Part shown: in pieces, positions 1 to 64,000 of the stretch
How positions within the stretch are numbered: the stretch's first letter is position 1
How the letters are laid out: the number at the start of each line of letters is the position of its first letter
Assembly (NCBI GenBank): GCA_031281485.1
Contig: JAITFI010000101.1
Coordinates: 2,373-66,372 of the forward strand
DNA from: Chitinispirillales bacterium
GTDB lineage: Bacteria; Fibrobacterota; Chitinivibrionia; Chitinivibrionales; Chitinispirillaceae
Length of the DNA: 64,000 nt
Direction of reading: 5' to 3'
Made by a program: the position numbers and the translations under genes
The notes under the pieces: generated by a model
Database searches by the model: none
Told to the model about the DNA's origin: nothing
Seen by the model: only the letters and a program-made list of their open reading frames with translations

Positions 1-114
1 TGAATGCTTGCGCTTGTTCTTTGTCGTTTCGTAGTTGCGCTGTTTGCACGATGTGCACTCCAGTGTGATTCTTTCTCTGGGCATGATTTACATCCTATCT
101 TTTAAAAATCATTA

Positions 115-146
115 AAGTCAAAAGAGGGGCGGGCTGACCCCGCCCC
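115..146 (-). terminator. Rho-independent terminator downstream of tuf
   Basis: GC hairpin GGGGCGGG/CCCGCCCC (126-133 / 139-146). On the minus strand it is followed by TCTTTTGAC, about 20 nt after the tuf stop. Confidence 0.6.
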
Positions 147-164
147 TACAGTATCAACACATTG

Positions 165-1373
165 CTATTCTATAATAGCGGTAACGACACCCGAACCTAC
201 GGTTCTGCCGCCCTCGCGGATGGCGAAACGCATGGATTTCTCCATGGCCACGGGGGCTATCAACTCTACTTCTATCTGGGCATTGTCGCCGGGCATTATC
301 ATCTCCACGCCCTCGGCCAGCTTGATCGTTCCCGTAACGTCCGTGGTACGGAAATAGAACTGGGGTCTGTAGTTGCTGAAGAACGGGGTGTGGCGGCCGC
401 CCTCGTCCTTGGAGAGCACTACCACCTCGGCCTTGAACTTCTTGTGCGGGGTGATGGTGCCGGGCTTGGCCAAAACCATACCGCGCTCGATGTCGTTCTT
501 GTCGACGCCGCGCAACAGGGTTCCGATGTTGTCGCCGGCCTCGGCCTTGTCGAGCAGTTTGCGGAACATCTCGACGCCGGTTACGACCGACTTGCGGCTG
601 TCGCGCAGACCTACCAGCTCGACCTCGTCGCCGACTTTGACGGTCCCGCGCTCCACGCGGCCGGTGGCCACGGTGCCGCGCCCGGTGATTGAGAAGACGT
701 CTTCAACGGACATCAGGAAGGGCTTGTCCACTTCGCGCGTGGGGGTGGGCACATAGGTGTCCACTGCCTCCATGAGCTTGAAGATGCAATCGGCCTTAGC
801 GGGGTCTTCGGGGTTTGTAAGGGCCCCGATGGCGCTGCCGCGTATGATGGGCGTATCGTCGCCCGGGAAGTCGTATTTGCTGAGGAGCTCGCGCACTTCG
901 AGTTCTACGAGCTCAAGGAGTTCGGGATCGTCCACGACGTCCACCTTATTAAGGAATACGACGATGTAGGGGACGCCCACCTGACGGGCGAGCAGGATGT
1001 GCTCGCGGGTCTGCGGCATGGGGCCGTCGGCGGCGCTGACGACGAGTATGGCTCCGTCCATCTGGGCGGCGCCGGTGATCATGTTTTTGACGTAGTCGGC
1101 GTGTCCCGGACAGTCGACGTGCGCGTAGTGGCGCTTCTCCGTCGAGTATTCGACGTGCGACGTGGCGATCGTCAGGATCTTCGTATCGTCGCGACGACCC
1201 TGCGACTCGGAGGCTTTGGCGACCTCGTCGTATGCGACGTATTTGGAGAGACCCTTGGTCGCCATGACGCGCGTGATGGCGGCCGTGAGGGTGGTTTTTC
1301 CGTGGTCAACGTGCCCGATGGTACCGACGTTTACGTGGGGCTTGCCGCCGCGATCAAATTTTTCCTTTGACAT
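165..1373 (-). CDS. tuf: Elongation factor Tu
   Basis: 402-aa ORF with [17 protein letters not shown] and NKVD GTPase motifs and full-length EF-Tu character. It is preceded by the Thr-Tyr-Gly-Thr tRNA cluster, as in the thrU-tyrU-glyT-thrT-tufB arrangement. Confidence 0.98.
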
Positions 1374-1428
1374 TGAGACCTCTCAGGATATTGGGTGAAT
1401 ATTTTTATTTTATTATTGTACAAAAAAA

Positions 1429-1502
1429 AGCCCACGACGGGGCTCGAACCCGTGAACCTCATCCTTACCAAGGATGTGCTCTACCAACTGAGCTACATGG
1501 GC
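1429..1502 (-). tRNA. tRNA-Thr (anticodon GGU)
   Basis: Manual cloverleaf on the minus strand: acceptor GCCCATG/CGTGGGC, D arm GCTC-AGTTGGTA-GAGC, anticodon stem CATCC/GGATG with loop TTGGTAA, T arm ACGGG-TTCGAGC-CCCGT. CCA is not encoded. Confidence 0.9.
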
Positions 1503-1517
1503 GGCTTGTAATCCAAG

Positions 1518-1590
1518 AGCGGGCAATGAGACTCGAACTCACAACGTCCACCTTGGAAGGGTGGAGCTCTACCAATTGAGCTATACCCGC
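1518..1590 (-). tRNA. tRNA-Gly (anticodon UCC)
   Basis: Manual cloverleaf: acceptor GCGGGTA/TGCCCGC, anticodon stem CCACC/GGTGG with loop CTTCCAA, T arm GTGAG-TTCGAGT-CTCAT. Confidence 0.9.
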
Positions 1591-1608
1591 AAAACATATA
1601 AATTTATA

Positions 1609-1691
1609 TGGGCAGGGGTGGTTTCGAACCACCGTAGGCCGGAGCCAATGGATTTACAGTCCATCCCCTTTAGCCACTCGGGCACCTACCC
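1609..1691 (-). tRNA. tRNA-Tyr (anticodon GUA), class II with long variable arm
   Basis: Manual fold: acceptor GGGTAGG/CCTGCCC, anticodon stem ATGGA/TCCAT with loop CTGTAAA, long variable arm, T arm GGTGG-TTCGAAA-CCACC. Confidence 0.9.
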
Positions 1692-1714
1692 TAAGACCCT
1701 AAAATTCTATCCCA

Positions 1715-1787
1715 AGCCGGTAGAGGGACTCAAACCCCCGACCATTCGATTACAAGTCGAACGCTCTATCAACTGAGCTATACCGGC
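1715..1787 (-). tRNA. tRNA-Thr (anticodon UGU)
   Basis: Manual fold: acceptor GCCGGTA/TACCGGC, anticodon stem TTCGA/TCGAA with loop CTTGTAA, T arm GGGGG-TTTGAGT-CCCTC. Confidence 0.9.
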
Positions 1788-1870
1788 GAAAAAACGCTTT
1801 TTTGGACAAAGTTTGATTAAAATAATATTTGGTAACGGTAAAGTCAAAAAAATTTTAAATTTTTTTTAAG

Positions 1871-1925
1871 GGGAGGGCTTCGCCCTCCCTCGCTCCAACC
1901 AAAAATGGGCTTCGCCCATTTTTGG
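1871..1925 (-). terminator. Two adjacent GC hairpins between clpP and the tRNA operon (probable terminator)
   Basis: GGGAGGGC-ttc-GCCCTCCC (1871-1889) and CCAAAAATGGGC-ttc-GCCCATTTTTGG (1899-1925). An A/T-rich run flanks them. Confidence 0.45.
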
Positions 1926-2096
1926 TTTCCGCTACCCACCCTGCGGGGACACCCCGCAACGCCCCGCCAGATACCCCCCCACTTTCAATATCTCCCCCTC
2001 AACTAGGGGGAGATACTTTTGTAAACATGCGCCGCTTCGCGTCGCAAAATCAAAAACATCTGCGCGGTGTCTGCCACAAATCCGGCATTAGGGCAT

Positions 2097-2681
2097 TTAC
2101 TTCGTTACCTTGTCTACTATCCCGTACTCTTGGGCCTCGTCGGCCGACATGAAGTAGTCCCGGTCGGTGTCCTCCGTGATCTTTTGCAGCGTCTGGCCTG
2201 TGTGCGCGGCGAGTATCTTGTTCAGGTTCTCCCGGGTGCGGAGCATCTCTTCAGCTTGGATTTGGATGTCGCTGGCCGGCCCGTACATGTTGCCGGAGAT
2301 CAGCGGCTGATGGATAAGCACCCGCGCGTGCTCCCAGGCAAACCGCTTGCCCTTGGCGCCCGCGCATAGGAGCACGGCGCCCATGCTGGCAGCCTGCCCC
2401 ATAACTACTGTAGATACGTCGCTCTTGGCGCGGCACATGGCGTCATAGATCGCGAGACCGGAGGAGATAACGCCTCCCGGACTATTTATATAGAGAGTAA
2501 TGTCTTCGCTGCTCACACCGTCGAGGAATAGGATCTTCTTCACGATCTCCTCGGCGGACTCGTCGCAGACCTCGCCCCAAAGGAATACCTTGCGGCGGTT
2601 TAAAAACTGCTCCTCCATCTCGGCGCCTACTATGGCGGCGCGCATAGAAGATAAGAAGTCGGGGTCTCTGGATCTGCTCAT
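2097..2681 (-). CDS. clpP: ATP-dependent Clp protease proteolytic subunit
   Basis: 194 aa. INSPGG motif, catalytic Ser in GQAASMGA, His in LIHQP, Asp in DRDYFMSA. Confidence 0.9.
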   Translation of the reverse strand: MSRSRDPDFLSSMRAAIVGAEMEEQFLNRRKVFLWGEVCDESAEEIVKKILFLDGVSSEDITLYINSPGGVISSGLAIYDAMCRAKSDVSTVVMGQAASMGAVLLCAGAKGKRFAWEHARVLIHQPLISGNMYGPASDIQIQAEEMLRTRENLNKILAAHTGQTLQKITEDTDRDYFMSADEAQEYGIVDKVTK

Positions 2682-2855
2682 ATTTATCTTTGGTTACCGT
2701 TAAAATCCTTAATTTTTCAGACGAATCTATAAATATAATACTTTGGACCGGGGCGGCGCAATATTTTTTTTATTTTTTTTTCCGTTACCCCACAAATACC
2801 CACCAAAAAGTATGGATTCAACGTTATTTAGAATCGACAAAATAGCGATCCGATC

Positions 2856-3038
2856 TCATGCCGCCCTCGCGACCGCCTTCTTCAACGACGCCGGCAACGC
2901 CGACGACCGCTTCTTCACAGGCTTCGCCGCCGCCGACACCTTCTTGACCGCTTTCTTCGCCGGCTTAACCGCCGCAACCGCCTTTACCGCTTTCTTGGCG
3001 GACTTTATAGAATATCCCTTGACTCCCAAGCCGCCCAT
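2856..3038 (-). CDS. Small lysine/alanine-rich basic protein (histone H1-like / AlgP-like repeats)
   Basis: ORF with KKAVKAVAAVKPAKKAVKKVSAAAKPVKK repeats. The start is ambiguous: ATG at 3038 or TTG at 3056. No clear SD. Confidence 0.5.
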   Translation of the reverse strand: MGGLGVKGYSIKSAKKAVKAVAAVKPAKKAVKKVSAAAKPVKKRSSALPASLKKAVARAA

Positions 3039-3223
3039 ATAGTATATTGATACCAACCGCCCGCCGTCGCCACGCCGTACCTATATTACCCTCGGTCTCT
3101 CGGTTGAGGTGGCTCAGTTTTTTAGACTGTTTTTGTGATCATTTTAAGGTGGTTCCTATGTGTTAATGTTTAGTTGATTTTATCAGTTATCTTTTACTTT
3201 TAACTTATTAAGAAAACAGTCAA

Positions 3224-3601
3224 ATGGAAATCGCATTAACGGTAATCATTGTAACTTCTTTCATCGGTATTATCGCCTGGATATCGGAGAGAAGAACCAA
3301 AAAGATTGAAGCGGAGATGGACGCGGATGATTTTGTCGTGCGCTGCGGGTTAGGAGACAAGGTTATAGTTCAAGGCAATCAGATAACGTCCACGACATTC
3401 TTCGGGAAAGAGCGGACATACGCTTTCGACTACATTACAACGGTAAAACGAAGATGTACGTACTGGACGAGAGACGTGGATACCATTGAAGCGTATCACG
3501 ACAATGAAAGACTCTTTCGCGTTACGTCTTTCTATCAATGCTTTAACCTATTGGCCGCGCGTTTGGAGAGCGAGGGATTTATTTATCAGGATTATAGATA
3601 A
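3224..3601 (+). CDS. Hypothetical protein with N-terminal transmembrane helix
   Basis: 125-aa ORF in an AT-rich stretch. Hydrophobic N-terminus (IALTVIIVTSFIGIIAWI). Weak RBS. Confidence 0.4.
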   Translation: MEIALTVIIVTSFIGIIAWISERRTKKIEAEMDADDFVVRCGLGDKVIVQGNQITSTTFFGKERTYAFDYITTVKRRCTYWTRDVDTIEAYHDNERLFRVTSFYQCFNLLAARLESEGFIYQDYR

Positions 3602-3631
3602 AATCCTTTAAAGATTTTGACTTTAATCTTT

Positions 3632-4729
3632 TTATGTCATCCACCGCCTATCCGATGTTCCCGATACTCCTTTTACGGCTAATTCGAAATCGTCGGGATT
3701 CGAGGCGCTCTGTTTTGCCACGTCTAACGAGATCAGTTCATCCTGATACATCTGCAGCAGTGACTGGTCAAACGATTGGGATCCATACTGTGTATGGCCC
3801 TCGCTTATGGCGGGGAGGATCAAATGGCTCTTCTCAGGGTTTAGGATGTATTCGGCCACGGCGGCGTGATTTATAAGTATCTCGCAGGCGGGGATTCGGC
3901 CCCTGCCGTCTATTCTGGGGAGCAAGCGCAACGATATGATCGCCACTAAAACGTTTGACAGCACCAATCGTATCTGGTCGTGTTGGTGGGGCGGGAAGAA
4001 TGAGATTATACGCGTTATGGTCTCGGTGGTGTTCATTGTGTGCAGGGTGCTCATCACCAAATGGCCGGTATCGGCGGCGCTCATTGCGGTTTCTATGGTT
4101 TCGCAGTCGCGCATTTCGCCTATCAGGATGATGTCGGGGTCTTGGCGGAAGCAGGCGCGCAGGGCGTTGTTGAAGGAGGGGGCGTCGGAGCCTATTTCCC
4201 TTTGCGCTATGATGCTGCGTTTGTCGCGGTGCAGGAACTCTATGGGGTCTTCTATGGTGACGATATTGACGGAGGTATTGGCGTTTATGTGGTCGATCAT
4301 GGAGGCAAGAAGGGTTGACTTGCCGCTTCCGGTGGTTCCGGTGACCAAGATCATGCCGCGTTTTTTCATCGCTATATCCATTATAACGCTGGGGAGGGCG
4401 AGTTCGGAGAAGTTGGGCACCTCGACTTTGATGGAGCGGACGGCCATCGCGGGGGTGCCGCGCTGGCGGAATGCGTTTATCCTGAAGCGTCCGACGCCCG
4501 GCAGTTTGGCGGCGAAGTCTATTTCGGAGTCGCGCTGAAACTTGTTGTACTGATCGGGGGTTAGGAGCGTACGGAGCATGGCGTCCATGTTCTCGAAAGA
4601 GATGGCCTCCGAACCCATCTTGAAGAGGTCGCCGTTGAGGCGCATAATCGGGACGACGCCGCAGCGCATGTGCAGGTCGGAGGCGTTTTGGTCTATCATC
4701 GCTTTTAGCAACGCGTGGATGTTTATCAT
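3632..4729 (-). CDS. pilT: Type IV pilus retraction ATPase PilT family
   Basis: 365 aa from MINIHALLKAMIDQNASDLH. Walker A GTTGSGKST, Asp box, TGHLVMSTLHT His box. The ATG overlaps the upstream stop as ATGA. The longer Arg-rich N-terminus in the ORF track was rejected. Confidence 0.9.
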   Translation of the reverse strand: MINIHALLKAMIDQNASDLHMRCGVVPIMRLNGDLFKMGSEAISFENMDAMLRTLLTPDQYNKFQRDSEIDFAAKLPGVGRFRINAFRQRGTPAMAVRSIKVEVPNFSELALPSVIMDIAMKKRGMILVTGTTGSGKSTLLASMIDHINANTSVNIVTIEDPIEFLHRDKRSIIAQREIGSDAPSFNNALRACFRQDPDIILIGEMRDCETIETAMSAADTGHLVMSTLHTMNTTETITRIISFFPPHQHDQIRLVLSNVLVAIISLRLLPRIDGRGRIPACEILINHAAVAEYILNPEKSHLILPAISEGHTQYGSQSFDQSLLQMYQDELISLDVAKQSASNPDDFELAVKGVSGTSDRRWMT

Positions 4730-5799
4730 AACGGCAGTTCCATGAGCTTTCTGGGCGAGTGTGTGATGGCCGTCGCGCCGCCCTTTTGCAAAACGACCAT
4801 ATCTTCGATGCGTACGCCGCCGAGTCCGGGTACGTAGACGCCCGGCTCTATGGTCACTACGCTGTTTTCCGGCAATACTGTCTCCACGCCCTTCGACAGA
4901 CGCGGCCTTTCGTGTATGCGGAGGCCGACGCCGTGGCCGGTTCCGTGGCCGAAGAGTTCGCCGTACCCGCTGTCGGCGATGGAGCTTCTGGCGACCGCGT
5001 CGAGATCGCAGCACTTCATTCCGGCGTGGGCTACGAGGCACGCGCAACGCTGGGCGCGCAACACGGCGTTGTACACCGCGCGCTGCTCCTCGGAGGCTTT
5101 GCCGTAGACAAAGGTTCGCGTCATGTCTGAGCAGAAACCGTCCACGGTGCAACCGAAGTCGATCAACACGAGATCGCCGTCGTGGAGCTTACGCTCCCCC
5201 GGATGTCCGTGCGGGAGGGCGCTGCGTTCTCCGAAGAGGACGATGGTGTCGAACGCCGGCTTCTCGGAGCCGAGTTCAGCGCAAAGCCCGTCGAGCGTCC
5301 GAGCGATGGAGGCTTCCGTGACGTGCCGTTTTATGTGCGGCAAGAGCGCTTTGAGCGCCTTTTCGCCGATACGCGCCGCCGCTTTAATGCTCTCGATCTC
5401 GCTTGGGAGCTTCCGCATAGCCACGTCGGCAACATCACCCGACAGGGGCAAAAGTTTTACGCCCGGCAGCGCTTTTTTAAGCTCTTCGTACTGGTCTACC
5501 GTCACCGCGTCGGACTGTATGCCCACGACGGAGAGCGGGCGCACTCTCTTGTTGAGATACCCGAAGCCTCCGCCCTCTATAAGCGTGAACCTCCACTTGC
5601 CCTTGCGGCAGAACTCCTGCGCCGCCGCCTTGTAGCGGAAGTCGGCGAATAGGTCGAGCTGCCGCGGCGCCACGAGCAGCGTAGCGCCGGTGGAGCGGAA
5701 CCCGCTGATGTAGAAGACGTCGGCAACGTCTGTAACGAGAGCGTGCGTGCACCCGCGCTCCGATATGATCTTGCGCACAGCCCTGATCCGGGAAGCCAT
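4726..5799 (-). CDS. M24B Xaa-Pro aminopeptidase/dipeptidase
   Basis: 357 aa from MASRIRAV. Metal-ligand motifs DFGCTVDGFCSDMTRTF, GHGTGHGVG and VVTIEPGVY..GGVRIED. Confidence 0.85.
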   Translation of the reverse strand: MASRIRAVRKIISERGCTHALVTDVADVFYISGFRSTGATLLVAPRQLDLFADFRYKAAAQEFCRKGKWRFTLIEGGGFGYLNKRVRPLSVVGIQSDAVTVDQYEELKKALPGVKLLPLSGDVADVAMRKLPSEIESIKAAARIGEKALKALLPHIKRHVTEASIARTLDGLCAELGSEKPAFDTIVLFGERSALPHGHPGERKLHDGDLVLIDFGCTVDGFCSDMTRTFVYGKASEEQRAVYNAVLRAQRCACLVAHAGMKCCDLDAVARSSIADSGYGELFGHGTGHGVGLRIHERPRLSKGVETVLPENSVVTIEPGVYVPGLGGVRIEDMVVLQKGGATAITHSPRKLMELPL

Positions 5800-5818
5800 A
5801 GTCCGAGCCGCCTCCGCC

Positions 5819-8800
5819 TCAAGGCTTCGGCTTGGCGCGCTTGCCGCCTTTTTTTGCGGGTGCGCTCTTTTTAATCCTGACTCCGGCCAACGGTCTGGAG
5901 TCTGTTGCGCGCCCTTCGGCTGCGGGCGCCTTTTTTTTTCGCCCGGAAGAGGCCGAAGGGGCCTTTTCCGGTCTGACCGCCGCAACCGCCGGCGCCGCTG
6001 TGCCACCCTCCCCGAGCTGTTGCAGCACCCCCTTTATCTCGGAAATCTTGGCCAAAAGCCGCTTGTCTTCAGGGTCGCGCAGCATCAGGCGCTCATATAT
6101 ATGCAACGCTAGCCGCGGCTGCCCCTGCTGATAGTATATGTCCGCGAGCGTGGACGTCAGCACGTGGTCGGGAAGATCGAACGGCGTGTCGCGCTCGTCG
6201 GGCCCTATAGCCCCCGCGCCGCCCGAAACCTCGCCGCCACCGCCGGAGTGAGCAACGCTCAAAACGTCAGCTCCGCCTGCATCATCAAGCGAATCAAGAC
6301 CGGAACCAAGGCGAGGTTCCGGATCAGCCCCTTCCGTCATGAAGAGCTGCCGCAATCTGTCCTCTATGTCGTCTTCCGCGCCGACCGATGGATCGGAAGC
6401 ACCTTTATCAGTAAATTTACCGGCGCGAATTTCGTCGTCCATATCTTTATACTTGCCGACGGCGAGAATTTCATCATCCATATCCTTAATCTTGCCGGCG
6501 GCGAGAATCTCGTCGTCCATATCTTTAAATTTGCCGGCAGCGAGAATCTCATCGCCCATATCCTTAATCTTGCCGGCGGCGAGAATCTCGTCGTCCATAT
6601 CTTTAAACTTGCCGGAAGCGAGAATCTCGTCGTCCATATCTTTAAACTTGCCGGCGGCGAGAATCTCGTCGTCCATATCATTAATCTTGCCGGCGGCGAG
6701 AATCTCGTCGTCCATATCATTAATCTTGCCGGCGGCGAGAATCTCATCGTCCATATCCTTAAACTTGCCGGCATCAATAACGCTATCCGTACCGGCAATG
6801 CCATCAATATTAATAACATCGCCGATACCGAGCAAGTCTTCAACCGGTTCGACAACTTGATCCTCACCAACAAATTCGCTTATATCAACAACACTATCAG
6901 TATCAATAACATTATTCGTATCATCAACAGTATCAATTATATTACTTATATCAACAACACCATCAACAACCGTATCAGTAACAGGAACAGGAACATTATC
7001 CGTATCAATAACACTGTTATCAACAGTATCACTTATATTACTTATATCAATAACACCATCAATAACAGTACCACTAGCATCATCCGTATCGCTAAGAATA
7101 TCAACCTCGCCCGTCTTTTTGACACCGACAAAGTTTTCCATATCAAAAACATCAACAACTGCGTTCGGATCAACCTCATTGCTTGCGTTCACGACATCTT
7201 GTATGCTGACGACGTCGTCCGTAATATCCGGTTCCATACCGATAGCGTTATCAACCTCGTCCGTCTTTTCAATACCCAAAAGTTCATTCATATCAACAAC
7301 TTCAACAACCCCGTCCGCGCCGACCGCGTTATCGGCGCTGACGACATCTTCTATCTGAACTACGTCGCCGACGCCGAGCAAATCTTCAGCTGTATCAACT
7401 GCGCCAACGGTATTATCCGTATCATCAGGCGTCAGATCATTTTGACTCTGCTCAATGACCGTTTCCGGCGGCTCCGGTGATTGAGCTAAATTTAAGCCAT
7501 CCACACTATCGACCTCAACAATCCCGTCGGCGCCCACCGCGTCATCGGCGCTGACGAGATCGTCTACATTAACAACGCCATCCGCGCTAATCACGCTATC
7601 CGTATCAATGCCGTCAACGGCGGTATCGGTACCAATTACCACGTCAGCATCATAAGCGCCGTCAACTTTATCAACACCGTCGATATCAACTCCCATAACC
7701 TCTTCAAGCGCCATAGCCGTGGTAGTATCCGACTCATCCCCTCCAAACATCTCCGCCAGCCGCGCTTCCACATCGTCGCCTGTCATATCCGCCCCGTCTA
7801 TCTCACCTGCCGCCGAAGCGTCAACCGGAATGCTGTCTGTAGGCGCCTCGGTAGTTTTTGCGGCCTCCGTTTCGGCTTTGGCTTTTGCTTCGTCTTCGTC
7901 TATGACCAACGGTTCCTTTGGCATGGACGGATCGGATTTGCCGAACATTGTGTCTATGCGGTCTTCGATATCGTCCGATGTAGGCGCCGCCATTGCGATG
8001 TCGACGCCGTTTTCGTCGAGTATTATGGAGGATGGGAGTTTTCCCGCTGTTTTCGCGTCGGTGTCGGTATCGGGCGGCGCGGCCTCGTCCGCGGGAGCGG
8101 CGTCGTTCCCGTCAACGACCAGCGCCGGTTCATCGGGTATATCCGGCGGCGGCGCGGCGGCGGCGTCAAACATGGCGCTCAGCCGGTTCTCTACGTCGTC
8201 ACCGGAGACCGACGTTTGCTCCGCTTCAAGAGCGGCGGCGAGGGCGGCCTCGTCCGCCTCTTCGGAAGATGCCTGAAGGTCAGCCGGCGGCGTTGCGGTC
8301 TCCGCCTCGAGGGCGGCGGAGAGGGCGGCCTCGTCCGCTTCGGCGGCCGCCGGGGCGGTTCCGAACATGACGTCGAGTTTGTTCTCGATGTCGTCGCCGG
8401 AGATCTCCGCCATTGCGGCGTCAATTTCCGGGGACGCCGGCAGGTCAAGCTCTTTAGTCGCGTCGTCCGCTATATTTAGGTCTTGGGCCGCGCCGGCCAT
8501 ATCTTCGGGCACGGCCGCGGGCGGCAGCGTGCCGCCGAAGAGCGCGTCTAAGCGGTCGGCCACCGCGTTGCCGCTCGGTACATCTTCTCCGAGGGCGGCG
8601 GAGGTATCGCCCGCCGGCATGGCCGCCGGCGGCAGGACCGTCTGTCCGCCGAAGAGTTCGTCGAGCTGGTCGACCACGGCGTTGCCGCTCGGGGCCATAG
8701 GGCTGAGATCTACCGAAGCGGAGTCCGGTATGTCGTCGGCGGATAGGACGGACTGGCCCCCGAAGAGTTCGTCGAGCTGGTCGGCCTCGGCTTCGCCGCT

Positions 8801-10702
8801 CGGGGCCGCGAGGCTGAGGTCTACCGAAGCGGAATCCGGTATGTCGTCGGCGGATAGGACGGATTGGCCTCCGAAGAGCTGGTCGAGCTGGTCGGCCTCG
8901 GCGCCTTCGCCGTCGCCCGGGGCCATTGGGCTGATATCGATCGGAGCGGAAGCCGGCACGTCGACCGACAAAACCGACGCGCCGCCGAAGAGCGCGTCCA
9001 ACTGGTCAACCACGGCGTTGCCGCTGGAGTAGCCGCCGCCGTCGGCAGCCGACAGCGCTGAATCGTCGGTCAGCATGGACATCCCCGTCGGTTCCGGTTC
9101 TCCAGTTAACACAGATCCGCCCGTTAATAATGATTCATCTGCCGGCACAGACGGCGACGCCCCGCCGAACATCGTGTCAAGCTGCCCCGCGACGTCGTCC
9201 CCGCTCGGATGCCCGTCTTGGCCGCCGCCCATAGCAGCTAATACGGACTCCTCCGTTAATCCGGATCCGTCAGTTAATACAGATTCATCTTGCGGCACAG
9301 ACGGCGCAGGCGCAGCACCGCCGAACATCGTGTCAAGCTGTCCCGCGACGTCGTCCCCGCTCGGATGCCCGTCTTGGCCGTCGCCCATAGCAGCTAATAC
9401 GGACTCCTCCGTTAATCCGGACTCATCCGTTAATACTGATCCGTCTACAGCCAACTGTTCATCACCAGACGCCTGCGATTCCGGCCCCGGCTCCCCGAAC
9501 ATAGCGTCGAGCCGCCCCGCAAGGTCGTCCCCGCTGAGTTGGTCGTCAGCGCCCTCGCCATCCGCGCCCATAGCCTGCAGAGCGGACTCGTCCATCATTA
9601 TAGAATCTTCGTCTAACACCGGCTGTTCCGCCAAAGCGGCCCCTTCGGCCATCTCTGACTCAGCCAGCATTTCCGCCTCCGCCCCGCCGAATAGCGAGTC
9701 AAGCTGTCCGGCGACGTCATCCCCGCTGATTTGGCTGTCCGGTGGCGGGGCCGTGCCCACAACCACGTCGTTGGTCGGCACGGATTCCGATTGCGCCTCT
9801 CCGCCGAACATGGCTTCGAGTTGTCCCGCCACGTCATCCCCGCTCGGCTGGCTGCCATCCGGTCCAGCGGCGGGCGGCGGCGCCGACATCGGCGGCGGTG
9901 GGGACATCTGCATCGGCGGCGGAGGAGGAGGCGGCGGCATTTGCATCTGCGGAGGCGGCGGAGGCGGAGGCATAGGCATGGGCATAGGCATGGGCATCGC
10001 CTGCCCCTCAGCGCCACCGAAGGCTTCGTTGAGTTCTCCGATGCCTTCATCAAATCCCTGCGGCGGTTCCGGAGGCGTCAAGAACATCGCGTCGAGGTCG
10101 GCTCCGCCGCCGGCTTTGCCTTCCTGCTGCGCTTTAGCCTTGTCGCTGAATAGGGAGTCCAACTGGCTTTCGATCTGGCTTTCGAGGCTGCCCCCGTCGG
10201 GCGCTGACGCCGCCGTTTGCGCGCGGCTTGCGGGCGGCGGCGCTATCATTACGGGCTTTATCCCCAGTATCTCCGCTGCGGTGCCCCTCTCCCGTTGCTT
10301 GTTTTTGGCGGCGCAGACTCTGAGTTCGGCGTTGTCGGGCTCCATGTCGGAGAGGATGGCGTACAAACTGCCCGCCGCGGCGGCGCGTCCCGACGCTAGG
10401 TATATGTCGGCCATCATCCGCAACGCGACCGGGTTCCGTATATCGGCGGTGCAGACCTTCATGGATTCATCGGCGGCGGCGGCGAGATTGCCCTGCTCCT
10501 TGTAGCAACGGGCAAGCACCAAGCGCCCCGTGACGTAGTCTGGGTGCTCGTTCAGCCCCGCGCGGCACAACTCCACCGCCCCTTTAAGATCGCCGCTTTC
10601 GCGGTATAAATCCGCTAAGCGCGAGAACGCCCGCGACTTGGGGTTGCCCGCCAACTTCTGCTCAAGCTCCCGTATCGCCTGGCTCTGCCTCTTGGATCCC
10701 AT
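5819..10702 (-). CDS. Giant (1,627 aa) TPR-capped acidic repeat protein
   Basis: Start MGSKRQ at 10702 with GGAGAGAGG SD. N-terminal and C-terminal TPR-like helices, a Pro-rich tract, at least 15 copies of an SGDDxxxQLDxMFGG-type motif, a D/V/I-rich region, 13-aa tandem repeats and a K-rich tail. Confidence 0.85.
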   Translation of the reverse strand: MGSKRQSQAIRELEQKLAGNPKSRAFSRLADLYRESGDLKGAVELCRAGLNEHPDYVTGRLVLARCYKEQGNLAAAADESMKVCTADIRNPVALRMMADIYLASGRAAAAGSLYAILSDMEPDNAELRVCAAKNKQRERGTAAEILGIKPVMIAPPPASRAQTAASAPDGGSLESQIESQLDSLFSDKAKAQQEGKAGGGADLDAMFLTPPEPPQGFDEGIGELNEAFGGAEGQAMPMPMPMPMPPPPPPPQMQMPPPPPPPPMQMSPPPPMSAPPPAAGPDGSQPSGDDVAGQLEAMFGGEAQSESVPTNDVVVGTAPPPDSQISGDDVAGQLDSLFGGAEAEMLAESEMAEGAALAEQPVLDEDSIMMDESALQAMGADGEGADDQLSGDDLAGRLDAMFGEPGPESQASGDEQLAVDGSVLTDESGLTEESVLAAMGDGQDGHPSGDDVAGQLDTMFGGAAPAPSVPQDESVLTDGSGLTEESVLAAMGGGQDGHPSGDDVAGQLDTMFGGASPSVPADESLLTGGSVLTGEPEPTGMSMLTDDSALSAADGGGYSSGNAVVDQLDALFGGASVLSVDVPASAPIDISPMAPGDGEGAEADQLDQLFGGQSVLSADDIPDSASVDLSLAAPSGEAEADQLDELFGGQSVLSADDIPDSASVDLSPMAPSGNAVVDQLDELFGGQTVLPPAAMPAGDTSAALGEDVPSGNAVADRLDALFGGTLPPAAVPEDMAGAAQDLNIADDATKELDLPASPEIDAAMAEISGDDIENKLDVMFGTAPAAAEADEAALSAALEAETATPPADLQASSEEADEAALAAALEAEQTSVSGDDVENRLSAMFDAAAAPPPDIPDEPALVVDGNDAAPADEAAPPDTDTDAKTAGKLPSSIILDENGVDIAMAAPTSDDIEDRIDTMFGKSDPSMPKEPLVIDEDEAKAKAETEAAKTTEAPTDSIPVDASAAGEIDGADMTGDDVEARLAEMFGGDESDTTTAMALEEVMGVDIDGVDKVDGAYDADVVIGTDTAVDGIDTDSVISADGVVNVDDLVSADDAVGADGIVEVDSVDGLNLAQSPEPPETVIEQSQNDLTPDDTDNTVGAVDTAEDLLGVGDVVQIEDVVSADNAVGADGVVEVVDMNELLGIEKTDEVDNAIGMEPDITDDVVSIQDVVNASNEVDPNAVVDVFDMENFVGVKKTGEVDILSDTDDASGTVIDGVIDISNISDTVDNSVIDTDNVPVPVTDTVVDGVVDISNIIDTVDDTNNVIDTDSVVDISEFVGEDQVVEPVEDLLGIGDVINIDGIAGTDSVIDAGKFKDMDDEILAAGKINDMDDEILAAGKINDMDDEILAAGKFKDMDDEILASGKFKDMDDEILAAGKIKDMGDEILAAGKFKDMDDEILAAGKIKDMDDEILAVGKYKDMDDEIRAGKFTDKGASDPSVGAEDDIEDRLRQLFMTEGADPEPRLGSGLDSLDDAGGADVLSVAHSGGGGEVSGGAGAIGPDERDTPFDLPDHVLTSTLADIYYQQGQPRLALHIYERLMLRDPEDKRLLAKISEIKGVLQQLGEGGTAAPAVAAVRPEKAPSASSGRKKKAPAAEGRATDSRPLAGVRIKKSAPAKKGGKRAKPKP
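6411..6772. repeat. About 9.5 tandem copies of a 39-bp coding repeat
   Basis: Unit catatccttaatcttgccggcggcgagaatctcgtcgtc, reiterated head to tail. It encodes AAGK(F/I)KDMDDEIL inside the giant ORF. Confidence 0.9.
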
Positions 10703-10882
10703 TACCTCTCTCCCAAAACGATCTGCCCGTAAAAGACAACTTTCCAGAATACTATTAAATATAGTATCGGGCGGTACGGACGGCGCAAATATGTGCACAA
10801 ACTTTTTTTATTGAAAAAGTATTGACTTTTTGCGTACATTTTATTATCTTTCTATTTGAATGTCCGTTCGCGTTCAGAAAAT

Positions 10883-10957
10883 GCGGCCATAGCTCAATTG
10901 GATTAGAGCATCTGACTACGGATCAGAAGGTTAGGGGTTCGAGACCCTTTGGCCGTA
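10883..10957 (+). tRNA. tRNA-Arg (anticodon ACG)
   Basis: Manual fold: acceptor GCGGCCA/TGGCCGT (G1-U72 wobble), D arm GCTC-AATTGGATTA-GAGC, anticodon stem TCTGA/TCAGA with loop CTACGGA, T arm AGGGG-TTCGAGA-CCCTT. Confidence 0.8.
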
Positions 10958-10989
10958 TTTTTCTAAGCGCCATCGCAAAGGAGGCTGTC

Positions 10990-11337
10990 ATGAACATCTC
11001 TTCCGCCGCCCCGGTTTCCGGCATGAAAGCGGCAACGCAGAGATTGGACGTCACCGCCCACAACGTGGCGAACGTGAACACGAAGGGGTTCAAGGCTCAG
11101 CGCGCCGAGCAAACCGACGTCGTGAGGAGCTCCGGCCAAACCGCGGCGCGTGGCGACACCTACGAGCGCGGCGCCGGGACGCGCGTATACGACGCCGGGA
11201 GGGAGCGCCAGACCCCGGAAGACATGAACAAACAGATGACCGATATGATCACCGAGCGGAACACCTACGGGGCGAACGCCAAGGCGACGAAGATGAGGGA
11301 CAGGATGGAGGAAGAGACTATTAATTTGGTCGCTTGA
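10990..11337 (+). CDS. FlgC-like mini flagellar rod-family protein (115 aa)
   Basis: AAGGAGG SD. N-terminal SGMKAATQRLDVTAHNVANVNTKGFK matches the rod-protein N motif. C-terminal DMITERNTYGANAKATKM matches the rod C-terminal motif. The middle region is missing. Confidence 0.7.
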   Translation: MNISSAAPVSGMKAATQRLDVTAHNVANVNTKGFKAQRAEQTDVVRSSGQTAARGDTYERGAGTRVYDAGRERQTPEDMNKQMTDMITERNTYGANAKATKMRDRMEEETINLVA

Positions 11338-11387
11338 TCTATACCCATTATATTGTATTGTATTACATTGCAATAGACCGCTACAAT

Positions 11388-11463
11388 GCCGCTTTAGCTC
11401 AGTTGGTAGAGCAAGGGACTGAAAATCCCTGTGTCCGCAGTTCGATTCTGCGAGGCGGCACCA
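11388..11463 (+). tRNA. tRNA-Phe (anticodon GAA), CCA encoded
   Basis: Manual fold: acceptor GCCGCTT/AGGCGGC, anticodon stem AGGGA/TCCCT with loop CTGAAAA, T arm CGCAG-TTCGATT-CTGCG, then ACCA. Confidence 0.92.
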
Positions 11464-11479
11464 TCTTTGGGGAGGCTGA
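11416..11479. repeat. attL of prophage 1 (64-bp direct repeat; 3' part of tRNA-Phe plus 16 nt)
   Basis: Read by eye as identical to 44173-44236: ggactgaaaatccctgtgtccgcagttcgattctgcgaggcggcaccatctttggggaggctga. Confidence 0.9.
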
Positions 11480-11607
11480 TTTTACGTCAAAATACCCGTG
11501 GCGACCTCGAAAACGCCGTTTTTCTGCTTTAATCCATAAAACTTAATCCTTACATTGTTACTAAAACTGACCTATTTTTTAACATTTTTTTACTCATTTT
11601 TTAGCCG

Positions 11608-11634
11608 TTTGTAGTGACTTTTGTAGTGATATAG
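11608..11634. promoter_or_regulatory. Candidate integrase arm-type sites (left end)
   Basis: TTTGTAGTGACTTTTGTAGTGATATAG. A near-identical TTTGTAGTGACATTTGTAGCTATA sits at 44035-44058, inside the other prophage end. Confidence 0.5.
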
Positions 11635-11667
11635 TTTTAGGTGTATTTTGTCAAGCAAAACCGCGTC

Positions 11668-12720
11668 TTAGTTCGCCTTAAAAATTATCTTCTGTGCGCT
11701 CCTTAAGCTGTTCTTGTGGCGGTAGTGGGTCAGCATAGGGGTCTTCCATCCGGCGATGTCCATGATCTCGCGTTCGAGGTTGCCTAACTCATAGAGGTCA
11801 GAACTGCTGATATGGCGGAGGTCGTGCAGGCGCAGGTCTAGGATACCTGCCTTTTTAAGGACGTACCCCCAGTCGTGGCGCAGATTGTGATGGATATAGT
11901 ACCTCTCCCCCACTTGTTTATAGAACAAATGCGGGCAGTCGACAGGGATGGACTGAAAGTACCCACGTAGACACTCCGGTACGGGCTTGTAAATCGGCAT
12001 GTCCGCTTTGCTGTCGGGAATATAGACAGTGTTGGTGTCAGGGTTGTACTGCTCCCGCTTCGCAAAGACCAATTCCGAGACGCGGCAAGGAACGAGTAAC
12101 ATGTATAGTATAATGGGCAAAATTTGGGGACGGTGCTCTGCAATAGTTTTCAAGAGCAGTCCCCGTTCCGCGTCATCCAAGTACCTGTCTCTTGGCTTAG
12201 TCTCCAGCTTCGGAAACCTCAACTTCGTGATGGGGTTTTTCTGTATCAGCTCCAAAGCAAGCAGGTAATTGAAAACCGCCCGAATCATAATAGTGTACCC
12301 GTTGATTATGGAGTTAGAGTGACTCTGCTGAACTTCCCCGCGCCATTTTAACAACCGTGCGGGGACATCTTGCAGTGAGAACTCTCCATAAGTCCGCTTT
12401 AAGAAGTCGTAGCGTTTTATGTGGTGGGGGCTATCCTTACCCCGCACCTTTAAGTTCTCCACATACAAATCTACTGCCTCACCGAAAGTCCTGACCTGCG
12501 GGTCATCCGTCCCGCTACTAAAGGTTCTATCTATCGGCTCTGTTGTCAAAGAACTTGGGACGGGAGTTAAAAGAGAGTTTTTTAACTCGGCCTCCCGCGC
12601 CTTAGCCTCTCGCAACAACCCCCGAAACCGCTCTGCTTTCTGTTTCGGATAGGGGCATCCCGATACCCGAAAAGAAACCGTGATTAGATAGAGGCCTTCG
12701 CTTAATTTTTTAATGGCCAT
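11668..12720 (-). CDS. int: Tyrosine recombinase / phage integrase
   Basis: 350 aa. RVSEL Arg, HDLRH box and THYRH Tyr region. About 200 bp downstream of tRNA-Phe. Confidence 0.9.
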   Translation of the reverse strand: MAIKKLSEGLYLITVSFRVSGCPYPKQKAERFRGLLREAKAREAELKNSLLTPVPSSLTTEPIDRTFSSGTDDPQVRTFGEAVDLYVENLKVRGKDSPHHIKRYDFLKRTYGEFSLQDVPARLLKWRGEVQQSHSNSIINGYTIMIRAVFNYLLALELIQKNPITKLRFPKLETKPRDRYLDDAERGLLLKTIAEHRPQILPIILYMLLVPCRVSELVFAKREQYNPDTNTVYIPDSKADMPIYKPVPECLRGYFQSIPVDCPHLFYKQVGERYYIHHNLRHDWGYVLKKAGILDLRLHDLRHISSSDLYELGNLEREIMDIAGWKTPMLTHYRHKNSLRSAQKIIFKAN

Positions 12721-12805
12721 ACGGCATCTCCTTTCCTGCCGTACAGCCTATACTCCACAAATAGAATCTGGTATTTGCGGGCGTCTGAAGTCAAGATATT
12801 TTTTT

Positions 12806-13015
12806 TTAATTATCAGCGACGATGTTATTGCCGTTTTCGATGGCGGCCATAATCGTGGCCCGATGAAATTTATGCCTTGAACCTACCTTGCAGTGGCCTA
12901 TAATGCGCTCTCTGTTCAGCTCTACCCACCGGGGACTGAGATCGACCATTTTTGCGAGCGCACGTCCGTCGAGGAGAAGGGGTTCGACTTCTTGTTTAGG
13001 AATCTTAGTGCTCAT
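12806..13015 (-). CDS. xis: Excisionase/AlpA-like helix-turn-helix protein
   Basis: 69 aa. LLDGRALAKMVDLSPRWVELNRERIIGHCKVGSRHKFHRATIMAAI resembles excisionase-family HTH proteins. It sits next to int. Confidence 0.6.
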   Translation of the reverse strand: MSTKIPKQEVEPLLLDGRALAKMVDLSPRWVELNRERIIGHCKVGSRHKFHRATIMAAIENGNNIVADN

Positions 13016-13188
13016 ATAGAGCCTCCTTTAATTATTGAATTTAAGATGATTTTTAACTCTTTAACGTCCTCCTGCACCTGCCGTAGTTCGTGATACAACT
13101 CTGTTAATAGCGAGGATTTGAGACAGCCGTCCCCAGGTTTCCGTCTCGCCCGTTCCTCCCGCATCATATCCGTCATACCGTCCGACAT
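13012..13188 (-). CDS. Hypothetical small protein (58 aa)
   Basis: Start MSDGMTD with AAGGAGG SD. The 4-nt overlap with the xis start suggests coupling. The longer 110-aa version lacks an SD. Confidence 0.5.
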   Translation of the reverse strand: MSDGMTDMMREERARRKPGDGCLKSSLLTELYHELRQVQEDVKELKIILNSIIKGGSI

Positions 13189-13411
13189 ACCGCCTCCTTT
13201 TTGAGCGTTCTGGCCGATGGCACAGATTTGTGTCAGCGGTGATTTGAAAACGCCTCCAACTACTAATACTAATATACAAAACGAAACCCTGCGAAACAAT
13301 ACCCTTACGGCAACAGCCATAGGCAAAATATAGCGTAACATCAAGGGTTGGGTAGATTAAACATACCCCGCCTCTTTCAGCTTCCGAGGGGGGTCGATTG
13401 AATCGACATCC

Positions 13412-13720
13412 TTAACATACGGGACGGCGTCCCCCTAAATTAGATAGAGGCGGTGAATATTGCAACTCTCTCTTTACTAACCAAAAGCTCTCTTCATAGA
13501 GGTTGCCATTCCTTCTTACAAAATAAGAGTTACAAAAGTTTTCAATATCACAAGGAGTCTGATTGTTAGGCGTAAAAAACTTAAAATCACAGTTAGCACC
13601 TTTGAGTAACAAGTTGACCGTTGGCGCATAATAAGATAAAAACAGATCGATGCTCTTAATAATTTCTGAAAACCATGATTTAGAGTCCGCGATCAGTTCC
13701 CAAAATTCGCGTAGCTTCAC
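13412..13720 (-). CDS. Hypothetical protein (AT-rich island)
   Basis: 102-aa ORF with a GTG start and no SD. The frame stays open upstream into the CoiA-like stop region, so a frameshifted continuation cannot be excluded. Confidence 0.35.
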   Translation of the reverse strand: MKLREFWELIADSKSWFSEIIKSIDLFLSYYAPTVNLLLKGANCDFKFFTPNNQTPCDIENFCNSYFVRRNGNLYEESFWLVKRELQYSPPLSNLGGRRPVC

Positions 13721-13824
13721 ATAAAGGTCTATGAACTTATGGTGAGGCTTTGTGCAAGATTCATACCAACGTATATTATAAGAATACGTTGTACGATAAC
13801 ACTTAACCTTGTTGTAAACCTCGG

Positions 13825-14856
13825 CTATGTGTCTATGCTAGTGGATATATGTTTCATCTCTTCTATTAGATAGCTATTTAGCTGTGTTCTCATGCTCACA
13901 TTTTGGGGCAATAAGTTAGTTTTAATTAACTCTGTAACAGCATTAATGTAGTTTTCCAAAACACCTTCAAGTGTATTCAAAACTTCTAATATCCCACTTA
14001 CTATGTCGGCATCTCTATAGCTGAAGTCCGCGAATTTAATTTCAGTCGCATTAGTAACTGACAGCGCTCTTGCATTATATCTTATGTAAGGTCGTGTAAC
14101 TTTGTGCATTAAGCCCTTAGCATAAGTTATCTCGTTATTTCGTACATAAACTTTCGCAGGTAAAACTGTACACGGTATCAAACAGCTATCAAAACTTATA
14201 AGTCCGTCAAAATCTTTACTTATAAAATCATGGTCGAGGTGTAGATTCTTATGATTAACTTTTAAACACTGCCAAAAGTTATCAAGGTAACATTCAGTAA
14301 TTGTCCCGTCGGTATCAAGTTCACTATAAGTATAAAGATATAACCGCATACCATACAAACCTAACAAATACCTTTCCCAAGGTTTTAGTCTTTCCTTAGA
14401 TAATTTACCACAACGCATAGTTTCGTGACGTTCTGTAATATTAGGAATTAGCCATATAACCGCAATATCTTTATTTTTATATGCAGTCATCCTCTTTTTT
14501 ATAGTGTCTATGTCTATATTGCTTTTTTGTATTTCAATCGCAACTTTAACTCCGTTAATTTCAGCATAAACATCAGGTCTGACTTCTTTAAGGTATAGTT
14601 CCAACGCGACATTTTTACAAGTTTCAGTTTTTGAGTTCAAATAATCATATACAGCAGTCTTTATCTTGTAGTGAGTCTCGCTTTCTCCATGTCCGTAGCA
14701 ACAGTCGCACTTCACTTTGTGCGCAAAATGCGGAATCTTTACATGTCCTTTTTTCAGAGTTAGTTTAGAACCACATTCCGGGCAGTAGTAAGAATCGCCC
14801 TTCTTAGCTTCTTTAGCAAGGCATCTCTCTTTGTTTTCATTTTGAGCTACAAGCAT
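13825..14856 (-). CDS. CoiA-like (competence protein CoiA family) nuclease-domain protein
   Basis: 343 aa. YYCPECGSKLTLKKGHVKIPHFAHK..C...ESETH..K....RPDVYAEINGVKVAIEIQKSNI....Y.NKDIAVIWL follows the CoiA family pattern. The C-terminal ~170 aa is unassigned. Confidence 0.7.
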   Translation of the reverse strand: MLVAQNENKERCLAKEAKKGDSYYCPECGSKLTLKKGHVKIPHFAHKVKCDCCYGHGESETHYKIKTAVYDYLNSKTETCKNVALELYLKEVRPDVYAEINGVKVAIEIQKSNIDIDTIKKRMTAYKNKDIAVIWLIPNITERHETMRCGKLSKERLKPWERYLLGLYGMRLYLYTYSELDTDGTITECYLDNFWQCLKVNHKNLHLDHDFISKDFDGLISFDSCLIPCTVLPAKVYVRNNEITYAKGLMHKVTRPYIRYNARALSVTNATEIKFADFSYRDADIVSGILEVLNTLEGVLENYINAVTELIKTNLLPQNVSMRTQLNSYLIEEMKHISTSIDT

Positions 14857-15826
14857 TGCTGTCAGCCTTTCTTTTCCAAGTCCTGCCTAGTTTGCCATAC
14901 CTTGCTTTAATCCCGAACTCCTTATTGTACGCCGCCCGATATTTCTGTTGGGTCTTTACAGATATATCAGAGAGACCTTCCATACAAGCCTCTTGGTGGC
15001 TTTTTCCCTCTATCCTTAACTGTCTGTACTTCCCGAACCTCTCTTCATACTTGTTTTTTTGACATTGACCCCAAAATCTAATCCTTTTGAACTTTCTGTC
15101 TGTTTTCCGAAAATATTCGATTATTCTGTCTATCTCGTCCTTGGTGAAGTCTTCTTGAATATAACCGTAGGCGAACTCCTCCATCCAACAGCCTACGTCC
15201 CCCCTCTCTTTGACCATTTTCAAGAGGGTTCTGAAAATGAAGTGGTTCCTGTTCCCTTTCACGAACTCGCCTGCCTCAGAATTAGAATCCCCACGTGATA
15301 CAACTTTAGCATACCCATTGAGGGGGAAAGCAGAAAATCCTATAAATTTTGAGGGGTCGTAGTGGTAGCTTTCACAGTCAAAATTCGTATAGACGACCCT
15401 GTTAGGGTAAAAGAACCCCCTGAACGGGTCACAGCATTTTTTATCGAAATTAGCCCCCAGTTTTTCTGCTATCTGTCTGTAGACGTTTTTATAATTACGC
15501 GGGGTCAAGGCGGTGTTATCGATCTTCACCAAGACGTGGGTGTTTCCTGAACTCGATTCCATGACGGCCATTATGGAGTCATAAATATCTTCGGGATTCA
15601 GTCTATTCGGAGAATTCATATCTTCCAGAAACGACGACGGGCTGAAATAATCGTAATCGAAGCACATCGTATCCGAGAAATTCGGATAATTCTGACTCCA
15701 AATAACCATCGGACGCTTTTCTTTAGGGACATTAGGCATACAAATTTTTTCCAATTCAATATTCTTAGGCTTCCAGTACCGCTTAGGCGATCTTAAACTA
15801 GGTTTTACCGTTCTTCTTAATTCCAT
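14837..15826 (-). CDS. Putative primase/replication-initiator-like protein
   Basis: ATG at 15826. GNRNHFIFRTLLKM resembles the PriCT-type motif. The N-terminal half has a VLVKID..CCDPFRGFFYPN pattern reminiscent of archaeo-eukaryotic primase-like Rep proteins. It overlaps the CoiA-like gene by 20 nt. Confidence 0.4.
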   Translation of the reverse strand: MELRRTVKPSLRSPKRYWKPKNIELEKICMPNVPKEKRPMVIWSQNYPNFSDTMCFDYDYFSPSSFLEDMNSPNRLNPEDIYDSIMAVMESSSGNTHVLVKIDNTALTPRNYKNVYRQIAEKLGANFDKKCCDPFRGFFYPNRVVYTNFDCESYHYDPSKFIGFSAFPLNGYAKVVSRGDSNSEAGEFVKGNRNHFIFRTLLKMVKERGDVGCWMEEFAYGYIQEDFTKDEIDRIIEYFRKTDRKFKRIRFWGQCQKNKYEERFGKYRQLRIEGKSHQEACMEGLSDISVKTQQKYRAAYNKEFGIKARYGKLGRTWKRKADSNACSSK

Positions 15827-15966
15827 AAAATGCTCCAATCGAAAAAGATTAGTCTCTCCGAAAAGAAAAAAGGCGGGTAGGTAGGATCAGACCATAATCC
15901 CAGGTAGCTAACCCGTGGCCCCGCCCTTTTCATATAATATAGCACAAACAAGCCGTTCAATCAAAC

Positions 15967-16038
15967 CCACGTCGGACGAGGGCGTCCTTTACCCTTGTTT
16001 TTCGGACAGGGGTAAAACACGGCTTTTTTACCCTCGTT
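15967..16038. repeat. Structured ~72-bp repeat, copy 1
   Basis: About 80 percent identical to 17039-17113. Contains three GGGTAAA/TTTACCC arms able to form alternative hairpins. Overlaps the stop of the 16028-16699 gene. Confidence 0.8.
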
Positions 16039-16699
16039 CTAATCCCCACTCCAGCTCCAGCCCGACGTCCGTTAAAACGACCCTGTTGACGTTATTACGC
16101 ATGAAGCCGAGCTTGTACAAACGCCTCAACGCCGCCTCAGTCCTTTTTTTTGACTCCCCGACATCTTTGGCGAATTCTTCAAACCGCACCGGGAAGTAAT
16201 CAGTCCAATAACAACGCAAAAACATCACCTTGCGCCATATTTTTTCAAAAGCTCGCCTCTGCTTCAACTCGTTTTCAGCGTCCTCCGCAACCCCCATAGC
16301 TTGCCGCAATCGCGCACCCCATTCGCCCAATTCGCTGTGAACCATCCATACAAACTTTTTACTTTTGCCATCAGCTGACGTATAACAAGTCTTAAACATC
16401 CTGTTAAATTCGCCGTCCTCGTTATTATATAGTGCCTCAACAACCCGCAAAAGCGCCTCAGCCTCGCTTATGGACAGAGTGACACGAACATACGTATAAC
16501 GTTTGTGCGCTTCCTCAGCCGCACAATCTAAAGCGCTGTACACCCTCCGCAGAGCAAGATTATTCACCCCCTCAATCTTAAAAGCGTCCTGACTGGCAGC
16601 CTGAACTGCCAGTGCAAGCCTGCAATCGCAGGCGTCCACGTCCACAGAGACTGTTTTTTCTGTTACAGCAGTTTCTGTTACAGCGGTTTTGTCACTCAT
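16028..16699 (-). CDS. Hypothetical phage early protein
   Basis: 223-aa ORF with protein-like composition. The C-terminus (KRTEAALRRLYKLGFMR) suggests a winged-helix. Confidence 0.55.
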   Translation of the reverse strand: MSDKTAVTETAVTEKTVSVDVDACDCRLALAVQAASQDAFKIEGVNNLALRRVYSALDCAAEEAHKRYTYVRVTLSISEAEALLRVVEALYNNEDGEFNRMFKTCYTSADGKSKKFVWMVHSELGEWGARLRQAMGVAEDAENELKQRRAFEKIWRKVMFLRCYWTDYFPVRFEEFAKDVGESKKRTEAALRRLYKLGFMRNNVNRVVLTDVGLELEWGLERG

Positions 16700-17038
16700 A
16701 CTACCCTCCCTTTGTTTTGAATTAGTTTATGGCCGCCTACGACTCCCGCGTCCTTTTCATTAAATCTAATCGCTTTCGTGTAAAATTCCAAAAAAATTTT
16801 ACGGCCTAAAAACACCCCGCACAGTACGGATTTCAGCGGCGAAAATTCCGCATAAATCGGAAACTTCGCCCAAAAAGTTATCAAACTCCGACCAAAATCC
16901 TCAAAAAACAACCTCCGAATCCGCGGCATCCGATGTCTAATAAGTTTTGCCGTCAATTTGTGTCGAAAACCCGCCTCCGCCCGATACCCTCCGAATCCGT
17001 GACAGGCGTCGTCTGCGGGAGTTTTGCGGCATTCTTGT

Positions 17039-17113
17039 CCACGTCGGAACAAGGGCGTCGTTTACCCCCATCTTTCGGACAGGGGTAAAAAAGCCGTATT
17101 TTTACCCTCGTCC
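17039..17113. repeat. Structured ~75-bp repeat, copy 2
   Basis: Paralog of 15967-16038. It lies immediately 3' of the 17114-17563 gene. Confidence 0.8.
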
Positions 17114-17563
17114 TCAGTCCCCCGCAAACTCCAACCCGAAAGTTGTCATCAGGCGGTCGATCTCCCAGGCGTATTCGTCGCGTTCGTCCCTCGAAAGAGC
17201 GTGCCCGACGACGCAGGCGACAATCCCATTGGCCTCTTGTTCAAAGAACACGTTTTGGATCCCGTAGTACGTCTCGCCGTCCTCATCGTCCTTGTGAGAC
17301 GACGCGCACGCCGTCGATGAACGGCACAACCTCGTCAAAGCCTTCTGAGCTTCCTCTTCGGGTATCGCAAGGACTTTGGCAAGGTCTGCCGCCGTCAACA
17401 AGTGGCCTTTGTGGGCGTACAGATGCCAAAACGCCCGTTGAACGTTTTCATCGTCCGTCATGGGGGCGACCGCGCATACGTATCTGACGTCCGTAATCGA
17501 GCGGACTTCGTCTTTCGGCACGAACTGCAAGCGCCAATTTTTCCTGATTTCGTTGAATTTCAT
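17114..17563 (-). CDS. Hypothetical phage early protein
   Basis: 149-aa ORF. The start overlaps the upstream gene's stop by 4 nt. Confidence 0.55.
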   Translation of the reverse strand: MKFNEIRKNWRLQFVPKDEVRSITDVRYVCAVAPMTDDENVQRAFWHLYAHKGHLLTAADLAKVLAIPEEEAQKALTRLCRSSTACASSHKDDEDGETYYGIQNVFFEQEANGIVACVVGHALSRDERDEYAWEIDRLMTTFGLEFAGD

Positions 17564-18519
17564 AATACGGCTCCTTTGTTTATTGTTTGAATTATCCCTG
17601 TCTTACAGAGTTTTTCCAAAATGCGTGCGCCTCCGCGTTCCGTTATTGCTGAGGTGTAATGATTTACTTTGATCTCGCCTCTTTGGTACGGCCTATTAAT
17701 TTCAATCAGATACCCTGCCTCTTGCGCATAGTCGGTAGGTCGGTTTCGAGCGCCATGGTTCTTCCTGACCCACCCCCATTCACGAAGATGGTCAAACAGT
17801 TGGATCGGCCCGATGTACTTGTTCAGCCGATGGGCATTGACAAACGTCTCGATGTCCAAGGCGCCTTCTGTTGAGTCCTTCTTCATAATTAGATTAAACG
17901 CCTTGACTTTAGGAGCGTATTTTGTAGTTATCTCGTTCGCCGCCCGTCTCATCAACGCATTTTTCCTGCCTATCGCGTCCTGTTGGGCATCCACTTTGGC
18001 TTCCAGTTCGATGTTTCGGTCGATCTGCGCAAGCAAGTGAACCACCGCCTCCCGATAATTGGTGGGAAGGGCGGGTTGCGCTAACTGCTTGCGGTATGCT
18101 TTCTCGGCGGCGATGAAATACTTCCGAATCCGACGCCCCGTCTCTGTCTGTTCCATCATGCAGACTTCTTTGGCGGCATCCACGGTGAACCAGTAGTCCT
18201 TAGTAGGGCGGCCTCCTAGTTTCCCCCCGATTGGGGGAAAACCCTCTGGGACGTCGGAATCGCCGTTTTCGGTGTCAGATACCGCTACAGAGTTATTGAC
18301 AATCTTGTCAAAAACCCCAAAATCATCGTTTTCCGTGAAATCGGCGGTCTTAACCTTAAACCACGAGCTGAAGTCTTTTTTCGACCCCAAAGCCGACCAC
18401 AACGTCCTGGCGTCGACCTTGCCGACGTCATCAGCCGTCCAATCGATGGGAATAATTTCTGCGGAACCTCCTCCGCTGAGTGCGGAGACTTCTGTTACTG
18501 CTCCGGTAGGCGCAATCAT
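17560..18519 (-). CDS. Phage antirepressor (AntA-like N-terminal domain + KilA-C-like C-terminal domain)
   Basis: Start MIAPTG with AAGGGAGGG SD. GGRPTKDYWFTVDAAKEVCMMEQTETGRRIRKYFI is AntA-like. The C-terminal half resembles KilAC antirepressor domains. Confidence 0.7.
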   Translation of the reverse strand: MIAPTGAVTEVSALSGGGSAEIIPIDWTADDVGKVDARTLWSALGSKKDFSSWFKVKTADFTENDDFGVFDKIVNNSVAVSDTENGDSDVPEGFPPIGGKLGGRPTKDYWFTVDAAKEVCMMEQTETGRRIRKYFIAAEKAYRKQLAQPALPTNYREAVVHLLAQIDRNIELEAKVDAQQDAIGRKNALMRRAANEITTKYAPKVKAFNLIMKKDSTEGALDIETFVNAHRLNKYIGPIQLFDHLREWGWVRKNHGARNRPTDYAQEAGYLIEINRPYQRGEIKVNHYTSAITERGGARILEKLCKTGIIQTINKGAVL

Positions 18520-18779
18520 GCAACCCTCCCTTGTTGTTGTAGTGGCTCCCTTGTAAAAGTTAGATGGGGCGGCGTGGCACAAGGGAGAAAGCAGCTTCGG
18601 TTTCGATGGCCGAAGCCCCGCACCCATCTACTACAGTACGACACTCAACGACCAAATTTTTAACTAAATCTTTCTTTCGGGGTATTTTCTTCCTATAATA
18701 TACCGCCGTCACCCCGGATACCGCCAAGCCTAAGTTCAACTTAGCCTAATATACCGCAGTCACCACGGATACTCACCGC

Positions 18780-19016
18780 CTACTTGTCCTTTACCGCCAT
18801 CCACTCTCCGACAATGCGTTCGCGTTCTTCTTTAGCTTTCAGCCGCTTGCGTTTAGCGCCTTCGAACAAGTCGGCCAATTCTGCGAACGACCACCAAAGC
18901 CAATAATCATATTTCCAATACGGCACCTTCAAGGCTTCGGCCCACCTAATCACGCCTTCGGTTGTTAGATATTCTAACGTCGGCTTTTTGCCGTTGCGTT
19001 TGTAGCGTGCGCCCAT
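18780..19016 (-). CDS. Hypothetical protein
   Basis: 78-aa Trp-rich ORF on the same strand as the early genes. Confidence 0.45.
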   Translation of the reverse strand: MGARYKRNGKKPTLEYLTTEGVIRWAEALKVPYWKYDYWLWWSFAELADLFEGAKRKRLKAKEERERIVGEWMAVKDK

Positions 19017-19713
19017 GCGCGTCCCCAGTCACGCCAGCGATCCCCCATCGTAGGCTTAGATTTGAGTGAATAGAATTTTTTGAATTTTGCCTACGCCTCG
19101 GAGTTTCCGTGGCGCAGGTCTTTTACTGTGGATCGCCCTTTATCTCGCCTTGATTGGCGAGCTTGAGCGCTATTTTGAAGGTTGGCCGATATGGTACTGG
19201 GTATGCGGCAGGCCTAGCTCACATATCACCCAATAATAACCTATATATACAATATAATAAATTCCCGTCCAAAATGCAACTCTTTTTTTAACTTTTTTAT
19301 CTGCCGATAGCCAAAATAATCTAAAGCTAACTCTATTCGACATTGACGGCGGAGGAATTGCCCCTAAAGCCTTCGCAACCTGTCGTTTATTACTAGATTT
19401 CGGGGTATTGATTGCCAGGGGTCGATGCGTTACCTTTAGTGTAAGGCCAACGGGCAAACGCGACCGCTCAAATTTGAGCGTTGGGGTCGGCACGGTGGCG
19501 GTGAGGTCGACGGTGAAGTTGACGGACGGGTCATAAGGGGTCGGAAAGTCTACAGTGGCAACACGCTGTGACCGATTTGCCAACCTCGCCGCATAAAAGT
19601 GTGGCTTTTGAGCTAAAGTGAATAACTCGTCAATAACTCGAAGATGACGCCCAGTTCCCTGTCCCGCCTTCGTGCAGGGAACTGGAGGTTGGAAAACTCT
19701 GGAGATTGGGAAA

Positions 19714-19869
19714 ATGATTACGAAACTCGCAAAGTACGCTGACCTTTTGTTGTTGGTATCAGGAGTCGTCCTCCTGACCGTCGGCTTGATCCGCGTAGGT
19801 CTTACGGGGCTGTTGATCGGAGGCGGGGTCGCCTTGGTCGTCCTCGGCGTATACAAGGGGCGCGGCTAA
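19714..19869 (+). CDS. Small two-TM membrane protein (holin-like candidate)
   Basis: 51 aa from MITKLAKY. Two hydrophobic helices. First gene of the plus-strand block, two genes upstream of the endolysin. Confidence 0.45.
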   Translation: MITKLAKYADLLLLVSGVVLLTVGLIRVGLTGLLIGGGVALVVLGVYKGRG

Positions 19870-19870
19870 A

Positions 19871-20038
19871 ATGCCCCAGGCAATCGTTGACGAGTTGTTG
19901 GAAGAGATTAGAGACATTCAGATCTCTTTAAACAAGGATCATATAAACAGAGACGGCCTCTTGTTGGACATAAATCAGAGGCTTATCGGCTTGGAAAAGA
20001 AATTGATTAATCTCAGCAAAATGGCGGGGGAACAATGA
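19871..20038 (+). CDS. Hypothetical coiled-coil protein (55 aa)
   Basis: MPQAIVDELLEEIRD... Below the ORF-track cutoff. Its stop overlaps the endolysin ATG as ATGA. Confidence 0.45.
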   Translation: MPQAIVDELLEEIRDIQISLNKDHINRDGLLLDINQRLIGLEKKLINLSKMAGEQ

Positions 20039-20481
20039 GTGCCTCGGTATCAAATAAGGTCAATTTAAGTCTGCTTCACCCCTCGACCCGAAACAAGGTC
20101 AGCCGTCTTATGGACTTGTGCAGAGACCGCGATGACCTGCCCTTGTTAATCACTGCAGGATTTCGTAGCCGAGAGGAACAAGACGCGCTTTATTCGCTCG
20201 GCAGAACCGAACCTGGGAAAATCGTCACAAAGGCAAAGGGCAGTGAGTACGCCAGCCCGCATCAGTGGGCAATAGCAGTCGATTTTTGTAGCGCTAAGGA
20301 CGGCTACAACAACGAGGCATTCTTTATGACCGTAGCGGAACTTGCGGAGTCGGTCGGCTTTGAAGCTGGGGCTAGGTGGGTTAATTTTCGAGACCTGCCA
20401 CACTTGCAGGATGCTGACTTTAAGGTTGCAGACCTAAAAAAACAGTACGGTACTTTAGAAAAATTCTTAGCGACTTGGTAA
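20035..20481 (+). CDS. Peptidase M15 (VanY/L-Ala-D-Glu peptidase-like) endolysin
   Basis: 148 aa. FRSREEQDALY, SPHQWAIAVDF and DLPHLQ match the zinc-ligand layout of M15 cell-wall peptidases. Confidence 0.75.
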   Translation: MSASVSNKVNLSLLHPSTRNKVSRLMDLCRDRDDLPLLITAGFRSREEQDALYSLGRTEPGKIVTKAKGSEYASPHQWAIAVDFCSAKDGYNNEAFFMTVAELAESVGFEAGARWVNFRDLPHLQDADFKVADLKKQYGTLEKFLATW

Positions 20482-20493
20482 TAGGAGATAAAA

Positions 20494-21573
20494 ATGGCTG
20501 ATTTGAAGCTAAGGTCTAATGCGGACGGTTTCGTGTCGGATGACGGTACGGTGCGTGTCCGTTACGAAAACGAAGATGAGGCCTTCGTTGTTACGGGCTT
20601 GTCGAGCGGCGGCGGTTCGGGAGGCGGTAGTGGGGGTAGTGTGAGCATCGCCGACCTTATACCCTACGGGGAATGTACTGATCAGGCTAGCACTGTCGCC
20701 AAAACGGTTAATATTCCAGGGTTTGTGCGGCAGACAGGCTCTATCGTCTGCGTGCGTTTCACGGTTGGCAATAACAACGCTACAAACCCGACGCTAAACG
20801 TCTCTAACACTGGGGCGGCGCAGATACGCCTCGTAGGTTCGACTCTTCGGAACGGTGCCATATCCACAGCCGAGCCTTTGCTTTTCAGATTTGACGGGAC
20901 TTACTGGCAGATGATTACCCGCTCAGTGCCAGTTTATGGGGAAGTTTGCACCTGCACATGCACTACCGCCGCTGGCACAGCAGCAAAAACTGCTACCGCC
21001 AACAACTTTTTTCGCGACGACGGCGTGTTTTTATTCGTGTCTTTCAGCAACATCAACACCGCCGCCTCACCGACGTTAAACGTTAATTCAACTACGGCGT
21101 ACCCCATCCGCTACAACAACGTGGCTGTGACGCCGGGTATGCTCGACGCTGGCAGGCACTTATTCCTATTCTACCTCAATGCCTGGCACCTGATAAACCC
21201 CGTCCTGCCTTCTATCGACGAGACGTACTCAACTACGGAAGTCGACACGGGCAAGAAGTGGGTAGACGGGAAAGCGATTTTTAGGCGTGTATTCACGGGG
21301 ACGATTACGGAGGCGGCGACCGCGCAAAACGACACAACGTTATCAAACCCGTCCATTATAGAGACGATCACGGACTGCGGCGGGTGTTGGTCGTATTCAG
21401 GAAACGCAAGGGCACTAATGCCGTTGGGACAATATTATGATAATGTGGGATCCGTAAGGTCGTCGAGTCTGCGTTTATCGTCTTCGACATCGGATATTAC
21501 GCTGACGACAAAGACATACAGCACAAGAACAGACGCGCCATTTAACGTATGGGTCGAATACACGAAGGTCTAA
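20494..21573 (+). CDS. Tail-fiber-like / receptor-binding protein 1
   Basis: 359 aa. Gly-rich linker, then two copies of an ~85-aa module also present three times in 33730-35841. The C-terminal TGKKWVDGKAIFRRVF domain is typical of fiber tips. Confidence 0.6.
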   Translation: MADLKLRSNADGFVSDDGTVRVRYENEDEAFVVTGLSSGGGSGGGSGGSVSIADLIPYGECTDQASTVAKTVNIPGFVRQTGSIVCVRFTVGNNNATNPTLNVSNTGAAQIRLVGSTLRNGAISTAEPLLFRFDGTYWQMITRSVPVYGEVCTCTCTTAAGTAAKTATANNFFRDDGVFLFVSFSNINTAASPTLNVNSTTAYPIRYNNVAVTPGMLDAGRHLFLFYLNAWHLINPVLPSIDETYSTTEVDTGKKWVDGKAIFRRVFTGTITEAATAQNDTTLSNPSIIETITDCGGCWSYSGNARALMPLGQYYDNVGSVRSSSLRLSSSTSDITLTTKTYSTRTDAPFNVWVEYTKV

Positions 21574-21589
21574 CTAAAAGGAATACTCA

Positions 21590-22900
21590 ATGGGAATCTT
21601 CACGACATTGACGGCGTCCAAACAGACGGAGAAGCGCAGCGCAGGCATCCCCGACTTCCTCATGGGGAACGCTGTGGGGCGTTCAGGCATTGCCGTCAAC
21701 GAGGCGTCTGCCCTCAGCCTCAGCCCTATTTTCAGTGTGTTATCGCGGATCGCAGGCATCATTTCGATGCTACCATTTAAGACATATAAAGGCAACATCG
21801 ATGGTACGCTCTCGCGGGTAGAACACCCTGCCTTGCGGCTATGGATGAAGGATCCAAACGAAAATTTTAATGCCTACCAACTCAAGTATGCTACAGTTTC
21901 CAACCTCTTATTGCATGGTTGTGGAGCGCTTGAAATTGTTTTTGGTAAAAATGGTTTCCCCGAAGCCTTAATTCCGATCCACCCGACAAATATTCAAGTA
22001 GTCAATAATACTCAGGGGAAGATTTCGTACCGTGTAACCAGAGACGGCGGGACACAAGCAGTTTTACAAAACCACCAGTTATTACTTTTTAAATTATTTC
22101 CGAAAAGTGACGGTTCGTGGGTGAGTCCGCTGACGACTCACAGGGCTATCTTTGAAGAGGCGTTAGCCCTACGGGAGTTTAGCTCGACTGTGTTCAGCCA
22201 GGGTTGTAACCCAGCGGGCATCGTCACGAATTTGCCGTCCGATTTGACAGAAGAAAGTAAAACCACCCTCGTAGAATCTTTAAGGCAGTATGAAGGCCTC
22301 AGTCGGTCGCACAAGTTGATGCTACTCGAAGGCGATATGAAATTTGAACGGGTAGCTGCACCGTCAACGGATTTACAATATGTGGAAACTCGCCGTTTTC
22401 AAATCAGCGAATTCGCTAGGTTATACAATGTACCGTTATTTTTACTCGCGGAGACCGAAAAAAGTACGTCGTGGGGGTCTGGATTGGAATCACAAAGTTC
22501 CGGCTTCGTGCAGTATGTCCTTAGCCAGTACCTTGTTAATATAGAGTCCGAGCTGAACAAGAAATTATTCAGTGTCGATGACGATTCTGTGTTCGTAAAG
22601 GCGGTAGTTGACGGCCTATTGCGCGGCAACGTCAAAGACAGAATGGAGGCGTACAAGACGGCGGCTGGCTTGGGGGTTTTAAGCATCAACGAAATCCGCG
22701 ACCTAGAAGAGCGCAACGCCCTCCCTGACAAAAAATTAGGTGAGGCTAGACTCGTACCAGTGAATTACCAGAGCCTTGAGCGCGCCGTGAATGGCACTCC
22801 AAGTAATATAGACTCTACTATACCTGATGATAACGAATCCGACAAGGATTCTGATGACAAAACGGACAAAAAGGAAAGGAATGACGAAGATGTCGACTAA
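21590..22900 (+). CDS. Portal protein (HK97 family)
   Basis: 436 aa with full-length portal-like pattern, directly upstream of the prohead protease and capsid genes. Confidence 0.85.
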   Translation: MGIFTTLTASKQTEKRSAGIPDFLMGNAVGRSGIAVNEASALSLSPIFSVLSRIAGIISMLPFKTYKGNIDGTLSRVEHPALRLWMKDPNENFNAYQLKYATVSNLLLHGCGALEIVFGKNGFPEALIPIHPTNIQVVNNTQGKISYRVTRDGGTQAVLQNHQLLLFKLFPKSDGSWVSPLTTHRAIFEEALALREFSSTVFSQGCNPAGIVTNLPSDLTEESKTTLVESLRQYEGLSRSHKLMLLEGDMKFERVAAPSTDLQYVETRRFQISEFARLYNVPLFLLAETEKSTSWGSGLESQSSGFVQYVLSQYLVNIESELNKKLFSVDDDSVFVKAVVDGLLRGNVKDRMEAYKTAAGLGVLSINEIRDLEERNALPDKKLGEARLVPVNYQSLERAVNGTPSNIDSTIPDDNESDKDSDDKTDKKERNDEDVD

Positions 22901-23678
22901 AAACGAACTGCAAACTAAGAAAGAAGTACGTGCATTCGATTCTCCTGCGATCAAGATGTTGCGGTCGGGGATAGAGGGCGATAAGCAACGCTACGTCGAG
23001 GGCTGTGGGGTCGTCTACAACAGAGAGGTCGAGCTATGGGACTCGTATTTTGAGACGATTGATCGTGGGGCGTTTGACGACTGCCTTAAATCGAATCCCG
23101 TAGTCAAATGTTTCTTTAACCACGACCCGAACTATATACTCTCGACAAATAGATCGATACCTGCTTTGACGCTTACGCAACGTGATGACGGGCTGTATTT
23201 CGCATCGCCGATACCAGACACGACTTACGGTCGCGACCTTGAGACTAATCTGACCTTGAAAAACGTAACTGGCGCGAGTTTCACGTTTATCGTGAACGAG
23301 GACAAGGTCTCCATAGACAAAGCAGGAGCTTATCATCGGACGATTACCAAGTGCACCCTTCTTGAGGTAGGCCCCGTCGTAAATCCCGCATACACGATGA
23401 CGTCTGTCGGCCTCCGTGATAAAGACTCCCTCATCAAGGAAGCGGAGGCGCGGACGAAGGCGTCCGTCGAGCCTGAGACGGCTGTCGAGACGTCTGAACG
23501 CGACAGCACGGCTGAACCTGTCCGAGTTTTGGCGGCTAGGGTGTTGGAGAGCGTGAAGGAAGAGGAGGCGTCGAGACAAGAGGCCGTAGCTGTGTTGGAC
23601 GCCGAACTGCGCCGTCGTCGGGAGAATGAAAATATCTCTCGTAGAAATTTATTAACCCTTTTAGAAATAGAAAACTAA
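22890..23678 (+). CDS. Prohead protease (HK97 family) with C-terminal scaffold-like tail
   Basis: Start MSTKNEL overlapping the portal stop. YFETIDRGAFDDCL, FFNHD and GASFTF motifs. Confidence 0.8.
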   Translation: MSTKNELQTKKEVRAFDSPAIKMLRSGIEGDKQRYVEGCGVVYNREVELWDSYFETIDRGAFDDCLKSNPVVKCFFNHDPNYILSTNRSIPALTLTQRDDGLYFASPIPDTTYGRDLETNLTLKNVTGASFTFIVNEDKVSIDKAGAYHRTITKCTLLEVGPVVNPAYTMTSVGLRDKDSLIKEAEARTKASVEPETAVETSERDSTAEPVRVLAARVLESVKEEEASRQEAVAVLDAELRRRRENENISRRNLLTLLEIEN

Positions 23679-23709
23679 AAAAAACAACCGTATTAAAGGA
23701 GGTATTCCC

Positions 23710-24933
23710 ATGAACGTGGAACAACTTAAAAGAAATCGTAGTTCCATTGTGCAGGAAATGAAGTCTATTCAGGCAGGCGTTGACGCGAGGGGCAGTGATG
23801 CTACGATTACTCCCGAAGAGTTGACGAAATTTCAGGATCTCAGATCCAAGGTCGAAGCGCTCGATAATTCCATCGCGACCGCAGAGTACGTCTCGAAAGT
23901 CGATGCTGAGGTCGCCTTGCGAGCCGACCCTGTTCAAAGTGAGGAGAGGGCGAAGTCTTTCGGCGAGTTCATACAGCGATTCATCCGCGACCCGAACTCT
24001 CCGCGTGTAGATTCTCGCGACATGACCCAGTCGAACCCCCTGCAGAGCGGCCTTGCTGTCCCGCCTGAGTACGAGAACATGATCCGTGCGTTGGATCCCT
24101 CTGAGGCGATTGTGCGTCCTAGGGCGACTGTTATTGCAGGTAGCGGCGCATCCCCTGACGCCACGTTCAAAATTACGGCGTTCAATCAAGGAACCGGGGG
24201 GAATCAGTCGGTCTACGGCGGGGTGACCATGAGTTTTGTCGCAGAGAACGCGACGCGGCCTAACGCTGGGGACATCAAACTTCAGGAAATCTCGCTGGAG
24301 CCGCAGCCGTTGGTTGGGTACATGGACATTAGCAAGCAGCTCCTTGAAAACAGTTCGGCAATCGGCATCTTCGCTGAGAAACAGCTTAAACTTGCTGGAA
24401 TTTCCGTCGAAGAGCGCAGCTTCATCGGAGGCTCAGGAATCGGCGCTCCAACTGGGCTCTTAAATCACCCCTGCGCGGCGGTAGCGGCTAGGACGACCGT
24501 TGGCCAAATCACTTACGACGACATCCTGAACATGGTCTCCAAGTCCTACGGGAATTCCAACGGCTACGTATGGATTGCTTCCCGCACGGCGCAACCGACC
24601 CTCAGCAAGCTCAAGGACACCGCTGGCAACCTGATTTGGAGTTTCAACGGCGCGATAACGGGCGCTCCTCCGACTTTGTATGGCATCCCCGTCTTCTTCA
24701 GCGAACGACTTCCTGCTGTGGGTACGAGCGGAGACTTGATCCTCGCGGATCTCTCGAAGTACATTATCCGCGACGGTTCTAGCCCTCGACTCTTCCTTGA
24801 CCCTTATACTAGGGCGATAAATAATTTCACACGCCTTTATGTGTCTTGGAACGTGGACGCCAAGCCGTGGCTGACGGCTCCCATCACCTGCGAAGACGGC
24901 GTAGCCCGCTCTCCGTTCGTGAACTTGTCGTAA
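23710..24933 (+). CDS. Major capsid protein (HK97 fold family)
   Basis: 407 aa, AAGGAGG SD. N-terminal coiled delta-like domain, then a capsid-like body. Position after the protease. Confidence 0.85.
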   Translation: MNVEQLKRNRSSIVQEMKSIQAGVDARGSDATITPEELTKFQDLRSKVEALDNSIATAEYVSKVDAEVALRADPVQSEERAKSFGEFIQRFIRDPNSPRVDSRDMTQSNPLQSGLAVPPEYENMIRALDPSEAIVRPRATVIAGSGASPDATFKITAFNQGTGGNQSVYGGVTMSFVAENATRPNAGDIKLQEISLEPQPLVGYMDISKQLLENSSAIGIFAEKQLKLAGISVEERSFIGGSGIGAPTGLLNHPCAAVAARTTVGQITYDDILNMVSKSYGNSNGYVWIASRTAQPTLSKLKDTAGNLIWSFNGAITGAPPTLYGIPVFFSERLPAVGTSGDLILADLSKYIIRDGSSPRLFLDPYTRAINNFTRLYVSWNVDAKPWLTAPITCEDGVARSPFVNLS

Positions 24934-25021
24934 TCTTGACGTAGAATAGGCAGGGTGTCGATCAAATCGATACCCTTGCCCACCTTAACCGTAACAAAAG
25001 TACCCTAAAAAAGGAATTACC

Positions 25022-25246
25022 ATGTCAAATAAATATCAAATAGCAAAGACGTTCCGCGACGGGAACACGTGGTACGTCCAAGGTCAAGTCGTAGACCTCG
25101 ATAAAGCGGACGAACTCTTGGCCGCCCGTTGTATTGTGCCGCTTGTAGAGATTTCTCCCAAAAATGAGAAAAAGCACGTCGAGACGGCAGATAAAAAGAA
25201 TGTAGGCGCGGAAACAAGAGACACGAAGCAAAAAGGCGGATTCTAA
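25022..25246 (+). CDS. Hypothetical small head-associated protein
   Basis: 74 aa with a good SD, between the capsid and connector genes. Confidence 0.5.
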   Translation: MSNKYQIAKTFRDGNTWYVQGQVVDLDKADELLAARCIVPLVEISPKNEKKHVETADKKNVGAETRDTKQKGGF

Positions 25247-25762
25247 GTGTCGTACTTCCTCTCATGCGTCGAGCCGCCGACAACGGAGCCTGTCTCTCTT
25301 CAAGATGCGTTGTTGCAATGCCACGCCCTTGAAGGGGTAGAAGACGACTTTTTCTTTTGTAAGATCTCCGCTGGCCGTCGCAAGGTCGAAGATTTTTGTC
25401 ATCGTGCCCTTCTACGGCAGAAGTGGGTGCTGACCTACGACTACGTGTCTTCCGATTTGGTTATTCTGCCGAGGTCGCCTGTGATCTCCATAGAGTCGGT
25501 CAAGGTCGACGGGGAACTGCTCGCCCCTGTTCCCGCCGTCTTGGAAGGCTTACCGTCAAGGATAGACCTTGAAGGACGCGGCGGAGGCAGTCTGCGTGTA
25601 GAATACGTAGCGGGTTACGGCGACGACCCCAGCGACGTGCCTGAGCCGCTGAGAGACGCTATTCTGTTATACGTAGCGTGGTCTTATGAAAATAGAGCCG
25701 CAGAGACGGAAGTGCCCAGCGCCTTCTTTAATCTCTGTCGCCCGTATCAGCTTTGGATTTGA
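25247..25762 (+). CDS. Head-tail connector (gp6-like)
   Basis: 171 aa, GTG start. LRVEYVAGYGDDPSDVPEPLRDAILLYVAWSYENR matches the gp6-like connector C-terminal motif. Confidence 0.75.
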   Translation: MSYFLSCVEPPTTEPVSLQDALLQCHALEGVEDDFFFCKISAGRRKVEDFCHRALLRQKWVLTYDYVSSDLVILPRSPVISIESVKVDGELLAPVPAVLEGLPSRIDLEGRGGGSLRVEYVAGYGDDPSDVPEPLRDAILLYVAWSYENRAAETEVPSAFFNLCRPYQLWI

Positions 25763-25772
25763 GAGGACAAAA

Positions 25773-26132
25773 ATGGCGAAGAAGAAGCCTATACAAGAAG
25801 CCGTGCAAGCGGAAGCCGTAAAACTTGAACGCTCAAAATTGAGCGAAACCTCTCCTGAGCCTAATTTGGCAAGCGGTGACGGAAAACGTGAACGGTCAAA
25901 AGTGACCGAAACTGGTAGTGGCCAAGACCGTTTCCCAAATTTGGGAAGCACTTTTGATGAGTACGTGGACGGCAAGCGCGAGTACGCCGTTGTACGCGAT
26001 TTCGTCAACAAATTCAGCGGCAAGCATTGCCCTATCGGAAGCCGCGTCTTCCTGACGGATGAACGCGCTGCGACCCTGACGGAACTCGGATGCGTCGCGC
26101 TTGTGCCCAGCCGCGTAATTAGGAGGCCGTAG
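25773..26132 (+). CDS. Hypothetical structural-module protein
   Basis: 120 aa from MAKKKPIQ with GAGAGGA SD. Contains two 16-bp palindromic DNA motifs (25830-25845 and 25893-25908). Confidence 0.5.
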   Translation: MAKKKPIQEAVQAEAVKLERSKLSETSPEPNLASGDGKRERSKVTETGSGQDRFPNLGSTFDEYVDGKREYAVVRDFVNKFSGKHCPIGSRVFLTDERAATLTELGCVALVPSRVIRRP

Positions 26133-26477
26133 ATGAACTCGCCTCAAAAATATAAATCACGTTCTACTAACCGCAGACACAGGATAACGGTGGTTAGAAC
26201 GACAAGAACAAATGATCGGGGCGTCGTTAAGACTGTAGATGAAGAAGTTGGTACTTATTGGTCTAGTGTAACGCCGCTAACCGAACAGTTACGGATTCAA
26301 TATCAAACTATGAACGTCAAAGCTACACACGCAATAGGGTTAGACGGCAGGGTAATGGTAGAAGAAAAGGACAAAATTAAGTTTGGCGATAGAGTTTTCG
26401 AGATTCTGACGATAAAAAGGGTCGACGAGTTAGATAGAGACCAAGTTTTAATCACGGAGGAGATCAGACCAAAGTGA
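26133..26477 (+). CDS. Head closure / head-tail adaptor protein
   Basis: 114 aa. RHRITVV...YWSSVTPL....KIKFGDRVFEILTI pattern typical of head-closure proteins. Confidence 0.7.
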   Translation: MNSPQKYKSRSTNRRHRITVVRTTRTNDRGVVKTVDEEVGTYWSSVTPLTEQLRIQYQTMNVKATHAIGLDGRVMVEEKDKIKFGDRVFEILTIKRVDELDRDQVLITEEIRPK

Positions 26478-26857
26478 GCAAGATGTATAATGAGTTCAAA
26501 AGCTATATGAAGGATGTTGAAAAGCAGATCCTGAAAGCGGACATGGCGTTGAGATCCAGGGCCGCCGATGTAGTCATAGCAGAACTCAAGAATATGCTAA
26601 ATAATCCTAGCGGGGATTTGCCTAAGACGGTTACGGGGAACTTGAAAAAGGGTATCGCTAAGAAGAATCAGCAGTATTCGACAATCGTCGGCTTCAAAGC
26701 ACCTGCACATCACGCCGCTTTGGTCGAGTACGGACACGAGATTATCTCTCACGGGAAAAGCACGGGTAAGAGGGCTAAACCGCATCCCTTTTTGAAGCCT
26801 GCGTTTTTGCACAAAGAACGAGAAATCATAAACATCCTTTCGGAGAGCCGTACATGA
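26474..26857 (+). CDS. HK97 gp10-family tail-attachment protein
   Basis: 127 aa. GNLKKGI...FKAPAHHAALVEYGH....AKPHPFLKPAF matches the gp10 family signature. Confidence 0.75.
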   Translation: MSKMYNEFKSYMKDVEKQILKADMALRSRAADVVIAELKNMLNNPSGDLPKTVTGNLKKGIAKKNQQYSTIVGFKAPAHHAALVEYGHEIISHGKSTGKRAKPHPFLKPAFLHKEREIINILSESRT

Positions 26858-27258
26858 TAGAAAGACTGATTATAGACGCTTTGTTGCTGGACGACGAGAT
26901 AAACGAGTACGTGAACGGCAATATCTTTTTGCTCTCGGCCCCTGAGTCCACGCCTACTCCGTATATTTGCATAACTGCTGACGGACGCGCTGACGATTTG
27001 GTGGTCGACACCTTTGACATCGTCATTAGTATCTATGATTCTGACGAAGACAAGAGCATAACTCGTGAAATCAGTGAGAAAATCAGGACGTTGTTGAACT
27101 ATATAATGTTAAACGGCGACAATCACAGCGGCGTAAGGCTGTTTTTCAGGGGCAGAACCTTGAATCGGATGCCGGAGTCGACGTTGTCTCAGATTATAAT
27201 GACGTTCGACGGACGCGGTTTCGACGAAAATAGTGTTAATCATCTAATAAATTCTTAA
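26854..27258 (+). CDS. Tail completion protein (DUF3168-like)
   Basis: 134 aa. IDALLLDDEINEYVNGNIFLLSAPESTPTPYICI pattern. Position before the major tail gene. Confidence 0.55.
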   Translation: MIERLIIDALLLDDEINEYVNGNIFLLSAPESTPTPYICITADGRADDLVVDTFDIVISIYDSDEDKSITREISEKIRTLLNYIMLNGDNHSGVRLFFRGRTLNRMPESTLSQIIMTFDGRGFDENSVNHLINS

Positions 27259-27272
27259 AACGGAGGTTTACA

Positions 27273-27881
27273 ATGGCTCGGAAAACAGGTTTAAATCCGA
27301 AAACCCTGCAGTCGATTATAATGGACGCAGGCGTCGTCTACATTAACTACGGATCCACAGATCCGCTGAAGCCCCAGCGTAAGCTCGGAGCTACACGCGG
27401 AGGCAGTTCATTTAAATTGACTTCGACTACCCACGACATGGCTGTAGACGGCATTACAGGCATCGCCCGTGGCGCTAGACGATTCCTCGGCATAACAGCG
27501 GAGATGACCTGCAACATGGTGGAGATTTCAAAGGAGCTGTTGCAGATGGCTCTCCCCGGCTCCACATACGGCGCACCTATTCCCGCTACGGACGAGGAGG
27601 GCGTAACTATCACGGGCGAGAACCACTACATGATTCAGCGCAAACTTACGGCTACAATACCTGAGATTGATTACCACGACATAGCGATAGTCGCCGAGGT
27701 GTCGAACACGAAGGCTCCCGTCGTCTGCGGACTCAAGAATACGATCAGCGACGGCGGCTTGGAACTTTCTTTCCAAGACGGCGATGAGAGCGTACTTGCG
27801 CTTACGCTGACGGGAACGGTTGACCCCTTTGATCCTGATACAGAAGGCTGGTTTATCCTCTACCCTGAGAAGTCGGTTTAA
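27273..27881 (+). CDS. Major tail protein
   Basis: 202 aa with a good SD. Assigned by position between the completion protein and the chaperones. Confidence 0.6.
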   Translation: MARKTGLNPKTLQSIIMDAGVVYINYGSTDPLKPQRKLGATRGGSSFKLTSTTHDMAVDGITGIARGARRFLGITAEMTCNMVEISKELLQMALPGSTYGAPIPATDEEGVTITGENHYMIQRKLTATIPEIDYHDIAIVAEVSNTKAPVVCGLKNTISDGGLELSFQDGDESVLALTLTGTVDPFDPDTEGWFILYPEKSV

Positions 27882-27890
27882 GGAGCCGCT

Positions 27891-28280
27891 ATGAAACTAA
27901 GACCCTACAATGGCTCGGATGTGTTTACCTTCGTAGATCTGCTTTCCTCCGTAGCGGGGACGGCAGGTCAGCAGTTAAAGAACCTGCTGATGGTAGGGGG
28001 CGGCCCTGACATCTCGGAGGCTGAGGCAAAGGAACGCGGGGTTGAGTTCGTCCTTGTCGTCCTGAATAAGTCTTATTCGGGGGCGAAAGACCAACTCATA
28101 AAGTGGTTTGCCTCTTTGACGGAGATGACGGTCGATGAGTTCCTAGCCGCACCGCCTGAAACGGTTCTCGACGTGATGGATGAACTCATTTCAAGGCCTG
28201 AGTCCGTAAGTTTTTTCAAACGTGCTGTTGCGCTGTTCAGCAAAACCCTGTCTTCATCGCGTATTATAATACGACTATAA
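27891..28280 (+). CDS. Tail assembly chaperone (G-like)
   Basis: 129 aa, immediately upstream of the tape measure. Contains the slippery heptamer near its 3' end. Confidence 0.7.
   Translation: MKLRPYNGSDVFTFVDLLSSVAGTAGQQLKNLLMVGGGPDISEAEAKERGVEFVLVVLNKSYSGAKDQLIKWFASLTEMTVDEFLAAPPETVLDVMDELISRPESVSFFKRAVALFSKTLSSSRIIIRL
28211..28217 (+). other. Programmed -1 ribosomal frameshift slippery site T_TTT_TTC
   Basis: In the zero frame it reads agT TTT TTC. The -1 frame opens at 28202 and stays open to 28582, in the frame of ORF 28286-28582. Confidence 0.7.
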
Positions 28281-28285
28281 ACAGC

Positions 28286-28582
28286 GTGTTGGTAAATTGG
28301 AGGCTGACTCCGTCTCAGATGGGTCAGCTTCCCTTTGCAGAGATTATGACGATGGCAAAGGCGTATGCTGACCAAGAACGTCGGAAGAACGAGACCCTGC
28401 GTATCAATGCGGCTCACACGGCATGGCTGTTGGGAGCCGACTCAGGGACGACGTTCGGCAAGTTCTTGGAAAAATGGGGCGTCGTTGAAAAGAAGTCTGA
28501 CAGCGGTAAAATAGATACGAAAGCCTTGTACGCCAAGGCTGATCGTCTTACCGAACAATTACGGCAAAAAGGATTGATATAA
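28286..28582 (+). CDS. Tail chaperone T-like extension (expressed as a G-T fusion by -1 frameshift)
   Basis: In the -1 frame relative to 27891-28280. No independent SD. It ends at the tape-measure ATG. Confidence 0.6.
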   Translation: MLVNWRLTPSQMGQLPFAEIMTMAKAYADQERRKNETLRINAAHTAWLLGADSGTTFGKFLEKWGVVEKKSDSGKIDTKALYAKADRLTEQLRQKGLI

Positions 28583-31420
28583 ATGGCGGCTACAGTTTTT
28601 AGTCTGATCGGTAGAATATCGATGCAGGGTATCTCCTCATCTTTGAAAGAAGTCGAGGGGTTGGAAGGCTCCGTCAAGAAGCTGTCCAAAGAGGTCGGCA
28701 AATTAGGCACGAACCTCTCGAAGGCGGGTTCCTTCCTCACCAAGAACCTGACCTTGCCTCTTGCCGCCGCAGGTGCCGCTATCGGTGCCCTTGCCCTAAA
28801 GACGGGTAACTACGCCTCCGAACTCTCCACGTTGCACCAAGAAACGGGTCTCTCAAAGGACGCCTTACAGGAGTTCGCGCATGTCGCCAAACAAGCTGGC
28901 GGGGACGCTAACACCCTCTTCGCAAGCGTCACGGCGTTACAGAATAAGCTGCCTGAAATCACCAAGGGAAGCGGCGAAGCCGCGAAAGCTCTTGACACGT
29001 TGGGGATAAATGTAACGAACGCAGACGGCACGTTCAGGGACATGAACGAACTCTTCCCCGAAGTCATCAAGAAGTTACAAGGGGTCAGCGACGTTACGCA
29101 GAGAAATATACTCGCGAGCGAGATATTCGGCAAGCGTAGTAAGGAACTTGCAAGTATTATGGGCCTGGGTGCTGGCGAGATGGATAAGTTGCGTAAGGAG
29201 GCGCATGACCTCGGATTAGTTATGGGGAGTGACGGACTGCAAGCGGCTGAGAATTTCAAAGCGGGCGTAGAGAAGCTGAAAGAACAAATCTCAGCAGTCG
29301 GGCTTGAAATCGGGACAAAAGTTATTCCGATACTAAACGAAACATTCATCCCGCTCCTACAGTCGACCCTGATACCCGCCTTAAAGTTAGGTGCGGACGC
29401 CGTAGGCGGCCTTGCTAAAGCCTTCTCTGTCCTGCCTCACGAACTACAAACTGTAACTCTCGGCTTAGGAAGTATCGTAACCGCTTTAGGGCCGATTGTC
29501 CTTGGAATAGGCTCTCTGTCGGGGGTTGTGTCCAAAGCGATCCCCGTCCTTGCAGGGTTGGCTACCACGATGGGAGCGGCTAGCGCAGGGGCTACGGGCC
29601 TAGGGGCCGCCCTTATGGGGTTGGTCACTGGAGTCGCATTGCCTCTCGCCGCTCTTGCAAGTGTGGCTTGGGCCGTAACAACCGTCTATAACGAGTTCGC
29701 CACGCTGAAGCGCCTGAAAGAAGAGGCAGAAAAGAGTAACGCTGAAGTAAAGCAAATGCAGGATCTCGTAGGCGTTAGCGTCGCCGCCAAGAAAGCCGTC
29801 GAAGAGTACGAGAAGTTGGGGGCCGCAGGTGATAAGGCGTTCGATCCTAAGAAAATGGAAGAGTTGAAACTGAAGCACGAAGACGCCGTCATAGCCGCCA
29901 AGAACTACAACATGGAGTTGCAAAAGGGCCGGAAGCTGACCGAAGAAGAAATCACTGCTACCCGCAACAAATTACGCGGCATAAAGGAAGTCTCCGCAGA
30001 GGAGAAGAGACAAACCGAGTATGCGATAGCGCAGGCGAAACAAAAGGCCGAAGAGGAAGCGAAACTCGCCAAGCAGAGGGCTAAGGAAGCCGCCGAAGCG
30101 AATAAGAGACGGATCGCAGAGCTTGACGCCCTTGTAAAAGACCACGCCGAAAAATACTTGCGGATGGGCAAGGACGCTGAATGGTTGAATCGGCGTGAGG
30201 AAGAACTTGAAGTTGCTAAAGCGATGAAGTTGAAAGCGTCTACGGAAGACATAGCCAAAATTAGACAATACTATGACGCCGAAAGTGTACGGATAGCCAA
30301 AGAAGCCGCCGATAAGGTAGCGGAACAGCAAAAGAAGGTTGCCGAGGCCAACGAACAGAACTACTCCAAGTACGTCGGCAAGCGGCTTGAGATGCTCGGA
30401 ATCGAGCAGACCGCCGTCGAGACTAAGTACGCGGCTGAAGTCGACGCGACGAAGAACTCGACAATGTCTCAAATAGCGATCCATGAGAAGTATGCCGAAC
30501 AGAGGATCGACATCGGCAGGAAGATGCTGACCCAGCAGACGAAACTGCTCGATTTGGAATACGACGCGGCGATTAAAGCCGCCGAAAAGGAGGGCGCTGA
30601 CGTAGCTCCTATCCGCGAAGCCTACGCCCTCGAATGGCAGAGGATAACGCAGGCGTCTGCGGAAATGGAGTTGCGTATTCAGAAGGAACTGACGGCTAAG
30701 ATAGCGGAAGAGACCCAAAGACGTGTCGGTATAACTCAAAGATGGGTAGATACTATCGTCTCCGTGGTATCTTCTGTTACGAGCAAAATAAATGCTATCT
30801 ACAATCAGGCCTATCGTAACCGAGAGATGAATCTAGACCGTTATTATAAAGAGGAAAAAAAGCGGATAGAGACCGCCGCAAAGAATCAAATCATCACAGA
30901 GGAACAGAAGAACTCACAACTTGAGGCTCTCGATGAAGAAATGGACGCCAAGAAGTTGGCCCTCCAGCGAAAACAAGCTAAGACCCAAAAAGCGATGTCG
31001 ATATTTTCTATAATATCAGACACAGCTTCAGGCGTTATGCGTGCGATCAAAGATTTCGGGGTGGTCGTAGGCGGCATTATGGCTGGCGTCGTTACGGCGT
31101 TGGGTGCCACGCAACTCGCTTTGGTGGCCTCTCAGCCTGAACCTTTCGCCGCTGGCGGTCTCGTGAAAGGAAGCGCCGCAGGAATTCACGCGCAAGTCGG
31201 CGAGCGTAACCAAGACGAGCTTATCATGCCATTGGATAAGGGTGTGGAAATGCTCGCGGATAAACTCGACTCGCGTGGCGGCGGCGAGACTCGTAATTAC
31301 CAAATCGATGTCCACGTCGGAACGATGATAGCCGACGAACTTAGCGTAAAGAAGTTTGGTAGGAAGATAAGGGAAGTTATAATCTCCGAAGACCGCAGAA
31401 CGGGGGTGGCGTATGCCTGA
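28583..31420 (+). CDS. Tail tape measure protein
   Basis: 945 aa. N-terminal tape-measure domain pattern, hydrophobic Gly/Ala-rich segment and a long coiled-coil. Confidence 0.9.
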   Translation: MAATVFSLIGRISMQGISSSLKEVEGLEGSVKKLSKEVGKLGTNLSKAGSFLTKNLTLPLAAAGAAIGALALKTGNYASELSTLHQETGLSKDALQEFAHVAKQAGGDANTLFASVTALQNKLPEITKGSGEAAKALDTLGINVTNADGTFRDMNELFPEVIKKLQGVSDVTQRNILASEIFGKRSKELASIMGLGAGEMDKLRKEAHDLGLVMGSDGLQAAENFKAGVEKLKEQISAVGLEIGTKVIPILNETFIPLLQSTLIPALKLGADAVGGLAKAFSVLPHELQTVTLGLGSIVTALGPIVLGIGSLSGVVSKAIPVLAGLATTMGAASAGATGLGAALMGLVTGVALPLAALASVAWAVTTVYNEFATLKRLKEEAEKSNAEVKQMQDLVGVSVAAKKAVEEYEKLGAAGDKAFDPKKMEELKLKHEDAVIAAKNYNMELQKGRKLTEEEITATRNKLRGIKEVSAEEKRQTEYAIAQAKQKAEEEAKLAKQRAKEAAEANKRRIAELDALVKDHAEKYLRMGKDAEWLNRREEELEVAKAMKLKASTEDIAKIRQYYDAESVRIAKEAADKVAEQQKKVAEANEQNYSKYVGKRLEMLGIEQTAVETKYAAEVDATKNSTMSQIAIHEKYAEQRIDIGRKMLTQQTKLLDLEYDAAIKAAEKEGADVAPIREAYALEWQRITQASAEMELRIQKELTAKIAEETQRRVGITQRWVDTIVSVVSSVTSKINAIYNQAYRNREMNLDRYYKEEKKRIETAAKNQIITEEQKNSQLEALDEEMDAKKLALQRKQAKTQKAMSIFSIISDTASGVMRAIKDFGVVVGGIMAGVVTALGATQLALVASQPEPFAAGGLVKGSAAGIHAQVGERNQDELIMPLDKGVEMLADKLDSRGGGETRNYQIDVHVGTMIADELSVKKFGRKIREVIISEDRRTGVAYA

Positions 31421-31796
31421 TTTCAATAGGATAACCGTGATAACAAACAGCGGGCTTGTGTATGACTTATCTCCGTTCGGACGCGCTTTCAGCGAGAGTT
31501 CGGAACTTCTAACGAGGGAAGATAGGGCGGCTTCGGGTAAACTAAGACGTGATATAATCGCCGAAAAGATGACGTTCTCTTTGGTCTACGACAACATCGA
31601 TACGATAGCCTTAGAGCAATTCGAGTCTATCTTCTCCTCGCATAAGGACGAAGTTCTGACATTGGAAATCGTCCGCAGGGACAGTGTCGGCGTAGATAAA
31701 GTCACCCGATATAGCGTGTTGATGCGTCCGTTCGCCCGTAAGAGAGGGGCCAAAGGCCTTTGGCAGGGCGTCACAGTCGAGTTCGTAGAGGTCTAA
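31413..31796 (+). CDS. Minor tail protein
   Basis: 127 aa, overlapping the tape-measure stop. Assigned by position. Confidence 0.5.
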   Translation: MPDFNRITVITNSGLVYDLSPFGRAFSESSELLTREDRAASGKLRRDIIAEKMTFSLVYDNIDTIALEQFESIFSSHKDEVLTLEIVRRDSVGVDKVTRYSVLMRPFARKRGAKGLWQGVTVEFVEV

Positions 31797-31812
31797 AGGG
31801 GGACAACCGAAT

Positions 31813-33729
31813 ATGGCCATTCAGCAGATCTCTCCGGCGATTATCCAGCAGCTGAAGACGGCCTCTCAGCAGACCGTTCGGAAGCCTACGGCGACCCTCG
31901 GCGTCGTTTGGGCAGACGTATCCGCTGAAAACACAATCGTCTCCACGGGAACGCCGACCAACAGAGCGTCCATAACTGAGCAGGTGAACCACGGGCTTGG
32001 GTATCAGAAGTATTGGGCTTACTGCGAGACGGATGATCCCTCCGTCCGATGCGCACGTTTGGACAGCTGTTACGCGATGCCTGACGTCATACCGAATGTC
32101 CCGTACAACGGTACATGGCTTGTCGGATGGTGGGGCGACGGGACGTCTATATCAGACCCTGACGGTTATTTCGCTACGCCGCCTACGCTCATAATAAAAT
32201 TATATCAGGTGCCCTTTTCAAGTTACGAGATCAAAGGCTTCATAGGGGAAGAATATCCTGTCGATTGGGACTTGTTGTTGACGCATAACGGCCAAGTCTA
32301 CACGGAATCAGTGCGCGGGAACGCAAGCGCGAATTTCGCAGGGACGTTGTCAATCGGCGAGCTTAAAGACGTCAGCCAAATCGAGTTGAGAATCCTGAAG
32401 TGGTCGCACAGAGGGGCGTTTGTGAAAATTACGGCATTCCTCGCCAATTTCGACAGCAAATACGAGGACGACGACATCGTCTCGCTGTCGGTGCTGGAGG
32501 AGACGGACGGAGCGACGGGGACACTGCCTATCGGCAACATTAGCGCGAACGAATTGACTGTGACGTTGCAGAACATCGACGATAAGTATTTCTTCGGGAA
32601 CACCTCGTCCGTATTGTCGAATTCCGCGAGGACGAACAGACGCATCGAGCCGTTTATCGGATTCGACGGCACGGTCATTCCGAAAGGCGTATTTTGGTCG
32701 TCCGATTGGAGCATAGCGGATCAGGGGACGACAGCCTCGACTACTGCGTTGGACAGGCTCGGTCTCTTGCAGGACATCCAATACAACGGATTAGGCAACA
32801 TCAACGATCCGACAGCGGACGCCGAACGGACATATTGGGTAAATCAGAGTCTGTATAAAGTGGCTTCCGACGTTCTGACGGACTTGAGAAACTCTTACAT
32901 GGCCGACCTTGAGTTTCAGCTGGACGACAGCTTGAAAGACGTGATAATCCCGATAGCGTTCTTCAAGTCTCAAAGCTACTTCGACGTCATCCGCGTCATA
33001 GCCCAAGCCGCCTGTTCTTTCGCGTATATGGATACACCGACAGAAGAGGAAATCAATGACGCGAACGCAAGGGGGAATCTAAGGTGCGCCGATATGTTAC
33101 GTATAAGGCCGCTAGAGCAGTTTATCAACGGAGACGTTTCGGAAGAAGACGCGGAGGAGCTTACGCAGGACGATTACATAGACAAAAACACGTCCGCTAA
33201 ACGTAGCGACGTCGTAAACGTCGTTACTGTCGGTTATACGGAATATGAGATCGACGCGAAATCAGGAAAGCCTGCGGAGGTTAAGGACGGCGAGGACGAT
33301 GTAAGCCCGTCGAAAGCCTTCACAATACAGTCGGAAGACTCCATTTTGGAGTTCGGGAAGATAAAGCATGAGTACAAGGATAACAACTTGATTCAGACCC
33401 TCGGTCAGGCGAAGGACATCGCGGGGAGAGTGCTGGCGGCCTTCAGCAGGACTCCGTATGTCGCTGAAATAGCGGCGTTCGGGGACGTTACAAGACGGGT
33501 CGGCGATATTCTGCTGGTGCCTGAGTATCAGAAACACGGCATAGATCAGCGGGGCTATTACTCTGTTACGAGGATAAACACGGAATTCGACGGCGGTCTG
33601 CGGCAGTCTGTGACGTGCAGGAAAGTGAAAGACGCCGCAAATTACTTGATAGACGAACATACGAATAATCCGCAGTATCTAATCATTGAAGCTAATGTAC
33701 GCGGTATAATAGACGAAAGGGGAAGATAA
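31813..33729 (+). CDS. Tail tip / baseplate hub-like protein
   Basis: 638 aa, between the minor tail protein and the fiber. Assigned by position and size only. Confidence 0.5.
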   Translation: MAIQQISPAIIQQLKTASQQTVRKPTATLGVVWADVSAENTIVSTGTPTNRASITEQVNHGLGYQKYWAYCETDDPSVRCARLDSCYAMPDVIPNVPYNGTWLVGWWGDGTSISDPDGYFATPPTLIIKLYQVPFSSYEIKGFIGEEYPVDWDLLLTHNGQVYTESVRGNASANFAGTLSIGELKDVSQIELRILKWSHRGAFVKITAFLANFDSKYEDDDIVSLSVLEETDGATGTLPIGNISANELTVTLQNIDDKYFFGNTSSVLSNSARTNRRIEPFIGFDGTVIPKGVFWSSDWSIADQGTTASTTALDRLGLLQDIQYNGLGNINDPTADAERTYWVNQSLYKVASDVLTDLRNSYMADLEFQLDDSLKDVIIPIAFFKSQSYFDVIRVIAQAACSFAYMDTPTEEEINDANARGNLRCADMLRIRPLEQFINGDVSEEDAEELTQDDYIDKNTSAKRSDVVNVVTVGYTEYEIDAKSGKPAEVKDGEDDVSPSKAFTIQSEDSILEFGKIKHEYKDNNLIQTLGQAKDIAGRVLAAFSRTPYVAEIAAFGDVTRRVGDILLVPEYQKHGIDQRGYYSVTRINTEFDGGLRQSVTCRKVKDAANYLIDEHTNNPQYLIIEANVRGIIDERGR

Positions 33730-35841
33730 ATGGAAACACAGTACGCTAAAGTTTTGAGAGACGCCGACTTGGAGAAAAACTTCGTCGGCGAGAGGCTTAT
33801 GCCTCGGCAGTTCGGGTATGCGTCCGATACCAACGCCCTTGCTATAAGGGATGCGGACGGCGTTTATCATTTCATCCGTAACTATGACGACGCCGATATA
33901 AGGAAACTGATAGACGCCATAGAAAGCGGCGACGGCGGTTCTCTAGCCGCCCATATCGCTAACATGACCGTCCATATTACGAATACCGAACGACAGACGT
34001 GGGACGCAAAACAGGACGCCCTAATCGCAGGGAACAATATACAGATTGCTAATGACGGCAAGACGATAAGCGCGGCAGGAGGGGCGTCCGTCGCTAACCT
34101 CAGCGGCCAGCCGACTGCGGCGTTCGGTCAGTCTGCGGCTGACGGCTCGGCTTCGACGGCGGCGAGAAGCGACCATTATCACGCCTTGCCAGCGGCTCCG
34201 TCTGTACCGACAGGGGCGAACTTGTCACAGCAGGCATGGGCTTACGGCCAGTCGGAAAGGGACGGGTCAGCGGCTACCTTTGCGAGGTCAGACCACTATC
34301 ATCGGTTGCCGCCTGTAGACCACACGCTTCTTTCAGGGGAGTGTACGACTGCGGCTGGGACGGCCCTTAAACAAGTCAGCATCAACAACTACATACAAAC
34401 TAACGGCTCTATTGTCTGCGTCACGTTCACCAACGCCAACACTGCGGCTAATCCTAGGCTAAAGGTCAATCAGATGTCGGATTATGACATGCAATACAAC
34501 GGAACCGCCGTTCAGAGCGGGCAGCTCGGCGTCGGCATTCTCCACATCTTCGTATTAGACACTTCCGTCAACGGAGCTTGGCGTCTGCTTAATCCTGTGG
34601 TGTCGCAAGGCGGCGGAGGGAGCGGTGCCAGCGTCGCCAACCTCAGCGGTCAGGGGACTCCTGCGTTCGGTCAGTTGGCGGCAAACGGGTCGGCGGCTAC
34701 AGCCGCACGGTCAGACCACGTCCACGCATTGCCTGATCTCTCCTTCAATAACCTGTTACCCGCTTACGGATATTGTTCTACAGGCTCTTCGACAGCCGCT
34801 AAGACAGTCAGCATTCCAGGGTTTGTTCTAAGAGTCGGCAGTCTTGTCGGAGTCGATTTTTCGGCTGCCCCTGATAATGAGGCGGCGGGCGCCTACCCCA
34901 CCCTGAATGTTAATTCTACAGGAGCGAAACCAGTGTACTACGGCGGCCACATCGAGGCGGGGCGGGTTTTAACAGGTATGATTCTCGACGGTGTCACCCA
35001 CATCTTCATGTACGACGGCACCTACTGGAATTTGCTTAATCCAGCACAACACACAAACGCTATCAATACCGCACAGCTTCTCAAGCTCTGTAATACGGCA
35101 GCAGGGACTGCGGGTAAAGTAGTTCAGAATAATGAGTTTAGGATACAGAACGGTTCTATCGTCGGCGTTATATTTACGTATGCCAATACTGCCGCCAACC
35201 CTACCCTAAATGTTAATTCTACAGGAGCGAAACCAATATTCTACAATGGGGCGGCTATAGCACCTAACATGATCAGCAACACACATGCACACCTCTTCTT
35301 GTACGATAACTGCTCCAGTGTCTCCGGTAACTACGGCGTTTGGCATCTGCTGAATCCTACCAACGTCAGAGGCGAAGGCGGGAGCTATCTCCCTCTCGCG
35401 GGCGGCACTATGACAGGGCCTATAGCGTTCAGCGACCAAAACGCGGCGCACGTATCTACAAGTTTCAACGTAGCTGGAATCACCAGCATAGATACAAACG
35501 CATACGGCGGTTCCGCTCTCGCTGTAAACAACGCTAACCCTTCCTTGGGAGTCGGCGCGGCAATCATAGGGCCGCAATACGGCATACAAAGCCAAGGGCG
35601 TGTCGGTGCGCGTGTCAACGGCACGTCGGGGGTAGCCGTGGAATTAGGGGGCGGGATTGTGTTTGATGACAATACGGGGAAGAAGTGGAGGATATGGGTG
35701 GACGGTCTTCAGGGCGCAGGAAACCAGGATGCGTCGCAGTTGCGTTTTGACGAATTTTATGACGGCAACTGGAGAACTAGAATGCGTTTATATATGTCGG
35801 CGTCAAGTATTGATGCGGGGAATATGTCGCAAGCAGGTTAA
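33730..35841 (+). CDS. Tail fiber / receptor-binding protein 2
   Basis: 703 aa. Three copies of an ANLSGQ..AFGQ..A.GS..TAARSDH.HALP motif and three copies of the ~85-aa module shared with 20494-21573. Confidence 0.7.
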   Translation: METQYAKVLRDADLEKNFVGERLMPRQFGYASDTNALAIRDADGVYHFIRNYDDADIRKLIDAIESGDGGSLAAHIANMTVHITNTERQTWDAKQDALIAGNNIQIANDGKTISAAGGASVANLSGQPTAAFGQSAADGSASTAARSDHYHALPAAPSVPTGANLSQQAWAYGQSERDGSAATFARSDHYHRLPPVDHTLLSGECTTAAGTALKQVSINNYIQTNGSIVCVTFTNANTAANPRLKVNQMSDYDMQYNGTAVQSGQLGVGILHIFVLDTSVNGAWRLLNPVVSQGGGGSGASVANLSGQGTPAFGQLAANGSAATAARSDHVHALPDLSFNNLLPAYGYCSTGSSTAAKTVSIPGFVLRVGSLVGVDFSAAPDNEAAGAYPTLNVNSTGAKPVYYGGHIEAGRVLTGMILDGVTHIFMYDGTYWNLLNPAQHTNAINTAQLLKLCNTAAGTAGKVVQNNEFRIQNGSIVGVIFTYANTAANPTLNVNSTGAKPIFYNGAAIAPNMISNTHAHLFLYDNCSSVSGNYGVWHLLNPTNVRGEGGSYLPLAGGTMTGPIAFSDQNAAHVSTSFNVAGITSIDTNAYGGSALAVNNANPSLGVGAAIIGPQYGIQSQGRVGARVNGTSGVAVELGGGIVFDDNTGKKWRIWVDGLQGAGNQDASQLRFDEFYDGNWRTRMRLYMSASSIDAGNMSQAG

Positions 35842-35941
35842 TAGTTGATGTACGCATTGGGGGGCGCAGGCTTCTTAAACACTTTTCAGTAAAAGGATCG
35901 GGGGATACTTTTACTGCCATTTAATAGTAAGGGGAAAGAAA

Positions 35942-36367
35942 ATGAAAGATATTCTTACGGTAGTATCAGGTCTTATCGGCGGCTTCTTTGGCTATCTCTT
36001 CGGCGCTTGGGATAAGTTCTTAGAAGCCTTATTAATCTTTATGATTTTAGACTACGTTTCAGGCTTCATAACAGCCGCGTTTTTCGGCAACAGCCCTAAA
36101 TCTGTTTCGGGTAAATTATTAAGCAGCGCGATGTTCAAAGGGCTTTGTAAAAAATGTATGATTTTAATATTCGTGATAATCGGTTACAAATTAGACGCGC
36201 TTTTAGATACGAATTATGTCAAGTCAATGGTGGTCTTTGCGTTTATAATCAACGAACTGCTAAGTATAATAGAAAACGCCGGGCGTATGGGCGTTCCTAT
36301 ACCTGACGTTCTTAAAAGGGCGATAGAAACGTTAAATCATTCACAAAATACGGATAAGGAGGAATAA
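35942..36367 (+). CDS. Holin (phage holin family 4-like)
   Basis: 141 aa with several TM helices. FMILDYVSGFITA and NELLSIIENAGRMGVPIP motifs. Confidence 0.75.
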   Translation: MKDILTVVSGLIGGFFGYLFGAWDKFLEALLIFMILDYVSGFITAAFFGNSPKSVSGKLLSSAMFKGLCKKCMILIFVIIGYKLDALLDTNYVKSMVVFAFIINELLSIIENAGRMGVPIPDVLKRAIETLNHSQNTDKEE

Positions 36368-36368
36368 T

Positions 36369-36869
36369 ATGGCTTGGATAACCCCTAGAACTGATTGGAT
36401 GCCTGGGGACGGTTTCATGGCGAGAGACCTCAATAGGATTGAAGGCAATATTGCAACGTTGCCGAGAATATACCATTTAAACGGGGGAAGTAACTTTTTA
36501 TTGTTACTTGACGCTAACAGTCAAATAGGAATAATAAGCGCAAGGCAACTTGCGTATGATGTGAGGGACTATATGGGCGGTACAGCGCCTCTTGTTGGCA
36601 CATTGTGGCTACGTGTGCGTCCTGTGAACCGCAGTACGCCTGAAAGCTATCAGAATCCCACCCCGCCTATATTTGGCAGTCCCCTTGTCGAGACGTCGTT
36701 GGCCACTATAGGTGCGCCGATGAAGCGGGATCTCGACGATCCGCTTGTGGTGGCCACCGCTCCGGTTACGGGACTGTACATGGTATCGATCTATGATGCC
36801 AACACCAGTCGCACGTTTGACTTTGCGATGGCCGATGTAGATATATTGGTGGTGCCTCCAAATGCCTAA
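36369..36869 (+). CDS. Hypothetical protein
   Basis: 166 aa, AAGGAGG SD. Confidence 0.5.
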   Translation: MAWITPRTDWMPGDGFMARDLNRIEGNIATLPRIYHLNGGSNFLLLLDANSQIGIISARQLAYDVRDYMGGTAPLVGTLWLRVRPVNRSTPESYQNPTPPIFGSPLVETSLATIGAPMKRDLDDPLVVATAPVTGLYMVSIYDANTSRTFDFAMADVDILVVPPNA

Positions 36870-37254
36870 CCGCCCCTTATCCCCGTGCCGAAAGCAGGGC
36901 TGTTCTAACCTTGTTCCTCAAGGCGGCACGGGGTATTGCCCCACTCATGCGCACGTCGCGAAAGCCGACGTAAGGGAAGGCTTTTCTGCGTTAGACCGAA
37001 AGAAAACGCCTGAGCAGAAAGCGTTCTATTCTTCCACGCGGTGGACGGAGACGTCGCTGAAACACAGACAGCTTGAGCCGCTGTGCAGACGGTGCAAGGC
37101 GAAAGGGCGTGTAGTAGCCGCAGAAATGGTGCACCATAACCCGCCCGTAGATGTCTTGTTGCGGGAGGGTAAAAGTCCGTTCGATCATCAATATTTAGAA
37201 AGTCTTTGCAACGACTGCCACTTGGGAGAATTGAGATTAAAACGAAGGTATTAG
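36862..37254 (+). CDS. HNH endonuclease (phage packaging-associated type)
   Basis: 130 aa. CRRCKAKGRVVAAEMVHHNPP and SLCNDCH zinc/HNH motifs. Confidence 0.75.
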   Translation: MPNRPLSPCRKQGCSNLVPQGGTGYCPTHAHVAKADVREGFSALDRKKTPEQKAFYSSTRWTETSLKHRQLEPLCRRCKAKGRVVAAEMVHHNPPVDVLLREGKSPFDHQYLESLCNDCHLGELRLKRRY

Positions 37255-37685
37255 TCTGCGATGTCGGAGTCCTGAAACGCGAAACCGCCGTCGTCATCTA
37301 AGTAAACTTCCCGTAACTTACCCGTCTTTGACGCGGAGTCGAATCCTATTATCCATATCCCCGCCCCTGAACGCAGCCAAGTCTTAGCTTTGGCGGGGAC
37401 GGGGTTATATTCGTCTTCATGCGTCACGGCGTCTTTTATTATCCCTTTTGTAATCTTGTTATAACGGCTAGAAATATTCGACTTACCCGTAATTTGCAGT
37501 CCGAGAATTTTATTCTTATCTGCGTCGGGGTTGAGACAAATGGCGTCGACAAATCCGCAGAAATCGTTCTTACGCCCTGAGAAAGCGTTGTAGTGTTCCA
37601 CAATCTCCGTCATGTAGTCGAGGGAGTCCATATACTCCTTCGCCCGTTTGTTGAAATTCGGCTTCTTTTTTACGGGTTTACTCAT
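37251..37685 (-). CDS. Hypothetical protein
   Basis: 144 aa, last gene of the minus-strand terminase block. FVDAICL...LGLQITGK hints at a nuclease-like fold, but the hint is weak. Confidence 0.45.
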   Translation of the reverse strand: MSKPVKKKPNFNKRAKEYMDSLDYMTEIVEHYNAFSGRKNDFCGFVDAICLNPDADKNKILGLQITGKSNISSRYNKITKGIIKDAVTHEDEYNPVPAKAKTWLRSGAGIWIIGFDSASKTGKLREVYLDDDGGFAFQDSDIAD

Positions 37686-37894
37686 CTCAACCTCCCAAAT
37701 ATTTGTTTCAGAGTTCTGCCGCCAGTTACCTTGCGGACGTCGTCGTCCGTCAGTTCCCGCATCGAGTCGAAGATAGACTTGTTCGGGTCGGTAACTCTCT
37801 GCCGATTGCCGCCGTGCGGTCTCTCTGCAAGATAATTTTTATAAGACTCTACGGTGAACGGCGGCTGATTAGGATTAGCGTTTTTCTCTATCAT
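37682..37894 (-). CDS. Hypothetical protein
   Basis: 70-aa ORF with a 4-nt overlap with the downstream gene. Confidence 0.4.
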   Translation of the reverse strand: MIEKNANPNQPPFTVESYKNYLAERPHGGNRQRVTDPNKSIFDSMRELTDDDVRKVTGGRTLKQIFGRLR

Positions 37895-37907
37895 AGCGAT
37901 TTTAGCC

Positions 37908-39710
37908 TCATATAAACGTAACTCCCCAGTTTACGGTCTCTTTCTTTTTGGCGTTAGGGTCGAACGTCATAGCCCGTGTAAAGGCGGTAATGGAGGCCGC
38001 TACAGGGTCTATTCGTTGTCTCGCTTTCTGCTTGTCGAGCATAATATTGTCGTTATGGTCTCCACGGGTCACGCAGTTGCCGACCGCCCATGACAGCAGC
38101 GGGTTCCCGTCATGGAACAACCTCTCGGCGTATACGGCCTCTCGGAAGCCTTTCGTAGGTTCTCCCAAGGTCTTCAGCCCCTGCCTGATCTCCACCACCG
38201 TCTTGCCCTCGTTTTGGAGTTCCGTAGCGATAGAAGACGCTCCCCAAGGGTCAAGGCAATACTCTATCACGTCCCATCCGTTTGCGATTATGGTGTCGGA
38301 GATGTCTTTCAATACGTAGTTGTAATCTATTACGGCTCCGTCTGTAACCGCCAAGTGTCCGTGTTTCTCCCAAACGTCGTATGGCACTTTGTCCACGTGT
38401 ATTTTCTCGGCGAACATTGAACGCGGCAGGTAAGCCTTCGTTATCACGGCATAAGACGTAGTCTTACATCCCTCTTCGATCCACGGAAAGACGAACGAGA
38501 CAGCTGTCAGGTCGATCTTAGCGGACAAGTCGAAGCCCACGTAACACCGCCCCTTGGCTTTGTCCTTAATCATCTCTTGCAGGGTATCAGGAGAGACTTT
38601 CACAGCGTCCCAGCGGGTCATATCCATGTAACCTGACGGACGGGATTGTATCCATACGTTAAAAATCTTAGTAATGAGATCTCTGTACTTATCTTCGCTA
38701 TTTTTGGCTTTATTTACTGATTCCATGATATTCGCCTTTGCTTCGGGGCTATCCCACGTTACTGGATTTGTCTTCCTGATACTATCATCAGAGCCGAGTT
38801 CATCAATTATACCCCCTGGTTCTATCACCCGTCCGTCCACGACTATGACATCGTTGCCGTCGTTCCTGTCCAGCTCGCAGACGATAGCGAAATAGCGGTC
38901 GTCGGTCGTGGGGTCGTTCGGATTCAGTATACGGCTGACAAGGTCGTATTCGACGCGGTAGCAGGGATTATTCAGGTCGAATCCTGCCGTAGTGATAATA
39001 GACAACAGCGGGTTCTTACGAGAACCGAAGCCTGATTGCAACACGTCGTAGTATTCTGTTGTCTCGTGTAGGTGGTACTCGTCCAACACGACGAAATGAG
39101 GATTTGAGCCGTCCCCCGTCTTTTTATCGTCCTTTGAGAGCCTAGAAAAAGTAGACCCTGACTTAACATGTTTAATTGTCTTCTGTTGTTTTTCGTCGTC
39201 ATGTTTGCATACGAATTTCTGCTTCATAGCCGGATCAGTAGAGTTATTGAACAACCATTCCGCTTCCGAGTACACGTAGGCGCATTGGGCTTTCTTGGTA
39301 GCGGCAATGTATGCTTCTGCAGCAGGCTCTCCGAACGCTGAAATCTCGTACAACGCCTGAATCGCTTTGTCTTGGGACTTGGCTTGCTTACGCGCTAGTT
39401 GTTCATAGCTGGTTCTGAACCGCCGTATAGTCTTATCCTTTGACCACCAGCCATAAAGATTTCCGTAGACAAATTTTTCGTAATCGCACGGTTCTTTCCT
39501 TTGACCTGCAAGAGCGCCTTTACGATGACGGAACAGCCTCATCCAACGCATATACCGCTCGGCCTGTTCCTCTACAAACGTCCACTCCCAGTCATCCCGC
39601 TTAAGGTCGTTAAGGAACCGCAAGCAAGCCCACCTGTGCTTTTTGCAGGCCACTATTTTGCCGTCTATGACATCTTGCGAGTAATCGGTCATGTCTTGAA
39701 GAATGCCCAT
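37908..39710 (-). CDS. terL: Terminase large subunit
   Basis: 600 aa from MGILQDMTDY with AGGGGTG SD. ATPase and nuclease halves are typical of Terminase_1-type TerL. It starts 16 nt after the terS stop. Confidence 0.85.
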   Translation of the reverse strand: MGILQDMTDYSQDVIDGKIVACKKHRWACLRFLNDLKRDDWEWTFVEEQAERYMRWMRLFRHRKGALAGQRKEPCDYEKFVYGNLYGWWSKDKTIRRFRTSYEQLARKQAKSQDKAIQALYEISAFGEPAAEAYIAATKKAQCAYVYSEAEWLFNNSTDPAMKQKFVCKHDDEKQQKTIKHVKSGSTFSRLSKDDKKTGDGSNPHFVVLDEYHLHETTEYYDVLQSGFGSRKNPLLSIITTAGFDLNNPCYRVEYDLVSRILNPNDPTTDDRYFAIVCELDRNDGNDVIVVDGRVIEPGGIIDELGSDDSIRKTNPVTWDSPEAKANIMESVNKAKNSEDKYRDLITKIFNVWIQSRPSGYMDMTRWDAVKVSPDTLQEMIKDKAKGRCYVGFDLSAKIDLTAVSFVFPWIEEGCKTTSYAVITKAYLPRSMFAEKIHVDKVPYDVWEKHGHLAVTDGAVIDYNYVLKDISDTIIANGWDVIEYCLDPWGASSIATELQNEGKTVVEIRQGLKTLGEPTKGFREAVYAERLFHDGNPLLSWAVGNCVTRGDHNDNIMLDKQKARQRIDPVAASITAFTRAMTFDPNAKKKETVNWGVTFI

Positions 39711-39726
39711 GTTTTTCACCCCTAGA

Positions 39727-40191
39727 TTAAATGTCGAATCCTGATTTTTCGAGTTCCCCCTGCTCGACGACCTTGGGGGCCGGAGGCAGTCCTCTTTTAC
39801 GGACAAGCGGATTCAGGAAGAGCTTCTCGCCCAAGGTAGCTATCAGGCGTACCTTGGAATCTATCTTACTGTGGATGACGAGCCTGTCTACGGGGTTGGG
39901 AACGACAGGATCCTCGGTCAAGAGCCGTCTCAGGTCGGCCACGTCGGAGTACAAGAGGCAGAGCTGGGCGATGATCTCGCCGTCCGCAGAGGTTATGTAA
40001 TCCGTACCCTTGTATATCTTTGCGAGGGCAGCCCACTTCTCCTTCGCTATCGGGTCGGCTTCCACTTCGGGCGGCATCGCGATTCGGGATGTGCCGAGTA
40101 TTATAGGGACGGTGGTTCGCTCGGCTATACGCTTCTTAGACATACGGTTCTTGGCTAGCTGATTCTCTATGCACGTCGTTTTGACACCCAT
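39727..40191 (-). CDS. terS: Terminase small subunit (P27-like)
   Basis: 154 aa, AAGGAGG SD. PPEVEADPIAKEKWAAL...DGEIIAQLCLLYSDVADL pattern of P27-family small terminases. Confidence 0.7.
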   Translation of the reverse strand: MGVKTTCIENQLAKNRMSKKRIAERTTVPIILGTSRIAMPPEVEADPIAKEKWAALAKIYKGTDYITSADGEIIAQLCLLYSDVADLRRLLTEDPVVPNPVDRLVIHSKIDSKVRLIATLGEKLFLNPLVRKRGLPPAPKVVEQGELEKSGFDI

Positions 40192-40386
40192 ACTGCCTCC
40201 TTGGGGCTGATTTTTAGGGTTGAAAGGTTCTCCTTAGTAATATACCTAGACGAGGGCTATGAATCAAGCTGGTCGGCTTTTGGACGCAGAGTGGGGTATC
40301 CGTGGTGACTCTTTTATATTGATTTTGGAAACGACGGGCGGTAGGATACTGCCCGTATATACAAATTCACTTCATAGGAGGTTGGT

Positions 40387-40689
40387 ATGCAGAACAGCGG
40401 CGACAGCAACACCAAAGGCGACAGCGACACCCAAGACGACGTCAACACCAAAGGCGATATAGACGAGGTGTTGGATGAGGCTTTGGACAGCGATTTCCGC
40501 TCGGTTTTCGAGCCGAACATGGAAGACTTGTGCAGGGCGGTGTTTTTGCTCGTGAAGATGCGGTTTAAGATGAAAGCATTGGATTTGCTCGCAAAAGAAG
40601 AGGATCTCGACCTTAACACGGCTTTCGGGGTAATCGCAGGGCATTTGGAAGCCGCCTACCCAGGGTTCAAGAAGGCGCTTATGGGATAG
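40387..40689 (+). CDS. Hypothetical acidic protein
   Basis: 100 aa, AGGAGG SD. Confidence 0.5.
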   Translation: MQNSGDSNTKGDSDTQDDVNTKGDIDEVLDEALDSDFRSVFEPNMEDLCRAVFLLVKMRFKMKALDLLAKEEDLDLNTAFGVIAGHLEAAYPGFKKALMG

Positions 40690-40916
40690 GACGGATCAGG
40701 TGGGTTGTAGGCTTCGCCGTGCAAGGAGGCCTCCCCCGCCATGCGCCCGATGACTACGCCCGACGGCCCCCGACGCCGTCAAAACGCGGCTTTCGGGGGA
40801 TTCGGGCGAATTTTGGGGGAGTTCGGGCAGGAAACGGGGTCGGCAGGTACAATATCTTGGGGTACTATGACCCGCAACACAATATATTGCGGTCGCCGAA
40901 AAACAGCAAAAAATCA

Positions 40917-40945
40917 TTGACATTATCCACTCGCGGATAATATAT
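40917..40945 (+). promoter_or_regulatory. Sigma70-like promoter candidate
   Basis: TTGACA, then a 15-17 nt spacer, then TAATAT/ATATAT. It lies upstream of a 200-bp GC-rich untranslated stretch that ends in the poly-C tract. Confidence 0.35.
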
Positions 40946-41136
40946 ATTAATGTTTACGCTGTTTAACTCGGTATGATATGCCCCTTACGGGGTCAAAAAC
41001 GCGGTTTTCGGGGGGAAGGGTTAGGATTATGCGGCCATTCGCGGCGATTTCGACGAGTTCTGCGCCTGCGGCGGACGTCTCGGACGCCCGTCGGGGTCTC
41101 GCCGCGTCTTTCTCCGCAGAGTACCCTAACCTAGTG

Positions 41137-41155
41137 CCCCCCCCCCCCCCCCCCC
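41137..41155. repeat. Homopolymeric C19 tract
   Basis: 19 consecutive C counted in the sequence, 116 nt upstream of the 41272 GTG start. The paralogous locus carries C12 at 45453-45464. Confidence 0.95.
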
Positions 41156-41271
41156 TGTTTTAAATGCTTTCGTAGGGGGCTGTATGTCCCCTAAATCAAC
41201 TGTAAACCATCATAGACGGGGAGACAATCCTGACTCCCTGACCATATCCATATCTACAGAAAGGTTCTAAG

Positions 41272-42399
41272 GTGAAAAGACTAACGTTTTTTCTTATTAC
41301 CATGTTTTTTGTTGCAATACCCGTTGCAGGTGCTAAGTACGTAGCGGTAGTGGAAACGGATGTAGACGCTTCATCAGGCGCGTCAGCAGATTTGAACTCA
41401 GCCGAAGTTAGAGAGATAACTGCTGAACTACGTAGACAGGCTACAGAAAATCTACCACGTAGTCAGTACAATGTTATGACTTCGGAAACGGTTCAATCTA
41501 TGGGCGGTGCGGTGTTGGAAGAATGCGCTGAGGAAAATTGCGTAATTGCTTTGGGATCAAAGATAGGCGCAGATTATATTGTCAGGGGAATTATAAGCAA
41601 GTTTCAAACGAAGCTCACTTTAGCAATAGAATTATATGAAACAGAAAACGGAACTTTGGTAGTTTCCTCTGAGGCTATACGTTCCGAAAGTCTAAGTGAC
41701 CTTTTAGATAAGGCTACAGTGGCTTCTGCTAATATGTACAAGAAATTTGCGGAGATACAAGGTTCTACACAAAAGTCTAAAACAAAAGAGCCTACAGAAC
41801 ACCCGCCTATAAAATGGAGCGTTGGCGGCGGCTTATTCCTTGCAAACGGATTTGGCGGCGGTATAAAATGGCCAAGCGGTGAAGCGGTAGCAATGCCCTA
41901 TTTAGGCGGCGGTCTCTACCTGTTTCTTGACGCTGTATATGCTGAGGTCTTTGCAGGGTACTCTATGGGTAGCGGAACTTGGGAAAGTTTAGCCGCGCCA
42001 AGTAATGAAATTATACCTGATATGAAAAGTTCATATCTAAATATTTGTGTGTTGGCAAAATACCCGTTTACTTTTGGAAAGATAAAAATGTTTCCGCTGT
42101 TAGGGATAGATTACGAAGCGTCATTGTCAGGCAAACTGGAATATACAACAAAAGTTTACGAGTTTGACGGTACGGGAGGCCACCCTGCTAATGGTGATTT
42201 GAGTAGTTTTTGGGTGAAGTTCGGAGGCGGTGCTGAGTTTGATATAAGCGAGAGCCTATATATACGTGGTGAATTGTTGTATGGGGTACGGACGGCGAAT
42301 GATTTTGAAAAGAACGGGGCTATTTTCAATAGCAAAAACGGTACGCCTATGACGGGGCAGAGCGTTTCTTTACGTGCGGGTGTGGGCTTCAATTTCTAA
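41272..42399 (+). CDS. Secreted two-domain protein: LpoB/CsgG-like N-domain + outer-membrane beta-barrel-like C-domain
   Basis: 375 aa, GTG start with GAAAGG SD. Signal peptide ..VAGA/KY, GADYIVRG motif. The C-terminal half is Gly/aromatic-rich and ends in GFNF, like OMPs. Confidence 0.65.
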   Translation: MKRLTFFLITMFFVAIPVAGAKYVAVVETDVDASSGASADLNSAEVREITAELRRQATENLPRSQYNVMTSETVQSMGGAVLEECAEENCVIALGSKIGADYIVRGIISKFQTKLTLAIELYETENGTLVVSSEAIRSESLSDLLDKATVASANMYKKFAEIQGSTQKSKTKEPTEHPPIKWSVGGGLFLANGFGGGIKWPSGEAVAMPYLGGGLYLFLDAVYAEVFAGYSMGSGTWESLAAPSNEIIPDMKSSYLNICVLAKYPFTFGKIKMFPLLGIDYEASLSGKLEYTTKVYEFDGTGGHPANGDLSSFWVKFGGGAEFDISESLYIRGELLYGVRTANDFEKNGAIFNSKNGTPMTGQSVSLRAGVGFNF

Positions 42400-42428
42400 A
42401 AACAATCTTAAATTAAAAAGGGGCGGTT

Positions 42429-43043
42429 ATGAAAAAGATATATTTGGGTGTAATAGGCCTTGTTTCTGTTGTGTTTCTTTTTGTGTGGTGTAATGACAGC
42501 GGGATTCAAAAAGGGGACGGCGAAGCCATTGATTTTCTTAATAGTTTTATTACTAATACGCCCAATAATGGCGGTGGTGATAACGGTGGTGGTGGTAATA
42601 CAATGCCAAGCCACGTTCACGATTGGGGCAATTGGGTAGTAACAACTCCGGCAACATGCGAGGCAACTGGGATTGAAACTAGAACTTGCACGTTAGGCGA
42701 TACCTCCGAAACAAAAACGATACCTAAATTATCCGAAGATGAATGCGACCCTTTTGGAGGCGATTGGAAAATTGTTGAGAGTTCATGCGCTAATAATAAA
42801 ATTCAGGTCTTGTCTTTAAACGGTAATGGTGCTGCTGTGCTTACGTCCATTGACGGGGAAACTGTGAATGGAAGTTGGAGTGCGGCTGGATATACGTTTA
42901 GTTTGTATGTGAGCTGTGATTATTTTAACGAAGTAAACCCTTGTTGGCAGTGCGCTAATAATACCGTTGAGTTCACCTTTCAATTAACCGGTTCTGGTAA
43001 CAACAGAAGACTAACGCTGAACGGGGATACATGGAAAAGATGA
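42429..43043 (+). CDS. Lipoprotein, Cys-rich
   Basis: 204 aa. Lipobox LFVWC, Gly/Asn linker. Confidence 0.6.
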   Translation: MKKIYLGVIGLVSVVFLFVWCNDSGIQKGDGEAIDFLNSFITNTPNNGGGDNGGGGNTMPSHVHDWGNWVVTTPATCEATGIETRTCTLGDTSETKTIPKLSEDECDPFGGDWKIVESSCANNKIQVLSLNGNGAAVLTSIDGETVNGSWSAAGYTFSLYVSCDYFNEVNPCWQCANNTVEFTFQLTGSGNNRRLTLNGDTWKR

Positions 43044-43277
43044 AGGAGATTACTGTGTTGACATGAACAACAGTGGTATTCTGTGCGTTGTGTTGAGGGA
43101 AATGTGCGCTAGTTCGGCGCGTGTAATATAGCGTGGCGAGTGCGCAAGGTAGTTGTCCGTTGGCGGGTTGATGGGGCGACGTACTCTATTCGTGATGGTG
43201 TATTATAGTCAACGTAACCGTCGCAAGGCGGTTACGCTAATAATAACAAGTAACTTTTATTAAAAGGAGCGGTAACA

Positions 43278-43601
43278 ATGGGATTGCTAGATATGTTACG
43301 TGTAAGTAATAGTAATAGCTATCTAATAAAGGTTCATAATATGGAGGGTACTGGAGAAGATGAGCCTCCTGCGGGGAAACGCTCATGGAAAGCGTGGTGG
43401 AAAGATAAACGTGAACAGACTTTCGGAAAGTGTTCGCGTTGGGATTGTGATGAGGCCGCTAAAGACGGTGCCCACGTTCAAATACATAATGGCGATAAAA
43501 CAGCCTATGTTGTACCTCTTTGTCATAATTGCAATATAGGCATACATCCGACCGTGTATTTTAGTGTTAAGAAAAAAGATCTTGAACGTATTGACCAATA
43601 A
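43278..43601 (+). CDS. Small Cys/His zinc-finger (HNH-like) protein
   Basis: 107 aa, AAGGAG SD. CSRWDCDEAAKDGAHV....VVPLCHNCN arrangement. Confidence 0.45.
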   Translation: MGLLDMLRVSNSNSYLIKVHNMEGTGEDEPPAGKRSWKAWWKDKREQTFGKCSRWDCDEAAKDGAHVQIHNGDKTAYVVPLCHNCNIGIHPTVYFSVKKKDLERIDQ

Positions 43602-43668
43602 CCATTGATCTTGCCATACCCCCTCAGCCTTGGGGTCAGTGAGGCTAGGTTGGTAGATCGGTGTATGA

Positions 43669-43850
43669 GTCAAAAGAGTGGCGGCTCAAACGCCGCCCCC
43701 ATGCCTTCACAGCCCGCTGAAACAGCCCCGTAGTAGCCTTCTATAGCCTGACCCCCCAAAAAAGTCCCAAAAGCCGTTGACAACCGTAATTTGACTATTA
43801 TGGCTCCGACCGAGACTGCCACGGATTCGGAGGCCATGCCTCCAAAACCC
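43669..43850. repeat. Structured intergenic repeat, copy A
   Basis: A hairpin plus a 69-bp core (43775-43843) that is 63/69 identical to 62760-62828. The core carries TTGACA..TATTAT and two overlapping hairpins. Confidence 0.8.
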
Positions 43851-44034
43851 CCAAAACAGCCCCGCTACGACGCTTTTTAGCCCTACCCTACCCCCTTTCC
43901 GACCCGTCCGTAAATGTGGTCTACGGACAAGATCTCAGGGCTTTGCCGCCCCTCAGAAAACAGGCATTATAGCCCTTTTTTAGTCAACCGAAATAAAGTG
44001 TGGAAGTATAGGCTGTACGGCGAAATTTTAAGGT

Positions 44035-44058
44035 TTTGTAGTGACATTTGTAGCTATA
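44035..44058. promoter_or_regulatory. Candidate integrase arm-type sites (right end)
   Basis: TTTGTAGTGACATTTGTAGCTATA, matching 11608-11634. Confidence 0.5.
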
Positions 44059-44172
44059 CATTTTTACTGCGTTTTCGGTCAAGTACCACCCTCTTAAAAA
44101 CGTTAAAAAATGACTTTTTTGGGCAAAACAGCCGTCCATAACGTATATTATTACTAAGTACGACGTGGGGTC

Positions 44173-44236
44173 GGACTGAAAATCCCTGTGTCCGCAGTTC
44201 GATTCTGCGAGGCGGCACCATCTTTGGGGAGGCTGA
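44173..44236. repeat. attR of prophage 1 (64-bp direct repeat, displaced tRNA-Phe 3' end)
   Basis: Identical to 11416-11479. Confidence 0.9.
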
Positions 44237-44237
44237 C

Positions 44238-44738
44238 ATGCCTATACAATTCAATATGAACACACAGAAAGCCATAGAATCCGTTTTGTGGATCATCCAA
44301 AACGGCGAGTCTAATATGTATAACATTTGGAAGATCCTCTTTTCCGCTGAAAAATATCACATTAATAAATATGGACGGCCAATAACCGGGGATCAGTATG
44401 TAGCTATGGAATATGGGACTGTGCCCAGTTGGTTGTACAATGCGGCCAAAATAGAGAAACCGGGGATAGGCTTTTTTAAACGAGAGAAATCCTTAGTTGC
44501 AGATCGCGAGCCAATGATGGACTACTTATCCATATCTGATGTAAAAGCTTTAAAACACGGCTTTGACGAATACGCAGGGTTAGATTTCAACTCAGTTAAG
44601 GAAAAAAATCACAGAGAGCCGGCTTGGCAAAAGAATTATGTCGGTAATAGTAGCGCACCAATACCTTTTGAAGATATTATCGAGGAAGAATGGCTGAAAG
44701 AAGACTTGGCTTTGGTGTCTAACTATATGGTGGTATAA
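44238..44738 (+). CDS. Panacea/SocA-like (DUF4065) antitoxin-domain protein
   Basis: 166 aa. KILFSAEKYHINKYGRPITGDQYVAMEYGTVPSWLY follows the SocA/Panacea pattern. The SD GGGGAGG lies inside the att repeat. Confidence 0.65.
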   Translation: MPIQFNMNTQKAIESVLWIIQNGESNMYNIWKILFSAEKYHINKYGRPITGDQYVAMEYGTVPSWLYNAAKIEKPGIGFFKREKSLVADREPMMDYLSISDVKALKHGFDEYAGLDFNSVKEKNHREPAWQKNYVGNSSAPIPFEDIIEEEWLKEDLALVSNYMVV

Positions 44739-44739
44739 T

Positions 44740-45111
44740 GTGTCGAATATATCTGAAGTGGTTGTGATAGATGTCTCCGGTGTGATTGAACATCGAGGAA
44801 CAAAACATTGTGTGTGCGTGTCCGTGTCAGCTGAGAAATACTTGCTGATAAACACAAACCATCGTGATATATACGATGATTTTGAAATAAAATCGTCTGA
44901 ATACGCATTTCTGAAACCTAAAAATCGCTTTGTATGTTGCTCAGAAATGTATCATTTTGATTCTGATGAAATCATTAAGAGTGTTGGTACTCTCAATCGC
45001 AATGATATGATAAAAATTGTTGATAAGATACAAAACTCTGAAAGTCTGAAAAAGGCAGAAAAAGATTTTGTCATACTAGAACTTGGTAAATGGTTGTCGA
45101 AAAATCCTTGA
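44740..45111 (+). CDS. Unknown 123-aa protein, candidate toxin partner
   Basis: GTG start 1 nt after the upstream stop, GGTGG SD. AT-rich. No recognisable motif. Confidence 0.5.
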   Translation: MSNISEVVVIDVSGVIEHRGTKHCVCVSVSAEKYLLINTNHRDIYDDFEIKSSEYAFLKPKNRFVCCSEMYHFDSDEIIKSVGTLNRNDMIKIVDKIQNSESLKKAEKDFVILELGKWLSKNP

Positions 45112-45452
45112 GCGGTTGATGAGGGTAAGGCGGGAAAGATTGCGGAAAACCTTTCAAATTTACCAACCTTGATCTGCTTGAGTATGCAGTCGAACACACG
45201 CCCCCTCGGAGGGTGTCATAACTTTCGATAGCAAACTCATTATATTGGATTGAACGCTTTAATCGTGACATAGTCGGAGAGTGAGAAACATAGAGATCGT
45301 TCGCAGTCTTTGAAGTAAAATAGGGAGGATTATGGCGTCTGCGGCTTTGGCTTTATCCACAGCAATGTTAGGTACGATAGATGGTAGGGGCGCGGGCTTC
45401 GGTAGCACGCCTGCGTCTTGCGCCGTCATTTTGCTTGACACAATGAGAAATA

Positions 45453-45464
45453 CCCCCCCCCCCC
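45453..45464. repeat. Homopolymeric C12 tract
   Basis: 12 consecutive C. It is followed by ~75 bp homologous to the sequence after the C19 tract at 41137. Confidence 0.95.
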
Positions 45465-45666
45465 ATGCTTTAAGCGCTTTCCTAGGGGGCTGTATGCCCC
45501 GTAAATCAACGATTTGCCATCGGGGAGACATTTTTGTTACCCCAAAAACAATGCGCTGTAGGCGCGGTTTAAACGCGCTTTACGGGCATCCGTGTTTTGA
45601 CGTTTTTGTCTGTTTTGACTCCCAGAAAACTATCCGTTTGCCAAACACTTATCGAAAGGGTTTAAC

Positions 45667-46149
45667 GTGAAAAGACTAACGTTTTTTCTCTTCACGCTGT
45701 TATTCTTTACCGGAACCTCCGTGGCGGGGGTGAAATACGTGGCTGTTGTAGAAACAGAGATAGATGTGCAATCCGGCGCCTCCATCCAACTGAATTCGGC
45801 GGACGTAAGGCAAGTAACGGCGGCGCTTCGCAGGGAAGCCGTTAAAAACCTACCGTCCGGTAAATACAACATCATGACCTCTGAAACCGTTTATGCACAA
45901 GGCAGCGCCACTCTAGAGGCATGCGCCGAGGAAAACTGCGTCATCACCCTCGGAAGTAAAATCGGAGCTGACTACATAGTACGCGGGATTATAAGCAAAC
46001 TACGCACAAAGTTCACTTTGTCGGTCGAAATATACGAAACCGAAAACGGAAACTTGGTCGCTTCGTCCGACCTTGTCAGTTGCGACAATATCGAAGATCT
46101 TGTAAAAGAAGCCGCCGTCACTTGCGCGAATATGTACAATGTGATTTAA
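45667..46149 (+). pseudogene. N-terminal fragment of a secreted protein gene split by element 2
   Basis: Signal peptide plus an N-domain paralogous to 41272-42399. After ..VTCANMY it reads NVI-stop. The homology resumes at 61291. Confidence 0.8.
46123..46139. repeat. attL core of element 2 (17-bp direct repeat)
   Basis: TGCGCGAATATGTACAA, identical to 61282-61298 and in the same reading frame at both sites. Confidence 0.85.
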
Positions 46150-46245
46150 TACTTTTAGCCATTTTAAGTATAAGACAATATCCGCGTTTTTGATACAATT
46201 TAAGCGGTTTTTCACTTTCTAATCTTTCGCCGCTTTTCGTGATTT

Positions 46246-46288
46246 TGACTAACATTTATTTTTATGTTAGTCACACGTTAGTCAAATT
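46246..46288. promoter_or_regulatory. Inverted and direct TTAGTCA repeats (candidate integrase binding sites)
   Basis: TGACTAACAT-8nt-ATGTTAGTCA perfect inverted repeat, then TTAGTCAAATT. A 20/22 match to TTAGTCAAATGTTAGTCAAATT sits at 61221-61242. Confidence 0.5.
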
Positions 46289-46318
46289 CGCCCACTAACG
46301 TAGTAGGAATACCCCTCT

Positions 46319-47536
46319 TTAGACGTCGCCTCCTTCGTCGAGCGTTCGGGCGTCGGGAAGTAGGAGCGTATCAAGAGCGCCGCCCGCCGCCTTGCCTATA
46401 GTGTCGGCGGTGTTTACCATGGCCTCCGCCCTTGCCTCCGCGAAGGAATGCGAGTAGATGTCCAAAGTCATTTGGGCGGAGCCGTGGCCGAGGCTGTCCT
46501 GAACGCTTTTTATATCTGCCCCGCTTTTGATCATTAATGAGGCAAAACTGTGACGCAGTGAGTGTGGGTGAAAGTCGGGGGGGATGTCCGTCCCGGCTAT
46601 TATATTCTTAACCGCCCGCGCGTATGTGCTATTGTGTAGATACCCTCCCTGCGGGTTCGGGAAAACGAGGTTCTTGTCCGTCCACGCTGACCCCATACCG
46701 GCGGCAAGATATTCAACGTCGCGCCGGTGCTGAATTAAGAAACTCAAAAGGAACGGCGCAATTTTCAAAACGCGGAAACTACTCTTGCTCTTAGGCTGGT
46801 TCACGCGCCCCTTGTCGTCAACTCCTTTATTAATATCAAGAAGCCCCTTGTCAAAGTTGATGTCATTCCAAGTCAAAGCGCGTAACTCCCCGGGACGTGC
46901 ACCCGTAAATAACTGCGTCAACAACAACCCGCGCACCCCAATATTATCTATCTTAGCAAGTCCCAAAATAAACGTCTTGACCTGCTCCGGGGACAGTACC
47001 GGCTGCTTTTTGGCTTCTACGCGGAGCGCCTCAACGTCGCTGAGAGGGTTGGCGGCTACCATCTTTTTCTTGACCGCCGCCGTGAACATTGCGCTGAGGT
47101 AAACACGGATATTATTTATAGTCTGCGGGGATAACCCCGCAACGTTACGCAGTTCGGCAAGATATGCGGAAAGCCGCGCCGGAGTCAATTCCCTCAGTCG
47201 CTTACCGCCGAGCTTCGGAAGGATATGACGCGACAACGCGCCGCGCCGTTTTTCCAAAGTGTGAGCTCTCAGCTTATTCGGGGCTATGGTGTCAAAATAC
47301 CACTTCGTCAACTCGTTCAAAGTCATGGAGTCGTCGAAGTTGGCAAGGCCTTTACAGTCATTCTCAAATTTGGCGGCGAACTCCTTAGCCGCTTTTAGGC
47401 CTTGTTTATCGGATAACCCCGGCGGTGGCGTGAAAGTCGTAGTCTTTATGTGCTGACTCCCGTCCGTTTTGCGTCCGAGGCTGACGGTGATGTGATACGT
47501 TTTGCGGTGTTTGCCGCGAACTCTAACGCTGGCCAT
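46319..47536 (-). CDS. int: Tyrosine recombinase / integrase of element 2
   Basis: 405 aa from MASVRVRGK with AAGGGGG SD. GARPGELRAL, HSLRHSFAS and LGHGSAQMTLDIYSH catalytic boxes. Confidence 0.9.
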   Translation of the reverse strand: MASVRVRGKHRKTYHITVSLGRKTDGSQHIKTTTFTPPPGLSDKQGLKAAKEFAAKFENDCKGLANFDDSMTLNELTKWYFDTIAPNKLRAHTLEKRRGALSRHILPKLGGKRLRELTPARLSAYLAELRNVAGLSPQTINNIRVYLSAMFTAAVKKKMVAANPLSDVEALRVEAKKQPVLSPEQVKTFILGLAKIDNIGVRGLLLTQLFTGARPGELRALTWNDINFDKGLLDINKGVDDKGRVNQPKSKSSFRVLKIAPFLLSFLIQHRRDVEYLAAGMGSAWTDKNLVFPNPQGGYLHNSTYARAVKNIIAGTDIPPDFHPHSLRHSFASLMIKSGADIKSVQDSLGHGSAQMTLDIYSHSFAEARAEAMVNTADTIGKAAGGALDTLLLPDARTLDEGGDV

Positions 47537-48500
47537 TTTCGCCCCCTTCTGTTTCGAAGAACCCCGAATCATCATCCGGTAACTTACCCGGTACACCGGA
47601 GAACGCAACTACCGGTAGACCTTTGTCCGGGGTTGGCTTTTGGTCATGAATTTTACCTTCCCAAAAGGCCCTGCGGAGGTCTTTTAATCTATCCCCCAAA
47701 ATACTAAGCAAGACCCCAAGATATTTATCCGGCGTTAAAGTACCTCTTGCATCATCAGCGGTTTTAAAAGTAATATCCCCGCCGGATTTCTCATCATAAT
47801 TCAAAAAACTGTAGAGACGAGACAACAACTCTTCCGATGTCTTACACTTCTCCCGCTCACGCCACGAAAGAAGAATGTTTATTGCGGCTAAACATTTTTT
47901 TTTGCGTTCGGCGTTACAATACAGATCTGCCTCCGTCGCTTCGTGGGAAAATATAGGAATTTCGCCCCTTCCCCCTGGATACTTAGCGCGGATAGCCTCA
48001 AAACGTTCATCCGATACGCCGCAGTCGCAACTGGCAGCCAAAAAATTGAGTGTCACCAAAGAAGCCTCATTCAATCCGAACTTTTCGATAATTTTCCGAG
48101 TTTTGATGTTCCTTGTGGGGTGGTCGGTAAGCCCTACCAAGTAATCGGTTGATACGCCTAGCGTCTTAGCGAGGGTTATTAGGTTCTTTATTGGAATATC
48201 TTTCCCATCACCGCGTTCAATTCTTGCAATGGTACCCTGCGATATTATACCCCCCATTGCGCTGGAGAGCGCTTGCGTTGTCTTATGTCCCGCGTTTATC
48301 CGAGCTTTCTTGACCCTTTTGCCCATTTCTTTGATGCGCTTATTCTCTTCACCCTCTATTGTGTTTTTTTTGAGCGTTCCCGGGGTAGTATAAGTTGAAG
48401 CCGCCTCTAATATGTCCGCCCTGTTTGCCGCGACGTACTCCATTAGGCTTGATTTAGGCTCTTTGGGGCGCTTTTTGTTTATATCGTGAATATTTTCCAT
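47523..48500 (-). CDS. XRE-family repressor with C-terminal extension
   Basis: Start MENIHD. HTH: QALSSAMGGIISQGTIARIERG...NLITLAKTLGVSTDYLVG. Overlaps the int start by 14 nt. Confidence 0.75.
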   Translation of the reverse strand: MENIHDINKKRPKEPKSSLMEYVAANRADILEAASTYTTPGTLKKNTIEGEENKRIKEMGKRVKKARINAGHKTTQALSSAMGGIISQGTIARIERGDGKDIPIKNLITLAKTLGVSTDYLVGLTDHPTRNIKTRKIIEKFGLNEASLVTLNFLAASCDCGVSDERFEAIRAKYPGGRGEIPIFSHEATEADLYCNAERKKKCLAAINILLSWREREKCKTSEELLSRLYSFLNYDEKSGGDITFKTADDARGTLTPDKYLGVLLSILGDRLKDLRRAFWEGKIHDQKPTPDKGLPVVAFSGVPGKLPDDDSGFFETEGGENGQR

Positions 48501-48549
48501 AAACACTACCTCATTTATTGATAATATATGATACATCAAAAACCGCTTG

Positions 48550-48577
48550 TTTACAGGTAATTATACACTTATATTTA
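48550..48577 (+). promoter_or_regulatory. Rightward promoter candidate in the repressor/cro intergenic region
   Basis: TTTACA-16nt-TATTTA, followed by TTGATATTGATAATAT direct half-sites. Confidence 0.45.
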
Positions 48578-48664
48578 TGGTGTTGATATTGATAATATAA
48601 ATAATGGCGGCGAAAGAATCAAAATAAAAATAACTTTTTTTAAACTTAAAAAAGGGAGGGAGTT

Positions 48665-48874
48665 ATGGTTCTTGTTAAGGATTTGTTACGTCGGGCAAGG
48701 GTAAGGGTTTGTTCTTATGAGGATGCGATGGCGACGGGGTTGGCAGGACCCATATCTGCTGGGACAGCGACCAAACAACCGAACTTGAGGACGAGTTCCT
48801 TGTATCAGCGAGGGGGGAGATTTGTACGTTCCTATCCATGGAGCGAGATACCGAGAAACAGCTTGCAATGCTGA
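48665..48874 (+). pseudogene. Frameshifted paralog of the cro-like gene at 49197
   Basis: The first 20 aa (MVLVKDLLRRARV..) match 49197-49475. The homology then continues in another frame (..WDSDQTTELEDEFL..ERDTE..) to a stop at about 48920. Confidence 0.5.
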
Positions 48875-48983
48875 CAGAATGGCTAATCCAAAGGCTGGAA
48901 GACTTTGAATGTGAAGAGTAAAATCACCTAGGGCGGTTAAGTGCCGCCCCTATTACCACATTAACAAAAAAAGGAGGGGTTTT

Positions 48984-49142
48984 ATGACGGAAACCCAAAG
49001 AGAGGCGATTCGGGCGGCAAGGAACGAGTATTCAAGGAGGTACCGACGCGAAAACCCGGACAAGATCAGAGCCGCAACCGAGCGTTACTGGTTACGTAAG
49101 GCGGCCCGTATGCAGGCCGAAAAAGAGGGGGAATCTCAGTAA
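48984..49142 (+). CDS. Small basic protein (52 aa)
   Basis: AAGGAGGGG SD. MTETQREAIRAARNEYSRRYRRENPDKIRAATERYWLRKAA. Confidence 0.5.
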   Translation: MTETQREAIRAARNEYSRRYRRENPDKIRAATERYWLRKAARMQAEKEGESQ

Positions 49143-49196
49143 ACAACCGGGGCGGGGTTCGCCCAAAGTATTATAAACCATCAAATAGGAGGTAGT

Positions 49197-49475
49197 ATGA
49201 AGTTAGTAAGAGAGCTATTACGCAGGGCGCGTGTCGAGACTTATTCCAAAGACACGGGGAAAGAAGTATACGAAATGTGTCTCCGGTGGGATAAAAGCCG
49301 CCTAAGCAAGATAGAAAACGAGTTCCTTCAGTGTATGGAGGGGGACGTTCTCTCTTTTTTGTTGACGGAACGCGACGCCGAGGCGTACGAGGCGACGCTG
49401 ACGCGTGGCCTACTTGACCTGTTGGGGGACAACGATGTTGAGCGGTGCCAAGTACAACCGAATCGGGGCGACTAA
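49197..49475 (+). CDS. Cro-like small HTH protein
   Basis: 92 aa, AGGAGG SD. ..WDKSRLSKIENE.. resembles the recognition-helix region of XRE proteins. Confidence 0.5.
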   Translation: MKLVRELLRRARVETYSKDTGKEVYEMCLRWDKSRLSKIENEFLQCMEGDVLSFLLTERDAEAYEATLTRGLLDLLGDNDVERCQVQPNRGD

Positions 49476-49527
49476 ACGTCGCCCCTTTATATCCATATTA
49501 GTTGATAAACCAAGAAAGGATTTGATC

Positions 49528-49758
49528 ATGGAAACGAATGAAAACGCTGACGGCGTTTATACGCTCCCAAAAGCGGCGGAGGCTTGCAAGCGGGAAGGGC
49601 TGAATTTGAGTTACTCTCAACTCCGTGGGTTGGTGGCGTCGGGGAGGCTAAAATCTTTTAAAAACGGGCGGAGGTTCTATGTAAGTATGGCCTTACTGAG
49701 GGCGGCGCTGAAAGACCCGAACTCAACGCTCTGGGATAGTATTGATGGTGAAAACTAA
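49528..49758 (+). CDS. xis: Excisionase-family DNA-binding protein
   Basis: 76 aa from METNEN. YTLPKAAEACKREGLNLSYSQLRGLVASGRLKSFKNGRRFYV is excisionase-type HTH. Confidence 0.6.
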   Translation: METNENADGVYTLPKAAEACKREGLNLSYSQLRGLVASGRLKSFKNGRRFYVSMALLRAALKDPNSTLWDSIDGEN

Positions 49759-49817
49759 AAGGCCTACCCGCGCCGCCAGCGTGGATAGGCTAAACACCAA
49801 AAACGAAAGGATATATT

Positions 49818-50447
49818 TTGAGCTACAGTAATAATATAATATCCGGCAATGCGCCGAGTCAAGGATATTTTTATAAATATTCGCCCCGCCGTCAACGTAT
49901 CCGGCTGGGGGTGCAGTCCGCACCCTCTCCCGTTCCCGTCAAGTACAATGTCGCCAAGTTACGCGCTGAGGCGGACACTAACGGCGAGGCCGTCCCACTT
50001 CCGCTGGTCGTCTTTGAGAATTGGAGCGAGGTTAGAGCGGCTATAAATACCCTTTTGGACGTGCCAGCAATAGCTGTTTGTGAGGGTTATTTCAAGAGCT
50101 TCGCTTCTTATGCGTTGGGCTTCGTTTCCGCGCTGGTAGAGTTGCGCCGTTCCGGTCTTAGGGTTCGCCCGCTGTTATTGATTCCCACTAACGACGCTCT
50201 GGGCTATGGCCTCCGGGATATGGGCGAGCTTGCCGCCCTTCTGCGCAATGCCGGATTCGTCTTTACGTGGACAAACGCCCCCGACGCGCCGCATACCCTT
50301 TATTTATATCGGGATACGTATTACGGCGACTTTGCGGAAATGTTCAGTCAAGAACCTCAACTTGCGGGGAGGCGGTTATTGGACGGGATATTTGACGCGC
50401 TGAACTTCATAACCAATAGGGGGCGCGTCTATGGTACACATCTTTAG
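49818..50447 (+). CDS. Hypothetical protein
   Basis: 209 aa, TTG start with GAAAGGA SD. Confidence 0.45.
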   Translation: MSYSNNIISGNAPSQGYFYKYSPRRQRIRLGVQSAPSPVPVKYNVAKLRAEADTNGEAVPLPLVVFENWSEVRAAINTLLDVPAIAVCEGYFKSFASYALGFVSALVELRRSGLRVRPLLLIPTNDALGYGLRDMGELAALLRNAGFVFTWTNAPDAPHTLYLYRDTYYGDFAEMFSQEPQLAGRRLLDGIFDALNFITNRGRVYGTHL

Positions 50448-50619
50448 GCACGGGGAAGTTCGCCCAGACAAAAGAAGCCCTGAATATCGGGAACTACGTC
50501 GTATAGCCGCGCAGCACATCCAAAAAGGGCGAGGCGTGTCCGAGTTCGTGGCCGCAATGGGACGGCACGACGAGCCGGTATTTGAGGCGTTTATAGACGA
50601 AAACGGAGGCCGGTTATGA
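50431..50619 (+). CDS. Hypothetical protein
   Basis: 62 aa, overlapping both neighbours (ATGA with the downstream gene). Confidence 0.4.
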   Translation: MVHIFRHGEVRPDKRSPEYRELRRIAAQHIQKGRGVSEFVAAMGRHDEPVFEAFIDENGGRL

Positions 50620-51833
50620 AATGCAATGAAGCCGAATATTTAGAACTGTTTAACGCCGCGTTCCGTTACATAAATTTGACGGACGGCAGGGCGCTGTTCA
50701 TATCGGAGATGACCGAGAAGAATTACAGTTCCGAGGCCATAAGCCGCGCTTTCGATAATGCAACAAGGAGCGACACGCCGGACACGTACACGGGTACGGA
50801 GGCCGCCGCCGACGTGCGCCGCGTACAAACGAAGCGCCTTTCCGACGTTACACGAAAAGAGCGTAGTTGGCTATGGGGGAACGTGCTTTTGAGGGGCGAG
50901 TTAAACTCCATACAAGGCGTCCCCGGAGTCGGAAAAAGTTTTATCATTGCCGCAATAGCCGCCGCTGTAAGCAGTGGCGGCAAGCTGCCCACGGTATCGG
51001 CCAAAGAGGAATATGCGACAAGCGCAATGAGTGTAGTCGAGCTGGGCAAAGTTGCAATACTGACCGACGAAGACGACCCGTCCGTGATTGCTGAGAGGAT
51101 CGAGACTTTAGGCGGCGACCTAAACGAGGTTATAATTATCGATGAAGACGAGAGTATTCCGCATATCCAGTCTGACGAATTGGAGACTCTATTTGACGAT
51201 TTCAAACCCGCCCTACTCATTTACGACACACTACAAGCCTCTTTACCGCCCGATATTAACATAAACGCGGCAAACGAGGCGCGGAGCGCGTTCGGGCGGG
51301 TGCTTAGGCTGGCAAGGAAACATAATACTTGCGTCCTTTTCATTCAACATATCAACAAGAAAAGCTCCCATGAGGGCGGCGGTCATAGTGTCTTTTATGG
51401 CGTGGGTTCCGGTGCCATAAACGGCCTATTCCGTACCGTGTGGACATTGGGTCGCGTGCTCGATGACGAAGGCAAAGAGACTTCCGGCCGCGCTCTCATT
51501 GTAAGTAAAAGTAATTACGCAAAGGGACAAATGCCCGCCGTCCGCTTTTCGCTGACGTTCGCGGGCGGGTTCCAGTGGGGTGAGGTAGATTATGATATTT
51601 CAACCCATGACTTATTCGGAAAGCGTGCTGTTGGCCGGCCTAACCAGTGTAATGCGGCAAAGGCTTTTATTGAAGAATATTTGAGTGGTGGAATGAAACC
51701 CGCTGAAGAGGTAAAAGCTGTTGCCGAGCGCAATGGTATCAAGAAAGACCTATTCTATAAGGCGGCAAGGGAACTGGGCGGCAAGTACGAGCGCGTCGGC
51801 GGAACGTCATTTTTGCGCATAGGGGGATGTTGA
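50616..51833 (+). CDS. RecA-like (AAA_25/RepA-type) replication ATPase
   Basis: 405 aa. Walker A GVPGVGKS, Walker B LLIYD, and a QHINKK sensor-like segment. Confidence 0.7.
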   Translation: MKCNEAEYLELFNAAFRYINLTDGRALFISEMTEKNYSSEAISRAFDNATRSDTPDTYTGTEAAADVRRVQTKRLSDVTRKERSWLWGNVLLRGELNSIQGVPGVGKSFIIAAIAAAVSSGGKLPTVSAKEEYATSAMSVVELGKVAILTDEDDPSVIAERIETLGGDLNEVIIIDEDESIPHIQSDELETLFDDFKPALLIYDTLQASLPPDININAANEARSAFGRVLRLARKHNTCVLFIQHINKKSSHEGGGHSVFYGVGSGAINGLFRTVWTLGRVLDDEGKETSGRALIVSKSNYAKGQMPAVRFSLTFAGGFQWGEVDYDISTHDLFGKRAVGRPNQCNAAKAFIEEYLSGGMKPAEEVKAVAERNGIKKDLFYKAARELGGKYERVGGTSFLRIGGC

Positions 51834-51847
51834 CAAAATACAGATAT

Positions 51848-51975
51848 TTTATCAACGGTAAAATGAATTTATCAACTGGGGAAAAGTGGCGTTTTTAGTG
51901 TAATTAAGCGGTTTTTGGGGGGGGTAGATAGCTGTTTATGTTGTTGTTGATAAACCTACCGTATAGTTTATCAAC
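51848..51975. repeat. Iteron cluster (candidate replication origin of element 2)
   Basis: TTTATCAAC at 51848, 51868 and 51967, plus inverted GTTGATAAA at 51946. Immediately downstream of the ATPase gene. Another GTTGATAAA lies at 49501. Confidence 0.5.
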
Positions 51976-52037
51976 AACGGGCAAAGCGGGATTTGAGGCA
52001 GTTTGATATATAAACCTTAACAGTAGGAGGAAGTGCA

Positions 52038-55000
52038 ATGATAAACAGCATAATGTGCGTGTACATCGTCTTAGACGGCGATTCCGCGGAAAACATCGGG
52101 CAAGAAGACCCGTCTATTGGGCTATTTAAGGTCCTAAACACGGTCACAAATTCGCAAATGTACGCGCTGGTCTACGCGGAAGACGACTTGAGCCGGTACG
52201 GCGCAGGGGCAATAAAACACGCTACCGGATTCTTGGCGTCGAACGGGATAGGCGAAATATCCGAAGCCGGAAACTTTAAGTCTGGTGGCGGAAATGTGCA
52301 GACAAGGCAAACCAACATCACAATCAACAATACAAACGGGCTGACGGACTCGCTAAACCGTCTCGGCATTAGGCTTATCGGCCAAAGAGTATACATAGTA
52401 GAGTATAGTGACGGCGTTGCGAACCCGCTATATAGCGGCATTGTTGACGCGCTGACTTGGAACGAGACCACGATTCAGCTGGCTACGCTACCGAATACCG
52501 GATTAACGAGGCGGTCAAATGTTATGATTGACGGGCTACCGGTAACGCTTGGTAATTGCCGGTTGGCGGAGCACCTACGGACGGGAGAGCCAGTATATCT
52601 TAACTATTCCGACTTTGTGGCTAGCAATGACGCGGACGAGGATTTTATCATATCTAAGATACAAGGCGACATAGCAGGCAGTAGTTTGGCGCATAAGATA
52701 TTGATAGAATTAGGGGACAGCATAACCATCACCGAAAACGACATATATGACAGGCTACTTGAAAGGTATGGATTTAAACGCGATAGGTCTGTAAAGGCAA
52801 ATGATATAGCTGTTTTTGCCGTGATAAAAGAGAGCAATTGGGGCGTTCCGCTTCGTACGTATGATCCGTTTACCTTAGATCTCGTGGATTGGACTGAAGA
52901 CACAGGCGATCCCGGTATGCCGTATCGAGACCACCGGAGCGTATTTTTAGTAATACACTTGGAGAGAGAACTGTCGTTTGGAGATGTGCCGCCATACACG
53001 GTAAGACTTGTTATCCCCAACCTGCAATTTATGGCGGACGGCTGGCCAAATGCAAGCGTAGACACGCCGACACCAAAACAGTCATCGCCAAATATAGACT
53101 TGTACGGCGGCGACGGCGATATGTATGAGGTAGCAAACAGCTTAGTATTACCCATAAGACCGTATGGCCGCGCTATCGACTATGATAAAACGCGGAGAGA
53201 TATTAGCCACAGCATATATCCGGCAAAGATCGAAATTATGCCATTTGAGCTGTCAGACTCTACCCTCGCGACGATAGCCTCGTATCTCCCAGTAACACTA
53301 CCCCAAGATGTCAGAGGCAACACCGACATTGACCTGCTAGGGGAAAGGGGCGCCACGGGCCAAAGGCTATTCCTAATTGTTGATGATCGTATACTGCTAT
53401 TTCCGAACACAGCCATAAATTCTTGGACCGATGAATGGACAAGTGGCGGCAGGCGGCTAGAGTACCTAAACAATGGCCTGTATTGGGATACGGTGCCCGA
53501 CGATTCACAGGTTACAGTTTACCCTCCGGCGTGGGCATATCCTCCGAGATATGGCCCCGGCCCGGATAGGAACGAACTGCGCAGGGGTGGCGGATCAGAT
53601 GTTGATCTTTCTACGTACGCGTGGCTTTCGTTCAGGTCTGTAAACAGTTCCGGTGGCGGTTCCACCGGAAACTACGTCTGCGCCATAATCGTGGGTCTCC
53701 CAGCCATCCCAAATGGGTATAGCCACTACAAGGACGCGTTTTTGCATACGTCAATGGTGCTTAGATATACGACAGTAGATTCGCACGGTGGCCCTAAATT
53801 AGACGACATGGCGATAATGGCGATTACAAGAGGCGACACCAACAGCCGCACAATGCAGTCATGGCCGGACAGGATATTCTTAGGGCAGGGCGGTACCGTA
53901 CACATGGATAACCACATCGCCACGGCGCTTGACGGAAGTGGCCGCAACATATACGACCTTGAGGACCAGCGCGCGGAGTTTATCGCGAATGTCCTTAAAG
54001 ATGGTGATAGGCTAATTCGATTGACCGGCTACGAGAATTTCAAAATAGACGGAATAGATTTTCTGTCGGATCGCCGTAGGCAAATGGCAATTATATTTAA
54101 CGCTCCCAATGTGGACCCGGCGCCTCCGTACGATATGACGTTCGATCTCCGAATACACGAGATAGGTGTACTCTTCAAAGCCGACATAAACATCAGTGAA
54201 AGGATAAAATACCGCTCATCCGGGCGAACGTTCGGCGGTATAAACAGCGCCTACTCTGACATGGTATGGGAAAATAGGAAAGTTGCGCACAATCATATAT
54301 CTAATCCCATAGACGCCGTCGAACACTTATTACGTTTGTCAAATTGGGCTGAAAATGATCCGGGCCTATTGTATGCGCCGAATCCGGGCAAGCAATATGC
54401 GGCTGAACGCGCTACGCTAATTGACACCGAATCTTTCGACAGCGCAACGCTGAACCAAATTAGACAGCTATCAATGGCCGGACAAGTACTTGACGAGGGC
54501 AAGGCATATAACGACGCGATAGCCGATGATATATGCAAAGACTTTTACATCGCGAGAAAGCATAAACTCTTGACAGGCGTGGCTGTTGGAGGCAACACAT
54601 TAAACTGGATCGGAAACTTTGCGCCGCCCTTTGAATCGGTTGGCAGTTTAGACACGCCGCCGCCCGAAGGTGAGATACCGGTTGTTACGCTGAAAGAATC
54701 GCAGCTGGTGACGATAAAAGAGCCGTCGTCGCGGGATATATGGTGTCAGCCGATAGTCAAATATTTCCATGTGAACGGGATCGGATACACTAAATCAATG
54801 GCCGTGACCGGCATAGTAACAAATACGGCGTGGAACGCAGATCTTACCCCCGGGTTTGAGCCTTTGGACGGAGAGAGAGTGTGGAATAAATGTAAAACCC
54901 TATTCCTGAAATACGGAAACTTTGTTGAGATGCCTGAATCAGCGCAGGGGCAAGATTGGATTCGTGATTATAGCACGGCGCTTTGGAAAATAAACAAGAT

Positions 55001-55307
55001 CATAGACTGGCAACAAAACTCGCGGACTCAAATCTCGGTTCCGTGGTCAATAGGCCGGACGTGGAGAGTTGGGACGCACGTATATATATCGTACAAGCAC
55101 GTAAGGGACGGGGACAAATTGCTTTGCGTGTGCGAGAGCGTGAGAAAATCTAAGTACACCAATAAAGTTACCTGTGACCTAATAATCCTTGATGATGTTG
55201 CCAGTGCGTTCGGCAGCTACTCAACGATAGAAGAAATAGGTAGTGCAAACATAGAAATAGATGAAAACGCAATGCGAGACACTGAAATCGCGGAGGGACA
55301 AACATGA
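52038..55307 (+). CDS. Large (1,089 aa) phage tail/host-specificity-like protein
   Basis: AGGAGG SD. No enzymatic motifs. The segment ..NPIDAVEHLLRL...IDTESFD.. resembles tail-tip/host-specificity proteins. The call is low-confidence. Confidence 0.4.
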   Translation: MINSIMCVYIVLDGDSAENIGQEDPSIGLFKVLNTVTNSQMYALVYAEDDLSRYGAGAIKHATGFLASNGIGEISEAGNFKSGGGNVQTRQTNITINNTNGLTDSLNRLGIRLIGQRVYIVEYSDGVANPLYSGIVDALTWNETTIQLATLPNTGLTRRSNVMIDGLPVTLGNCRLAEHLRTGEPVYLNYSDFVASNDADEDFIISKIQGDIAGSSLAHKILIELGDSITITENDIYDRLLERYGFKRDRSVKANDIAVFAVIKESNWGVPLRTYDPFTLDLVDWTEDTGDPGMPYRDHRSVFLVIHLERELSFGDVPPYTVRLVIPNLQFMADGWPNASVDTPTPKQSSPNIDLYGGDGDMYEVANSLVLPIRPYGRAIDYDKTRRDISHSIYPAKIEIMPFELSDSTLATIASYLPVTLPQDVRGNTDIDLLGERGATGQRLFLIVDDRILLFPNTAINSWTDEWTSGGRRLEYLNNGLYWDTVPDDSQVTVYPPAWAYPPRYGPGPDRNELRRGGGSDVDLSTYAWLSFRSVNSSGGGSTGNYVCAIIVGLPAIPNGYSHYKDAFLHTSMVLRYTTVDSHGGPKLDDMAIMAITRGDTNSRTMQSWPDRIFLGQGGTVHMDNHIATALDGSGRNIYDLEDQRAEFIANVLKDGDRLIRLTGYENFKIDGIDFLSDRRRQMAIIFNAPNVDPAPPYDMTFDLRIHEIGVLFKADINISERIKYRSSGRTFGGINSAYSDMVWENRKVAHNHISNPIDAVEHLLRLSNWAENDPGLLYAPNPGKQYAAERATLIDTESFDSATLNQIRQLSMAGQVLDEGKAYNDAIADDICKDFYIARKHKLLTGVAVGGNTLNWIGNFAPPFESVGSLDTPPPEGEIPVVTLKESQLVTIKEPSSRDIWCQPIVKYFHVNGIGYTKSMAVTGIVTNTAWNADLTPGFEPLDGERVWNKCKTLFLKYGNFVEMPESAQGQDWIRDYSTALWKINKIIDWQQNSRTQISVPWSIGRTWRVGTHVYISYKHVRDGDKLLCVCESVRKSKYTNKVTCDLIILDDVASAFGSYSTIEEIGSANIEIDENAMRDTEIAEGQT

Positions 55308-55450
55308 ATACGATAAGAGCAGATGTTTTGCGCGTGTTGGATACGAAACCAGCATTTCAGGGCGGAATCCTCAAAGACCGGATGTTCGGGTTTACACTTG
55401 ACACGCACGAGTTTGTTGCAATGACAAACGGGGGTGCCTATGACGAATAA
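55304..55450 (+). CDS. Hypothetical small protein (48 aa)
   Basis: ATGA overlap with the preceding stop. Below the ORF-track cutoff. Confidence 0.35.
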   Translation: MNTIRADVLRVLDTKPAFQGGILKDRMFGFTLDTHEFVAMTNGGAYDE

Positions 55451-55826
55451 GTCAAAGATACCCGTTCCAAGCGAGAGTAAAGAGCAGATCGCCCTATTCT
55501 ACTGGGCGAGGCTGAACGTGTCCAGTATACCGGAGTTAGGGCTCTTATTTAGTATTCCCAACGGCGGATATAGGACGCCATCCACCGCTGCCAGGATGAA
55601 AGCGGAGGGCGAACGAGCAGGGGTGCCGGACTGTTTCCTACCGATCCCGAGAGGGAGGTATTCGGGGCTATGGATCGAACTTAAAAGACTTCGCGGTAGC
55701 AAAATCGACCCACTACAAAAGTGGTGGGCTGAACGGTTATCCGCGCAGGGCTATGCTCACGTTTTCGCTTATGGCTGGGAGGAGGCAGTCAAGGCTATTG
55801 AAACGTATTTGAGCGGTCAATTTTGA
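55440..55826 (+). CDS. VRR-NUC domain nuclease
   Basis: ESKEQIALFYWA...IPNGGYR...GVPDCFLPIP...LWIELKRLRGSKIDPLQKWW matches the VRR-NUC (PD-(D/E)xK) pattern. Confidence 0.75.
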   Translation: MTNKSKIPVPSESKEQIALFYWARLNVSSIPELGLLFSIPNGGYRTPSTAARMKAEGERAGVPDCFLPIPRGRYSGLWIELKRLRGSKIDPLQKWWAERLSAQGYAHVFAYGWEEAVKAIETYLSGQF

Positions 55827-55954
55827 CCGCTGGGAAAACACGAGAGTGTTCACGTCAACGAGAGAGGCGACAAAACAGTATTTTCTTGTTGCGAAAAACA
55901 CGGAAGTTTAGTATATTAACTATAATCACAATCTAACCGTTAGGAGGTAGTAGA

Positions 55955-56149
55955 ATGATTGCATTACCGGAAACGGATTTTCAAAAGCAATTTCGCGAGC
56001 GCAAAGAACGCGAGGAGGCCGAGAAGGAACGCCTTCACATGGTGATTTTAGGGAAGACGTATAAACGTTTTCTTTCGCTGGGCAGGAATCCGGTAACGGG
56101 GAAACTCCTTAAGGATTCCCCGTATTATGGCACACTGGGGAGGTCGTGA
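55955..56149 (+). CDS. Hypothetical protein
   Basis: 64 aa, AGGAGG SD. Confidence 0.5.
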   Translation: MIALPETDFQKQFRERKEREEAEKERLHMVILGKTYKRFLSLGRNPVTGKLLKDSPYYGTLGRS

Positions 56150-56151
56150 TC

Positions 56152-56439
56152 ATGGTGACGGCTGACGAACTCCAAAGGCAAAAGGAATCCCTTACACCCC
56201 AAATAAAGGCAAGGCTTGCCACTTTGGAGGCCGAGCGCCGGGCAGATAGGGAGAGAGAAGAGGCACGGACGGCGCGACGCGCTGCGGAGCTACGGGATAA
56301 TGAGCTGAACCGGCATAGGGCACCCTTTAGCGTGAGCAAGCACCCTATACCGGCCGGGTACGTCGCGACGGGAAACCGTCCGCGCAGTTACCCTATACCG
56401 CCCGGATACGTCGCGGTAAATAACAACAACCAAAACTAA
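56152..56439 (+). CDS. Hypothetical coiled-coil protein
   Basis: ATG at 56152 has better SD spacing than the GTG at 56146. Confidence 0.45.
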   Translation: MVTADELQRQKESLTPQIKARLATLEAERRADREREEARTARRAAELRDNELNRHRAPFSVSKHPIPAGYVATGNRPRSYPIPPGYVAVNNNNQN

Positions 56440-56456
56440 TTGAAAGGTGGTAAATT

Positions 56457-56696
56457 ATGAAAAAGATAAAAATGCGTAAACCCCATGATTACGCGACGGT
56501 GTCGATTAAAAAGGACGGCGAGCTATACCGCCGCGCCGTCGCGGGAAGTGTCCCCGCAATTATACTTTACCTATGCGCCAACGTTCCCGAAAGGTGGAAG
56601 TTAGACCTTGAAATATTGCCGGTATTGATACGCATGGAGCGGGACAGGTGGAAGATCACCGCGGGCGGATATACCTACAACGCGGCGGCAGCATGA
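56457..56696 (+). CDS. Hypothetical protein
   Basis: 79 aa, GAAAGGTGG SD. Its stop overlaps the terS ATG as ATGA. Confidence 0.45.
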   Translation: MKKIKMRKPHDYATVSIKKDGELYRRAVAGSVPAIILYLCANVPERWKLDLEILPVLIRMERDRWKITAGGYTYNAAAA

Positions 56697-57178
56697 TGGA
56701 GACTACGACGCAACCTGGAACGGACGCTCAGTCTGGCAAGAGGGCGCGGGGGGCTACGGTCTACCGCGCCGAATATGCGGATATTGCCGAGGCTGCCGCT
56801 GCTGAAATGGGCGCGACGGACGCGAATTTGGCGCGAGTCTTCAAAGTAACTCCAAGAGCGATTTTACAGTGGAAGAAAAAACATCCGGCCTTCGCTGAAG
56901 CTCTTGCGAGGGGCAAAGAGGAAGCCGACGCGAAGGTCGTAAAGTGTCTATATCAACGGGCGACGGGGTATACGTATACCGAGAAGGCGGTCGTAACATT
57001 CCCCGATGGTGGGCAGCAGGTAACAGAACACGAAAAACACGCGCCGCCCAACGTGGACGCCCAAGTCAAATGGCTTTACAATCGACAGCCTAAGCGGTGG
57101 CGACCGCAACCTCTTGAAAATCAAGACGAGGACACGCTACCGTCCGTAGTGATCACATACGAGGAAGACAAGGCATAA
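56693..57178 (+). CDS. terS: Terminase small subunit
   Basis: 161 aa. HTH LARVFKVTPRAILQWKKKHPAFAEALARGKEEADAKV..CLYQRATGY is typical of small terminases. It lies directly upstream of terL. Confidence 0.7.
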   Translation: MMETTTQPGTDAQSGKRARGATVYRAEYADIAEAAAAEMGATDANLARVFKVTPRAILQWKKKHPAFAEALARGKEEADAKVVKCLYQRATGYTYTEKAVVTFPDGGQQVTEHEKHAPPNVDAQVKWLYNRQPKRWRPQPLENQDEDTLPSVVITYEEDKA

Positions 57179-57179
57179 G

Positions 57180-58445
57180 ATGGACAACACAGAAACAACA
57201 ATAAAAATCGTCTTGAGCCGTCCGCAAATGCAATTCAAGCGACTCGACAAGAAATACCGCGCTTTCGTGGGCGGCTACCGTTCCGGCAAAACATGGGTGG
57301 GGTGTACAAATATTTGTGACCATATCGCGAAATATCCGAGAGTGAGCGCCGGTTACTTTGTCCCCACATATCCTATGCTCGAAGATATTTTCTATCCGAC
57401 AATCGAGAGCGTCGCGCCGTTATTCGGTTTTAAAGTCGAGATTAACCGCTCAAAGAAGCGCGTGTTTTTCTTCCGGTACGGTAAATATTACGGGGAATGT
57501 ATCTGCCGCTCAATGGAACAGCCGGAGCGCATAGTAGGCTTTAAAATTGGATATGCATTGATAGACGAGATAGACTTATTGCCGAAACCCAAGGCGGACA
57601 TTGTCTGGAACAAGGTCGCAGCGCGCATGAGCTATGCCATTGACGGCTTGCCCAACCGCATAGACGTAACGACAACGCCGGAGGGCTACGGGTTCGCGTA
57701 TAATAAATTCGTTGCAAATAAAACCGACTCCTACGGAATCGTCCACGCCTCAACACGCGACAATGCAAAGAACTTACCGCCCGACTATATCCCGTCGCTC
57801 ATTGAAACGTACCCGTCGTATTTAATCGACGCGTATCTCGAAGGCCGCTTCGTCAATTTGACAGCCGGTACGGTTTATCACGCCTACAAGCGCGACGTGC
57901 ACGATAGTAATGAGGAAATCCGCCCCGGTGATAGGTTGTTCATCGGTCAAGACTTCAACGTAGGCAAGATGTGTTCAGCGGTATTGGTGCAACGCAATAA
58001 CGTATTTCACGTTGTCGATCAACTAACCGGCGTTATGGACACGCCCGCGCTATGCAAATTGTTGACCGAGAGATATAGGGGACACGAGATATTGATTTAT
58101 CCCGACGCGACAGGCGGAGCGCGAAAAACCGTGAACTCGTCAATGTCAGACATTATGCTTTTGAAGAGCGCGGGTTTTATCGTGCGGGTTAATAATTCTA
58201 ACCCTGCGGTACGCGATCGAGTAGTCTCTATAAATAATGCGTTTGAAAGGGGGTTATTGCGCGTTAATGCGCGGAAGTGTCGCGAGGTGTCGAGTTGTTT
58301 AGAAAAACAAGCGTATGATACAAATGGCGAACCGGACAAGGCCGCGGGCTTCGACCACATGAATGACGCGCTGGGTTATTTTGTCACCCATGAATTACCC
58401 GTGCGAAGGCCTGCGCTGATAGTAGGCCTTCGCACGGGCTCTTGA
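57180..58445 (+). CDS. terL: Terminase large subunit
   Basis: 421 aa. Walker A GGYRSGKT, Walker B-like ALIDEID. The C-terminal nuclease half carries acidic motifs. Confidence 0.8.
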   Translation: MDNTETTIKIVLSRPQMQFKRLDKKYRAFVGGYRSGKTWVGCTNICDHIAKYPRVSAGYFVPTYPMLEDIFYPTIESVAPLFGFKVEINRSKKRVFFFRYGKYYGECICRSMEQPERIVGFKIGYALIDEIDLLPKPKADIVWNKVAARMSYAIDGLPNRIDVTTTPEGYGFAYNKFVANKTDSYGIVHASTRDNAKNLPPDYIPSLIETYPSYLIDAYLEGRFVNLTAGTVYHAYKRDVHDSNEEIRPGDRLFIGQDFNVGKMCSAVLVQRNNVFHVVDQLTGVMDTPALCKLLTERYRGHEILIYPDATGGARKTVNSSMSDIMLLKSAGFIVRVNNSNPAVRDRVVSINNAFERGLLRVNARKCREVSSCLEKQAYDTNGEPDKAAGFDHMNDALGYFVTHELPVRRPALIVGLRTGS

Positions 58446-58557
58446 TGTGGAAAACGAAAGGCGCAAGGAGTGATCCGGCTTTATTGGTTGACCAGCCTAA
58501 TCCCGGTTTGGCCCCCTTGGGGGCCGCGCCTCCTACCTTATTCTGCCATTGCTTGCC

Positions 58558-59037
58558 CTATAGCTGTCGGATAAAGTCTTTGTTACAAAAATAGGTTCTT
58601 GCGGCGCCCCATGTGCCGCCCTCATACTTTACTCTTGCGGATGTAAAAACAAGCGTGTCGTTGCCACGTAATTCGTATCTCCATGACCAATTTATCGTCC
58701 CTCGTGACTCTATGCGGTTTGTAGCAAATATCTCATTACCCGAAGTGTACCAGCTGTCCATTATATTGCTTTGATTAACCACCGTAGTTTCTGGCCAGTC
58801 TTCGTTATTTACGTAGTCAAGCCCGCTCCCGGTCAATACAATGCTGTTGCCATTAAACTCGTATGTCAGGTCAATACTTGATCTTATTTGGTTGCAACTG
58901 CCCTCGCATAGGTGGTCAACACCAGCAATAAACCACTTTCCGTATAGGCGGCTATCTTGGGCCTGTCCCTCTTTAGGGTCAGTTCCGCAACCGGAGAGGA
59001 GGGCGAAGAGGGCGGCTAGGAGTAGTAGGCGTTTCAT
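58558..59037 (-). CDS. Lipoprotein
   Basis: 159 aa. Signal peptide with lipobox LLSGC. Confidence 0.6.
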   Translation of the reverse strand: MKRLLLLAALFALLSGCGTDPKEGQAQDSRLYGKWFIAGVDHLCEGSCNQIRSSIDLTYEFNGNSIVLTGSGLDYVNNEDWPETTVVNQSNIMDSWYTSGNEIFATNRIESRGTINWSWRYELRGNDTLVFTSARVKYEGGTWGAARTYFCNKDFIRQL

Positions 59038-59072
59038 TTTGGGTCCTTTCCTATAACCTATTTAACTATTTG

Positions 59073-59417
59073 TCATAGTTCTCTTTGCTGCCCAAGCCCA
59101 GAAACAAGGGTATCTACCGCCTGTTTGGCTTCCGGCGCGAGCGTCCTATAAAAGCCGACAAGGGAGGCCTCGGCGGGTGAGTGTATGGCGTCGGGTATTG
59201 CGTGTTCGGATAGTACAGCCGCCACCCGCTTCATTAATTTGGTCGAGGGTGCCCGCTCCGACCGCTCTATTTGCGAGACATACTGCCAAGTAACACCGAG
59301 GGCGTCGGCGAATTGTTGTTGCGTCAAACCGCACCGGCGCCGGGCGTCGCGGACGATTTCGGCGGCTGCGCCGTCGATGGTTGGCTTGTTCGGGGCTTGC
59401 CTATTTTCTGTGTCCAT
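59073..59417 (-). CDS. XRE-family HTH regulator
   Basis: 114 aa. LTQQQFADALGVTWQYVSQIERSERAPS. Confidence 0.75.
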   Translation of the reverse strand: MDTENRQAPNKPTIDGAAAEIVRDARRRCGLTQQQFADALGVTWQYVSQIERSERAPSTKLMKRVAAVLSEHAIPDAIHSPAEASLVGFYRTLAPEAKQAVDTLVSGLGQQREL

Positions 59418-59438
59418 ATCTTAAATATATATTGTTTT

Positions 59439-59544
59439 CTTGCCTTTTTACAACAAAATCTCACAATAATTTATATATTTTTACTACTTGCTTTAAAAAA
59501 GAATAAAAATAAAAATAAATTTGCTTGCTTTTTACAAACAAAAA
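59439..59544. promoter_or_regulatory. Divergent promoter/operator region with repeated CTTGC-TTTTTACAA-CAAAA boxes
   Basis: cttgcctttttacaacaaaa (59439-59458) and cttgctttttacaaacaaaaa (59524-59544), plus a partial third copy. AT-rich, with TATATT/TATTAT boxes. Confidence 0.45.
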
Positions 59545-59622
59545 GGTTATATTATAGGGGTAGGGCGGGGAAACAGCCCGATGACGAAATAAAACACATT
59601 TTTAGAAAGGGAGGGGCATGAC

Positions 59623-59907
59623 ATGGGCAGCGACAGCGAAACCTCGGTCGTCTATGACGATGACCTACTTGAAATCATTGCCGATATGCTCGATCTATCA
59701 ATCTGTATTAAGGTCTTTTTTGAGGGATTAGACCCTGACGACTATTCCTACGAGAGACGTCAAGCGGCAGCAAAAATGATAGGTCTTGCGGCAACGAGTG
59801 TCCTGACCGTGACGCGCTCGCGCGCGCTTGGGCAAGCTCTGCCCAGGCGCGCGCGGAGCTTGCAAAACTACAGAAAGATATTTCTGACACCAGCAAAGCC
59901 ACCGTAA
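59623..59907 (+). CDS. Hypothetical protein, possibly frameshifted
   Basis: GGGAGGGG SD. From about 59820 a more protein-like reading continues in another frame to 60040, with the switch at a CGCGCGCGC run. Confidence 0.35.
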   Translation: MGSDSETSVVYDDDLLEIIADMLDLSICIKVFFEGLDPDDYSYERRQAAAKMIGLAATSVLTVTRSRALGQALPRRARSLQNYRKIFLTPAKPP

Positions 59908-60169
59908 AGGCCGCTGAGAGGTTGGTCGATAGAATAGAAACGGCGGCCATATTCGGGACGGTGCCCCACAAAGGAGCCAAAGAGGCGCTTGTCTTGCCCA
60001 TTATCATGATCGCCGGAGGGGCACCCCCTAAAACTGGGTAAAGAAAGCCATTGCAAGGCAGGCGGCGGAAGGTCTAAACCGGGCGAGACTTCAACGGCAG
60101 GGGACGGTCAAAAAAAAGACTGCGGACGGGGCGCAAAGATATTATATTTCATAGGGAGGGCAGGCCGAT

Positions 60170-60607
60170 ATGTTTAGGATATGTTTTGATAATTGTTGCA
60201 ATAGCCGGTTATTCGACGACGAAACAAAGCCGAATATAAAGGCGGAGGCCGACGCAATACGGCGCATTATTAACAACAAGCGGCGCGGCGGTTACGTCAT
60301 TATCGGCAGTTTTGCCGGATACGCTGAAATTAACAAAATATCCGACGACAAAGCGCGGCAGGCCGCAAAACAGAAATATGAAGGGTATATTGACGACTGG
60401 ATTAAAAAGGCCGCCCCGATAATGGCAAGGGCGCGGAAGTTAGAAGCGTATGGGCTTATCGGATGGGACGCCGCCCACCTTGCGGCGGCTGAGGCGGCGC
60501 GGGCAGATTATCTTTTGACGGTGGACAAAGATTTTTTAAAGGTATGTTTACGGTCGAATTTTACAAAGGTTAAAGTTATAAACCCTATAGACTTTGAAAG
60601 GCGGTAA
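60170..60607 (+). CDS. PIN-domain-like protein
   Basis: 145 aa, AGGGAGGG SD. N-terminal CFDN acidic residue. The C-terminal GWDAAHLAAAEAARADYLLTVDKDF is PIN-typical. Confidence 0.55.
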   Translation: MFRICFDNCCNSRLFDDETKPNIKAEADAIRRIINNKRRGGYVIIGSFAGYAEINKISDDKARQAAKQKYEGYIDDWIKKAAPIMARARKLEAYGLIGWDAAHLAAAEAARADYLLTVDKDFLKVCLRSNFTKVKVINPIDFERR

Positions 60608-60610
60608 ACT

Positions 60611-60820
60611 ATGACAACGGCAAAGCGCGGTAATTGGATTGAAGAATGGCGCGAGGCGCGGAAAAATACCACACTGGACGAAATCGAAGCCATAGCCGAT
60701 AGGTTAGAGGCCGAACCCACGGAGCGGCGGGGGCTGACGCCGGAAGAGTTAGATGAAAAATACGGGCGGATAGAAGAGCCGCAACCAACCACGCGCCGCG
60801 CTGAACTGGTGGGCGCGTAA
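60611..60820 (+). CDS. Hypothetical acidic protein
   Basis: 69 aa, starting 3 nt after the PIN stop. Confidence 0.45.
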   Translation: MTTAKRGNWIEEWREARKNTTLDEIEAIADRLEAEPTERRGLTPEELDEKYGRIEEPQPTTRRAELVGA

Positions 60821-60879
60821 CTGACCGCCACCCGCCCATGAACAACGGGTGGGACAAAATACCCATTAAGGAGTAGAGT

Positions 60880-61140
60880 ATGGTCACGATAGACGCAGGC
60901 GAGTTGATACGGTGGGCAAAGACCGAAATGAAAAAAGCCATTGCCAAAATGGACGCGGCAGACGCTACATTGGACGCGGCGCGGGAGATGTGCACCGCAA
61001 TGATAGAAGCGGCGACGCCGATGTATATTCGCATGGGCGATAGACTCAAGGCCGCAGGATACCTTCCTACTGATCGAAGAGGTAATTTGACATATTGGGA
61101 ACCCCGGAAAACCGTTCACCCCAACGTATGCGCGAAATAG
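60880..61140 (+). CDS. Hypothetical protein
   Basis: 86 aa, AAGGAG SD. Confidence 0.5.
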   Translation: MVTIDAGELIRWAKTEMKKAIAKMDAADATLDAAREMCTAMIEAATPMYIRMGDRLKAAGYLPTDRRGNLTYWEPRKTVHPNVCAK

Positions 61141-61220
61141 GAAGCGCCCACCCACCCCCCCTTTTTCCGTCCCCGATGTGTCGTATCTTTTCGTAATTTT
61201 CTGTAGTTTTTATTTTAAAA

Positions 61221-61242
61221 TTAGTCAAATGTTAGTCAAATT
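61221..61242. promoter_or_regulatory. TTAGTCA direct repeats near the right end of element 2
   Basis: TTAGTCAAATGTTAGTCAAATT, a 20/22 match to 46267-46288. Confidence 0.5.
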
Positions 61243-61281
61243 ATCCAAAAAAAACGCTAAAATACTAAGCATTTTACAAAA

Positions 61282-61298
61282 TGCGCGAATATGTACAA
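61282..61298. repeat. attR core of element 2 (17-bp direct repeat)
   Basis: TGCGCGAATATGTACAA, identical to 46123-46139. Confidence 0.85.
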
Positions 61299-61905
61299 AA
61301 CGTTTGAGAACACACAAGGTTCCGCCAAAATGTCCACTCAAAAATCTGAATCAAACACTATCGTACAGAGACCTAAACCATCTCCAACCGCCTACTACGA
61401 GACACATCTTACAGATAGCAGAGACGGGAAGACATATCGGACAGTTGTGATAGGCGCCAAGAGATGGATGGCGGAGAATATTAACTACCAAACCGATAAT
61501 TCTTGGTGTTATGGCGACAATAACTCCAATTGCGGCAAATACGGCCGACTATACAACTGGAATACGGCAATGACGGTCTGTCCGGCTGATTGGCACCTAC
61601 CATCTCGTCAGGAATGGAAAAATTTGATTAACGCGGTCGGCGACAAAAAAGGACAGGGTAAAAAGCTCAAATCGAAACCGCCAATATGGAATGGCAACAA
61701 CGCGTACGGATTTTCGGCTATGCCGGGAGGTATCCGCGAAAGCGACGGCCGTTTCTACAATATTGATTACCACGGTTATTGGTGGACATCTACGGAGAAC
61801 GGTAGTAGCGACGCTTACTATCATAATATATTCTATAATGTCGCAGACGTGCTCGAAGGCCTCAACAATAAGAGCAATGGGTTTTCGGTTCGTTGTGTTC
61901 AATAG
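61291..61905 (+). pseudogene. C-terminal fragment of the split gene: linker + Fibrobacter-succinogenes-major-paralogous-domain-like module
   Basis: MYKTFENTQGS.. continues the paralog alignment (..ANMYKKFAEIQGS.. in 41272-42399). WMAENINY...NCGKYGRLYNW..A...CPADWHLPS..EW..L....GFSAMPGG....G.......GYWWTS pattern. Confidence 0.75.
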
Positions 61906-62013
61906 TAAATCGACGTATGGTGTTGTACTTTGGCAGGTAGGTTGGATATTATGCGGTATTGTTTCATAATCACAAAAATCTCAACCGTTTTCACTTGAAA
62001 GGAGTGAGGCATT

Positions 62014-62589
62014 ATGAGAAAAGTCATTGCGGGTGTTGGTGACAGGATTGGCGATCGACACGATGTCGACGTTGGATGTGAACTTGGAGGAAGAGAGGGG
62101 GTGATAAAAGCAAAGAGCGGGATTTCGCTCATGGTATTGGCGGTTGTGTTATTATTCGGAAGTTCACTTGTCGGTTGTAGCGGTACTTTGGGAACATTCA
62201 CGGTTATTTCCACCAAAAACGTTGACTGGAGTAGAGCGTCAGAATTCAATCGCAATAATCAGCGTGTAAAAGGTAAGGATGTATATCACATTATCGTTTT
62301 TGTCCCGACTAAATTAAACGTTACGGTGTCTGAGGCTTTGGACAATGCATTACTCCAAATTCCAGGAGCCATTGCAATGGTTGACGCCACTGTTAAGGTA
62401 TCTACTTTTTATATTCCATATATTTATGGAAGAAGTGGATATTCTATTGAAGGAAGCGTTCTTGTAGATCCAAAACTTGCCTTATTTTATGAGGGTTCGT
62501 CAAGTCATTTAGTTCTTTATACTGAAGACGGAAAGAACTTCAAAAAACGGTCAGTCAGTGAGGCTGAATATTTGACATATATAAAATAA
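62014..62589 (+). CDS. Putative lipoprotein
   Basis: AAAGGAG SD at 62014. An internal MVLAVVLLFGSSLVGCSG lipobox follows from 62131. The start is uncertain. Confidence 0.55.
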   Translation: MRKVIAGVGDRIGDRHDVDVGCELGGREGVIKAKSGISLMVLAVVLLFGSSLVGCSGTLGTFTVISTKNVDWSRASEFNRNNQRVKGKDVYHIIVFVPTKLNVTVSEALDNALLQIPGAIAMVDATVKVSTFYIPYIYGRSGYSIEGSVLVDPKLALFYEGSSSHLVLYTEDGKNFKKRSVSEAEYLTYIK

Positions 62590-62697
62590 AAAGTGTAGTC
62601 CACGTCTTCCGCCGTTGTTAGCCATAAAGCGCTGGTTCAACGCATTGTGTTCCGGTAACCCACGCCAAACCTCCGCGGTCAATAGGTCGATGGTATG

Positions 62698-62835
62698 GTC
62701 AAAAGAGGGCGGTCAATCGCCGCCCTCATCTCCACTGTCCTAAAAAGCTTCATAACTACCGTTGACAACCCTAATTTGATTATTATGTCTCCGACCGAGG
62801 TTGCCACGGATTCGGAGGCTATGCCTCCGCAAACC
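62698..62835. repeat. Structured intergenic repeat, copy B (includes the mnmA terminator hairpin)
   Basis: On the minus strand, GAGGGCGG-cgattga-CCGCCCTC is followed by TTTTGAC. The 69-bp core 62760-62828 matches 43775-43843. Confidence 0.8.
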
Positions 62836-62851
62836 ACAAGAAACAGCCAAA

Positions 62852-63907
62852 TCAAAGCCTTATCGTCCCGCCCGCGACAACGGTATCTCCATCGTATAGT
62901 ACCGCGGCTTGTCCCGGGGAGACCGCCCTCACGGGTTCATCGAACTTTATCCGTATCGTTAATCCGCCGGAATCGCTTTTGTCGTTAACGGTATTGATAC
63001 TGACTGCCGCGGCTCCGACCGGTTTGCTTCTGTATCGTATTTGTACCGCGTAGCGCCCGCCGACGTCGACTTTTCTTGTCTTGGAGATTACCGCGTTTTC
63101 TATCACCGCCTCATTGCTAACGATTTGGCTGTCTTCGGCGACAACTACCGTATTATCCGCCGGGATGATTTGTTTTACGTACATCGGTTTTCCAAGCGCG
63201 CCTAGGCCTTTGCGTTGACCCACCGTATAATTGTGTATGCCGGTGTGCGTTCCTATTATGCCGCCGTCAACATTGACAATATTACCGGCAACGGCGACGG
63301 CATCGGCTCCGCGCGATCTCAGGAAGCGGGCGTAGTCTGTTCCGGGGACGAAGCAGATGTCTTGGCTTTCTCCTTTGTCGGCCGTAGGGATGTTTAGCTT
63401 TCTTGCCAGCGCGCGCGTTTCGACCTTGGTCATCGCGCCGAGCGGGAAGAGTATTCTCTCTATCGGCGCGGCTAAGATCGGGTATAGGAAGTATGACTGA
63501 TCTTTTTGGACATCCGTTCCGCGTCGCAGTTCTCCGCCTTCTGTTATCGCGTAGTGTCCTGTGGCGATGTATTCGCAGCCGAGTTCCGCGGCCATTTCGA
63601 AGAGCGGCGGCCCGAACTTTATGTGTCGGTTGCAGACGGCGCACGGGTTCGGGGTGCGGCCGGATTTGTACTCGTTTACGAAGTTGCCTATGACATCGCG
63701 CTCGAATTGCGCGGACAGGTCAACCACGCTATGCGGGACGCGGAGGTGGTCGGCGACGAGTTTGGCGTCTCGGGCTGACTTCCCGCCGGTGGTGCCGGGG
63801 GTGGTGCAGAAGGTGACACCGCTGACGTCGAATCCTTGTTCTATAAGGATGGCGGCGGCGGTAGATGAGTCAACGCCGCCGCTCATTTCCACCATTACTT
63901 TTTTCAT
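62852..63907 (-). CDS. mnmA: tRNA-specific 2-thiouridylase
   Basis: 351 aa. PP-loop SGGVDSS, conserved Cys residues, full-length MnmA pattern. Confidence 0.9.
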   Translation of the reverse strand: MKKVMVEMSGGVDSSTAAAILIEQGFDVSGVTFCTTPGTTGGKSARDAKLVADHLRVPHSVVDLSAQFERDVIGNFVNEYKSGRTPNPCAVCNRHIKFGPPLFEMAAELGCEYIATGHYAITEGGELRRGTDVQKDQSYFLYPILAAPIERILFPLGAMTKVETRALARKLNIPTADKGESQDICFVPGTDYARFLRSRGADAVAVAGNIVNVDGGIIGTHTGIHNYTVGQRKGLGALGKPMYVKQIIPADNTVVVAEDSQIVSNEAVIENAVISKTRKVDVGGRYAVQIRYRSKPVGAAAVSINTVNDKSDSGGLTIRIKFDEPVRAVSPGQAAVLYDGDTVVAGGTIRL

Positions 63908-64000
63908 TACGCCCCCTTGAGTTTCCTGATATACTCCTTATCGATCTGAAAGTACTCAACGGCGTTGTACAAGGCGTCTATGTCTATTACGTTGTTGAAG
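63907..64000 (-). CDS. Partial CDS (3' end only), product unknown
   Basis: The open frame runs off the window and ends ..DKEYIRKLKGA-stop. TAATG overlap with the mnmA start. Confidence 0.3.
   Translation of the reverse strand, partial: FNNVIDIDALYNAVEYFQIDKEYIRKLKGA

Follow-up and report, generated by a model that had tools for sequence, protein, structure and literature searches.

Eukaryotic signalling relies heavily on short linear motifs located in disordered regions whereas, to our knowledge, well-defined cases in bacteria are few. The locus studied here, which lies in a 64,000-nt stretch of DNA (the window), raises the question of what a very large acidic protein, displaying one short motif many times between folded ends, may do in a bacterium, and whether the nearby gene of a type IV pilus ATPase is informative in this respect. 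The host is an uncultured Fibrobacterota bacterium of termite-gut type. The reading that we favour, with a probability of roughly 0.55, is that the gene product is a multivalent scaffold, cytoplasmic and either soluble or peripheral, which docks a partner through its short helices; a multivalent scaffold or hub is what we best infer from the evidence described below.

Gene and protein architecture

The gene runs on the minus strand from an ATG at 10702 to a stop codon at 5819-5821, with the Shine-Dalgarno-like sequence GGGAGAGAGG located 5′ of the ATG, and its start (MGSKRQ) is common to the orthologues. The length of 1,627 aa given by the first-pass annotation is recovered from the ORF translation, and the protein is identical to MDR2592978.1, from a Chitinispirillales MAG. 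TPR-like helices had been noticed at both ends, and both termini indeed carry Pfam TPR models and helices modelled by AF2 (Table 1). A Pfam scan of the full protein (E≤0.1) lists TPR-type models and DUF6584, and nothing else, the TPR matches lying at aa 24-130 and aa 1518-1547. The AF2 input was an internal-deletion construct of the window protein, containing four motif copies and both folded ends, with an alignment of full-length orthologues.

The N-terminal domain, with its tandem 34-residue helix-turn-helix repeats, belongs to the TPR superfamily. It matches TPR_19 (49.1 bits, cut-off 25) and TPR_14 (41.2 bits, cut-off 23.5), hits consensus TPR proteins and OGT in a PDB sequence search, and is modelled with pLDDT 91-98 as eight paired helices plus a helix at 142-146. 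The C-terminal hairpin matches TPR_2 at aa 1518-1546 and is modelled with pLDDT 91-96 (native aa ~1510-1562). These folded ends are 95% and 93% identical, respectively, to those of L004, the closest relative. The region between them reaches pLDDT 35-69 over its modelled parts, and its acidic character is reflected in the composition of the protein (339 D+E vs 92 K+R; net charge -247), while the last 60 aa are basic (17 K/R vs 3 D/E).

Table 1. Location in the window of the gene, the segments and motif copies of its product, and the two genes that follow it.
Feature	Sequence	aa	Position	Strand	Basis and remarks
Whole gene (TPR / acidic IDR / hairpin / basic tail)		1,627 aa	5819..10702	-	ORF and translation; stop codon included
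N-terminal four-repeat TPR domain, incl. conserved capping helix	EILGI (capping helix)	1-150	10253..10702	-	Pfam, AF2
Acidic intrinsically disordered region (IDR) with motif array		151-1505 (~1,355 aa)	6188..10252	-	Composition, AF2
Motif copy 1 (degenerate)	SLESQIESQLDSLFS	172-186	10145..10189	-	HMM 6.5 bits; inside AF2 helix 173-186
Motif copy 2	PSGDDVAGQLEAMFG	286-300	9803..9847	-	HMM 22.4 bits; AF2 helix 289-299
Motif copy 3	ISGDDVAGQLDSLFG	325-339	9686..9730	-	HMM 22.3 bits; AF2 helix 328-338
Motif copy 4	LSGDDLAGRLDAMFG	389-403	9494..9538	-	HMM 19.8 bits
Motif copy 5	PSGDDVAGQLDTMFG	447-461	9320..9364	-	HMM 21.8 bits; in 156-bp tandem duplication
Motif copy 6	PSGDDVAGQLDTMFG	499-513	9164..9208	-	HMM 21.8 bits; in 156-bp tandem duplication
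Motif copy 7	SSGNAVVDQLDALFG	559-573	8984..9028	-	HMM 15.0 bits; nearly all inside 111-bp array (array end 9025)
Motif copy 8 (degenerate N-cap)	DGEGAEADQLDQLFG	597-611	8870..8914	-	HMM 7.6 bits; in 111-bp array
Motif copy 9	PSGEAEADQLDELFG	634-648	8759..8803	-	HMM 16.0 bits; in 111-bp array
Motif copy 10	PSGNAVVDQLDELFG	671-685	8648..8692	-	HMM 20.0 bits; in 111-bp array
Motif copy 11	PSGNAVADRLDALFG	709-723	8534..8578	-	HMM 20.0 bits
Motif copy 12	ISGDDIENKLDVMFG	767-781	8360..8404	-	HMM 17.6 bits
Motif copy 13	VSGDDVENRLSAMFD	832-846	8165..8209	-	HMM 19.3 bits
Motif copy 14	PTSDDIEDRIDTMFG	907-921	7940..7984	-	HMM 21.5 bits
Motif copy 15	MTGDDVEARLAEMFG	973-987	7742..7786	-	HMM 19.3 bits
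Nine tandem 13-aa units	GKFKDMDDEILAA	1311-1428	6419..6772	-	TRF 39 bp x9.0, 89% matches; regex positions
Motif copy 16	GAEDDIEDRLRQLFM	1441-1455	6338..6382	-	HMM 11.8 bits; AF2 helix native aa 1445-1453
C-terminal TPR-like helical hairpin and capping helix	PDHVLTSTLADIYYQQGQPRLALHIYERL...	1506-1560	6023..6187	-	Pfam, alignment A1, AF2
Pro/Ala linker and basic tail	RPLAGVRIKK (conserved)	1561-1627	5822..6022	-	Composition, orthologue tails
M24 Xaa-Pro peptidase (Creatinase_N + Peptidase_M24), downstream gene 1			4726..5790	-	Pfam E=8e-67
PilT/PilU-family type IVa pilus ATPase, downstream gene 2			3632..4729	-	NCBIfam TIGR01420, 441 bits vs cut-off 319

A repeated motif restricted to one family

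The element that recurs in the disordered region has the 15-residue consensus [VIP]-[ST]-G-[DES]-D-[VI]-x-x-[RQK]-[LIM]-[DE]-x-[LMI]-F-G. A loose core regular expression finds 16 copies (mean of 0.03 and maximum of 1 in shuffled sequences) and a strict one finds 11 (none in 1,000 shuffles), while a family-derived HMM also gives 16 copies scoring at least 6.5 bits; the "about 17" copies counted initially are thus 16, with two partial ones besides (ADLDAMF and ELNEAFG). In the AF2 model, the copies appear as short helices at pLDDT 53-69, against 35-46 for most of the flanks and more than 90 for the folded ends. For instance, the helix of copy 2 reaches 57-69, compared with 40-51 in the neighbouring 10-residue blocks. 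Copy 16 occupies a conserved position, about 60 aa N-terminal of the hairpin, and has an equivalent in P0003 and P0006 (DD[VI]Q[ED]KIRQLF) and a close variant in P0002 (SVDEIEERLQRLF).

Some of the copies had been described as lying in near-identical duplications of about 120 bp. Duplications do exist, and consist in fact of 111-bp units (3.6 copies, 77% matches) and 156-bp units (2.1 copies, 89% matches). The 13-aa units GKFKDMDDEILAA constitute a clade-specific repeat that is distinct from the motif and is also present in L005.

Scanning protein databases with a profile of the motif had been proposed from the start, and this search, against 1.84 billion representative proteins, gave 191 matches at E≤1e-3, nearly all of which belong to one family, that of the window protein. 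The window protein is the top-ranked match, with 16 stretches. Among the 137 new matches listed, 123 fit the N-terminal TPR and/or hairpin pattern, and most of the other 14 are divergent or fragmentary versions of this architecture. P0108 has an unrelated architecture, with seven motif copies and a C-terminal membrane anchor but no TPR. No motif was detected in other ORFs of the window (at ≥6 bits) or of the related loci, over ~0.9 Mb (at ≥12 bits).

The impression that the motif belongs to no described family also holds, in the sense that no known family was matched in Pfam, NCBIfam or PDB sequences; in the latter case, the profile gave nine weak matches (E≤10) among chains of at least 20 residues. 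The beta-clamp binding motif, whose consensus is QL[SD]LF, was considered and rejected, as the copies in the window protein have one residue too many (Q-L-D-x-[LM]-F) and, family-wide, R takes the place of Q in 69% of the instances. Judged from these searches, the motif is restricted to one family and would be a helical docking motif of 15 residues that had not been described before.

The family and the selection acting on the motif

The window protein belongs to an uncharacterised TPR / acidic IDR / hairpin family, defined here, which spans Fibrobacterota and extends to a few uncultured lineages outside this phylum. Its N-terminal TPR signature (FSRLAD...GRCY...DxRN) is recovered by alignments and tblastn at 39-95% identity over ~150 aa in more than 40 loci, including the window; its hairpin signature (PDHVLTPTLADIYYQQGQPxLAxxIYxRL) is matched by the window protein in 12 of 12 invariant columns of alignment A1; and [ST]G[DES]D[VI]xx[RQK][LIM][DE]x[LMI]F, which by the definition of the family is to occur at least twice in the disordered middle, is present 16 times here. 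The tail element RPLxGV[RK][IL]KK is present in the window protein and in P0002-P0019. Family members occur in MAGs labelled Fibrobacter or Fibrobacteraceae, and a homology search started from one such orthologue returned only metagenomic or MAG members of the family. The sole name of a cultured organism in it was Okeania, a weak generic-TPR match, and there was no F. succinogenes entry. Similarly, the literature that connects Fibrobacter to PilT, tetratricopeptide or "type IV" yielded nothing about this protein.

Outside this family, some Desulfuromonadales have uncharacterised mini-homologues of ~290-335 aa (e.g., the "tetratricopeptide repeat protein" of Pelovirga terrestris, P0036) that share the N-terminal TPR and the hairpin (TLADLYxxQG). 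They lack the repeated motif and an adjacent PilT gene and, unlike the window protein, have a conserved C-terminal helix of their own (LNxWLENIQKRRxNV). In the Desulfuromonas mini-homologues, the N-terminal TPR and the hairpin are only ~20 aa apart. Regarding the idea that both parts are a single TPR domain split by a giant loop, each of them is modelled with pLDDT >90, and Foldseek alignments of more than ~130 columns had an rmsd of at least 10 Å.

Sequence comparisons show that purifying selection acts at the level of the motif, as had been suspected. Over 318 non-redundant instances, which come from 74 proteins, positions -2 to +12 hold 1-4 bits of information each, while both sides fall to background (≤0.5 bit, mostly <0.25); between the window protein and L004, motif positions are 89% identical and IDR spacers only 59%, with indels; and the motif persists in subfamilies with a strongly diverged TPR. 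The first-pass annotation had also recommended comparing motif number and spacing among orthologues, and had considered the case in which these keep the TPR and not the motif. At least one copy is found in 160 of 161 full-length-like family proteins, with a median of five copies per protein, a median spacing of 74 aa and a first copy at median aa 224. Copy number ranges from 0 to 14 at ≥9 bits, the maximum seen in the family being the 16 of the window protein; in one orthologue, L009, the canonical motif has been lost.

Genomic neighbourhood

The gene is followed, after a gap of 28 nt, by that of an M24 peptidase, whose stop codon is overlapped by the ATG of the PilT gene (ATGA). The window thus has the order found in Fibrobacterota (TPR/IDR gene, M24 peptidase, PilT/PilU), which is kept in 45 of 54 genome loci (L004-L057), plus L001/L002. 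M24 adjoins the TPR/IDR gene at every Fibrobacterota locus (L001-L057, of which L006, L016 and L051 are partial, at contig ends). The operon with pilT that had been proposed is real and kept across the phylum, but an M24 gene intervenes. A PF01467 cytidylyltransferase-like gene, whose initial assignment as coaD was rejected, is the immediate upstream neighbour at 28 of 38 loci and is absent from that place in the clade of the window.

The pilT neighbourhood is, in any case, a weaker functional argument than it looks, judging from gene order in the relatives. L003, L020 and L030, also from Fibrobacterota, keep the motif with no adjacent PilT gene; the motif-bearing P0020 and P0083, outside Fibrobacterota, adjoin accB, with neither PilT nor M24; and motif-less relatives adjoin M24-efp. 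The Desulfuromonas mini-homologue L058 has an M24 gene ~1 kb downstream, and 64-aa hairpin-only proteins of Syntrophus/delta MAGs adjoin M24, with efp next in L060. The older conserved neighbourhood is that of M24, efp and accB, of housekeeping nature. Since the motif-bearing relatives of other lineages adjoin accB instead, PilT is to be considered only one candidate partner.

A proposed multivalent scaffold and its alternatives

In the scaffold model, the N-terminal TPR and the C-terminal hairpin would be conserved assembly or targeting modules, and the basic tail may hold the protein on an anionic surface (membrane or nucleic acid, for example). The chain that links the folded ends, which is disordered, polyanionic and fast-evolving, would display 2-16 copies of the motif. 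A copy starts with an S/T-G-x-D cap, continues as an amphipathic helix of ~10 residues with a hydrophobic face (V3-L7-L10-F11) and, at position 6, an R/Q of invariant type, and closes with F-G. The copies would all bind one and the same pocket of a folded partner and fold as they do so; therefore, many partner molecules could be gathered or an oligomer bound with high avidity. In Fibrobacterota, the most obvious candidate would be the hexameric PilT/PilU ATPase, presumably co-transcribed with the scaffold gene. The analysis establishes the architecture, the purifying selection at motif level, the restriction of the motif to this family and the operon structure; docking, the identity of the partner, the place of the protein in the cell and a possible influence on type IV pili are what we infer.

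A more ambitious version, to which we give only a small chance, would be a new short linear motif/receptor system that clusters or sequesters PilT/PilU, or another oligomeric motor, on a polyanionic cytoplasmic tether anchored by the TPR ends and the basic tail. In such a system, avidity would control pilus retraction or adhesion in Fibrobacterota, with the capacity tuned by copy number (2-16), and the protein would be a soluble, independently arisen counterpart of FimV/HubP.

It is also possible, although unlikely, that the motif helices bind the TPR or the hairpin of other molecules of the same protein, forming a self-assembling matrix or condensate, like PopZ or multivalent SH3/PRM systems, whose network, built from chains that each offer many ligands and one or two receptors, recruits other proteins. 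Short peptides and helices are common ligands of TPR domains, motif and TPR ends occur together in nearly all the matches listed, and the conserved C-terminal helix of the motif-less mini-homologues, modelled with pLDDT 75-92 beside the TPR, hints at binding in cis. However, docking of the motif on the folded parts of its own protein was not confident in the AF2 deletion construct, the pLDDT of the motif helices being typical of undocked helices, and P0108, with its seven copies and no TPR, agrees better with an external partner than with self-binding.

Similarly improbable is that the function is tied to the older M24 / EF-P / accBC neighbourhood, with the core of the protein acting with the Xaa-Pro peptidase or in a housekeeping process and the motif array recruiting a broadly conserved, non-pilus partner. 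The constant adjacency of M24 in Fibrobacterota, its presence near the L058 mini-homologue and the hairpin-only proteins, and the accB neighbours of P0020 and P0083 argue for this possibility. Nevertheless, housekeeping gene order can be inherited without functional coupling, the M24-linked mini-homologues have no repeated motif, and the PilT gene, translationally coupled to M24, is kept in most of the Fibrobacterota loci.

The CheY-binding peptides of FliM (LSQxEIDALL) and CheZ (SQDQVDDLLDSLGF, consensus (S/N)QDxVDDLLxSLGF) resemble the motif in that an amphipathic helix comes after an S/T-x-x-D/E cap, and a comparison by eye with the C-terminus of CheZ gives 6 matching positions out of 14. 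FimV has been reported to bind the receiver protein PilG, which also speaks for an array of this type. That the motif is kin to the FliM N-terminal and CheZ C-terminal helices and binds PilG/CheY-like regulators is, however, very unlikely, and this identity was rejected: neither CheZ nor FliM was among the nine matches (E≤10) in PDB chains of at least 20 residues, the Pfam FliM N-terminal models did not match and no Pfam match fell in the IDR. Additionally, members occur in MAGs labelled Fibrobacter or Fibrobacteraceae, and the latter family is reported to lack flagella and chemotaxis (PMC4704652).

It is hardly credible that the protein is a true polar landmark of the FimV/HubP family, as the label "FimV/HubP-like" of the first-pass annotation might suggest. 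Its long acidic, repeat-containing region, the C-terminal TPR-like element and the proximity of pilT are in line with this assignment, and its net charge corresponds to the extensive acidic cytoplasmic region of the family. By contrast, no LysM domain was found in the window protein (Pfam, E≤0.1), and neither it nor any of 59 full-length members has a membrane-spanning or signal segment; the highest Kyte-Doolittle 19-residue window is 1.31 here and at most 1.48 among the 59, and the N-terminus is hydrophilic. Nor did the FimV C-terminal domain, of which NCBIfam presumably holds a model (TIGR03504), match the whole protein or its C-terminal 143 aa at E≤1, that scan giving generic TPR equivalogs only, far below their cut-offs. 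As LysM, the transmembrane segment and the FimV domain, which are listed as shared features of the family (PMC12918733), are all lacking, membership was rejected, and the protein is therefore probably soluble or peripheral and cytoplasmic, and not a transmembrane landmark.

Finally, a low-complexity expansion without motif-specific function, or a mis-called gene, is next to inconceivable: there are recent tandem duplications (111, 156 and 39 bp) and repeat content varies even among close relatives, but the motif is retained in 160 of 161 family proteins, between flanks whose conservation is down to background, the conservation of the folded ends amounts to 93-95%, a Shine-Dalgarno sequence precedes the gene, whose start is shared with the orthologues, and the opposite-strand ORFs are repeat shadows without homologues.

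Significance and comparison with known systems

With its capped amphipathic helix of 15 residues, its sharp boundaries and its up to 16 copies, this would be an unusually clean bacterial example of a short linear motif, limited to a single family that accounts for about 200 of 1.84 billion representative proteins. Motif and receptor would be a natural compact pair for avidity-based scaffolding. A role in attachment to cellulose or chitin has been proposed for the type IV pili of Fibrobacterota (PMC4704652), and the identity of the partner could reveal how the pilus machinery is organised in these major fibre degraders. If the role as a hub is true, polyanionic multivalent hubs would have arisen independently of FimV/HubP.

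The resemblance to FimV (Pseudomonas) and HubP (Vibrio) is, in fact, one of design: these are also very large proteins, in which a long cytoplasmic region is strongly acidic and contains repeats, and they have a C-terminal TPR-type element, a genomic or functional link to type IV pilus components and a presumed role as multivalent recruiters. There is no detectable sequence relationship, and the window protein differs in having no signal peptide, an extra four-repeat N-terminal TPR and a basic tail, and a sharply defined motif of 15 residues instead of acidic repeats of the 46-aa type (PMC12918733).

Two other systems invite comparison. In paxillin LD-motif scaffolds and acidic transactivation-type helices, a short acidic amphipathic helix (LDxLLxxL type, with a hydrophobic pattern i, i+4, i+7, i+8) is repeated in a disordered scaffold, every copy docking the same kind of helical-bundle partner, although those proteins are eukaryotic, unrelated and have another consensus, and the analogy is one of principle only. 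The C-terminal scaffold of RNase E and similar bacterial hubs likewise have a disordered region in which short conserved microdomains recruit folded partners. In RNase E, however, different single-copy microdomains bind different partners, whereas here one motif recurs in as many as 16 copies, an arrangement that implies avidity or the stoichiometric clustering of a single partner.

Gene and protein architecture

On the minus strand, the longest ORF over the gene spans 10798 to 5819; an in-frame ATG lies at 10702, with GGGAGAGAGG just before it. Orthologues begin with the same MGSKRQ as the window protein. This start gives a product of 1,627 aa, the length stated by the first-pass annotation. 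A Chitinispirillales MAG (phylum Fibrobacterota) encodes an identical hypothetical protein. Among Pfam models, only those for TPR match the window protein. Outside the TPR parts it is strongly acidic (D+E 339 vs K+R 92; net charge -247), and 17 K/R lie in the final 60 residues, unlike the acidic remainder. No membrane-spanning segment was found in it, every 19-residue window being too weakly hydrophobic. GC within the gene is 0.445 at 6501-7500 (D/V/I/N-rich) versus 0.68 at 8001-9000 (A/G/P-rich), a swing across 6500-9000 that tracks the amino-acid composition of the encoded protein.

Features of the window, of the window protein and of its family (positions in nt unless marked aa; identity is to L004, the closest relative)
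Feature	Position	Strand	Identity to L004	Remarks
N-terminal TPR	aa 24-130 (Pfam matches)		95%	Pfam TPR_19, TPR_14, both above cut-offs; family pattern FSRLAD...GRCY...DxRN...
C-terminal TPR-like element	aa 1518-1547			Pfam TPR_2 and related models
Family C-terminal element				PDHVLTPTLADIYYQQGQPxLAxxIYxRL
Hairpin			93%
Basic tail			94%	family pattern RPLxGV(R/K)(I/L)KK
Motif positions			89%
Non-motif IDR			59%	many indels
Second repeat, clade-specific	6421-6772			nine tandem 39-bp units, 89% identity; encodes GKFKDMDDEILAA
PilT/PilU-family ATPase gene	3632-4729			ATG overlaps M24 stop codon; TIGR01420, 441 bits
M24 Xaa-Pro peptidase gene				28 nt downstream of window gene
tRNA-Arg	10882-10958	+
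Prophage-like element	11388-39806
tRNA-Phe	11388-11463
Integrase	11668-12720	-
CoiA-like nuclease	13825-14856	-
AntA/KilAC antirepressor	17560-18627	-
Portal	21590-22900
Capsid	23710-24933
Minor-tail/tape-measure-like protein	28583-31420			PhageMin_Tail 32.8 bits, just below 33.2 cut-off
Large terminase	37908-39806	-

A repeated motif predicted to be helical

A 15-residue motif recurs in the acidic disordered middle (IDR) of the window protein. A loose core regex detects 16 copies, compared with 0.03 expected from 1,000 shuffles, and a strict regex detects 11, with 0 in shuffles. An HMM built from family-wide instances also finds 16 (6.5-22.4 bits; QPSGDDVAGQLDAMFGGE is an example) and, with two further partial copies (ADLDAMF and ELNEAFG), the earlier count of about 17 is borne out. 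Part of this array derives from recent duplication, as Tandem Repeats Finder reports units of 111 bp (x3.6) and 156 bp (x2.1, 89% identity). The 39-bp x9 repeat, which is also inside the gene and is shared with locus L005, is unrelated to the main motif.

The motif consensus is [VIP]-[ST]-G-[DES]-D-[VI]-x-x-[RQK]-[LIM]-[DE]-x-[LMI]-F-[G]. It can be read as an S/T-G-x-D cap that leads into an amphipathic helix ending in F-G, with V3-L7-L10-F11 as the hydrophobic face and R/Q conserved at position 6. We modelled by AF2 an internal deletion of the protein (aa 1-348 joined to aa 1438-1627), using an alignment of full-length orthologues. In aa 1-150, the model predicts eight TPR helices plus a short one at the conserved EILGI (pLDDT 91-98), and the hairpin and its capping helix reached pLDDT 91-96. 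Additionally, short helices were predicted exactly at motif copies (173-186, 289-299, 328-338 and native 1445-1453), with pLDDT 53-69 vs mostly 35-46 in the flanks, a pattern typical of helices that fold upon binding.

Conservation and distribution of the family

Homologues have four elements in common, namely the N-terminal TPR, the C-terminal hairpin, the basic tail and the motif, the last lying within acidic sequence that cannot otherwise be aligned. A scan with the hairpin alignment, sampling one genome per GTDB species, found 54 Fibrobacterota loci in Chitinispirillia, Chitinivibrionales and Fibrobacteria. In 161 full-length-like family proteins, the median number of copies is 5 (range 0-14), the median spacing 74 aa and the median position of the first copy aa 224. 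Both the window protein and the relative nearest to it lie at the top of the family range.

Relative entropy, computed over 318 non-redundant 39-aa segments, is 1-4 bits from positions -2 to +12 and at background in both flanks (<=0.5 bit, mostly <0.25). In a divergent subfamily (P0083, P0104, P0119 and others), the TPR is much changed and the basic tail is absent; canonical motif copies are kept (e.g., VTGDDIEARLDDLFG). All N-complete orthologues but that of L009 have the motif. Selection on the motif itself had been proposed from the window sequence alone, and the pattern that would speak against it, orthologues keeping the ends and losing the motif, was not found; the motif is therefore real and strongly constrained.

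The L009 orthologue (Chitinispirillales Spi319_bin3; gene ends near 10400) has ESVIEPEAVVE-type repeats instead of a canonical array, and only degenerate motif copies (e.g., NIEDEIAAMFDE); this locus is also among the few without PilT downstream of M24. A second short conserved element, G-x-GFY-[TN]-[VLI]-[ST]-G-[ED]-[DE]-A, is found repeatedly in the disordered part of some orthologues (P0009, P0013, P0014, P0018, L040 and L055) and is absent from the window protein.

The first-pass annotation did not place the motif in a described family, and profile searches agree. Neither Pfam nor NCBIfam has a match in the disordered region of the window protein, and a motif profile (30 columns, 82 instances) searched against all PDB chain sequences of at least 20 residues gave nine weak, unrelated matches at E<=10. 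Searched exhaustively against 1.84 billion representative proteins, this profile gave 191 matches at E<=1e-3, of which 150 reach E<=1e-10, the window protein ranking first. Among the new matches listed, 123 of 137 carry the N-TPR and/or hairpin pattern and the remainder mostly have the same architecture, divergent or fragmentary; a weak match to a eukaryotic LisH-WD40 protein looks spurious. The motif was found in no other ORF of the window or of ~0.9 Mb of related loci. P0108 (905 aa; L068 1825-4542) has a different architecture, with seven 55-aa repeats, each bearing the motif as VSNEDLASQLDELFGEPGG, no TPR, and a hydrophobic anchor at the C-terminus. About 5.5 kb from its gene is a weak MshEN-domain gene. 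On these searches, the motif is a previously undescribed bacterial short linear motif in an uncharacterised, phylum-spanning protein family.

Gene neighbourhood

The proposed operon with pilT stands as regards gene order, since TPR-IDR, M24 and PilT follow one another in 45 of the 54 Fibrobacterota genome loci, as well as in metagenomic L001/L002, but the two genes are separated by that of M24, which adjoins the family gene in all Fibrobacterota loci. The ATPase of the window, assigned at the PilT/PilU level only, carries AVAEYILNPEK at the site of the AIRNLIRE motif of canonical PilT, and its C-terminal sequence looks more like that of PilU. Genes for type IV pili and for 2-3 PilT paralogues are reported from all Fibrobacteres genomes, and Fibrobacteraceae are reported to have lost flagella and chemotaxis (PMC4704652).

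Outside the phylum, Desulfobacterota have mini-versions of the family (L058, L059, L060; P0021-P0037). Those of ~290-335 aa have the hairpin directly after the TPR and a distinct conserved C-terminal helix, LNxWLENIQKRRxNV. The 288-aa homologue of the Desulfuromonas MAG L058 has this TPR-hairpin order, no repeats, and M24 ~1 kb downstream. In Syntrophus/delta MAGs, separate 64-aa hairpin-only proteins are encoded just upstream of M24 (in L060, efp is next), and the motif-bearing relatives P0020 and P0083 adjoin accB. Such neighbours outside the phylum indicate that the M24/efp/accB neighbourhood is old and that the PilT linkage is Fibrobacterota-specific.

In 28/38 loci, the next gene upstream is a PF01467 cytidylyltransferase-like one. 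It is absent there in the window's clade, which has tRNA genes and a prophage instead; the prophage-like element, which borders the promoter region of the gene on its upstream side and lies beside tRNA-Phe, may explain the absence in the window. GC drops to 0.35-0.43 at 13-15.5 kb within this element. Flg_bb_rod, the N-terminal motif of flagellar rod/hook proteins, is the only match to a short ORF (~115 aa, from around 10990) wedged between the two tRNA genes (region 10882-11337).

Possible function and relation to polar hubs

A multivalent scaffold in the cytoplasm is consistent with both the architecture and the pattern of selection; its inferred function and partner are as follows. Assembly or targeting would fall to the conserved folded ends, the basic tail might contact an anionic surface, and the polyanionic tether would show many copies of one docking helix to a single kind of folded partner. 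In Fibrobacterota, the obvious candidate for this partner is the presumably co-transcribed, hexameric PilT/PilU, to which we give a probability of roughly one in five or six; this is kept low by motif-bearing relatives that have no PilT next to them and by the greater age of the M24 linkage. As rival readings, a function linked to the M24/EF-P neighbourhood was considered, and so was self-association, in which the motif would bind the protein's own TPR; by its pLDDT values, the AF2 deletion model does not indicate docking of the motif on the protein's own folded parts. Binding of CheY-type receivers was also considered.

The first-pass annotation compared the protein with FimV/HubP. Membership in that family was rejected: of the four sequence features that its members share (listed in PMC12918733), three were tested and are lacking in the window protein. 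The likeness to known polar hubs is one of principle; in sequence and topology the protein is not related to them.

Follow-up and report, generated by a model that had tools for sequence, protein, structure and literature searches.

A probable phage-derived integrative island within a secreted-protein gene of a termite-gut Chitinispirillales bacterium

The window analysed here, a 64,000-nucleotide stretch of a Chitinispirillales metagenome-assembled genome, contains two fragments of a gene predicted to encode a secreted protein. The fragments are separated by a 15-kb element that is bounded by a short direct repeat and carries an integrase gene near its left end. The features of the locus are as follows.

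41272–42399, + strand: uninterrupted paralog of the target gene, with the same N-domain and promoter region and a different C-domain; lies inside prophage-1; att-like site at 41725–41741
45667–46149, + strand: 5' fragment of the target gene, 160 aa; signal peptide and DUF3280-like N-domain; NVI-stop lies inside the element
46123–46139, + strand: attL core, left repeat copy; codons C153-A-N-M-Y plus the first two bases of the next codon
46140–61281: inserted element; 15,142 bp excluding both cores, 15,159 bp including one
46243–46287: left-arm repeats TTAGTCA(A/C)A, present as one inverted copy and two direct copies spaced 11 bp apart; candidate integrase arm-type sites
46319–47539, − strand: tyrosine integrase, 406 aa from ATG (PF00589, 6.6e-25; phrog_1, 3e-76)
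47523–48539, − strand: HTH_3 repressor-like protein, 338 aa; overlaps the integrase start
49525–49758, + strand: candidate excisionase/AlpA-like protein, 77 aa; weak HTH_17 match (E 2.6e-4), under the Pfam cut-off
50616–51833, + strand: AAA_25 helicase-like replication protein
52038–55307, + strand: 1089-aa protein; predicted fold matches siphophage tail-tip hub proteins (T5, lambda tail tip)
55434–55826, + strand: VRR-NUC nuclease
56648–57178, + strand: terminase small subunit (TerS)
57180–58445, + strand: terminase large subunit (TerL), 87–88% identical to TerL of 30–35-kb termite-gut phage contigs
61221–61241, + strand: right-arm repeats TTAGTCAAAT, two direct copies 11 bp apart
61282–61298, + strand: attR core, right repeat copy (17 bp)
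61291–61905, + strand: 3' fragment of the target gene, 204 aa; linker and Fib_succ_major domain (PF09603, 6e-30); its start codon is the ATG of the conserved MY motif

The repeat, TGCGCGAATATGTACAA, matches at 17 of 17 bp, as the original prediction had it for 46123–46139 and 61282–61298, and its length is exactly 17 bp because the flanking bases differ on both sides. These are its only two occurrences in the window, both on the + strand; allowing up to two mismatches adds none, and shuffled sequence gives an expectation of zero. The two copies also share a codon phase, to which the earlier reading had attached weight. This agreement is automatic, because a core inside a gene was duplicated; it is no extra coincidence, and the emphasis on an in-frame split carries no information.

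The flanks of the element are two halves of one gene. The left open reading frame (ORF) begins with a hydrophobic, signal-like segment and reads ..VTCANMY before ending in NVI-stop; the right ORF begins MYKTFENTQGSAKMSTQKS and is annotated by NCBI as a separate protein (P0003). Neither half contains a frameshift or a stop. Rejoined, they give a protein of 359 aa that aligns end to end with many homologues of 360–400 aa. Dozens of these are co-linear across both halves, the opposite of what would have counted against a single parental gene. Compared with the paralog at 41272–42399, the rejoined protein shows no break at the junction (61% identity over residues 1–183), in agreement with the alignment first proposed, although no uninterrupted allele of this orthologue itself was found. 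The PF09603 domain and the N-terminal export signal place the predicted product in the Fib_succ_major family (TIGR02145/PF09603). It had been foreseen that the left part retains the signal peptide and N-domain, that the right part starts at an ATG supplied by the repeat and has no signal peptide, and that precise recombination between the cores rebuilds the gene. The two ORFs bear out the first two points, and for the third an intact 359-aa ORF is predicted.

The family is large, with 17–119 copies per Fibrobacteres genome (PMC4704652), and resemblance to the core extends to its uninterrupted members. The prophage-1 paralog carries TCTGCTAATATGTACAA at 41725–41741, which matches the core at 14 of 17 positions and includes the AATATGTACAA string noted earlier; the uninterrupted homologue P0007 has TGCGCGAACATGTATAA at the equivalent codons (15 of 17). 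Poly-C tracts are present in the promoters of target-family paralogs. Around the junctions, promoter and terminator scans returned numbers of sites close to shuffle expectation (2 versus 1.5 on the left, 6 versus 2.1 on the right), and the promoter scan gave no + strand promoter-like site in the interval from the last element ORF to the ATG of the right fragment. The immediate effect of the insertion is shown to be gene disruption, leaving a 160-aa N-terminal fragment with a signal peptide and a 204-aa C-terminal fragment with neither a signal peptide nor a recognisable promoter.

The element is equipped at both ends as expected for integrase-mediated insertion. Copies of TTAGTCA lie at 46246 (− strand), 46267, 46278, 61221 and 61232, and the 10-mer TTAGTCAAAT has three exact copies in the 64 kb, each less than 150 bp from an element end; both arms therefore contain repeated motifs that may serve as arm-type sites. 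Their arrangement is kept in two related loci from other samples (L007 and L011) in which the motifs differ. The integrase gene ends 179 bp inside the left end (stop codon at 46319), essentially the 180 bp given before. Its residues R215, H326, R329, H352 and Y362 do not vary across an alignment of 11 relatives, and the enzyme appears to be an intact tyrosine recombinase with its catalytic residues. The order of HTH gene followed by integrase gene is kept in related elements, and L007 carries an ORF homologous to the excisionase-like ORF.

The remaining gene content is phage-like and incomplete. Scans of the element ORFs against Pfam and PHROGs detected no portal, capsid, tape-measure or lysis genes, so the element is either a defective prophage or a satellite-like island. 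In the phage contig with an 88% identical TerL (L044), portal, head-morphogenesis, scaffold and major head genes lie downstream of TerL; these have no counterpart in the element, whose similarity to L044 stops near the 3' end of TerL. For the 1089-aa protein, searches of Pfam, PHROG, PDB sequences and phage genomes gave no match and viral contigs no relatives; the fold search was the sole source of an assignment. The same window also holds prophage-1, at a tRNA-Phe gene and bounded by 64-bp repeats (11416–11479 and 44173–44236). We considered prophage-1 as a helper or relative of the 15-kb element and rejected it, since the two have no detectable similarity. An Rfam scan of the window returned tRNAs only, with no match for an 81-nt repeat.

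Insertion at this site is not confined to the window: its repeated use by related elements is the new observation here. The integrases P0121 (82% identical; L007–L010) and P0122 (77%; L011), from other termite-gut metagenomes, adjoin N-domain genes cut at C-A-x-M-Y. Their attL regions are co-linear with that of the window, with a core of TGCGC[GC]GA[ACG]ATGTA[CT]AA followed by GCGTTTTTGATAnnnTTTAAGCG and three arm repeats. Distinct truncated N-domain proteins that end in ..CAxMY|N plus an element-coded tail number at least six (the left fragment of the window, P0265, P0272, P0262, P0243 and P0242), and L124 and L007 have a common element end in different host genes and neighbourhoods. The relatives have in common just the integrase, att region, repressor and excisionase-like module; no second copy of the whole architecture was found, and the same integrase/att module also occurs with unrelated cargo, including TrwC relaxase elements. 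These elements are known at their attL end, their attR being on no available contig. A Fib_succ_major fragment at the far end of L007 and L008 was rejected as the other half of their target, as it lies on the strand opposite to the N-fragment. In metagenomes, GCGTTTTTGATAnnnTTTAAGCG was found in the L007 contig and at four loci with no integrase or N-domain homologue, and it had no match in viral contigs, in which the integrase had relatives of at most 29% identity. Scanning representative genomes with the integrase alignment was uninformative, yielding only relatives of 25–45% identity in other phyla, none beside the target family.

Searches for the unoccupied states returned nothing in the collections covered. 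The exact core with any attB, attP, attL or attR flank pair had no match in JGI metagenome contigs, nor did a degenerate attL/attP pattern in IMG/VR. The restored and circular junctions that the original prediction had proposed to look for were thus absent from the metagenome contigs and viral collections scanned, and among relatives the uninterrupted gene it had anticipated is represented at best by a full-length protein 64% identical to this orthologue. Exact-protein look-ups recovered only occupied junctions, in Logan contigs of SRR14710904, a separate assembly in which L006 spans attL and L001 spans attR; a look-up of the integrase with its chosen start found it not on record. Because no empty attB or attP was found, the mobility of this copy is deduced from its intact parts rather than observed.

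Taken together, we favour with good confidence the interpretation that this is an integrative island of phage origin whose tyrosine integrase recombined its attP with the 17-bp core inside a chromosomal gene. Its integrase and repressor are read leftward, and the excisionase-like ORF, helicase, tail-tip-like protein, VRR-NUC nuclease, TerS and TerL rightward. The target is a member of a secreted-protein family of termite-gut Chitinispirillales (Fibrobacterota), in which the core encodes the conserved C-A-x-M-Y-K motif at the border between the shared N-domain and a variable linker and C-domain. The integrase/att module appears to be specialised on this motif, in which case an element could land in any paralog whose core matches; recombination of attL with attR would rebuild the target gene exactly. 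The perfect and unique repeat, rejoinable flanks, intact integrase, arm repeats at the element ends and repeated use of the site argue for this interpretation. Against it, neither an empty attB of this orthologue nor an attP turned up in the collections searched, and the excisionase is assigned from an HTH_17 match below threshold. The undecayed halves and perfect repeats fit a recent insertion, and they also fit selection for restorability. The most economical account of the motif is that of a conserved, multi-copy and individually dispensable attachment site, following the logic of tRNA genes rather than that of a host regulatory device.

Three alternatives bear on parts of this interpretation. 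The first is an assembly artefact, in which a mobile element became linked to two unrelated gene fragments. In its favour, the source is a metagenome-assembled genome and mobile elements are common sites of misassembly; yet both junctions recur in the separate Logan assembly (attL in L006, attR in L001), the junction between the two fragments agrees exactly with a single protein family, and the same type of junction is seen in six independent targets, leaving an artefact with hardly any probability. More serious, and a real if minority possibility, is that the element is not a decayed prophage but a functional, helper-dependent satellite that uses its own TerS/TerL, and perhaps the tail-tip protein, to hijack capsids and tails from a helper related to the termite-gut phages L044 and L045, with the split gene serving as its att site. 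Its 15 kb follow a PICI-like order (integrase and repressor leftward, then excisionase-like ORF, replication and TerS rightward), the ORFs are intact and tightly packed, the att sites are perfect, TerL is 87–88% identical to that of complete 30–35-kb phages, and portal, capsid, tape-measure and lysis genes are missing from the scanned ORFs. The PICI-like set of integrase, HTH protein and AAA_25 is, however, accompanied by the tail-tip hub-like protein and TerL, and to our knowledge TerL and a tail-tip gene lie outside the repertoire of described satellite families. In addition, the gene order did not recur in any second copy, neither the 1089-aa protein nor the integrase had a close relative in the viral contigs scanned, the point near the 3' end of TerL at which similarity to L044 stops resembles a deletion breakpoint, and the neighbouring prophage-1 has nothing in common with the element.

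The third alternative, the regulatory switch originally proposed, takes the form of active lysogeny: precise, conditional excision would restore the secreted protein, with the element replicating as an episome without virions before reintegrating, so that one paralog is toggled. The ORF-splitting, exactly restorable layout predicted by that reading stands. It is joined by an intact integrase and excisionase-like ORF, a replication module, undecayed target halves and, as in cryptic switch elements, scanned ORFs that include no portal, capsid, tape-measure or lysis genes; there are also precedents in SpyCIM1 in mutL (PMC4689407), the Listeria comK prophage (PMC7397523) and phiSa3 in hlb (PMC6597384). 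An actual switch did not find support: attB and attP junctions are absent from every collection searched, and the independent SRR14710904 assembly spans each of the two occupied junctions. With so many paralogs of the target, a dedicated switch is hardly needed. The N-fragment of the closest related insertion (L007–L010) is cut at its 5' end too, lacking residues 1–53 and the upstream context, so in that host the gene was not kept restorable. In L034 a close relative of the integrase is truncated, and the occurrence of the same integrase/att module with unrelated cargo points to element-driven site choice rather than host co-option. Restorability of the split gene is thus seen in the window but not across lineages. 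We regard a switch as unlikely. Also improbable is a broader version in which this integrase/att lineage, carried on phage-like islands and relaxase-bearing mobilisable elements and specialised on the domain-boundary motif of the family, toggles individual paralogs and, with the poly-C promoter tracts, generates combinatorial surface variation in termite-gut Fibrobacterota, the island being a new type of satellite with its own terminase and tail-tip protein.

There are well-known cases of temperate elements that enter a coding sequence and, on leaving, restore it exactly (comK, hlb, mutL, spsM, sigK). The event described here is real and of this ordinary kind; the site specificity is modestly interesting. 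The locus adds a clean example, found in an uncultured lineage of the termite gut, and an attachment site that is a conserved peptide-coding motif common to many paralogs and occupied by several related elements in different genes and samples. If excision is regulated, the case would bring active lysogeny to Fibrobacterota and to a surface-protein family with many copies; if it is not, the locus still documents a mobile element exploiting a paralogous family as dispensable landing sites. It also marks Fib_succ_major and N-domain ORFs that are split in these metagenome-assembled genomes as products of insertion and not as genuine short genes.

Among known systems, the SpyCI islands at the 5' end of mutL in Streptococcus pyogenes (PMC4689407, PMC3430984) share several features with the element. 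Both are phage-derived islands of roughly 13–15 kb with a tyrosine integrase and no virion structural genes, inserted in a protein-coding gene; both have replication functions that could keep an episome, and excision restores the gene, here as predicted from sequence. They differ in that growth-phase excision and reintegration of SpyCIM1 have been demonstrated experimentally, whereas the present element is known from sequence alone. SpyCI hits a single-copy gene of an essential pathway and blocks an operon, whereas the target here belongs to a large paralogous family, and the present element carries TerS, TerL and a tail-tip-like gene. The switch prophages of Listeria comK (PMC7397523), S. aureus hlb (phiSa3int; PMC6597384, PMC12607152) and B. 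subtilis spsM (SPbeta; PMC13228054) likewise split an ORF in two at a short core repeat and rebuild it on precise excision. Those prophages are complete or nearly so, with conditional excision and its phenotype demonstrated; the element here lacks portal, capsid, tape-measure and lysis genes, its host is uncultured, and it has no known excision product. With PICIs and SaPIs it shares size, the divergent layout of integrase and repressor versus excisionase and replication genes, TerS near the right end and the lack of capsid genes; it differs in its TerL and tail-tip hub-like genes, in matching no recognised satellite marker and in having no known helper. The likeness to tRNA-gene attachment lies in a short sequence held constant by selection on the host gene, in several related genes serving as sites, and in the classical arrangement of arm-type repeats, core and integrase-proximal attL. 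An element that enters a tRNA gene usually brings a replacement 3' end, so that the gene stays functional. Prophage-1 duplicates 64 bp at its site; the element described here duplicates just 17 bp from the middle of a coding sequence, and the gene is therefore inactivated.

The 15.1-kb element at 46140-61281 entered coding sequence by an integrase-type insertion, at a core specific to the gene family, and broke the target gene into two ORFs. The 17-bp direct repeat bounding it, TGCGCGAATATGTACAA, occurs as originally predicted in two exact copies in the 64-kb window, at 46123-46139 (attL) and 61282-61298 (attR), both on the + strand. No third copy is found in the window even when two mismatches are tolerated, and shuffled sequences give an expectation of zero; the repeat is exactly 17 bp long because the bases on both sides differ (CACT/TGTG versus AAAA/AACG). 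The left ORF (45667-46149, 160 aa) ends in ..VTCANMY-NVI-stop, as had been claimed; its N-terminus is hydrophobic and signal-like, and it matches DUF3280 weakly. The right ORF (61291-61905, 204 aa) starts MYKTFENTQG.. and contains a Fib_succ_major domain (PF09603, 6e-30); NCBI annotates it as a separate protein, P0003, of a Chitinispirillales metagenome-assembled genome. When left flank, one core and right flank were joined in silico, a 359-aa protein resulted, which aligns full-length with many 360-400-aa termite-gut Chitinispirillales/Fibrobacterota proteins (50-64% identity, 94-100% coverage). It also shows the continuity that had been proposed with the uninterrupted paralog at 41272-42399, aligning unbroken over residues 1-183 (61% identity), 26 residues past the junction. 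The equal codon phase of the two repeat copies, which had been listed as evidence, necessarily results when a core within a gene is duplicated and is uninformative. Scans for promoters and terminators near the two junctions returned numbers close to those of shuffled sequence, and immediately upstream of the right fragment there is no promoter-like site. In the Logan assembly of run SRR14710904, one contig crosses attL (L006) and another attR (L001), so the junctions do not stem from an artefact of any one assembler. The rejoined empty site would read ..GCCGTCACTTGCGCGAATATGTACAAAACGTTTGAGAAC.. (attB), and the circular-element junction ..CATTTTACAAAATGCGCGAATATGTACAATGTGATTTAATAC.. (attP).

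The same coding site has been used repeatedly. In a collection of 5.8 billion proteins, the nearest integrases are P0121 (82% identical), carried by four contigs from different samples (L007-L010), and P0122 (77%), carried by L011. On all five contigs the integrase gene and a truncated N-domain gene point their 3' ends at each other, the arrangement seen in the window, and sequence co-linear with that of the window extends from integrase through arm to gene (77% identity over 1.7 kb in L007; 69% over 1.8 kb in L011). The junctions have a common architecture, consisting of the core TGCGC[GC]GA[ACG]ATGTA[CT]AA followed by ..GCGTTTTTGATAnnnTTTAAGCG.. and by three arm repeats that vary in sequence from element to element (TTAGTCAAA, TTAGACAAA, TTAACCAAA). 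A protein search with the N-fragment as query yielded further truncated proteins with the same end point and element-coded tails.

C-terminal sequences of truncated N-domain proteins (element-coded tail after the hyphen)
Window left fragment: ..CANMY-NVI
P0265: ..CAEMY-NFI
P0272 and P0262: ..CADMY-NIFLHLSPHYIQEQNSVFDSV
P0243: ..CAAMY-NIFLHLSPHYIQLHNRVFDSV
P0242: ..CANMY-NLISYFSPLFV

The gene for P0262 (on L124) is surrounded by housekeeping genes (LplA, glycosyltransferase, ketoacyl synthase); L124 and L007 have the element end in common and differ in host gene, so elements of one type have inserted into different paralogs or genomes. P0007 (L041-L043), a homologue that is uninterrupted and comes from one of the same samples, reads TGCGCGAACATGTATAA at the corresponding codons, matching the core at 15/17 positions, and the paralog at 41272-42399 matches at 14/17. 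Only the integrase, att region, repressor and excisionase-like ORF are common to the related elements, and the cargo varies (a TrwC relaxase fragment in L007, a primase in L034).

More distant integrases, 52-57% identical, also adjoin Fib_succ_major genes, at other positions. The 57% relative (L035-L037; about 11348-11554 in L035) lies directly against the final 69 codons of a Fib_succ_major domain. The 52% relative belongs to an element that is 99.99% identical in two genomes ('Fibrobacteres bacterium R8-0-B4'-type assemblies) and that in each precedes a different full-length family gene by ~60-70 bp (L038 9945; L039 11404). A closer relative, at 3763-4452 in L034, is 82-85% identical across its first 229 residues; because it is truncated, with a DJ-1/PfpI gene directly following and no N-domain gene nearby, we regard it as belonging to a related element that has decayed and that carries a DnaG-type primase.

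We infer that this integrase lineage recognises the conserved C-A-x-M-Y-K coding motif, which sits where the shared N-domain meets the variable remainder of the protein. A large paralog family would then supply many dispensable landing sites; TIGR02145 copies number 17-119 per Fibrobacteres genome (PMC4704652). The insertion is real, well supported and of a known kind, and what makes it of local interest is its att site, which a small integrase-module lineage reuses and which is a coding motif conserved across a secreted-protein family with many paralogs.

The integrase had been placed near the left end, and its stop codon indeed lies 179 bp from the core.

Genes of the element (coordinates, strand, description)
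46319-47539, -, tyrosine integrase (PF00589, 6.6e-25; R215, H326, R329, H352 and Y362 invariant among relatives)
47523-48539, -, HTH_3 repressor-like protein, 338 aa, overlapping the integrase start
between 48665 and 49475, three small ORFs
49525-49758, +, 77-aa ORF, candidate excisionase/AlpA-type (sub-threshold HTH_17 match)
50616-51833, +, AAA_25 helicase-like protein
52038-55307, +, 1089-aa protein, tail-tip hub-like by predicted fold
55434-55826, +, VRR-NUC nuclease
56648-57178, +, TerS
57180-58445, +, TerL
58558-59037, -, lipoprotein
59073-59417, -, HTH protein
right of the last, a few further small ORFs

Both att arms carry repeats of TTAGTCA, and their layout is classical: on the left, two direct copies spaced 11 bp apart accompany one inverted copy, and on the right there are two direct copies. 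All three exact copies of the 10-mer TTAGTCAAAT in the window lie no more than 150 bp from an end of the element. By sequence, the 1089-aa protein matches no family. Its AlphaFold model (pLDDT 72, pTM 0.73) matches siphophage tail-tip hubs, including those of T5 (7zqp_b, E 7e-9), DT57C, lambda (8iyk_F/8k35_A), T1 and JBD30. Its gene sits between those for the helicase and the VRR-NUC nuclease and has ~300 homologues at 50% clustering, with no relatives in IMG/VR by pattern scans.

Among the element ORFs scanned against Pfam and PHROGs, none encodes a portal, capsid, scaffold, tape-measure or lysis protein. Two IMG/VR phage contigs of 30-35 kb from termite-gut metagenome 3300028327, L044 and L045, encode terminase subunits related to those of the element (87-88% identity for TerL, 43-47% for TerS); beyond these there is one more short match, to L044. 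In L044, the one contig examined, TerL is followed by portal, head-morphogenesis, scaffold and major head genes, and similarity to the window ends near the TerL 3' end. Given the missing structural genes and the end of similarity there, the element is either a defective prophage derived by deletion and rearrangement or a satellite-like island, with L044 and L045 as candidate ancestors or helpers. A 24-nt inverted repeat (58389-58447; 83% complementary, 11-nt spacer) overlaps the TerL 3' end, where L044/L045 similarity stops, and could be a terminator or the relic of a deletion or rearrangement breakpoint.

The element has no detectable similarity to prophage-1, a complete 32.8-kb prophage (about 11480-44236; integrase, portal, major head protein, tape measure, TerL, TerS) whose ends are marked by an exact 64-bp direct repeat of the tRNA-Phe 3' portion (11416-11479 and 44173-44236). 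The paralog is cargo at the right end of this prophage. Roughly 115-215 bp upstream of both the paralog and the target gene lies a shared promoter-proximal block with a poly-C tract, which numbers 19 C before the paralog (about 41138-41156) and 12 C before the target (45453-45464). The latter reads 14 C in L006 (22-35) versus 12 C in the window, a difference that could reflect slipped-strand phase variation or homopolymer sequencing error. An 81-nt block, comprising TTGACA-17 nt-TATTAT and then a hairpin-forming stretch, occurs within the right end of prophage-1 (43774-43854) and between a 191-aa gene and mnmA (62759-62839), with 88% identity between copies; it has no Rfam match and could represent either a small RNA or a promoter plus leader common to both copies. 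Directly right of the prophage-1 attR, the low-GC stretch 44238-45111 (about 40%) encodes a SocA/Panacea-domain antitoxin-like protein (166 aa, 1e-13), followed by a 123-aa ORF whose PemK-like match is very weak; the two probably form a toxin-antitoxin pair.

The original prediction further proposed that the island acts as a regulatory switch on the target gene. As judged from the DNA, the parts for excision appear intact, exact restoration of the gene on excision is a possibility, and the layout is that of established switches. However, we found no uninterrupted orthologue, the best full-length relative being 64% identical, and no attB or attP junction in the metagenome contigs or viral contigs (IMG/VR) scanned; the independent assembly runs through both junctions in their occupied form. 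The target is highly redundant at 17-119 family copies per genome, and the related integrase in L034 is truncated. In the closest related insertion, L007, the N-fragment also lacks its first 53 codons and the upstream region, so that a restorable gene was not maintained in that host. The evidence at hand is against a switch or silent on it, and we consider such a role unlikely. The likeness to SpyCIM1/mutL (PMC4689407), the comK prophage of Listeria (PMC7397523), phiSa3/hlb (PMC6597384) and SPbeta/spsM (PMC13228054) is one of layout.

Follow-up and report, generated by a model that had tools for sequence, protein, structure and literature searches.

A capsid-less, possibly satellite-like integrative element with its own terminase and a predicted siphovirus tail-tip hub

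Gene Content and Integration Site

Within the window, i.e., the entire 64-kb stretch of DNA that was analyzed, element 2 covers 15,159 bp (46123–61298) and carries an exact 17-bp repeat at either end. The original prediction had given a size of about 15 kb, which stands (15,159 bp between the att cores), and an end at 58445, which has to be moved to 61298. The element and the two halves of its target gene comprise the following features (L-numbers designate the contigs used for comparison):

45667–46149, plus strand: left half of the target gene, signal peptide and lipoprotein N-domain, stopping 3 codons past the att core
46123–46139: attL core, TGCGCGAATATGTACAA, exact 17-nt direct repeat of 61282–61298, spacing 15,159 bp
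46208–46288: left inner arm repeat with GTTAGTCA motifs, 81 nt, 72% identical to 61162–61242
46319–47608, minus strand: tyrosine integrase (Phage_integrase, E 7e-25; SAM-like N-terminal domains)
47523–48539, minus strand: XRE-family repressor candidate, 338 aa (HTH_3, E 1e-8; repressor families phrog_8, phrog_4, phrog_3)
48665–49475, plus strand: small ORFs of 69, 52, and 92 aa, oriented away from the repressor gene
49405–49758, plus strand: HTH_17 protein (PF12728, E 6.7e-4, below the Pfam cut-off)
49818–50447, plus strand: 209-aa ORF (35–47% identical to same-position ORFs in L106, L109, L111)
50431–50619, plus strand: 62-aa ORF conserved with the replicase (42–53% identical in L106, L109, L111)
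50616–51833, plus strand: AAA_25 (RepA/DnaB-like) replicase-helicase (AAA_25, E 9e-19; phrog_239 primase/helicase)
51848–51975: iteron cluster, 4 copies of TTTATCAAC, 1 inverted
52038–55307, plus strand: predicted tail-tip hub, 1,089 aa (AF2 model, Foldseek, BFVD)
55434–55826, plus strand: VRR-NUC nuclease, conserved backbone (phrog_824, E 3e-44; PF08774)
55955–56696, plus strand: ORFs of 64, 97, and 79 aa that travel with terS (counterparts in L129/L130)
56648–57178, plus strand: terS (phrog_309, E 2e-36; probable start 56693)
57180–58445, plus strand: terL, full length (Terminase_6N and 6C)
58558–59037, minus strand: lipoprotein, accessory (lipobox LLSGC)
59073–59417, minus strand: second XRE-family regulator (HTH_3, E 2e-12)
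59623–61140, plus strand: right arm, ORFs of 94, 145, 69, and 86 aa (family conservation)
61162–61242: right inner arm repeat, partner of 46208–46288
61282–61298: attR core, exact copy of 46123–46139
61291–61905, plus strand: right half of the target gene, Fib_succ_major domain without a signal peptide of its own (PF09603, E 6e-30)

The target, a lipoprotein/Fib_succ_major gene, is split in frame: fusing the left half to 61299–61905 yields a 359-aa protein, residues 24–359 of which align to a single ORF of Fibrobacter sp. UBA7003 (L087, 36%), and homologs of the N-domain are 369–406 aa long. All four exact copies of GTTAGTCA in the window fall within the two inner arms, which are candidate arm sites of the integrase, and the core-plus-inner-arm arrangement is also present in L111. 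A pattern search for attB/attP in JGI metagenomes gave no match, and element 2 itself was not encountered as excised, circular, or packaged DNA; L004, the sole other copy, is 100% identical and hence not independent. Element 2 is a discrete integrative element that is probably still mobile.

The genes predicted in the order integrase, XRE, xis-like, RecA-like ATPase, iterons, tail-like protein, VRR-NUC, terS, and terL were all recovered at their coordinates, as was the strand switch after terL, where the lipoprotein and the second XRE regulator lie on the minus strand. The integrase, whose start is probably the ATG at 47536, is 52–55% identical to those of L111 and L106. The 338-aa XRE protein combines its HTH with a C-terminal domain of about 200 aa that has no assigned family; beyond the HTH, no domain match was obtained at the thresholds applied. 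The ORFs of 69, 52, and 92 aa, originally called cro-like, are assigned as regulators by position only; the first and last of them are weak paralogs, and the scan of the 92-aa ORF gave no family match. The HTH_17 protein, 72% identical in L109, is a candidate excisionase/AlpA-like (xis-like) protein, which is to be taken as a lead, not as a result.

As to replication, the 209-aa ORF apparently encodes an accessory protein that may be a degenerate Toprim/primase relative: its L111 counterpart gives a weak Toprim_3 match, the ORF at this position in L110, only 24% similar to the ORF of element 2, carries a Zn_ribbon_DnaG domain, and TND is found where a DxD motif would be expected. Identities of the AAA_25 replicase amount to 86% (L111), 79% (L106), and 64% (L109). 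The iteron cluster, with four copies of TTTATCAAC in 51848–51975 versus 0.59 expected in the entire window, is a candidate origin of replication. In L109, L111, and L106, too, the replicase gene is directly followed by TTTATCAAC or a variant of it (TTTAGCAAC in L106).

The 1,089-aa protein itself matched neither a Pfam nor a PHROG family. Foldseek searches with its AF2 model (pLDDT 75, pTM 0.77) retrieved the pb3 proteins of DT57C and T5 at E 1e-9 as well as the tail tips of lambda, Chi, and p2, and comparison with BFVD gave matches of up to E 1e-20, including Tail-3 and tip attachment protein J. Judged from the model, the protein is a tail-tip hub of the pb3/gpJ/Tal class; it is full length and retains the conserved N- and C-terminal domains. 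Homologs follow TMP and Dit in L001, L085, L126, and L127, and an ORF in Dit position in L128. In L109 and L106, a 49-aa ORF comes next after the candidate origin, exactly in the place of the hub gene, and the ribosome-binding region upstream of the hub is conserved with L109, where this 49-aa ORF follows.

No ORF of element 2 matches capsid, portal, protease, tail-tube, or lysis families, and all of its unknown ORFs other than the 1,089-aa protein are ≤209 aa. The predicted lack of head genes is borne out, as no hidden capsid or portal emerged and the sole large unknown protein folds, in its model, as a tail hub. Searches of the element for conjugation or mobilization genes and for a capsid-size redirection gene detected none, and matches to PADLOC defense families were limited to generic HTH domains.

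Downstream, the VRR-NUC nuclease shows 53–57% identity to its counterparts in L106 and L111. L129 and L130 carry 62–68% identical versions of the 64- and 79-aa ORFs, in the same order and 5′ of terS, while the match of the 97-aa ORF to these contigs spans 19 residues only. TerS is 63–65% identical to its closest homologs, the proteins of the terL-less L129 and L130, and 36–47% to phage TerS; its C-terminus is about 20 aa shorter than those of L129/L130, and terL begins 2 nt after terS. TerL is 88% identical to that of L005/L006 and 53% to that of Kagunavirus, and its alignment shows GGYRSGKT, LIDEID, and TTT, which we take to be the Walker A, Walker B, and coupling motifs. Its dN/dS of 0.07–0.08 at a dS of about 1 indicates that terL is under strong purifying selection. 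The lipoprotein gave no family match, and the second XRE regulator is 42% identical to an ORF 5′ of terS in L005. In the right arm, conservation within the family is highest for the 145/69-aa pair (76–86% and 70–75% identical, respectively, in L111 and L130; 47% for the 145-aa ORF in L106), and L129 and L130 also have the 86-aa ORF. Modeling of the 145-aa ORF with AF2 reached a pLDDT of 48, and the PIN-like fold originally proposed for this region is a candidate only.

Related Elements and Phages

Those backbone relatives that could be followed far enough (L111 and L106) are capsid-less elements of about 11–12 kb with terS and without terL or hub. L111 is complete, spanning 11,669 bp between 75-nt repeats in the order integrase, repressor, AAA_25, iterons, VRR-NUC, TerS (phrog_83), gp10-like protein, and 145/69-aa pair, with no terL, hub, or capsid gene; the layout of L106 is the same. 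L129 and L130 (about 10.6 kb) are TerS-bearing and terL-less as well and have another backbone of integrase, primase, DnaB, and ParA. The ends of L130 overlap by 22 nt, which indicates that its roughly 10.6 kb form a circle. L130 keeps the 145/69-aa pair; of the 145-aa ORF, L129 retains just the initial 13 residues, at the contig end. Among IMG/VR phage contigs, neither a TerS of >47% identity nor a relative of the AAA_25 protein was found. In line with the original prediction, the relatives of both the backbone (L106, L111, L109) and the terS module (L129, L130) are likewise small and capsid-less. Element 2 belongs to a family of capsid-less, terS-carrying elements of about 10.6–15 kb from Fibrobacterota-rich metagenomes that have a PICI-like organization, and is its only known member with hub and terL on the backbone. 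The combination of a complete terminase with a giant tail-like protein had been called unusual, which agrees with the lack of terL and hub in the relatives.

Among the relatives, only the siphovirus contigs L005 and L006 continue from terL into a head-tail block, beyond which lies a same-family hub (donor-type order: terL, portal, MCP, TMP, Dit, hub). They have no backbone gene in common with element 2, and apart from TerL nothing in them is closely similar to it (TerS 43–47%, hub about 30%). A helper of the L005 type is not present within the 64-kb window. Prophage 1, already considered no obvious helper, has a terminase of a different type (phrog_9, 632 aa, 37908–39806, minus strand) and is not the cognate helper of element 2.

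Origin and Possible Life Cycle

The best explanation, to which we give slightly better than even chances, is that terL and a hub gene were acquired by a satellite-like element. That element 2 resembles a satellite more than a prophage, as originally proposed, is supported by its small capsid-less relatives and by its TerS, which clusters with the TerS of small elements. The backbone would have gained two genes, the full-length terL of a siphovirus lineage of the L005/L006 type and a tail-tip hub gene whose family members follow tape measure and Dit in that lineage. The 338-aa XRE protein might silence the element, with repression being lifted by a helper protein or some other signal; integrase and HTH_17 protein would excise the element, and the replicase would use the iterons to amplify it. 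Packaging of the element DNA into procapsids of an L005-like helper, probably as multimers, could then fall to the TerS-TerL pair of the element, and the hub protein might enter helper tails and either change adsorption specificity or disturb helper tail assembly. Helper dependence and packaging are what we infer; the ParA of some family members allows for a plasmid-like life cycle without a helper phage, and, as the combination of hub and terL is known once, selection for it is unsupported. The degenerate appearance of the primase-like 209-aa ORF also speaks against this explanation.

It appears rather unlikely that recombination of a small integrative element with an L005-like phage produced a dead-end chimera that may still integrate and replicate, with terL and hub as non-functional passengers useless to it. 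Such an origin would fit the fact that terL plus hub was seen once and that the relatives do without both, the absence of a Dit or TMP partner for the hub within the element, and the truncated C-terminus of TerS, an end that often contacts TerL. Both insertions are clean, however: they fall between genes, leave the reading frames undisturbed, and come with a good ribosome-binding site. The hub is full length and keeps its conserved domains, and the TerL dN/dS of 0.08 at a dS of about 1 argues for long-term function.

We regard as improbable a phage-independent, plasmid-like integrative element whose TerS-like and other phage-derived proteins would either regulate by binding DNA or act as anti-phage decoys, for example in a defense that disturbs terminase or tail assembly. 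L129 and L130 do carry ParA and L130 is circular; moreover, island-encoded proteins are known to interfere with tail assembly (PMC11364771), and satellites often act as defense islands as well (PMC10085698). Nevertheless, a TerL predicted to be fully catalytic and under purifying selection exceeds the needs of a decoy, no PADLOC defense family beyond generic HTH domains was matched, and conjugation or mobilization genes were not detected.

Slightly less probable still is the decay of a complete L005-like temperate siphovirus by deletion of its head and tail genes: the 88% identical TerL relatives are indeed complete phage contigs, in which portal and capsid follow terL and a same-family hub ends the tail module, and the coding strand of the element switches right after terL, but the hub lies 5′ of terS-terL, between the candidate origin and VRR-NUC, an order impossible by a single deletion, the backbone relatives are complete small elements with att repeats of their own and without a structural module, no backbone gene is common to L005/L006 and the element, and the element TerS groups with small-element and not with phage TerS. 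The strong purifying selection on terL (dN/dS 0.08) and the 49-aa ORF that relatives have in place of the hub gene also weaken the case for decay.

Comparison With Known Systems

The satellite-like element favored here shares the predicted fold class of its 1,089-aa protein with siphovirus tail-tip hubs (T5/DT57C pb3, lambda gpJ, lactococcal Tal). Whereas these occupy a TMP-Dit-hub position among tail neighbors, the hub gene of element 2 stands alone between candidate origin and VRR-NUC, without TMP, Dit, or tail tube genes.

Like the PICMIs of Vibrionaceae and the marine VEIMEs, element 2 is small and integrative, has a replicase and a terS homolog, and lacks capsid genes. VEIMEs occur in virions as concatemers (PMC9618062) and PICMIs leave capsids un-remodeled (PMC10803314). 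Three units of 15.16 kb amount to 45.5 kb versus 41–46 kb for phages with related TerL, so the unit length would fit multimer packaging. PICMIs and VEIMEs rely on the helper TerL and none has been described with a tail hub, whereas element 2 has a terL and a predicted hub gene of its own. In the Streptomyces satellite MiniFlayer, both terminase subunits occur together with a tail-fibre/adsorption gene (PMC10690885), in which element 2 is similar, but MiniFlayer encodes its own portal and capsid, has neither integrase nor replication genes, and its fibre binds the helper neck.

With PICIs (SaPIs and the PICIs of E. coli and Pasteurella), element 2 shares a length of about 15 kb between att repeats, a terminal integrase, small regulator genes that diverge from the repressor gene, iterons directly behind the replicase gene, a terS of its own, and the absence of capsid, portal, and lysis genes. 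It differs by its complete terL and its hub gene, by the lack of a recognizable capsid-size redirection gene, and by its host phylum, apparently Fibrobacterota versus Firmicutes/Proteobacteria; PICIs are helper-phage-inducible, while the likeness of element 2 is one of gene content. TerL is outside the PICI core, and tail genes, being exceedingly rare in satellites, are “forbidden” in current satellite models, including the PICI model of SatelliteFinder (PMC10085698). Like cfPICIs, element 2 has terS and terL next to a PICI-like left arm, but the defining genes of cfPICIs, those for major capsid protein, portal, protease, and head-tail connectors, are missing from it. cfPICIs steal tails and have no tail genes, whereas element 2, with a predicted tail hub and without head genes, has the reverse repertoire.

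Gene content of element 2

The gene list originally predicted for element 2, the integrated element at 46123-61298 in the window, was borne out by an ORF map together with Pfam and PHROG scans, in which no ORF matched a capsid, portal or protease; the iteron cluster was likewise upheld.

Features of element 2 (window coordinates; assignments from Pfam and PHROG scans)
46319-47608, minus strand, integrase
47523-48539, minus strand, XRE/HTH_3 protein of 338 aa
After the XRE gene, plus strand, small ORFs
49405-49758, HTH_17 protein (E 6.7e-4, under the Pfam gathering score)
After the HTH_17 gene, two unknown ORFs of 209 and 62 aa
50616-51833, AAA_25 ATPase
52038-55307, ORF of 1,089 aa with no Pfam or PHROG match
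55434-55826, VRR-NUC
Between VRR-NUC and terS, three small ORFs
56648-57178, terS (phrog_309, E 2e-36)
57180-58445, terL, full-length Terminase_6
Strand opposite to terL, lipoprotein and second XRE protein
Last ORFs of the element, 94, 145, 69 and 86 aa

The iteron TTTATCAAC occurs four times in 51848-51975, compared with 0.59 occurrences expected across the whole window. The four copies follow the AAA_25 gene, and both this position and the motif are kept in three backbone relatives (contigs L106, L109, and L111). The 209-aa ORF is primase-like and degenerate in appearance. No ORF of element 2 matched a tail tube, a tape measure or a lysis protein (holin, endolysin) in Pfam or PHROGs. A hidden capsid or portal was also ruled out, since the 1,089-aa protein has a tail hub fold and the remaining unknown ORFs, all of at most 209 aa, are too small. 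For the 145-aa ORF, a single-sequence AF2 model reached a pLDDT of 48 and the PDB profile match for a PIN fold only an E value of 0.6. Promoter and terminator scans gave counts near those in shuffled sequence. Within the 97-aa ORF, a 26-nt tandem duplication (window 56342-56415, 92% identical, 48 nt apart) repeats the peptide PIPxGYVA.

Boundaries and host gene

An exact 17-nt direct repeat, TGCGCGAATATGTACAA, was found at 46123-46139 and 61282-61298, with a spacing of 15,159 bp. The left copy is located at the 3′ terminus of a lipoprotein ORF (160 aa), and the right copy overlaps the beginning of a Fib_succ_major ORF (204 aa) without signal peptide. Joining the two flanking ORFs in frame across the core yields a 359-aa protein, residues 24-359 of which align to a single ORF of Fibrobacter sp. 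UBA7003 (36%). Its N-domain shares 74% identity with a protein from a Chitinispirillales MAG, the latter protein extending well beyond the junction. Element 2 has thus interrupted a host gene, and the host probably belongs to the Fibrobacterota. In a 375-aa ORF at window 41272-42399, the N-domain shares 65% identity with the left half of the split gene; this paralogous domain marks the DNA at 41-46 kb as host DNA with a paralogous lipoprotein family.

Just within each end of the element lies an 81-nt imperfect repeat, and the four exact copies of GTTAGTCA in the window all fall in these two repeats, making them candidate integrase arm sites. The same layout of core plus inner arm is also present in the related element L111. 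The predicted attP reads ...TTACAAAA, core TGCGCGAATATGTACAA, TGTGATTT..., and the predicted attB ...GTCACT, core TGCGCGAATATGTACAA, AACGTTTG... A search of JGI metagenomes with degenerate attB/attP/attL/attR patterns for an empty site or a circular junction gave no match. Contig L004, which carries another copy of element 2, was rejected as an independent second copy, being 100% identical at the nucleotide level.

The 1,089-aa protein

Sequence searches with the 1,089-aa protein gave no match in the phage collection, Pfam, PHROGs or PDB sequences, and a word-indexed search retrieved one relative only; informative results came only from an exhaustive HMMER search and from the comparison of folds. 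The HMMER search returned about 300 proteins of about 1,000-1,200 aa, some of which match PHROG tail-fibre families. The closest homologues have the N-terminus (1-185) and the C-terminus (662-1089) in common and a variable middle. An AF2 model built on 40 homologues (pLDDT 75, pTM 0.77) matched the baseplate hub pb3 of DT57C and T5 (E 1e-9) and the lambda tail tip (3e-5) in Foldseek, as well as the Chi tail tip and Tal proteins. Against BFVD, matches reached down to E 1e-20, those with names being Tail-3, tip attachment protein J, and tail protein. Gene neighbourhoods at five homologues are concordant with this fold: in contigs L001, L085, L126, and L127 the gene follows a tape measure gene and a Dit-position gene, and in L128 a Dit-position ORF and a partial upstream ORF. 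By its fold and the gene context of its homologues, the protein is a siphovirus tail-tip hub of the pb3/gpJ/Tal class and not a hidden head protein.

Two further ORFs were considered as relatives of the hub and rejected by hhalign, namely a 1,042-aa ORF of contig L121, which proved to be a tape measure, and a 541-aa ORF of contig L130 (122-1747), for which PHROGs, PDB sequences and the hub profile gave no match. In L001, three GLUG-repeat genes with T9SS sorting domains (5785-6033, 7315-7563, and 9138-9287) are located downstream of the hub homologue P0002; behind each of them, the final 50-85 hub residues are repeated, in a cassette-like arrangement.

Nucleotide homology between the window and the backbone relative L109 covers the replicase gene and the origin and ends at the ribosome-binding region just before 52038. 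A 49-aa acidic ORF follows the origin in L109 and L106, and its preceding ribosome-binding region in L109 matches that of the window, where the hub gene comes after it; homology with L106 returns in VRR-NUC. From these comparisons, the hub gene is seen as an insertion into the backbone.

Origin of the terminase genes

The TerL of element 2 is 53% identical to that of Kagunavirus-type siphoviruses (41-46 kb) and 87-88% identical to that of two IMG/VR phage contigs, L005 and L006. The alignment keeps GGYRSGKT, LIDEID, and TTT, which we take to be the Walker A, Walker B, and coupling motifs, as well as acidic positions that are presumably the nuclease residues. In comparison with L005 and L006, dN/dS was 0.07-0.08 at a dS of about 1. 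After terL, these contigs hold a 487-aa portal-sized ORF and a 342-345-aa MCP-sized ORF, both named by size and position alone, followed by a tape measure-sized ORF, a Dit-position ORF (302 aa in L126, 514 aa in L127), and a 1,248-1,287-aa hub of the same family as that of element 2. A third contig, L020/L085, has the same order, with about 14.8 kb from terL to hub. As L005 and L006 hold both genes, the terL-donor lineage also has this hub family. The hub of element 2 itself is about 30% identical to the hubs of this lineage and closer (55%) to the hub of another phage.

For TerS, the closest relatives (63-65%) are found in the contigs L129 and L130, and all relatives in IMG/VR are at most 47% identical. 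In L129 and L130, the gene is preceded by homologues of the 64- and 79-aa ORFs of element 2, the 97-aa ORF matching over 19 residues only, and is followed by an integrase, a DnaG-type primase, a DnaB-type helicase, an HTH_17 protein, and ParA, with no terL. The pair of 145- and 69-aa ORFs known from the right arm of element 2 comes next in L130 (86 and 75% identity), and L129 stops within the first 13 residues of the 145-aa ORF. L130 (Ga0170664_101522) has a 22-nt terminal overlap, with the 69-aa ORF spanning that junction, which implies that the unit, of about 10.6 kb, is circular or tandem; the overlap points to a circular element, about 10,642 bp in length, on which terS, int, primase, DnaB, and ParA are encoded. 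The C-terminus of the element 2 TerS is about 20 residues shorter than in L129 and L130, and terL starts 2 nt downstream; the putative junction with a captured terL was placed at this boundary.

Relatives of the backbone

Relatives of the AAA_25 replicase with 64-86% identity were found in four metagenome contigs, while a pattern scan of IMG/VR found none. L111 is complete, with 11,669 bp between 75-nt repeats, and carries (identities to element 2 in brackets) an integrase (52%), a repressor, a Toprim-like ORF, a 62-aa ORF, AAA_25 (86%), four AATTTATCAAC iterons, VRR-NUC (57%), a TerS of another family (phrog_83), an XRE protein, an HK97 gp10-like neck/tail-completion protein, and the 145-aa (76%) and 69-aa (70%) ORFs, with host genes beyond the right repeat. 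L106 is organized as L111. Both terL and the hub are absent from L106 and L111, which contain no capsid-sized ORF either. The gp10-like ORFs (L106 14763-15161, L111 10537-10935) are the only recognizable virion genes there besides terS, and different family members may target different assembly steps. A more distant relative occurs in an Oscillospiraceae MAG (L110), where a short island has int, an HTH protein, a primase-like ORF, AAA_25, and VRR-NUC in the same succession. A further short island in contig L121 (Ga0123353_10010125, 2724-11095) contains an integrase and a primase/AAA_25 fusion 39% identical to the element 2 replicase. The tape measure gene that it carries (1,042 aa; phrog_1535, E 3e-124) stands alone, Dit and hub both being absent, and a sigma-70-like gene comes after it. 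This island may be another example of a small element with just one tail gene.

The small elements co-occur with phages bearing related TerL and hub proteins, sample 3300028327 holding L005, L006, L106, and L111, and sample 3300014756 holding L128 and L130. Taken as a set, the data show integrative elements of 10.6-15.2 kb with their own replication genes, terS, no capsid genes, and module exchange.

Prophage 1

Prophage 1, which lies in the same window (about 11.6-40.2 kb), has portal, protease, MCP, and TMP genes and, in agreement with the original prediction, a different terminase type, a 632-aa phrog_9 TerL on the minus strand. It was ruled out as helper or source of paralogues, as it contains no paralogue of any element 2 protein and its TerL and portal are of different families; no L005-type helper phage is present in the window. 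At 20035-40191, its endolysin gene directly precedes a plus-strand portal-to-tail block, and the genes for the large terminase (37908-39806) and the probable small subunit (39727-40191) come after the tail genes, on the minus strand. A 350-aa minus-strand ORF (11388-12720) adjoins tRNA-Phe, the two probably representing the integrase and attachment site of prophage 1. The GC content of window 1-16000 is uneven, being 0.65-0.68 at 8-10 kb, where a 1,659-aa minus-strand ORF is located, versus 0.37-0.43 at 13-16 kb.

Nature of element 2

The view that element 2 is satellite-like rather than a prophage is supported by the small capsid-less backbone relatives and by a hub gene lying upstream of terS-terL, and the architecture and ecology of the family match phage satellites. 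Its backbone is absent from the L005 and L006 phage contigs and from IMG/VR in a pattern scan. We lean, with some reserve, towards element 2 being mobilized by an L005-like helper. Its own TerS and TerL would then package its DNA, and the hub would enter helper tails. Packaging of multimers is plausible, if speculative (3 x 15.16 kb = 45.5 kb and 4 x 11.67 kb = 46.7 kb; phages with related TerL, 41-46 kb). More tentatively, and rather improbably as a whole, element 2 might be a tail-retargeting satellite, the terminase of which would package into helper procapsids independently of the helper's terminase while the hub re-arms helper tails. On this same doubtful joint reading, it would be roughly the reverse of cfPICIs and belong to a previously undescribed module-swapping family, probably of termite-gut Fibrobacterota.

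It is conceivable, though unlikely, that element 2 is a dead-end chimera. That it is a helper-independent plasmid-like or defence element seems quite improbable; a PADLOC scan for defence families gave generic HTH matches only. Least probable is a prophage decayed by deletion, since the hub sits at the origin/VRR-NUC site, where a remnant of a deleted tail module would not be, and upstream of terS-terL, and the backbone relatives are small complete elements.

Current satellite finders exclude carriers of tail genes and regard terL as indicating a capsid-forming island. If element 2 is helper-mobilized, these rules are too narrow and satellites could usurp the virion's adsorption end too. Fibrobacterota, which the literature cited here does not list among the host phyla of known satellites, would also be added to their range. 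Siblings with terS only, with terS and neck protein, and with terS, terL, and hub allow the gain of hijacking modules to be studied, and a satellite-encoded hub would bear directly on the host range of gene transfer in the gut community.

Comparison with known satellites

The left arm and terS of element 2 fit PICIs. Island size and att repeats are matched (15,159 bp and 17 nt in element 2, 11,669 bp and 75 nt in L111), as are the terminal integrase and divergent repressor, with int and XRE protein on the minus and small ORFs on the plus strand as a predicted switch. AAA_25 with its four iterons corresponds to the own replicase with adjacent origin, and terS (phrog_309, E 2e-36) to the packaging-hijack gene. 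For the AlpA/excisionase-type regulator, the HTH_17 protein, at E 6.7e-4 under the gathering score, is a weak candidate. In contrast, the tail gene violates both the PICI and the cfPICI models, as tail and holin genes are forbidden components of these models in SatelliteFinder (PMC10085698). terL is a core gene of cfPICIs (PMC10085698), and element 2 matches them in having its own terS and terL, but contains none of their head set (MCP, portal, protease, head-tail adaptor and connector) according to Pfam and PHROGs. VEIMEs and PICMIs are capsid-less and depend on the helper terminase (PMC9618062; PMC10803314); concatemers in virions are a mark of such minimal satellites. For the family of element 2, a free form is hinted at only by the circular contig L130. 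MiniFlayer carries a terminase and a tail fibre plus its own capsid and portal (PMC10690885), so that it has in common with element 2 a terminase and a tail-adsorption gene, while capsid and portal are MiniFlayer's only.
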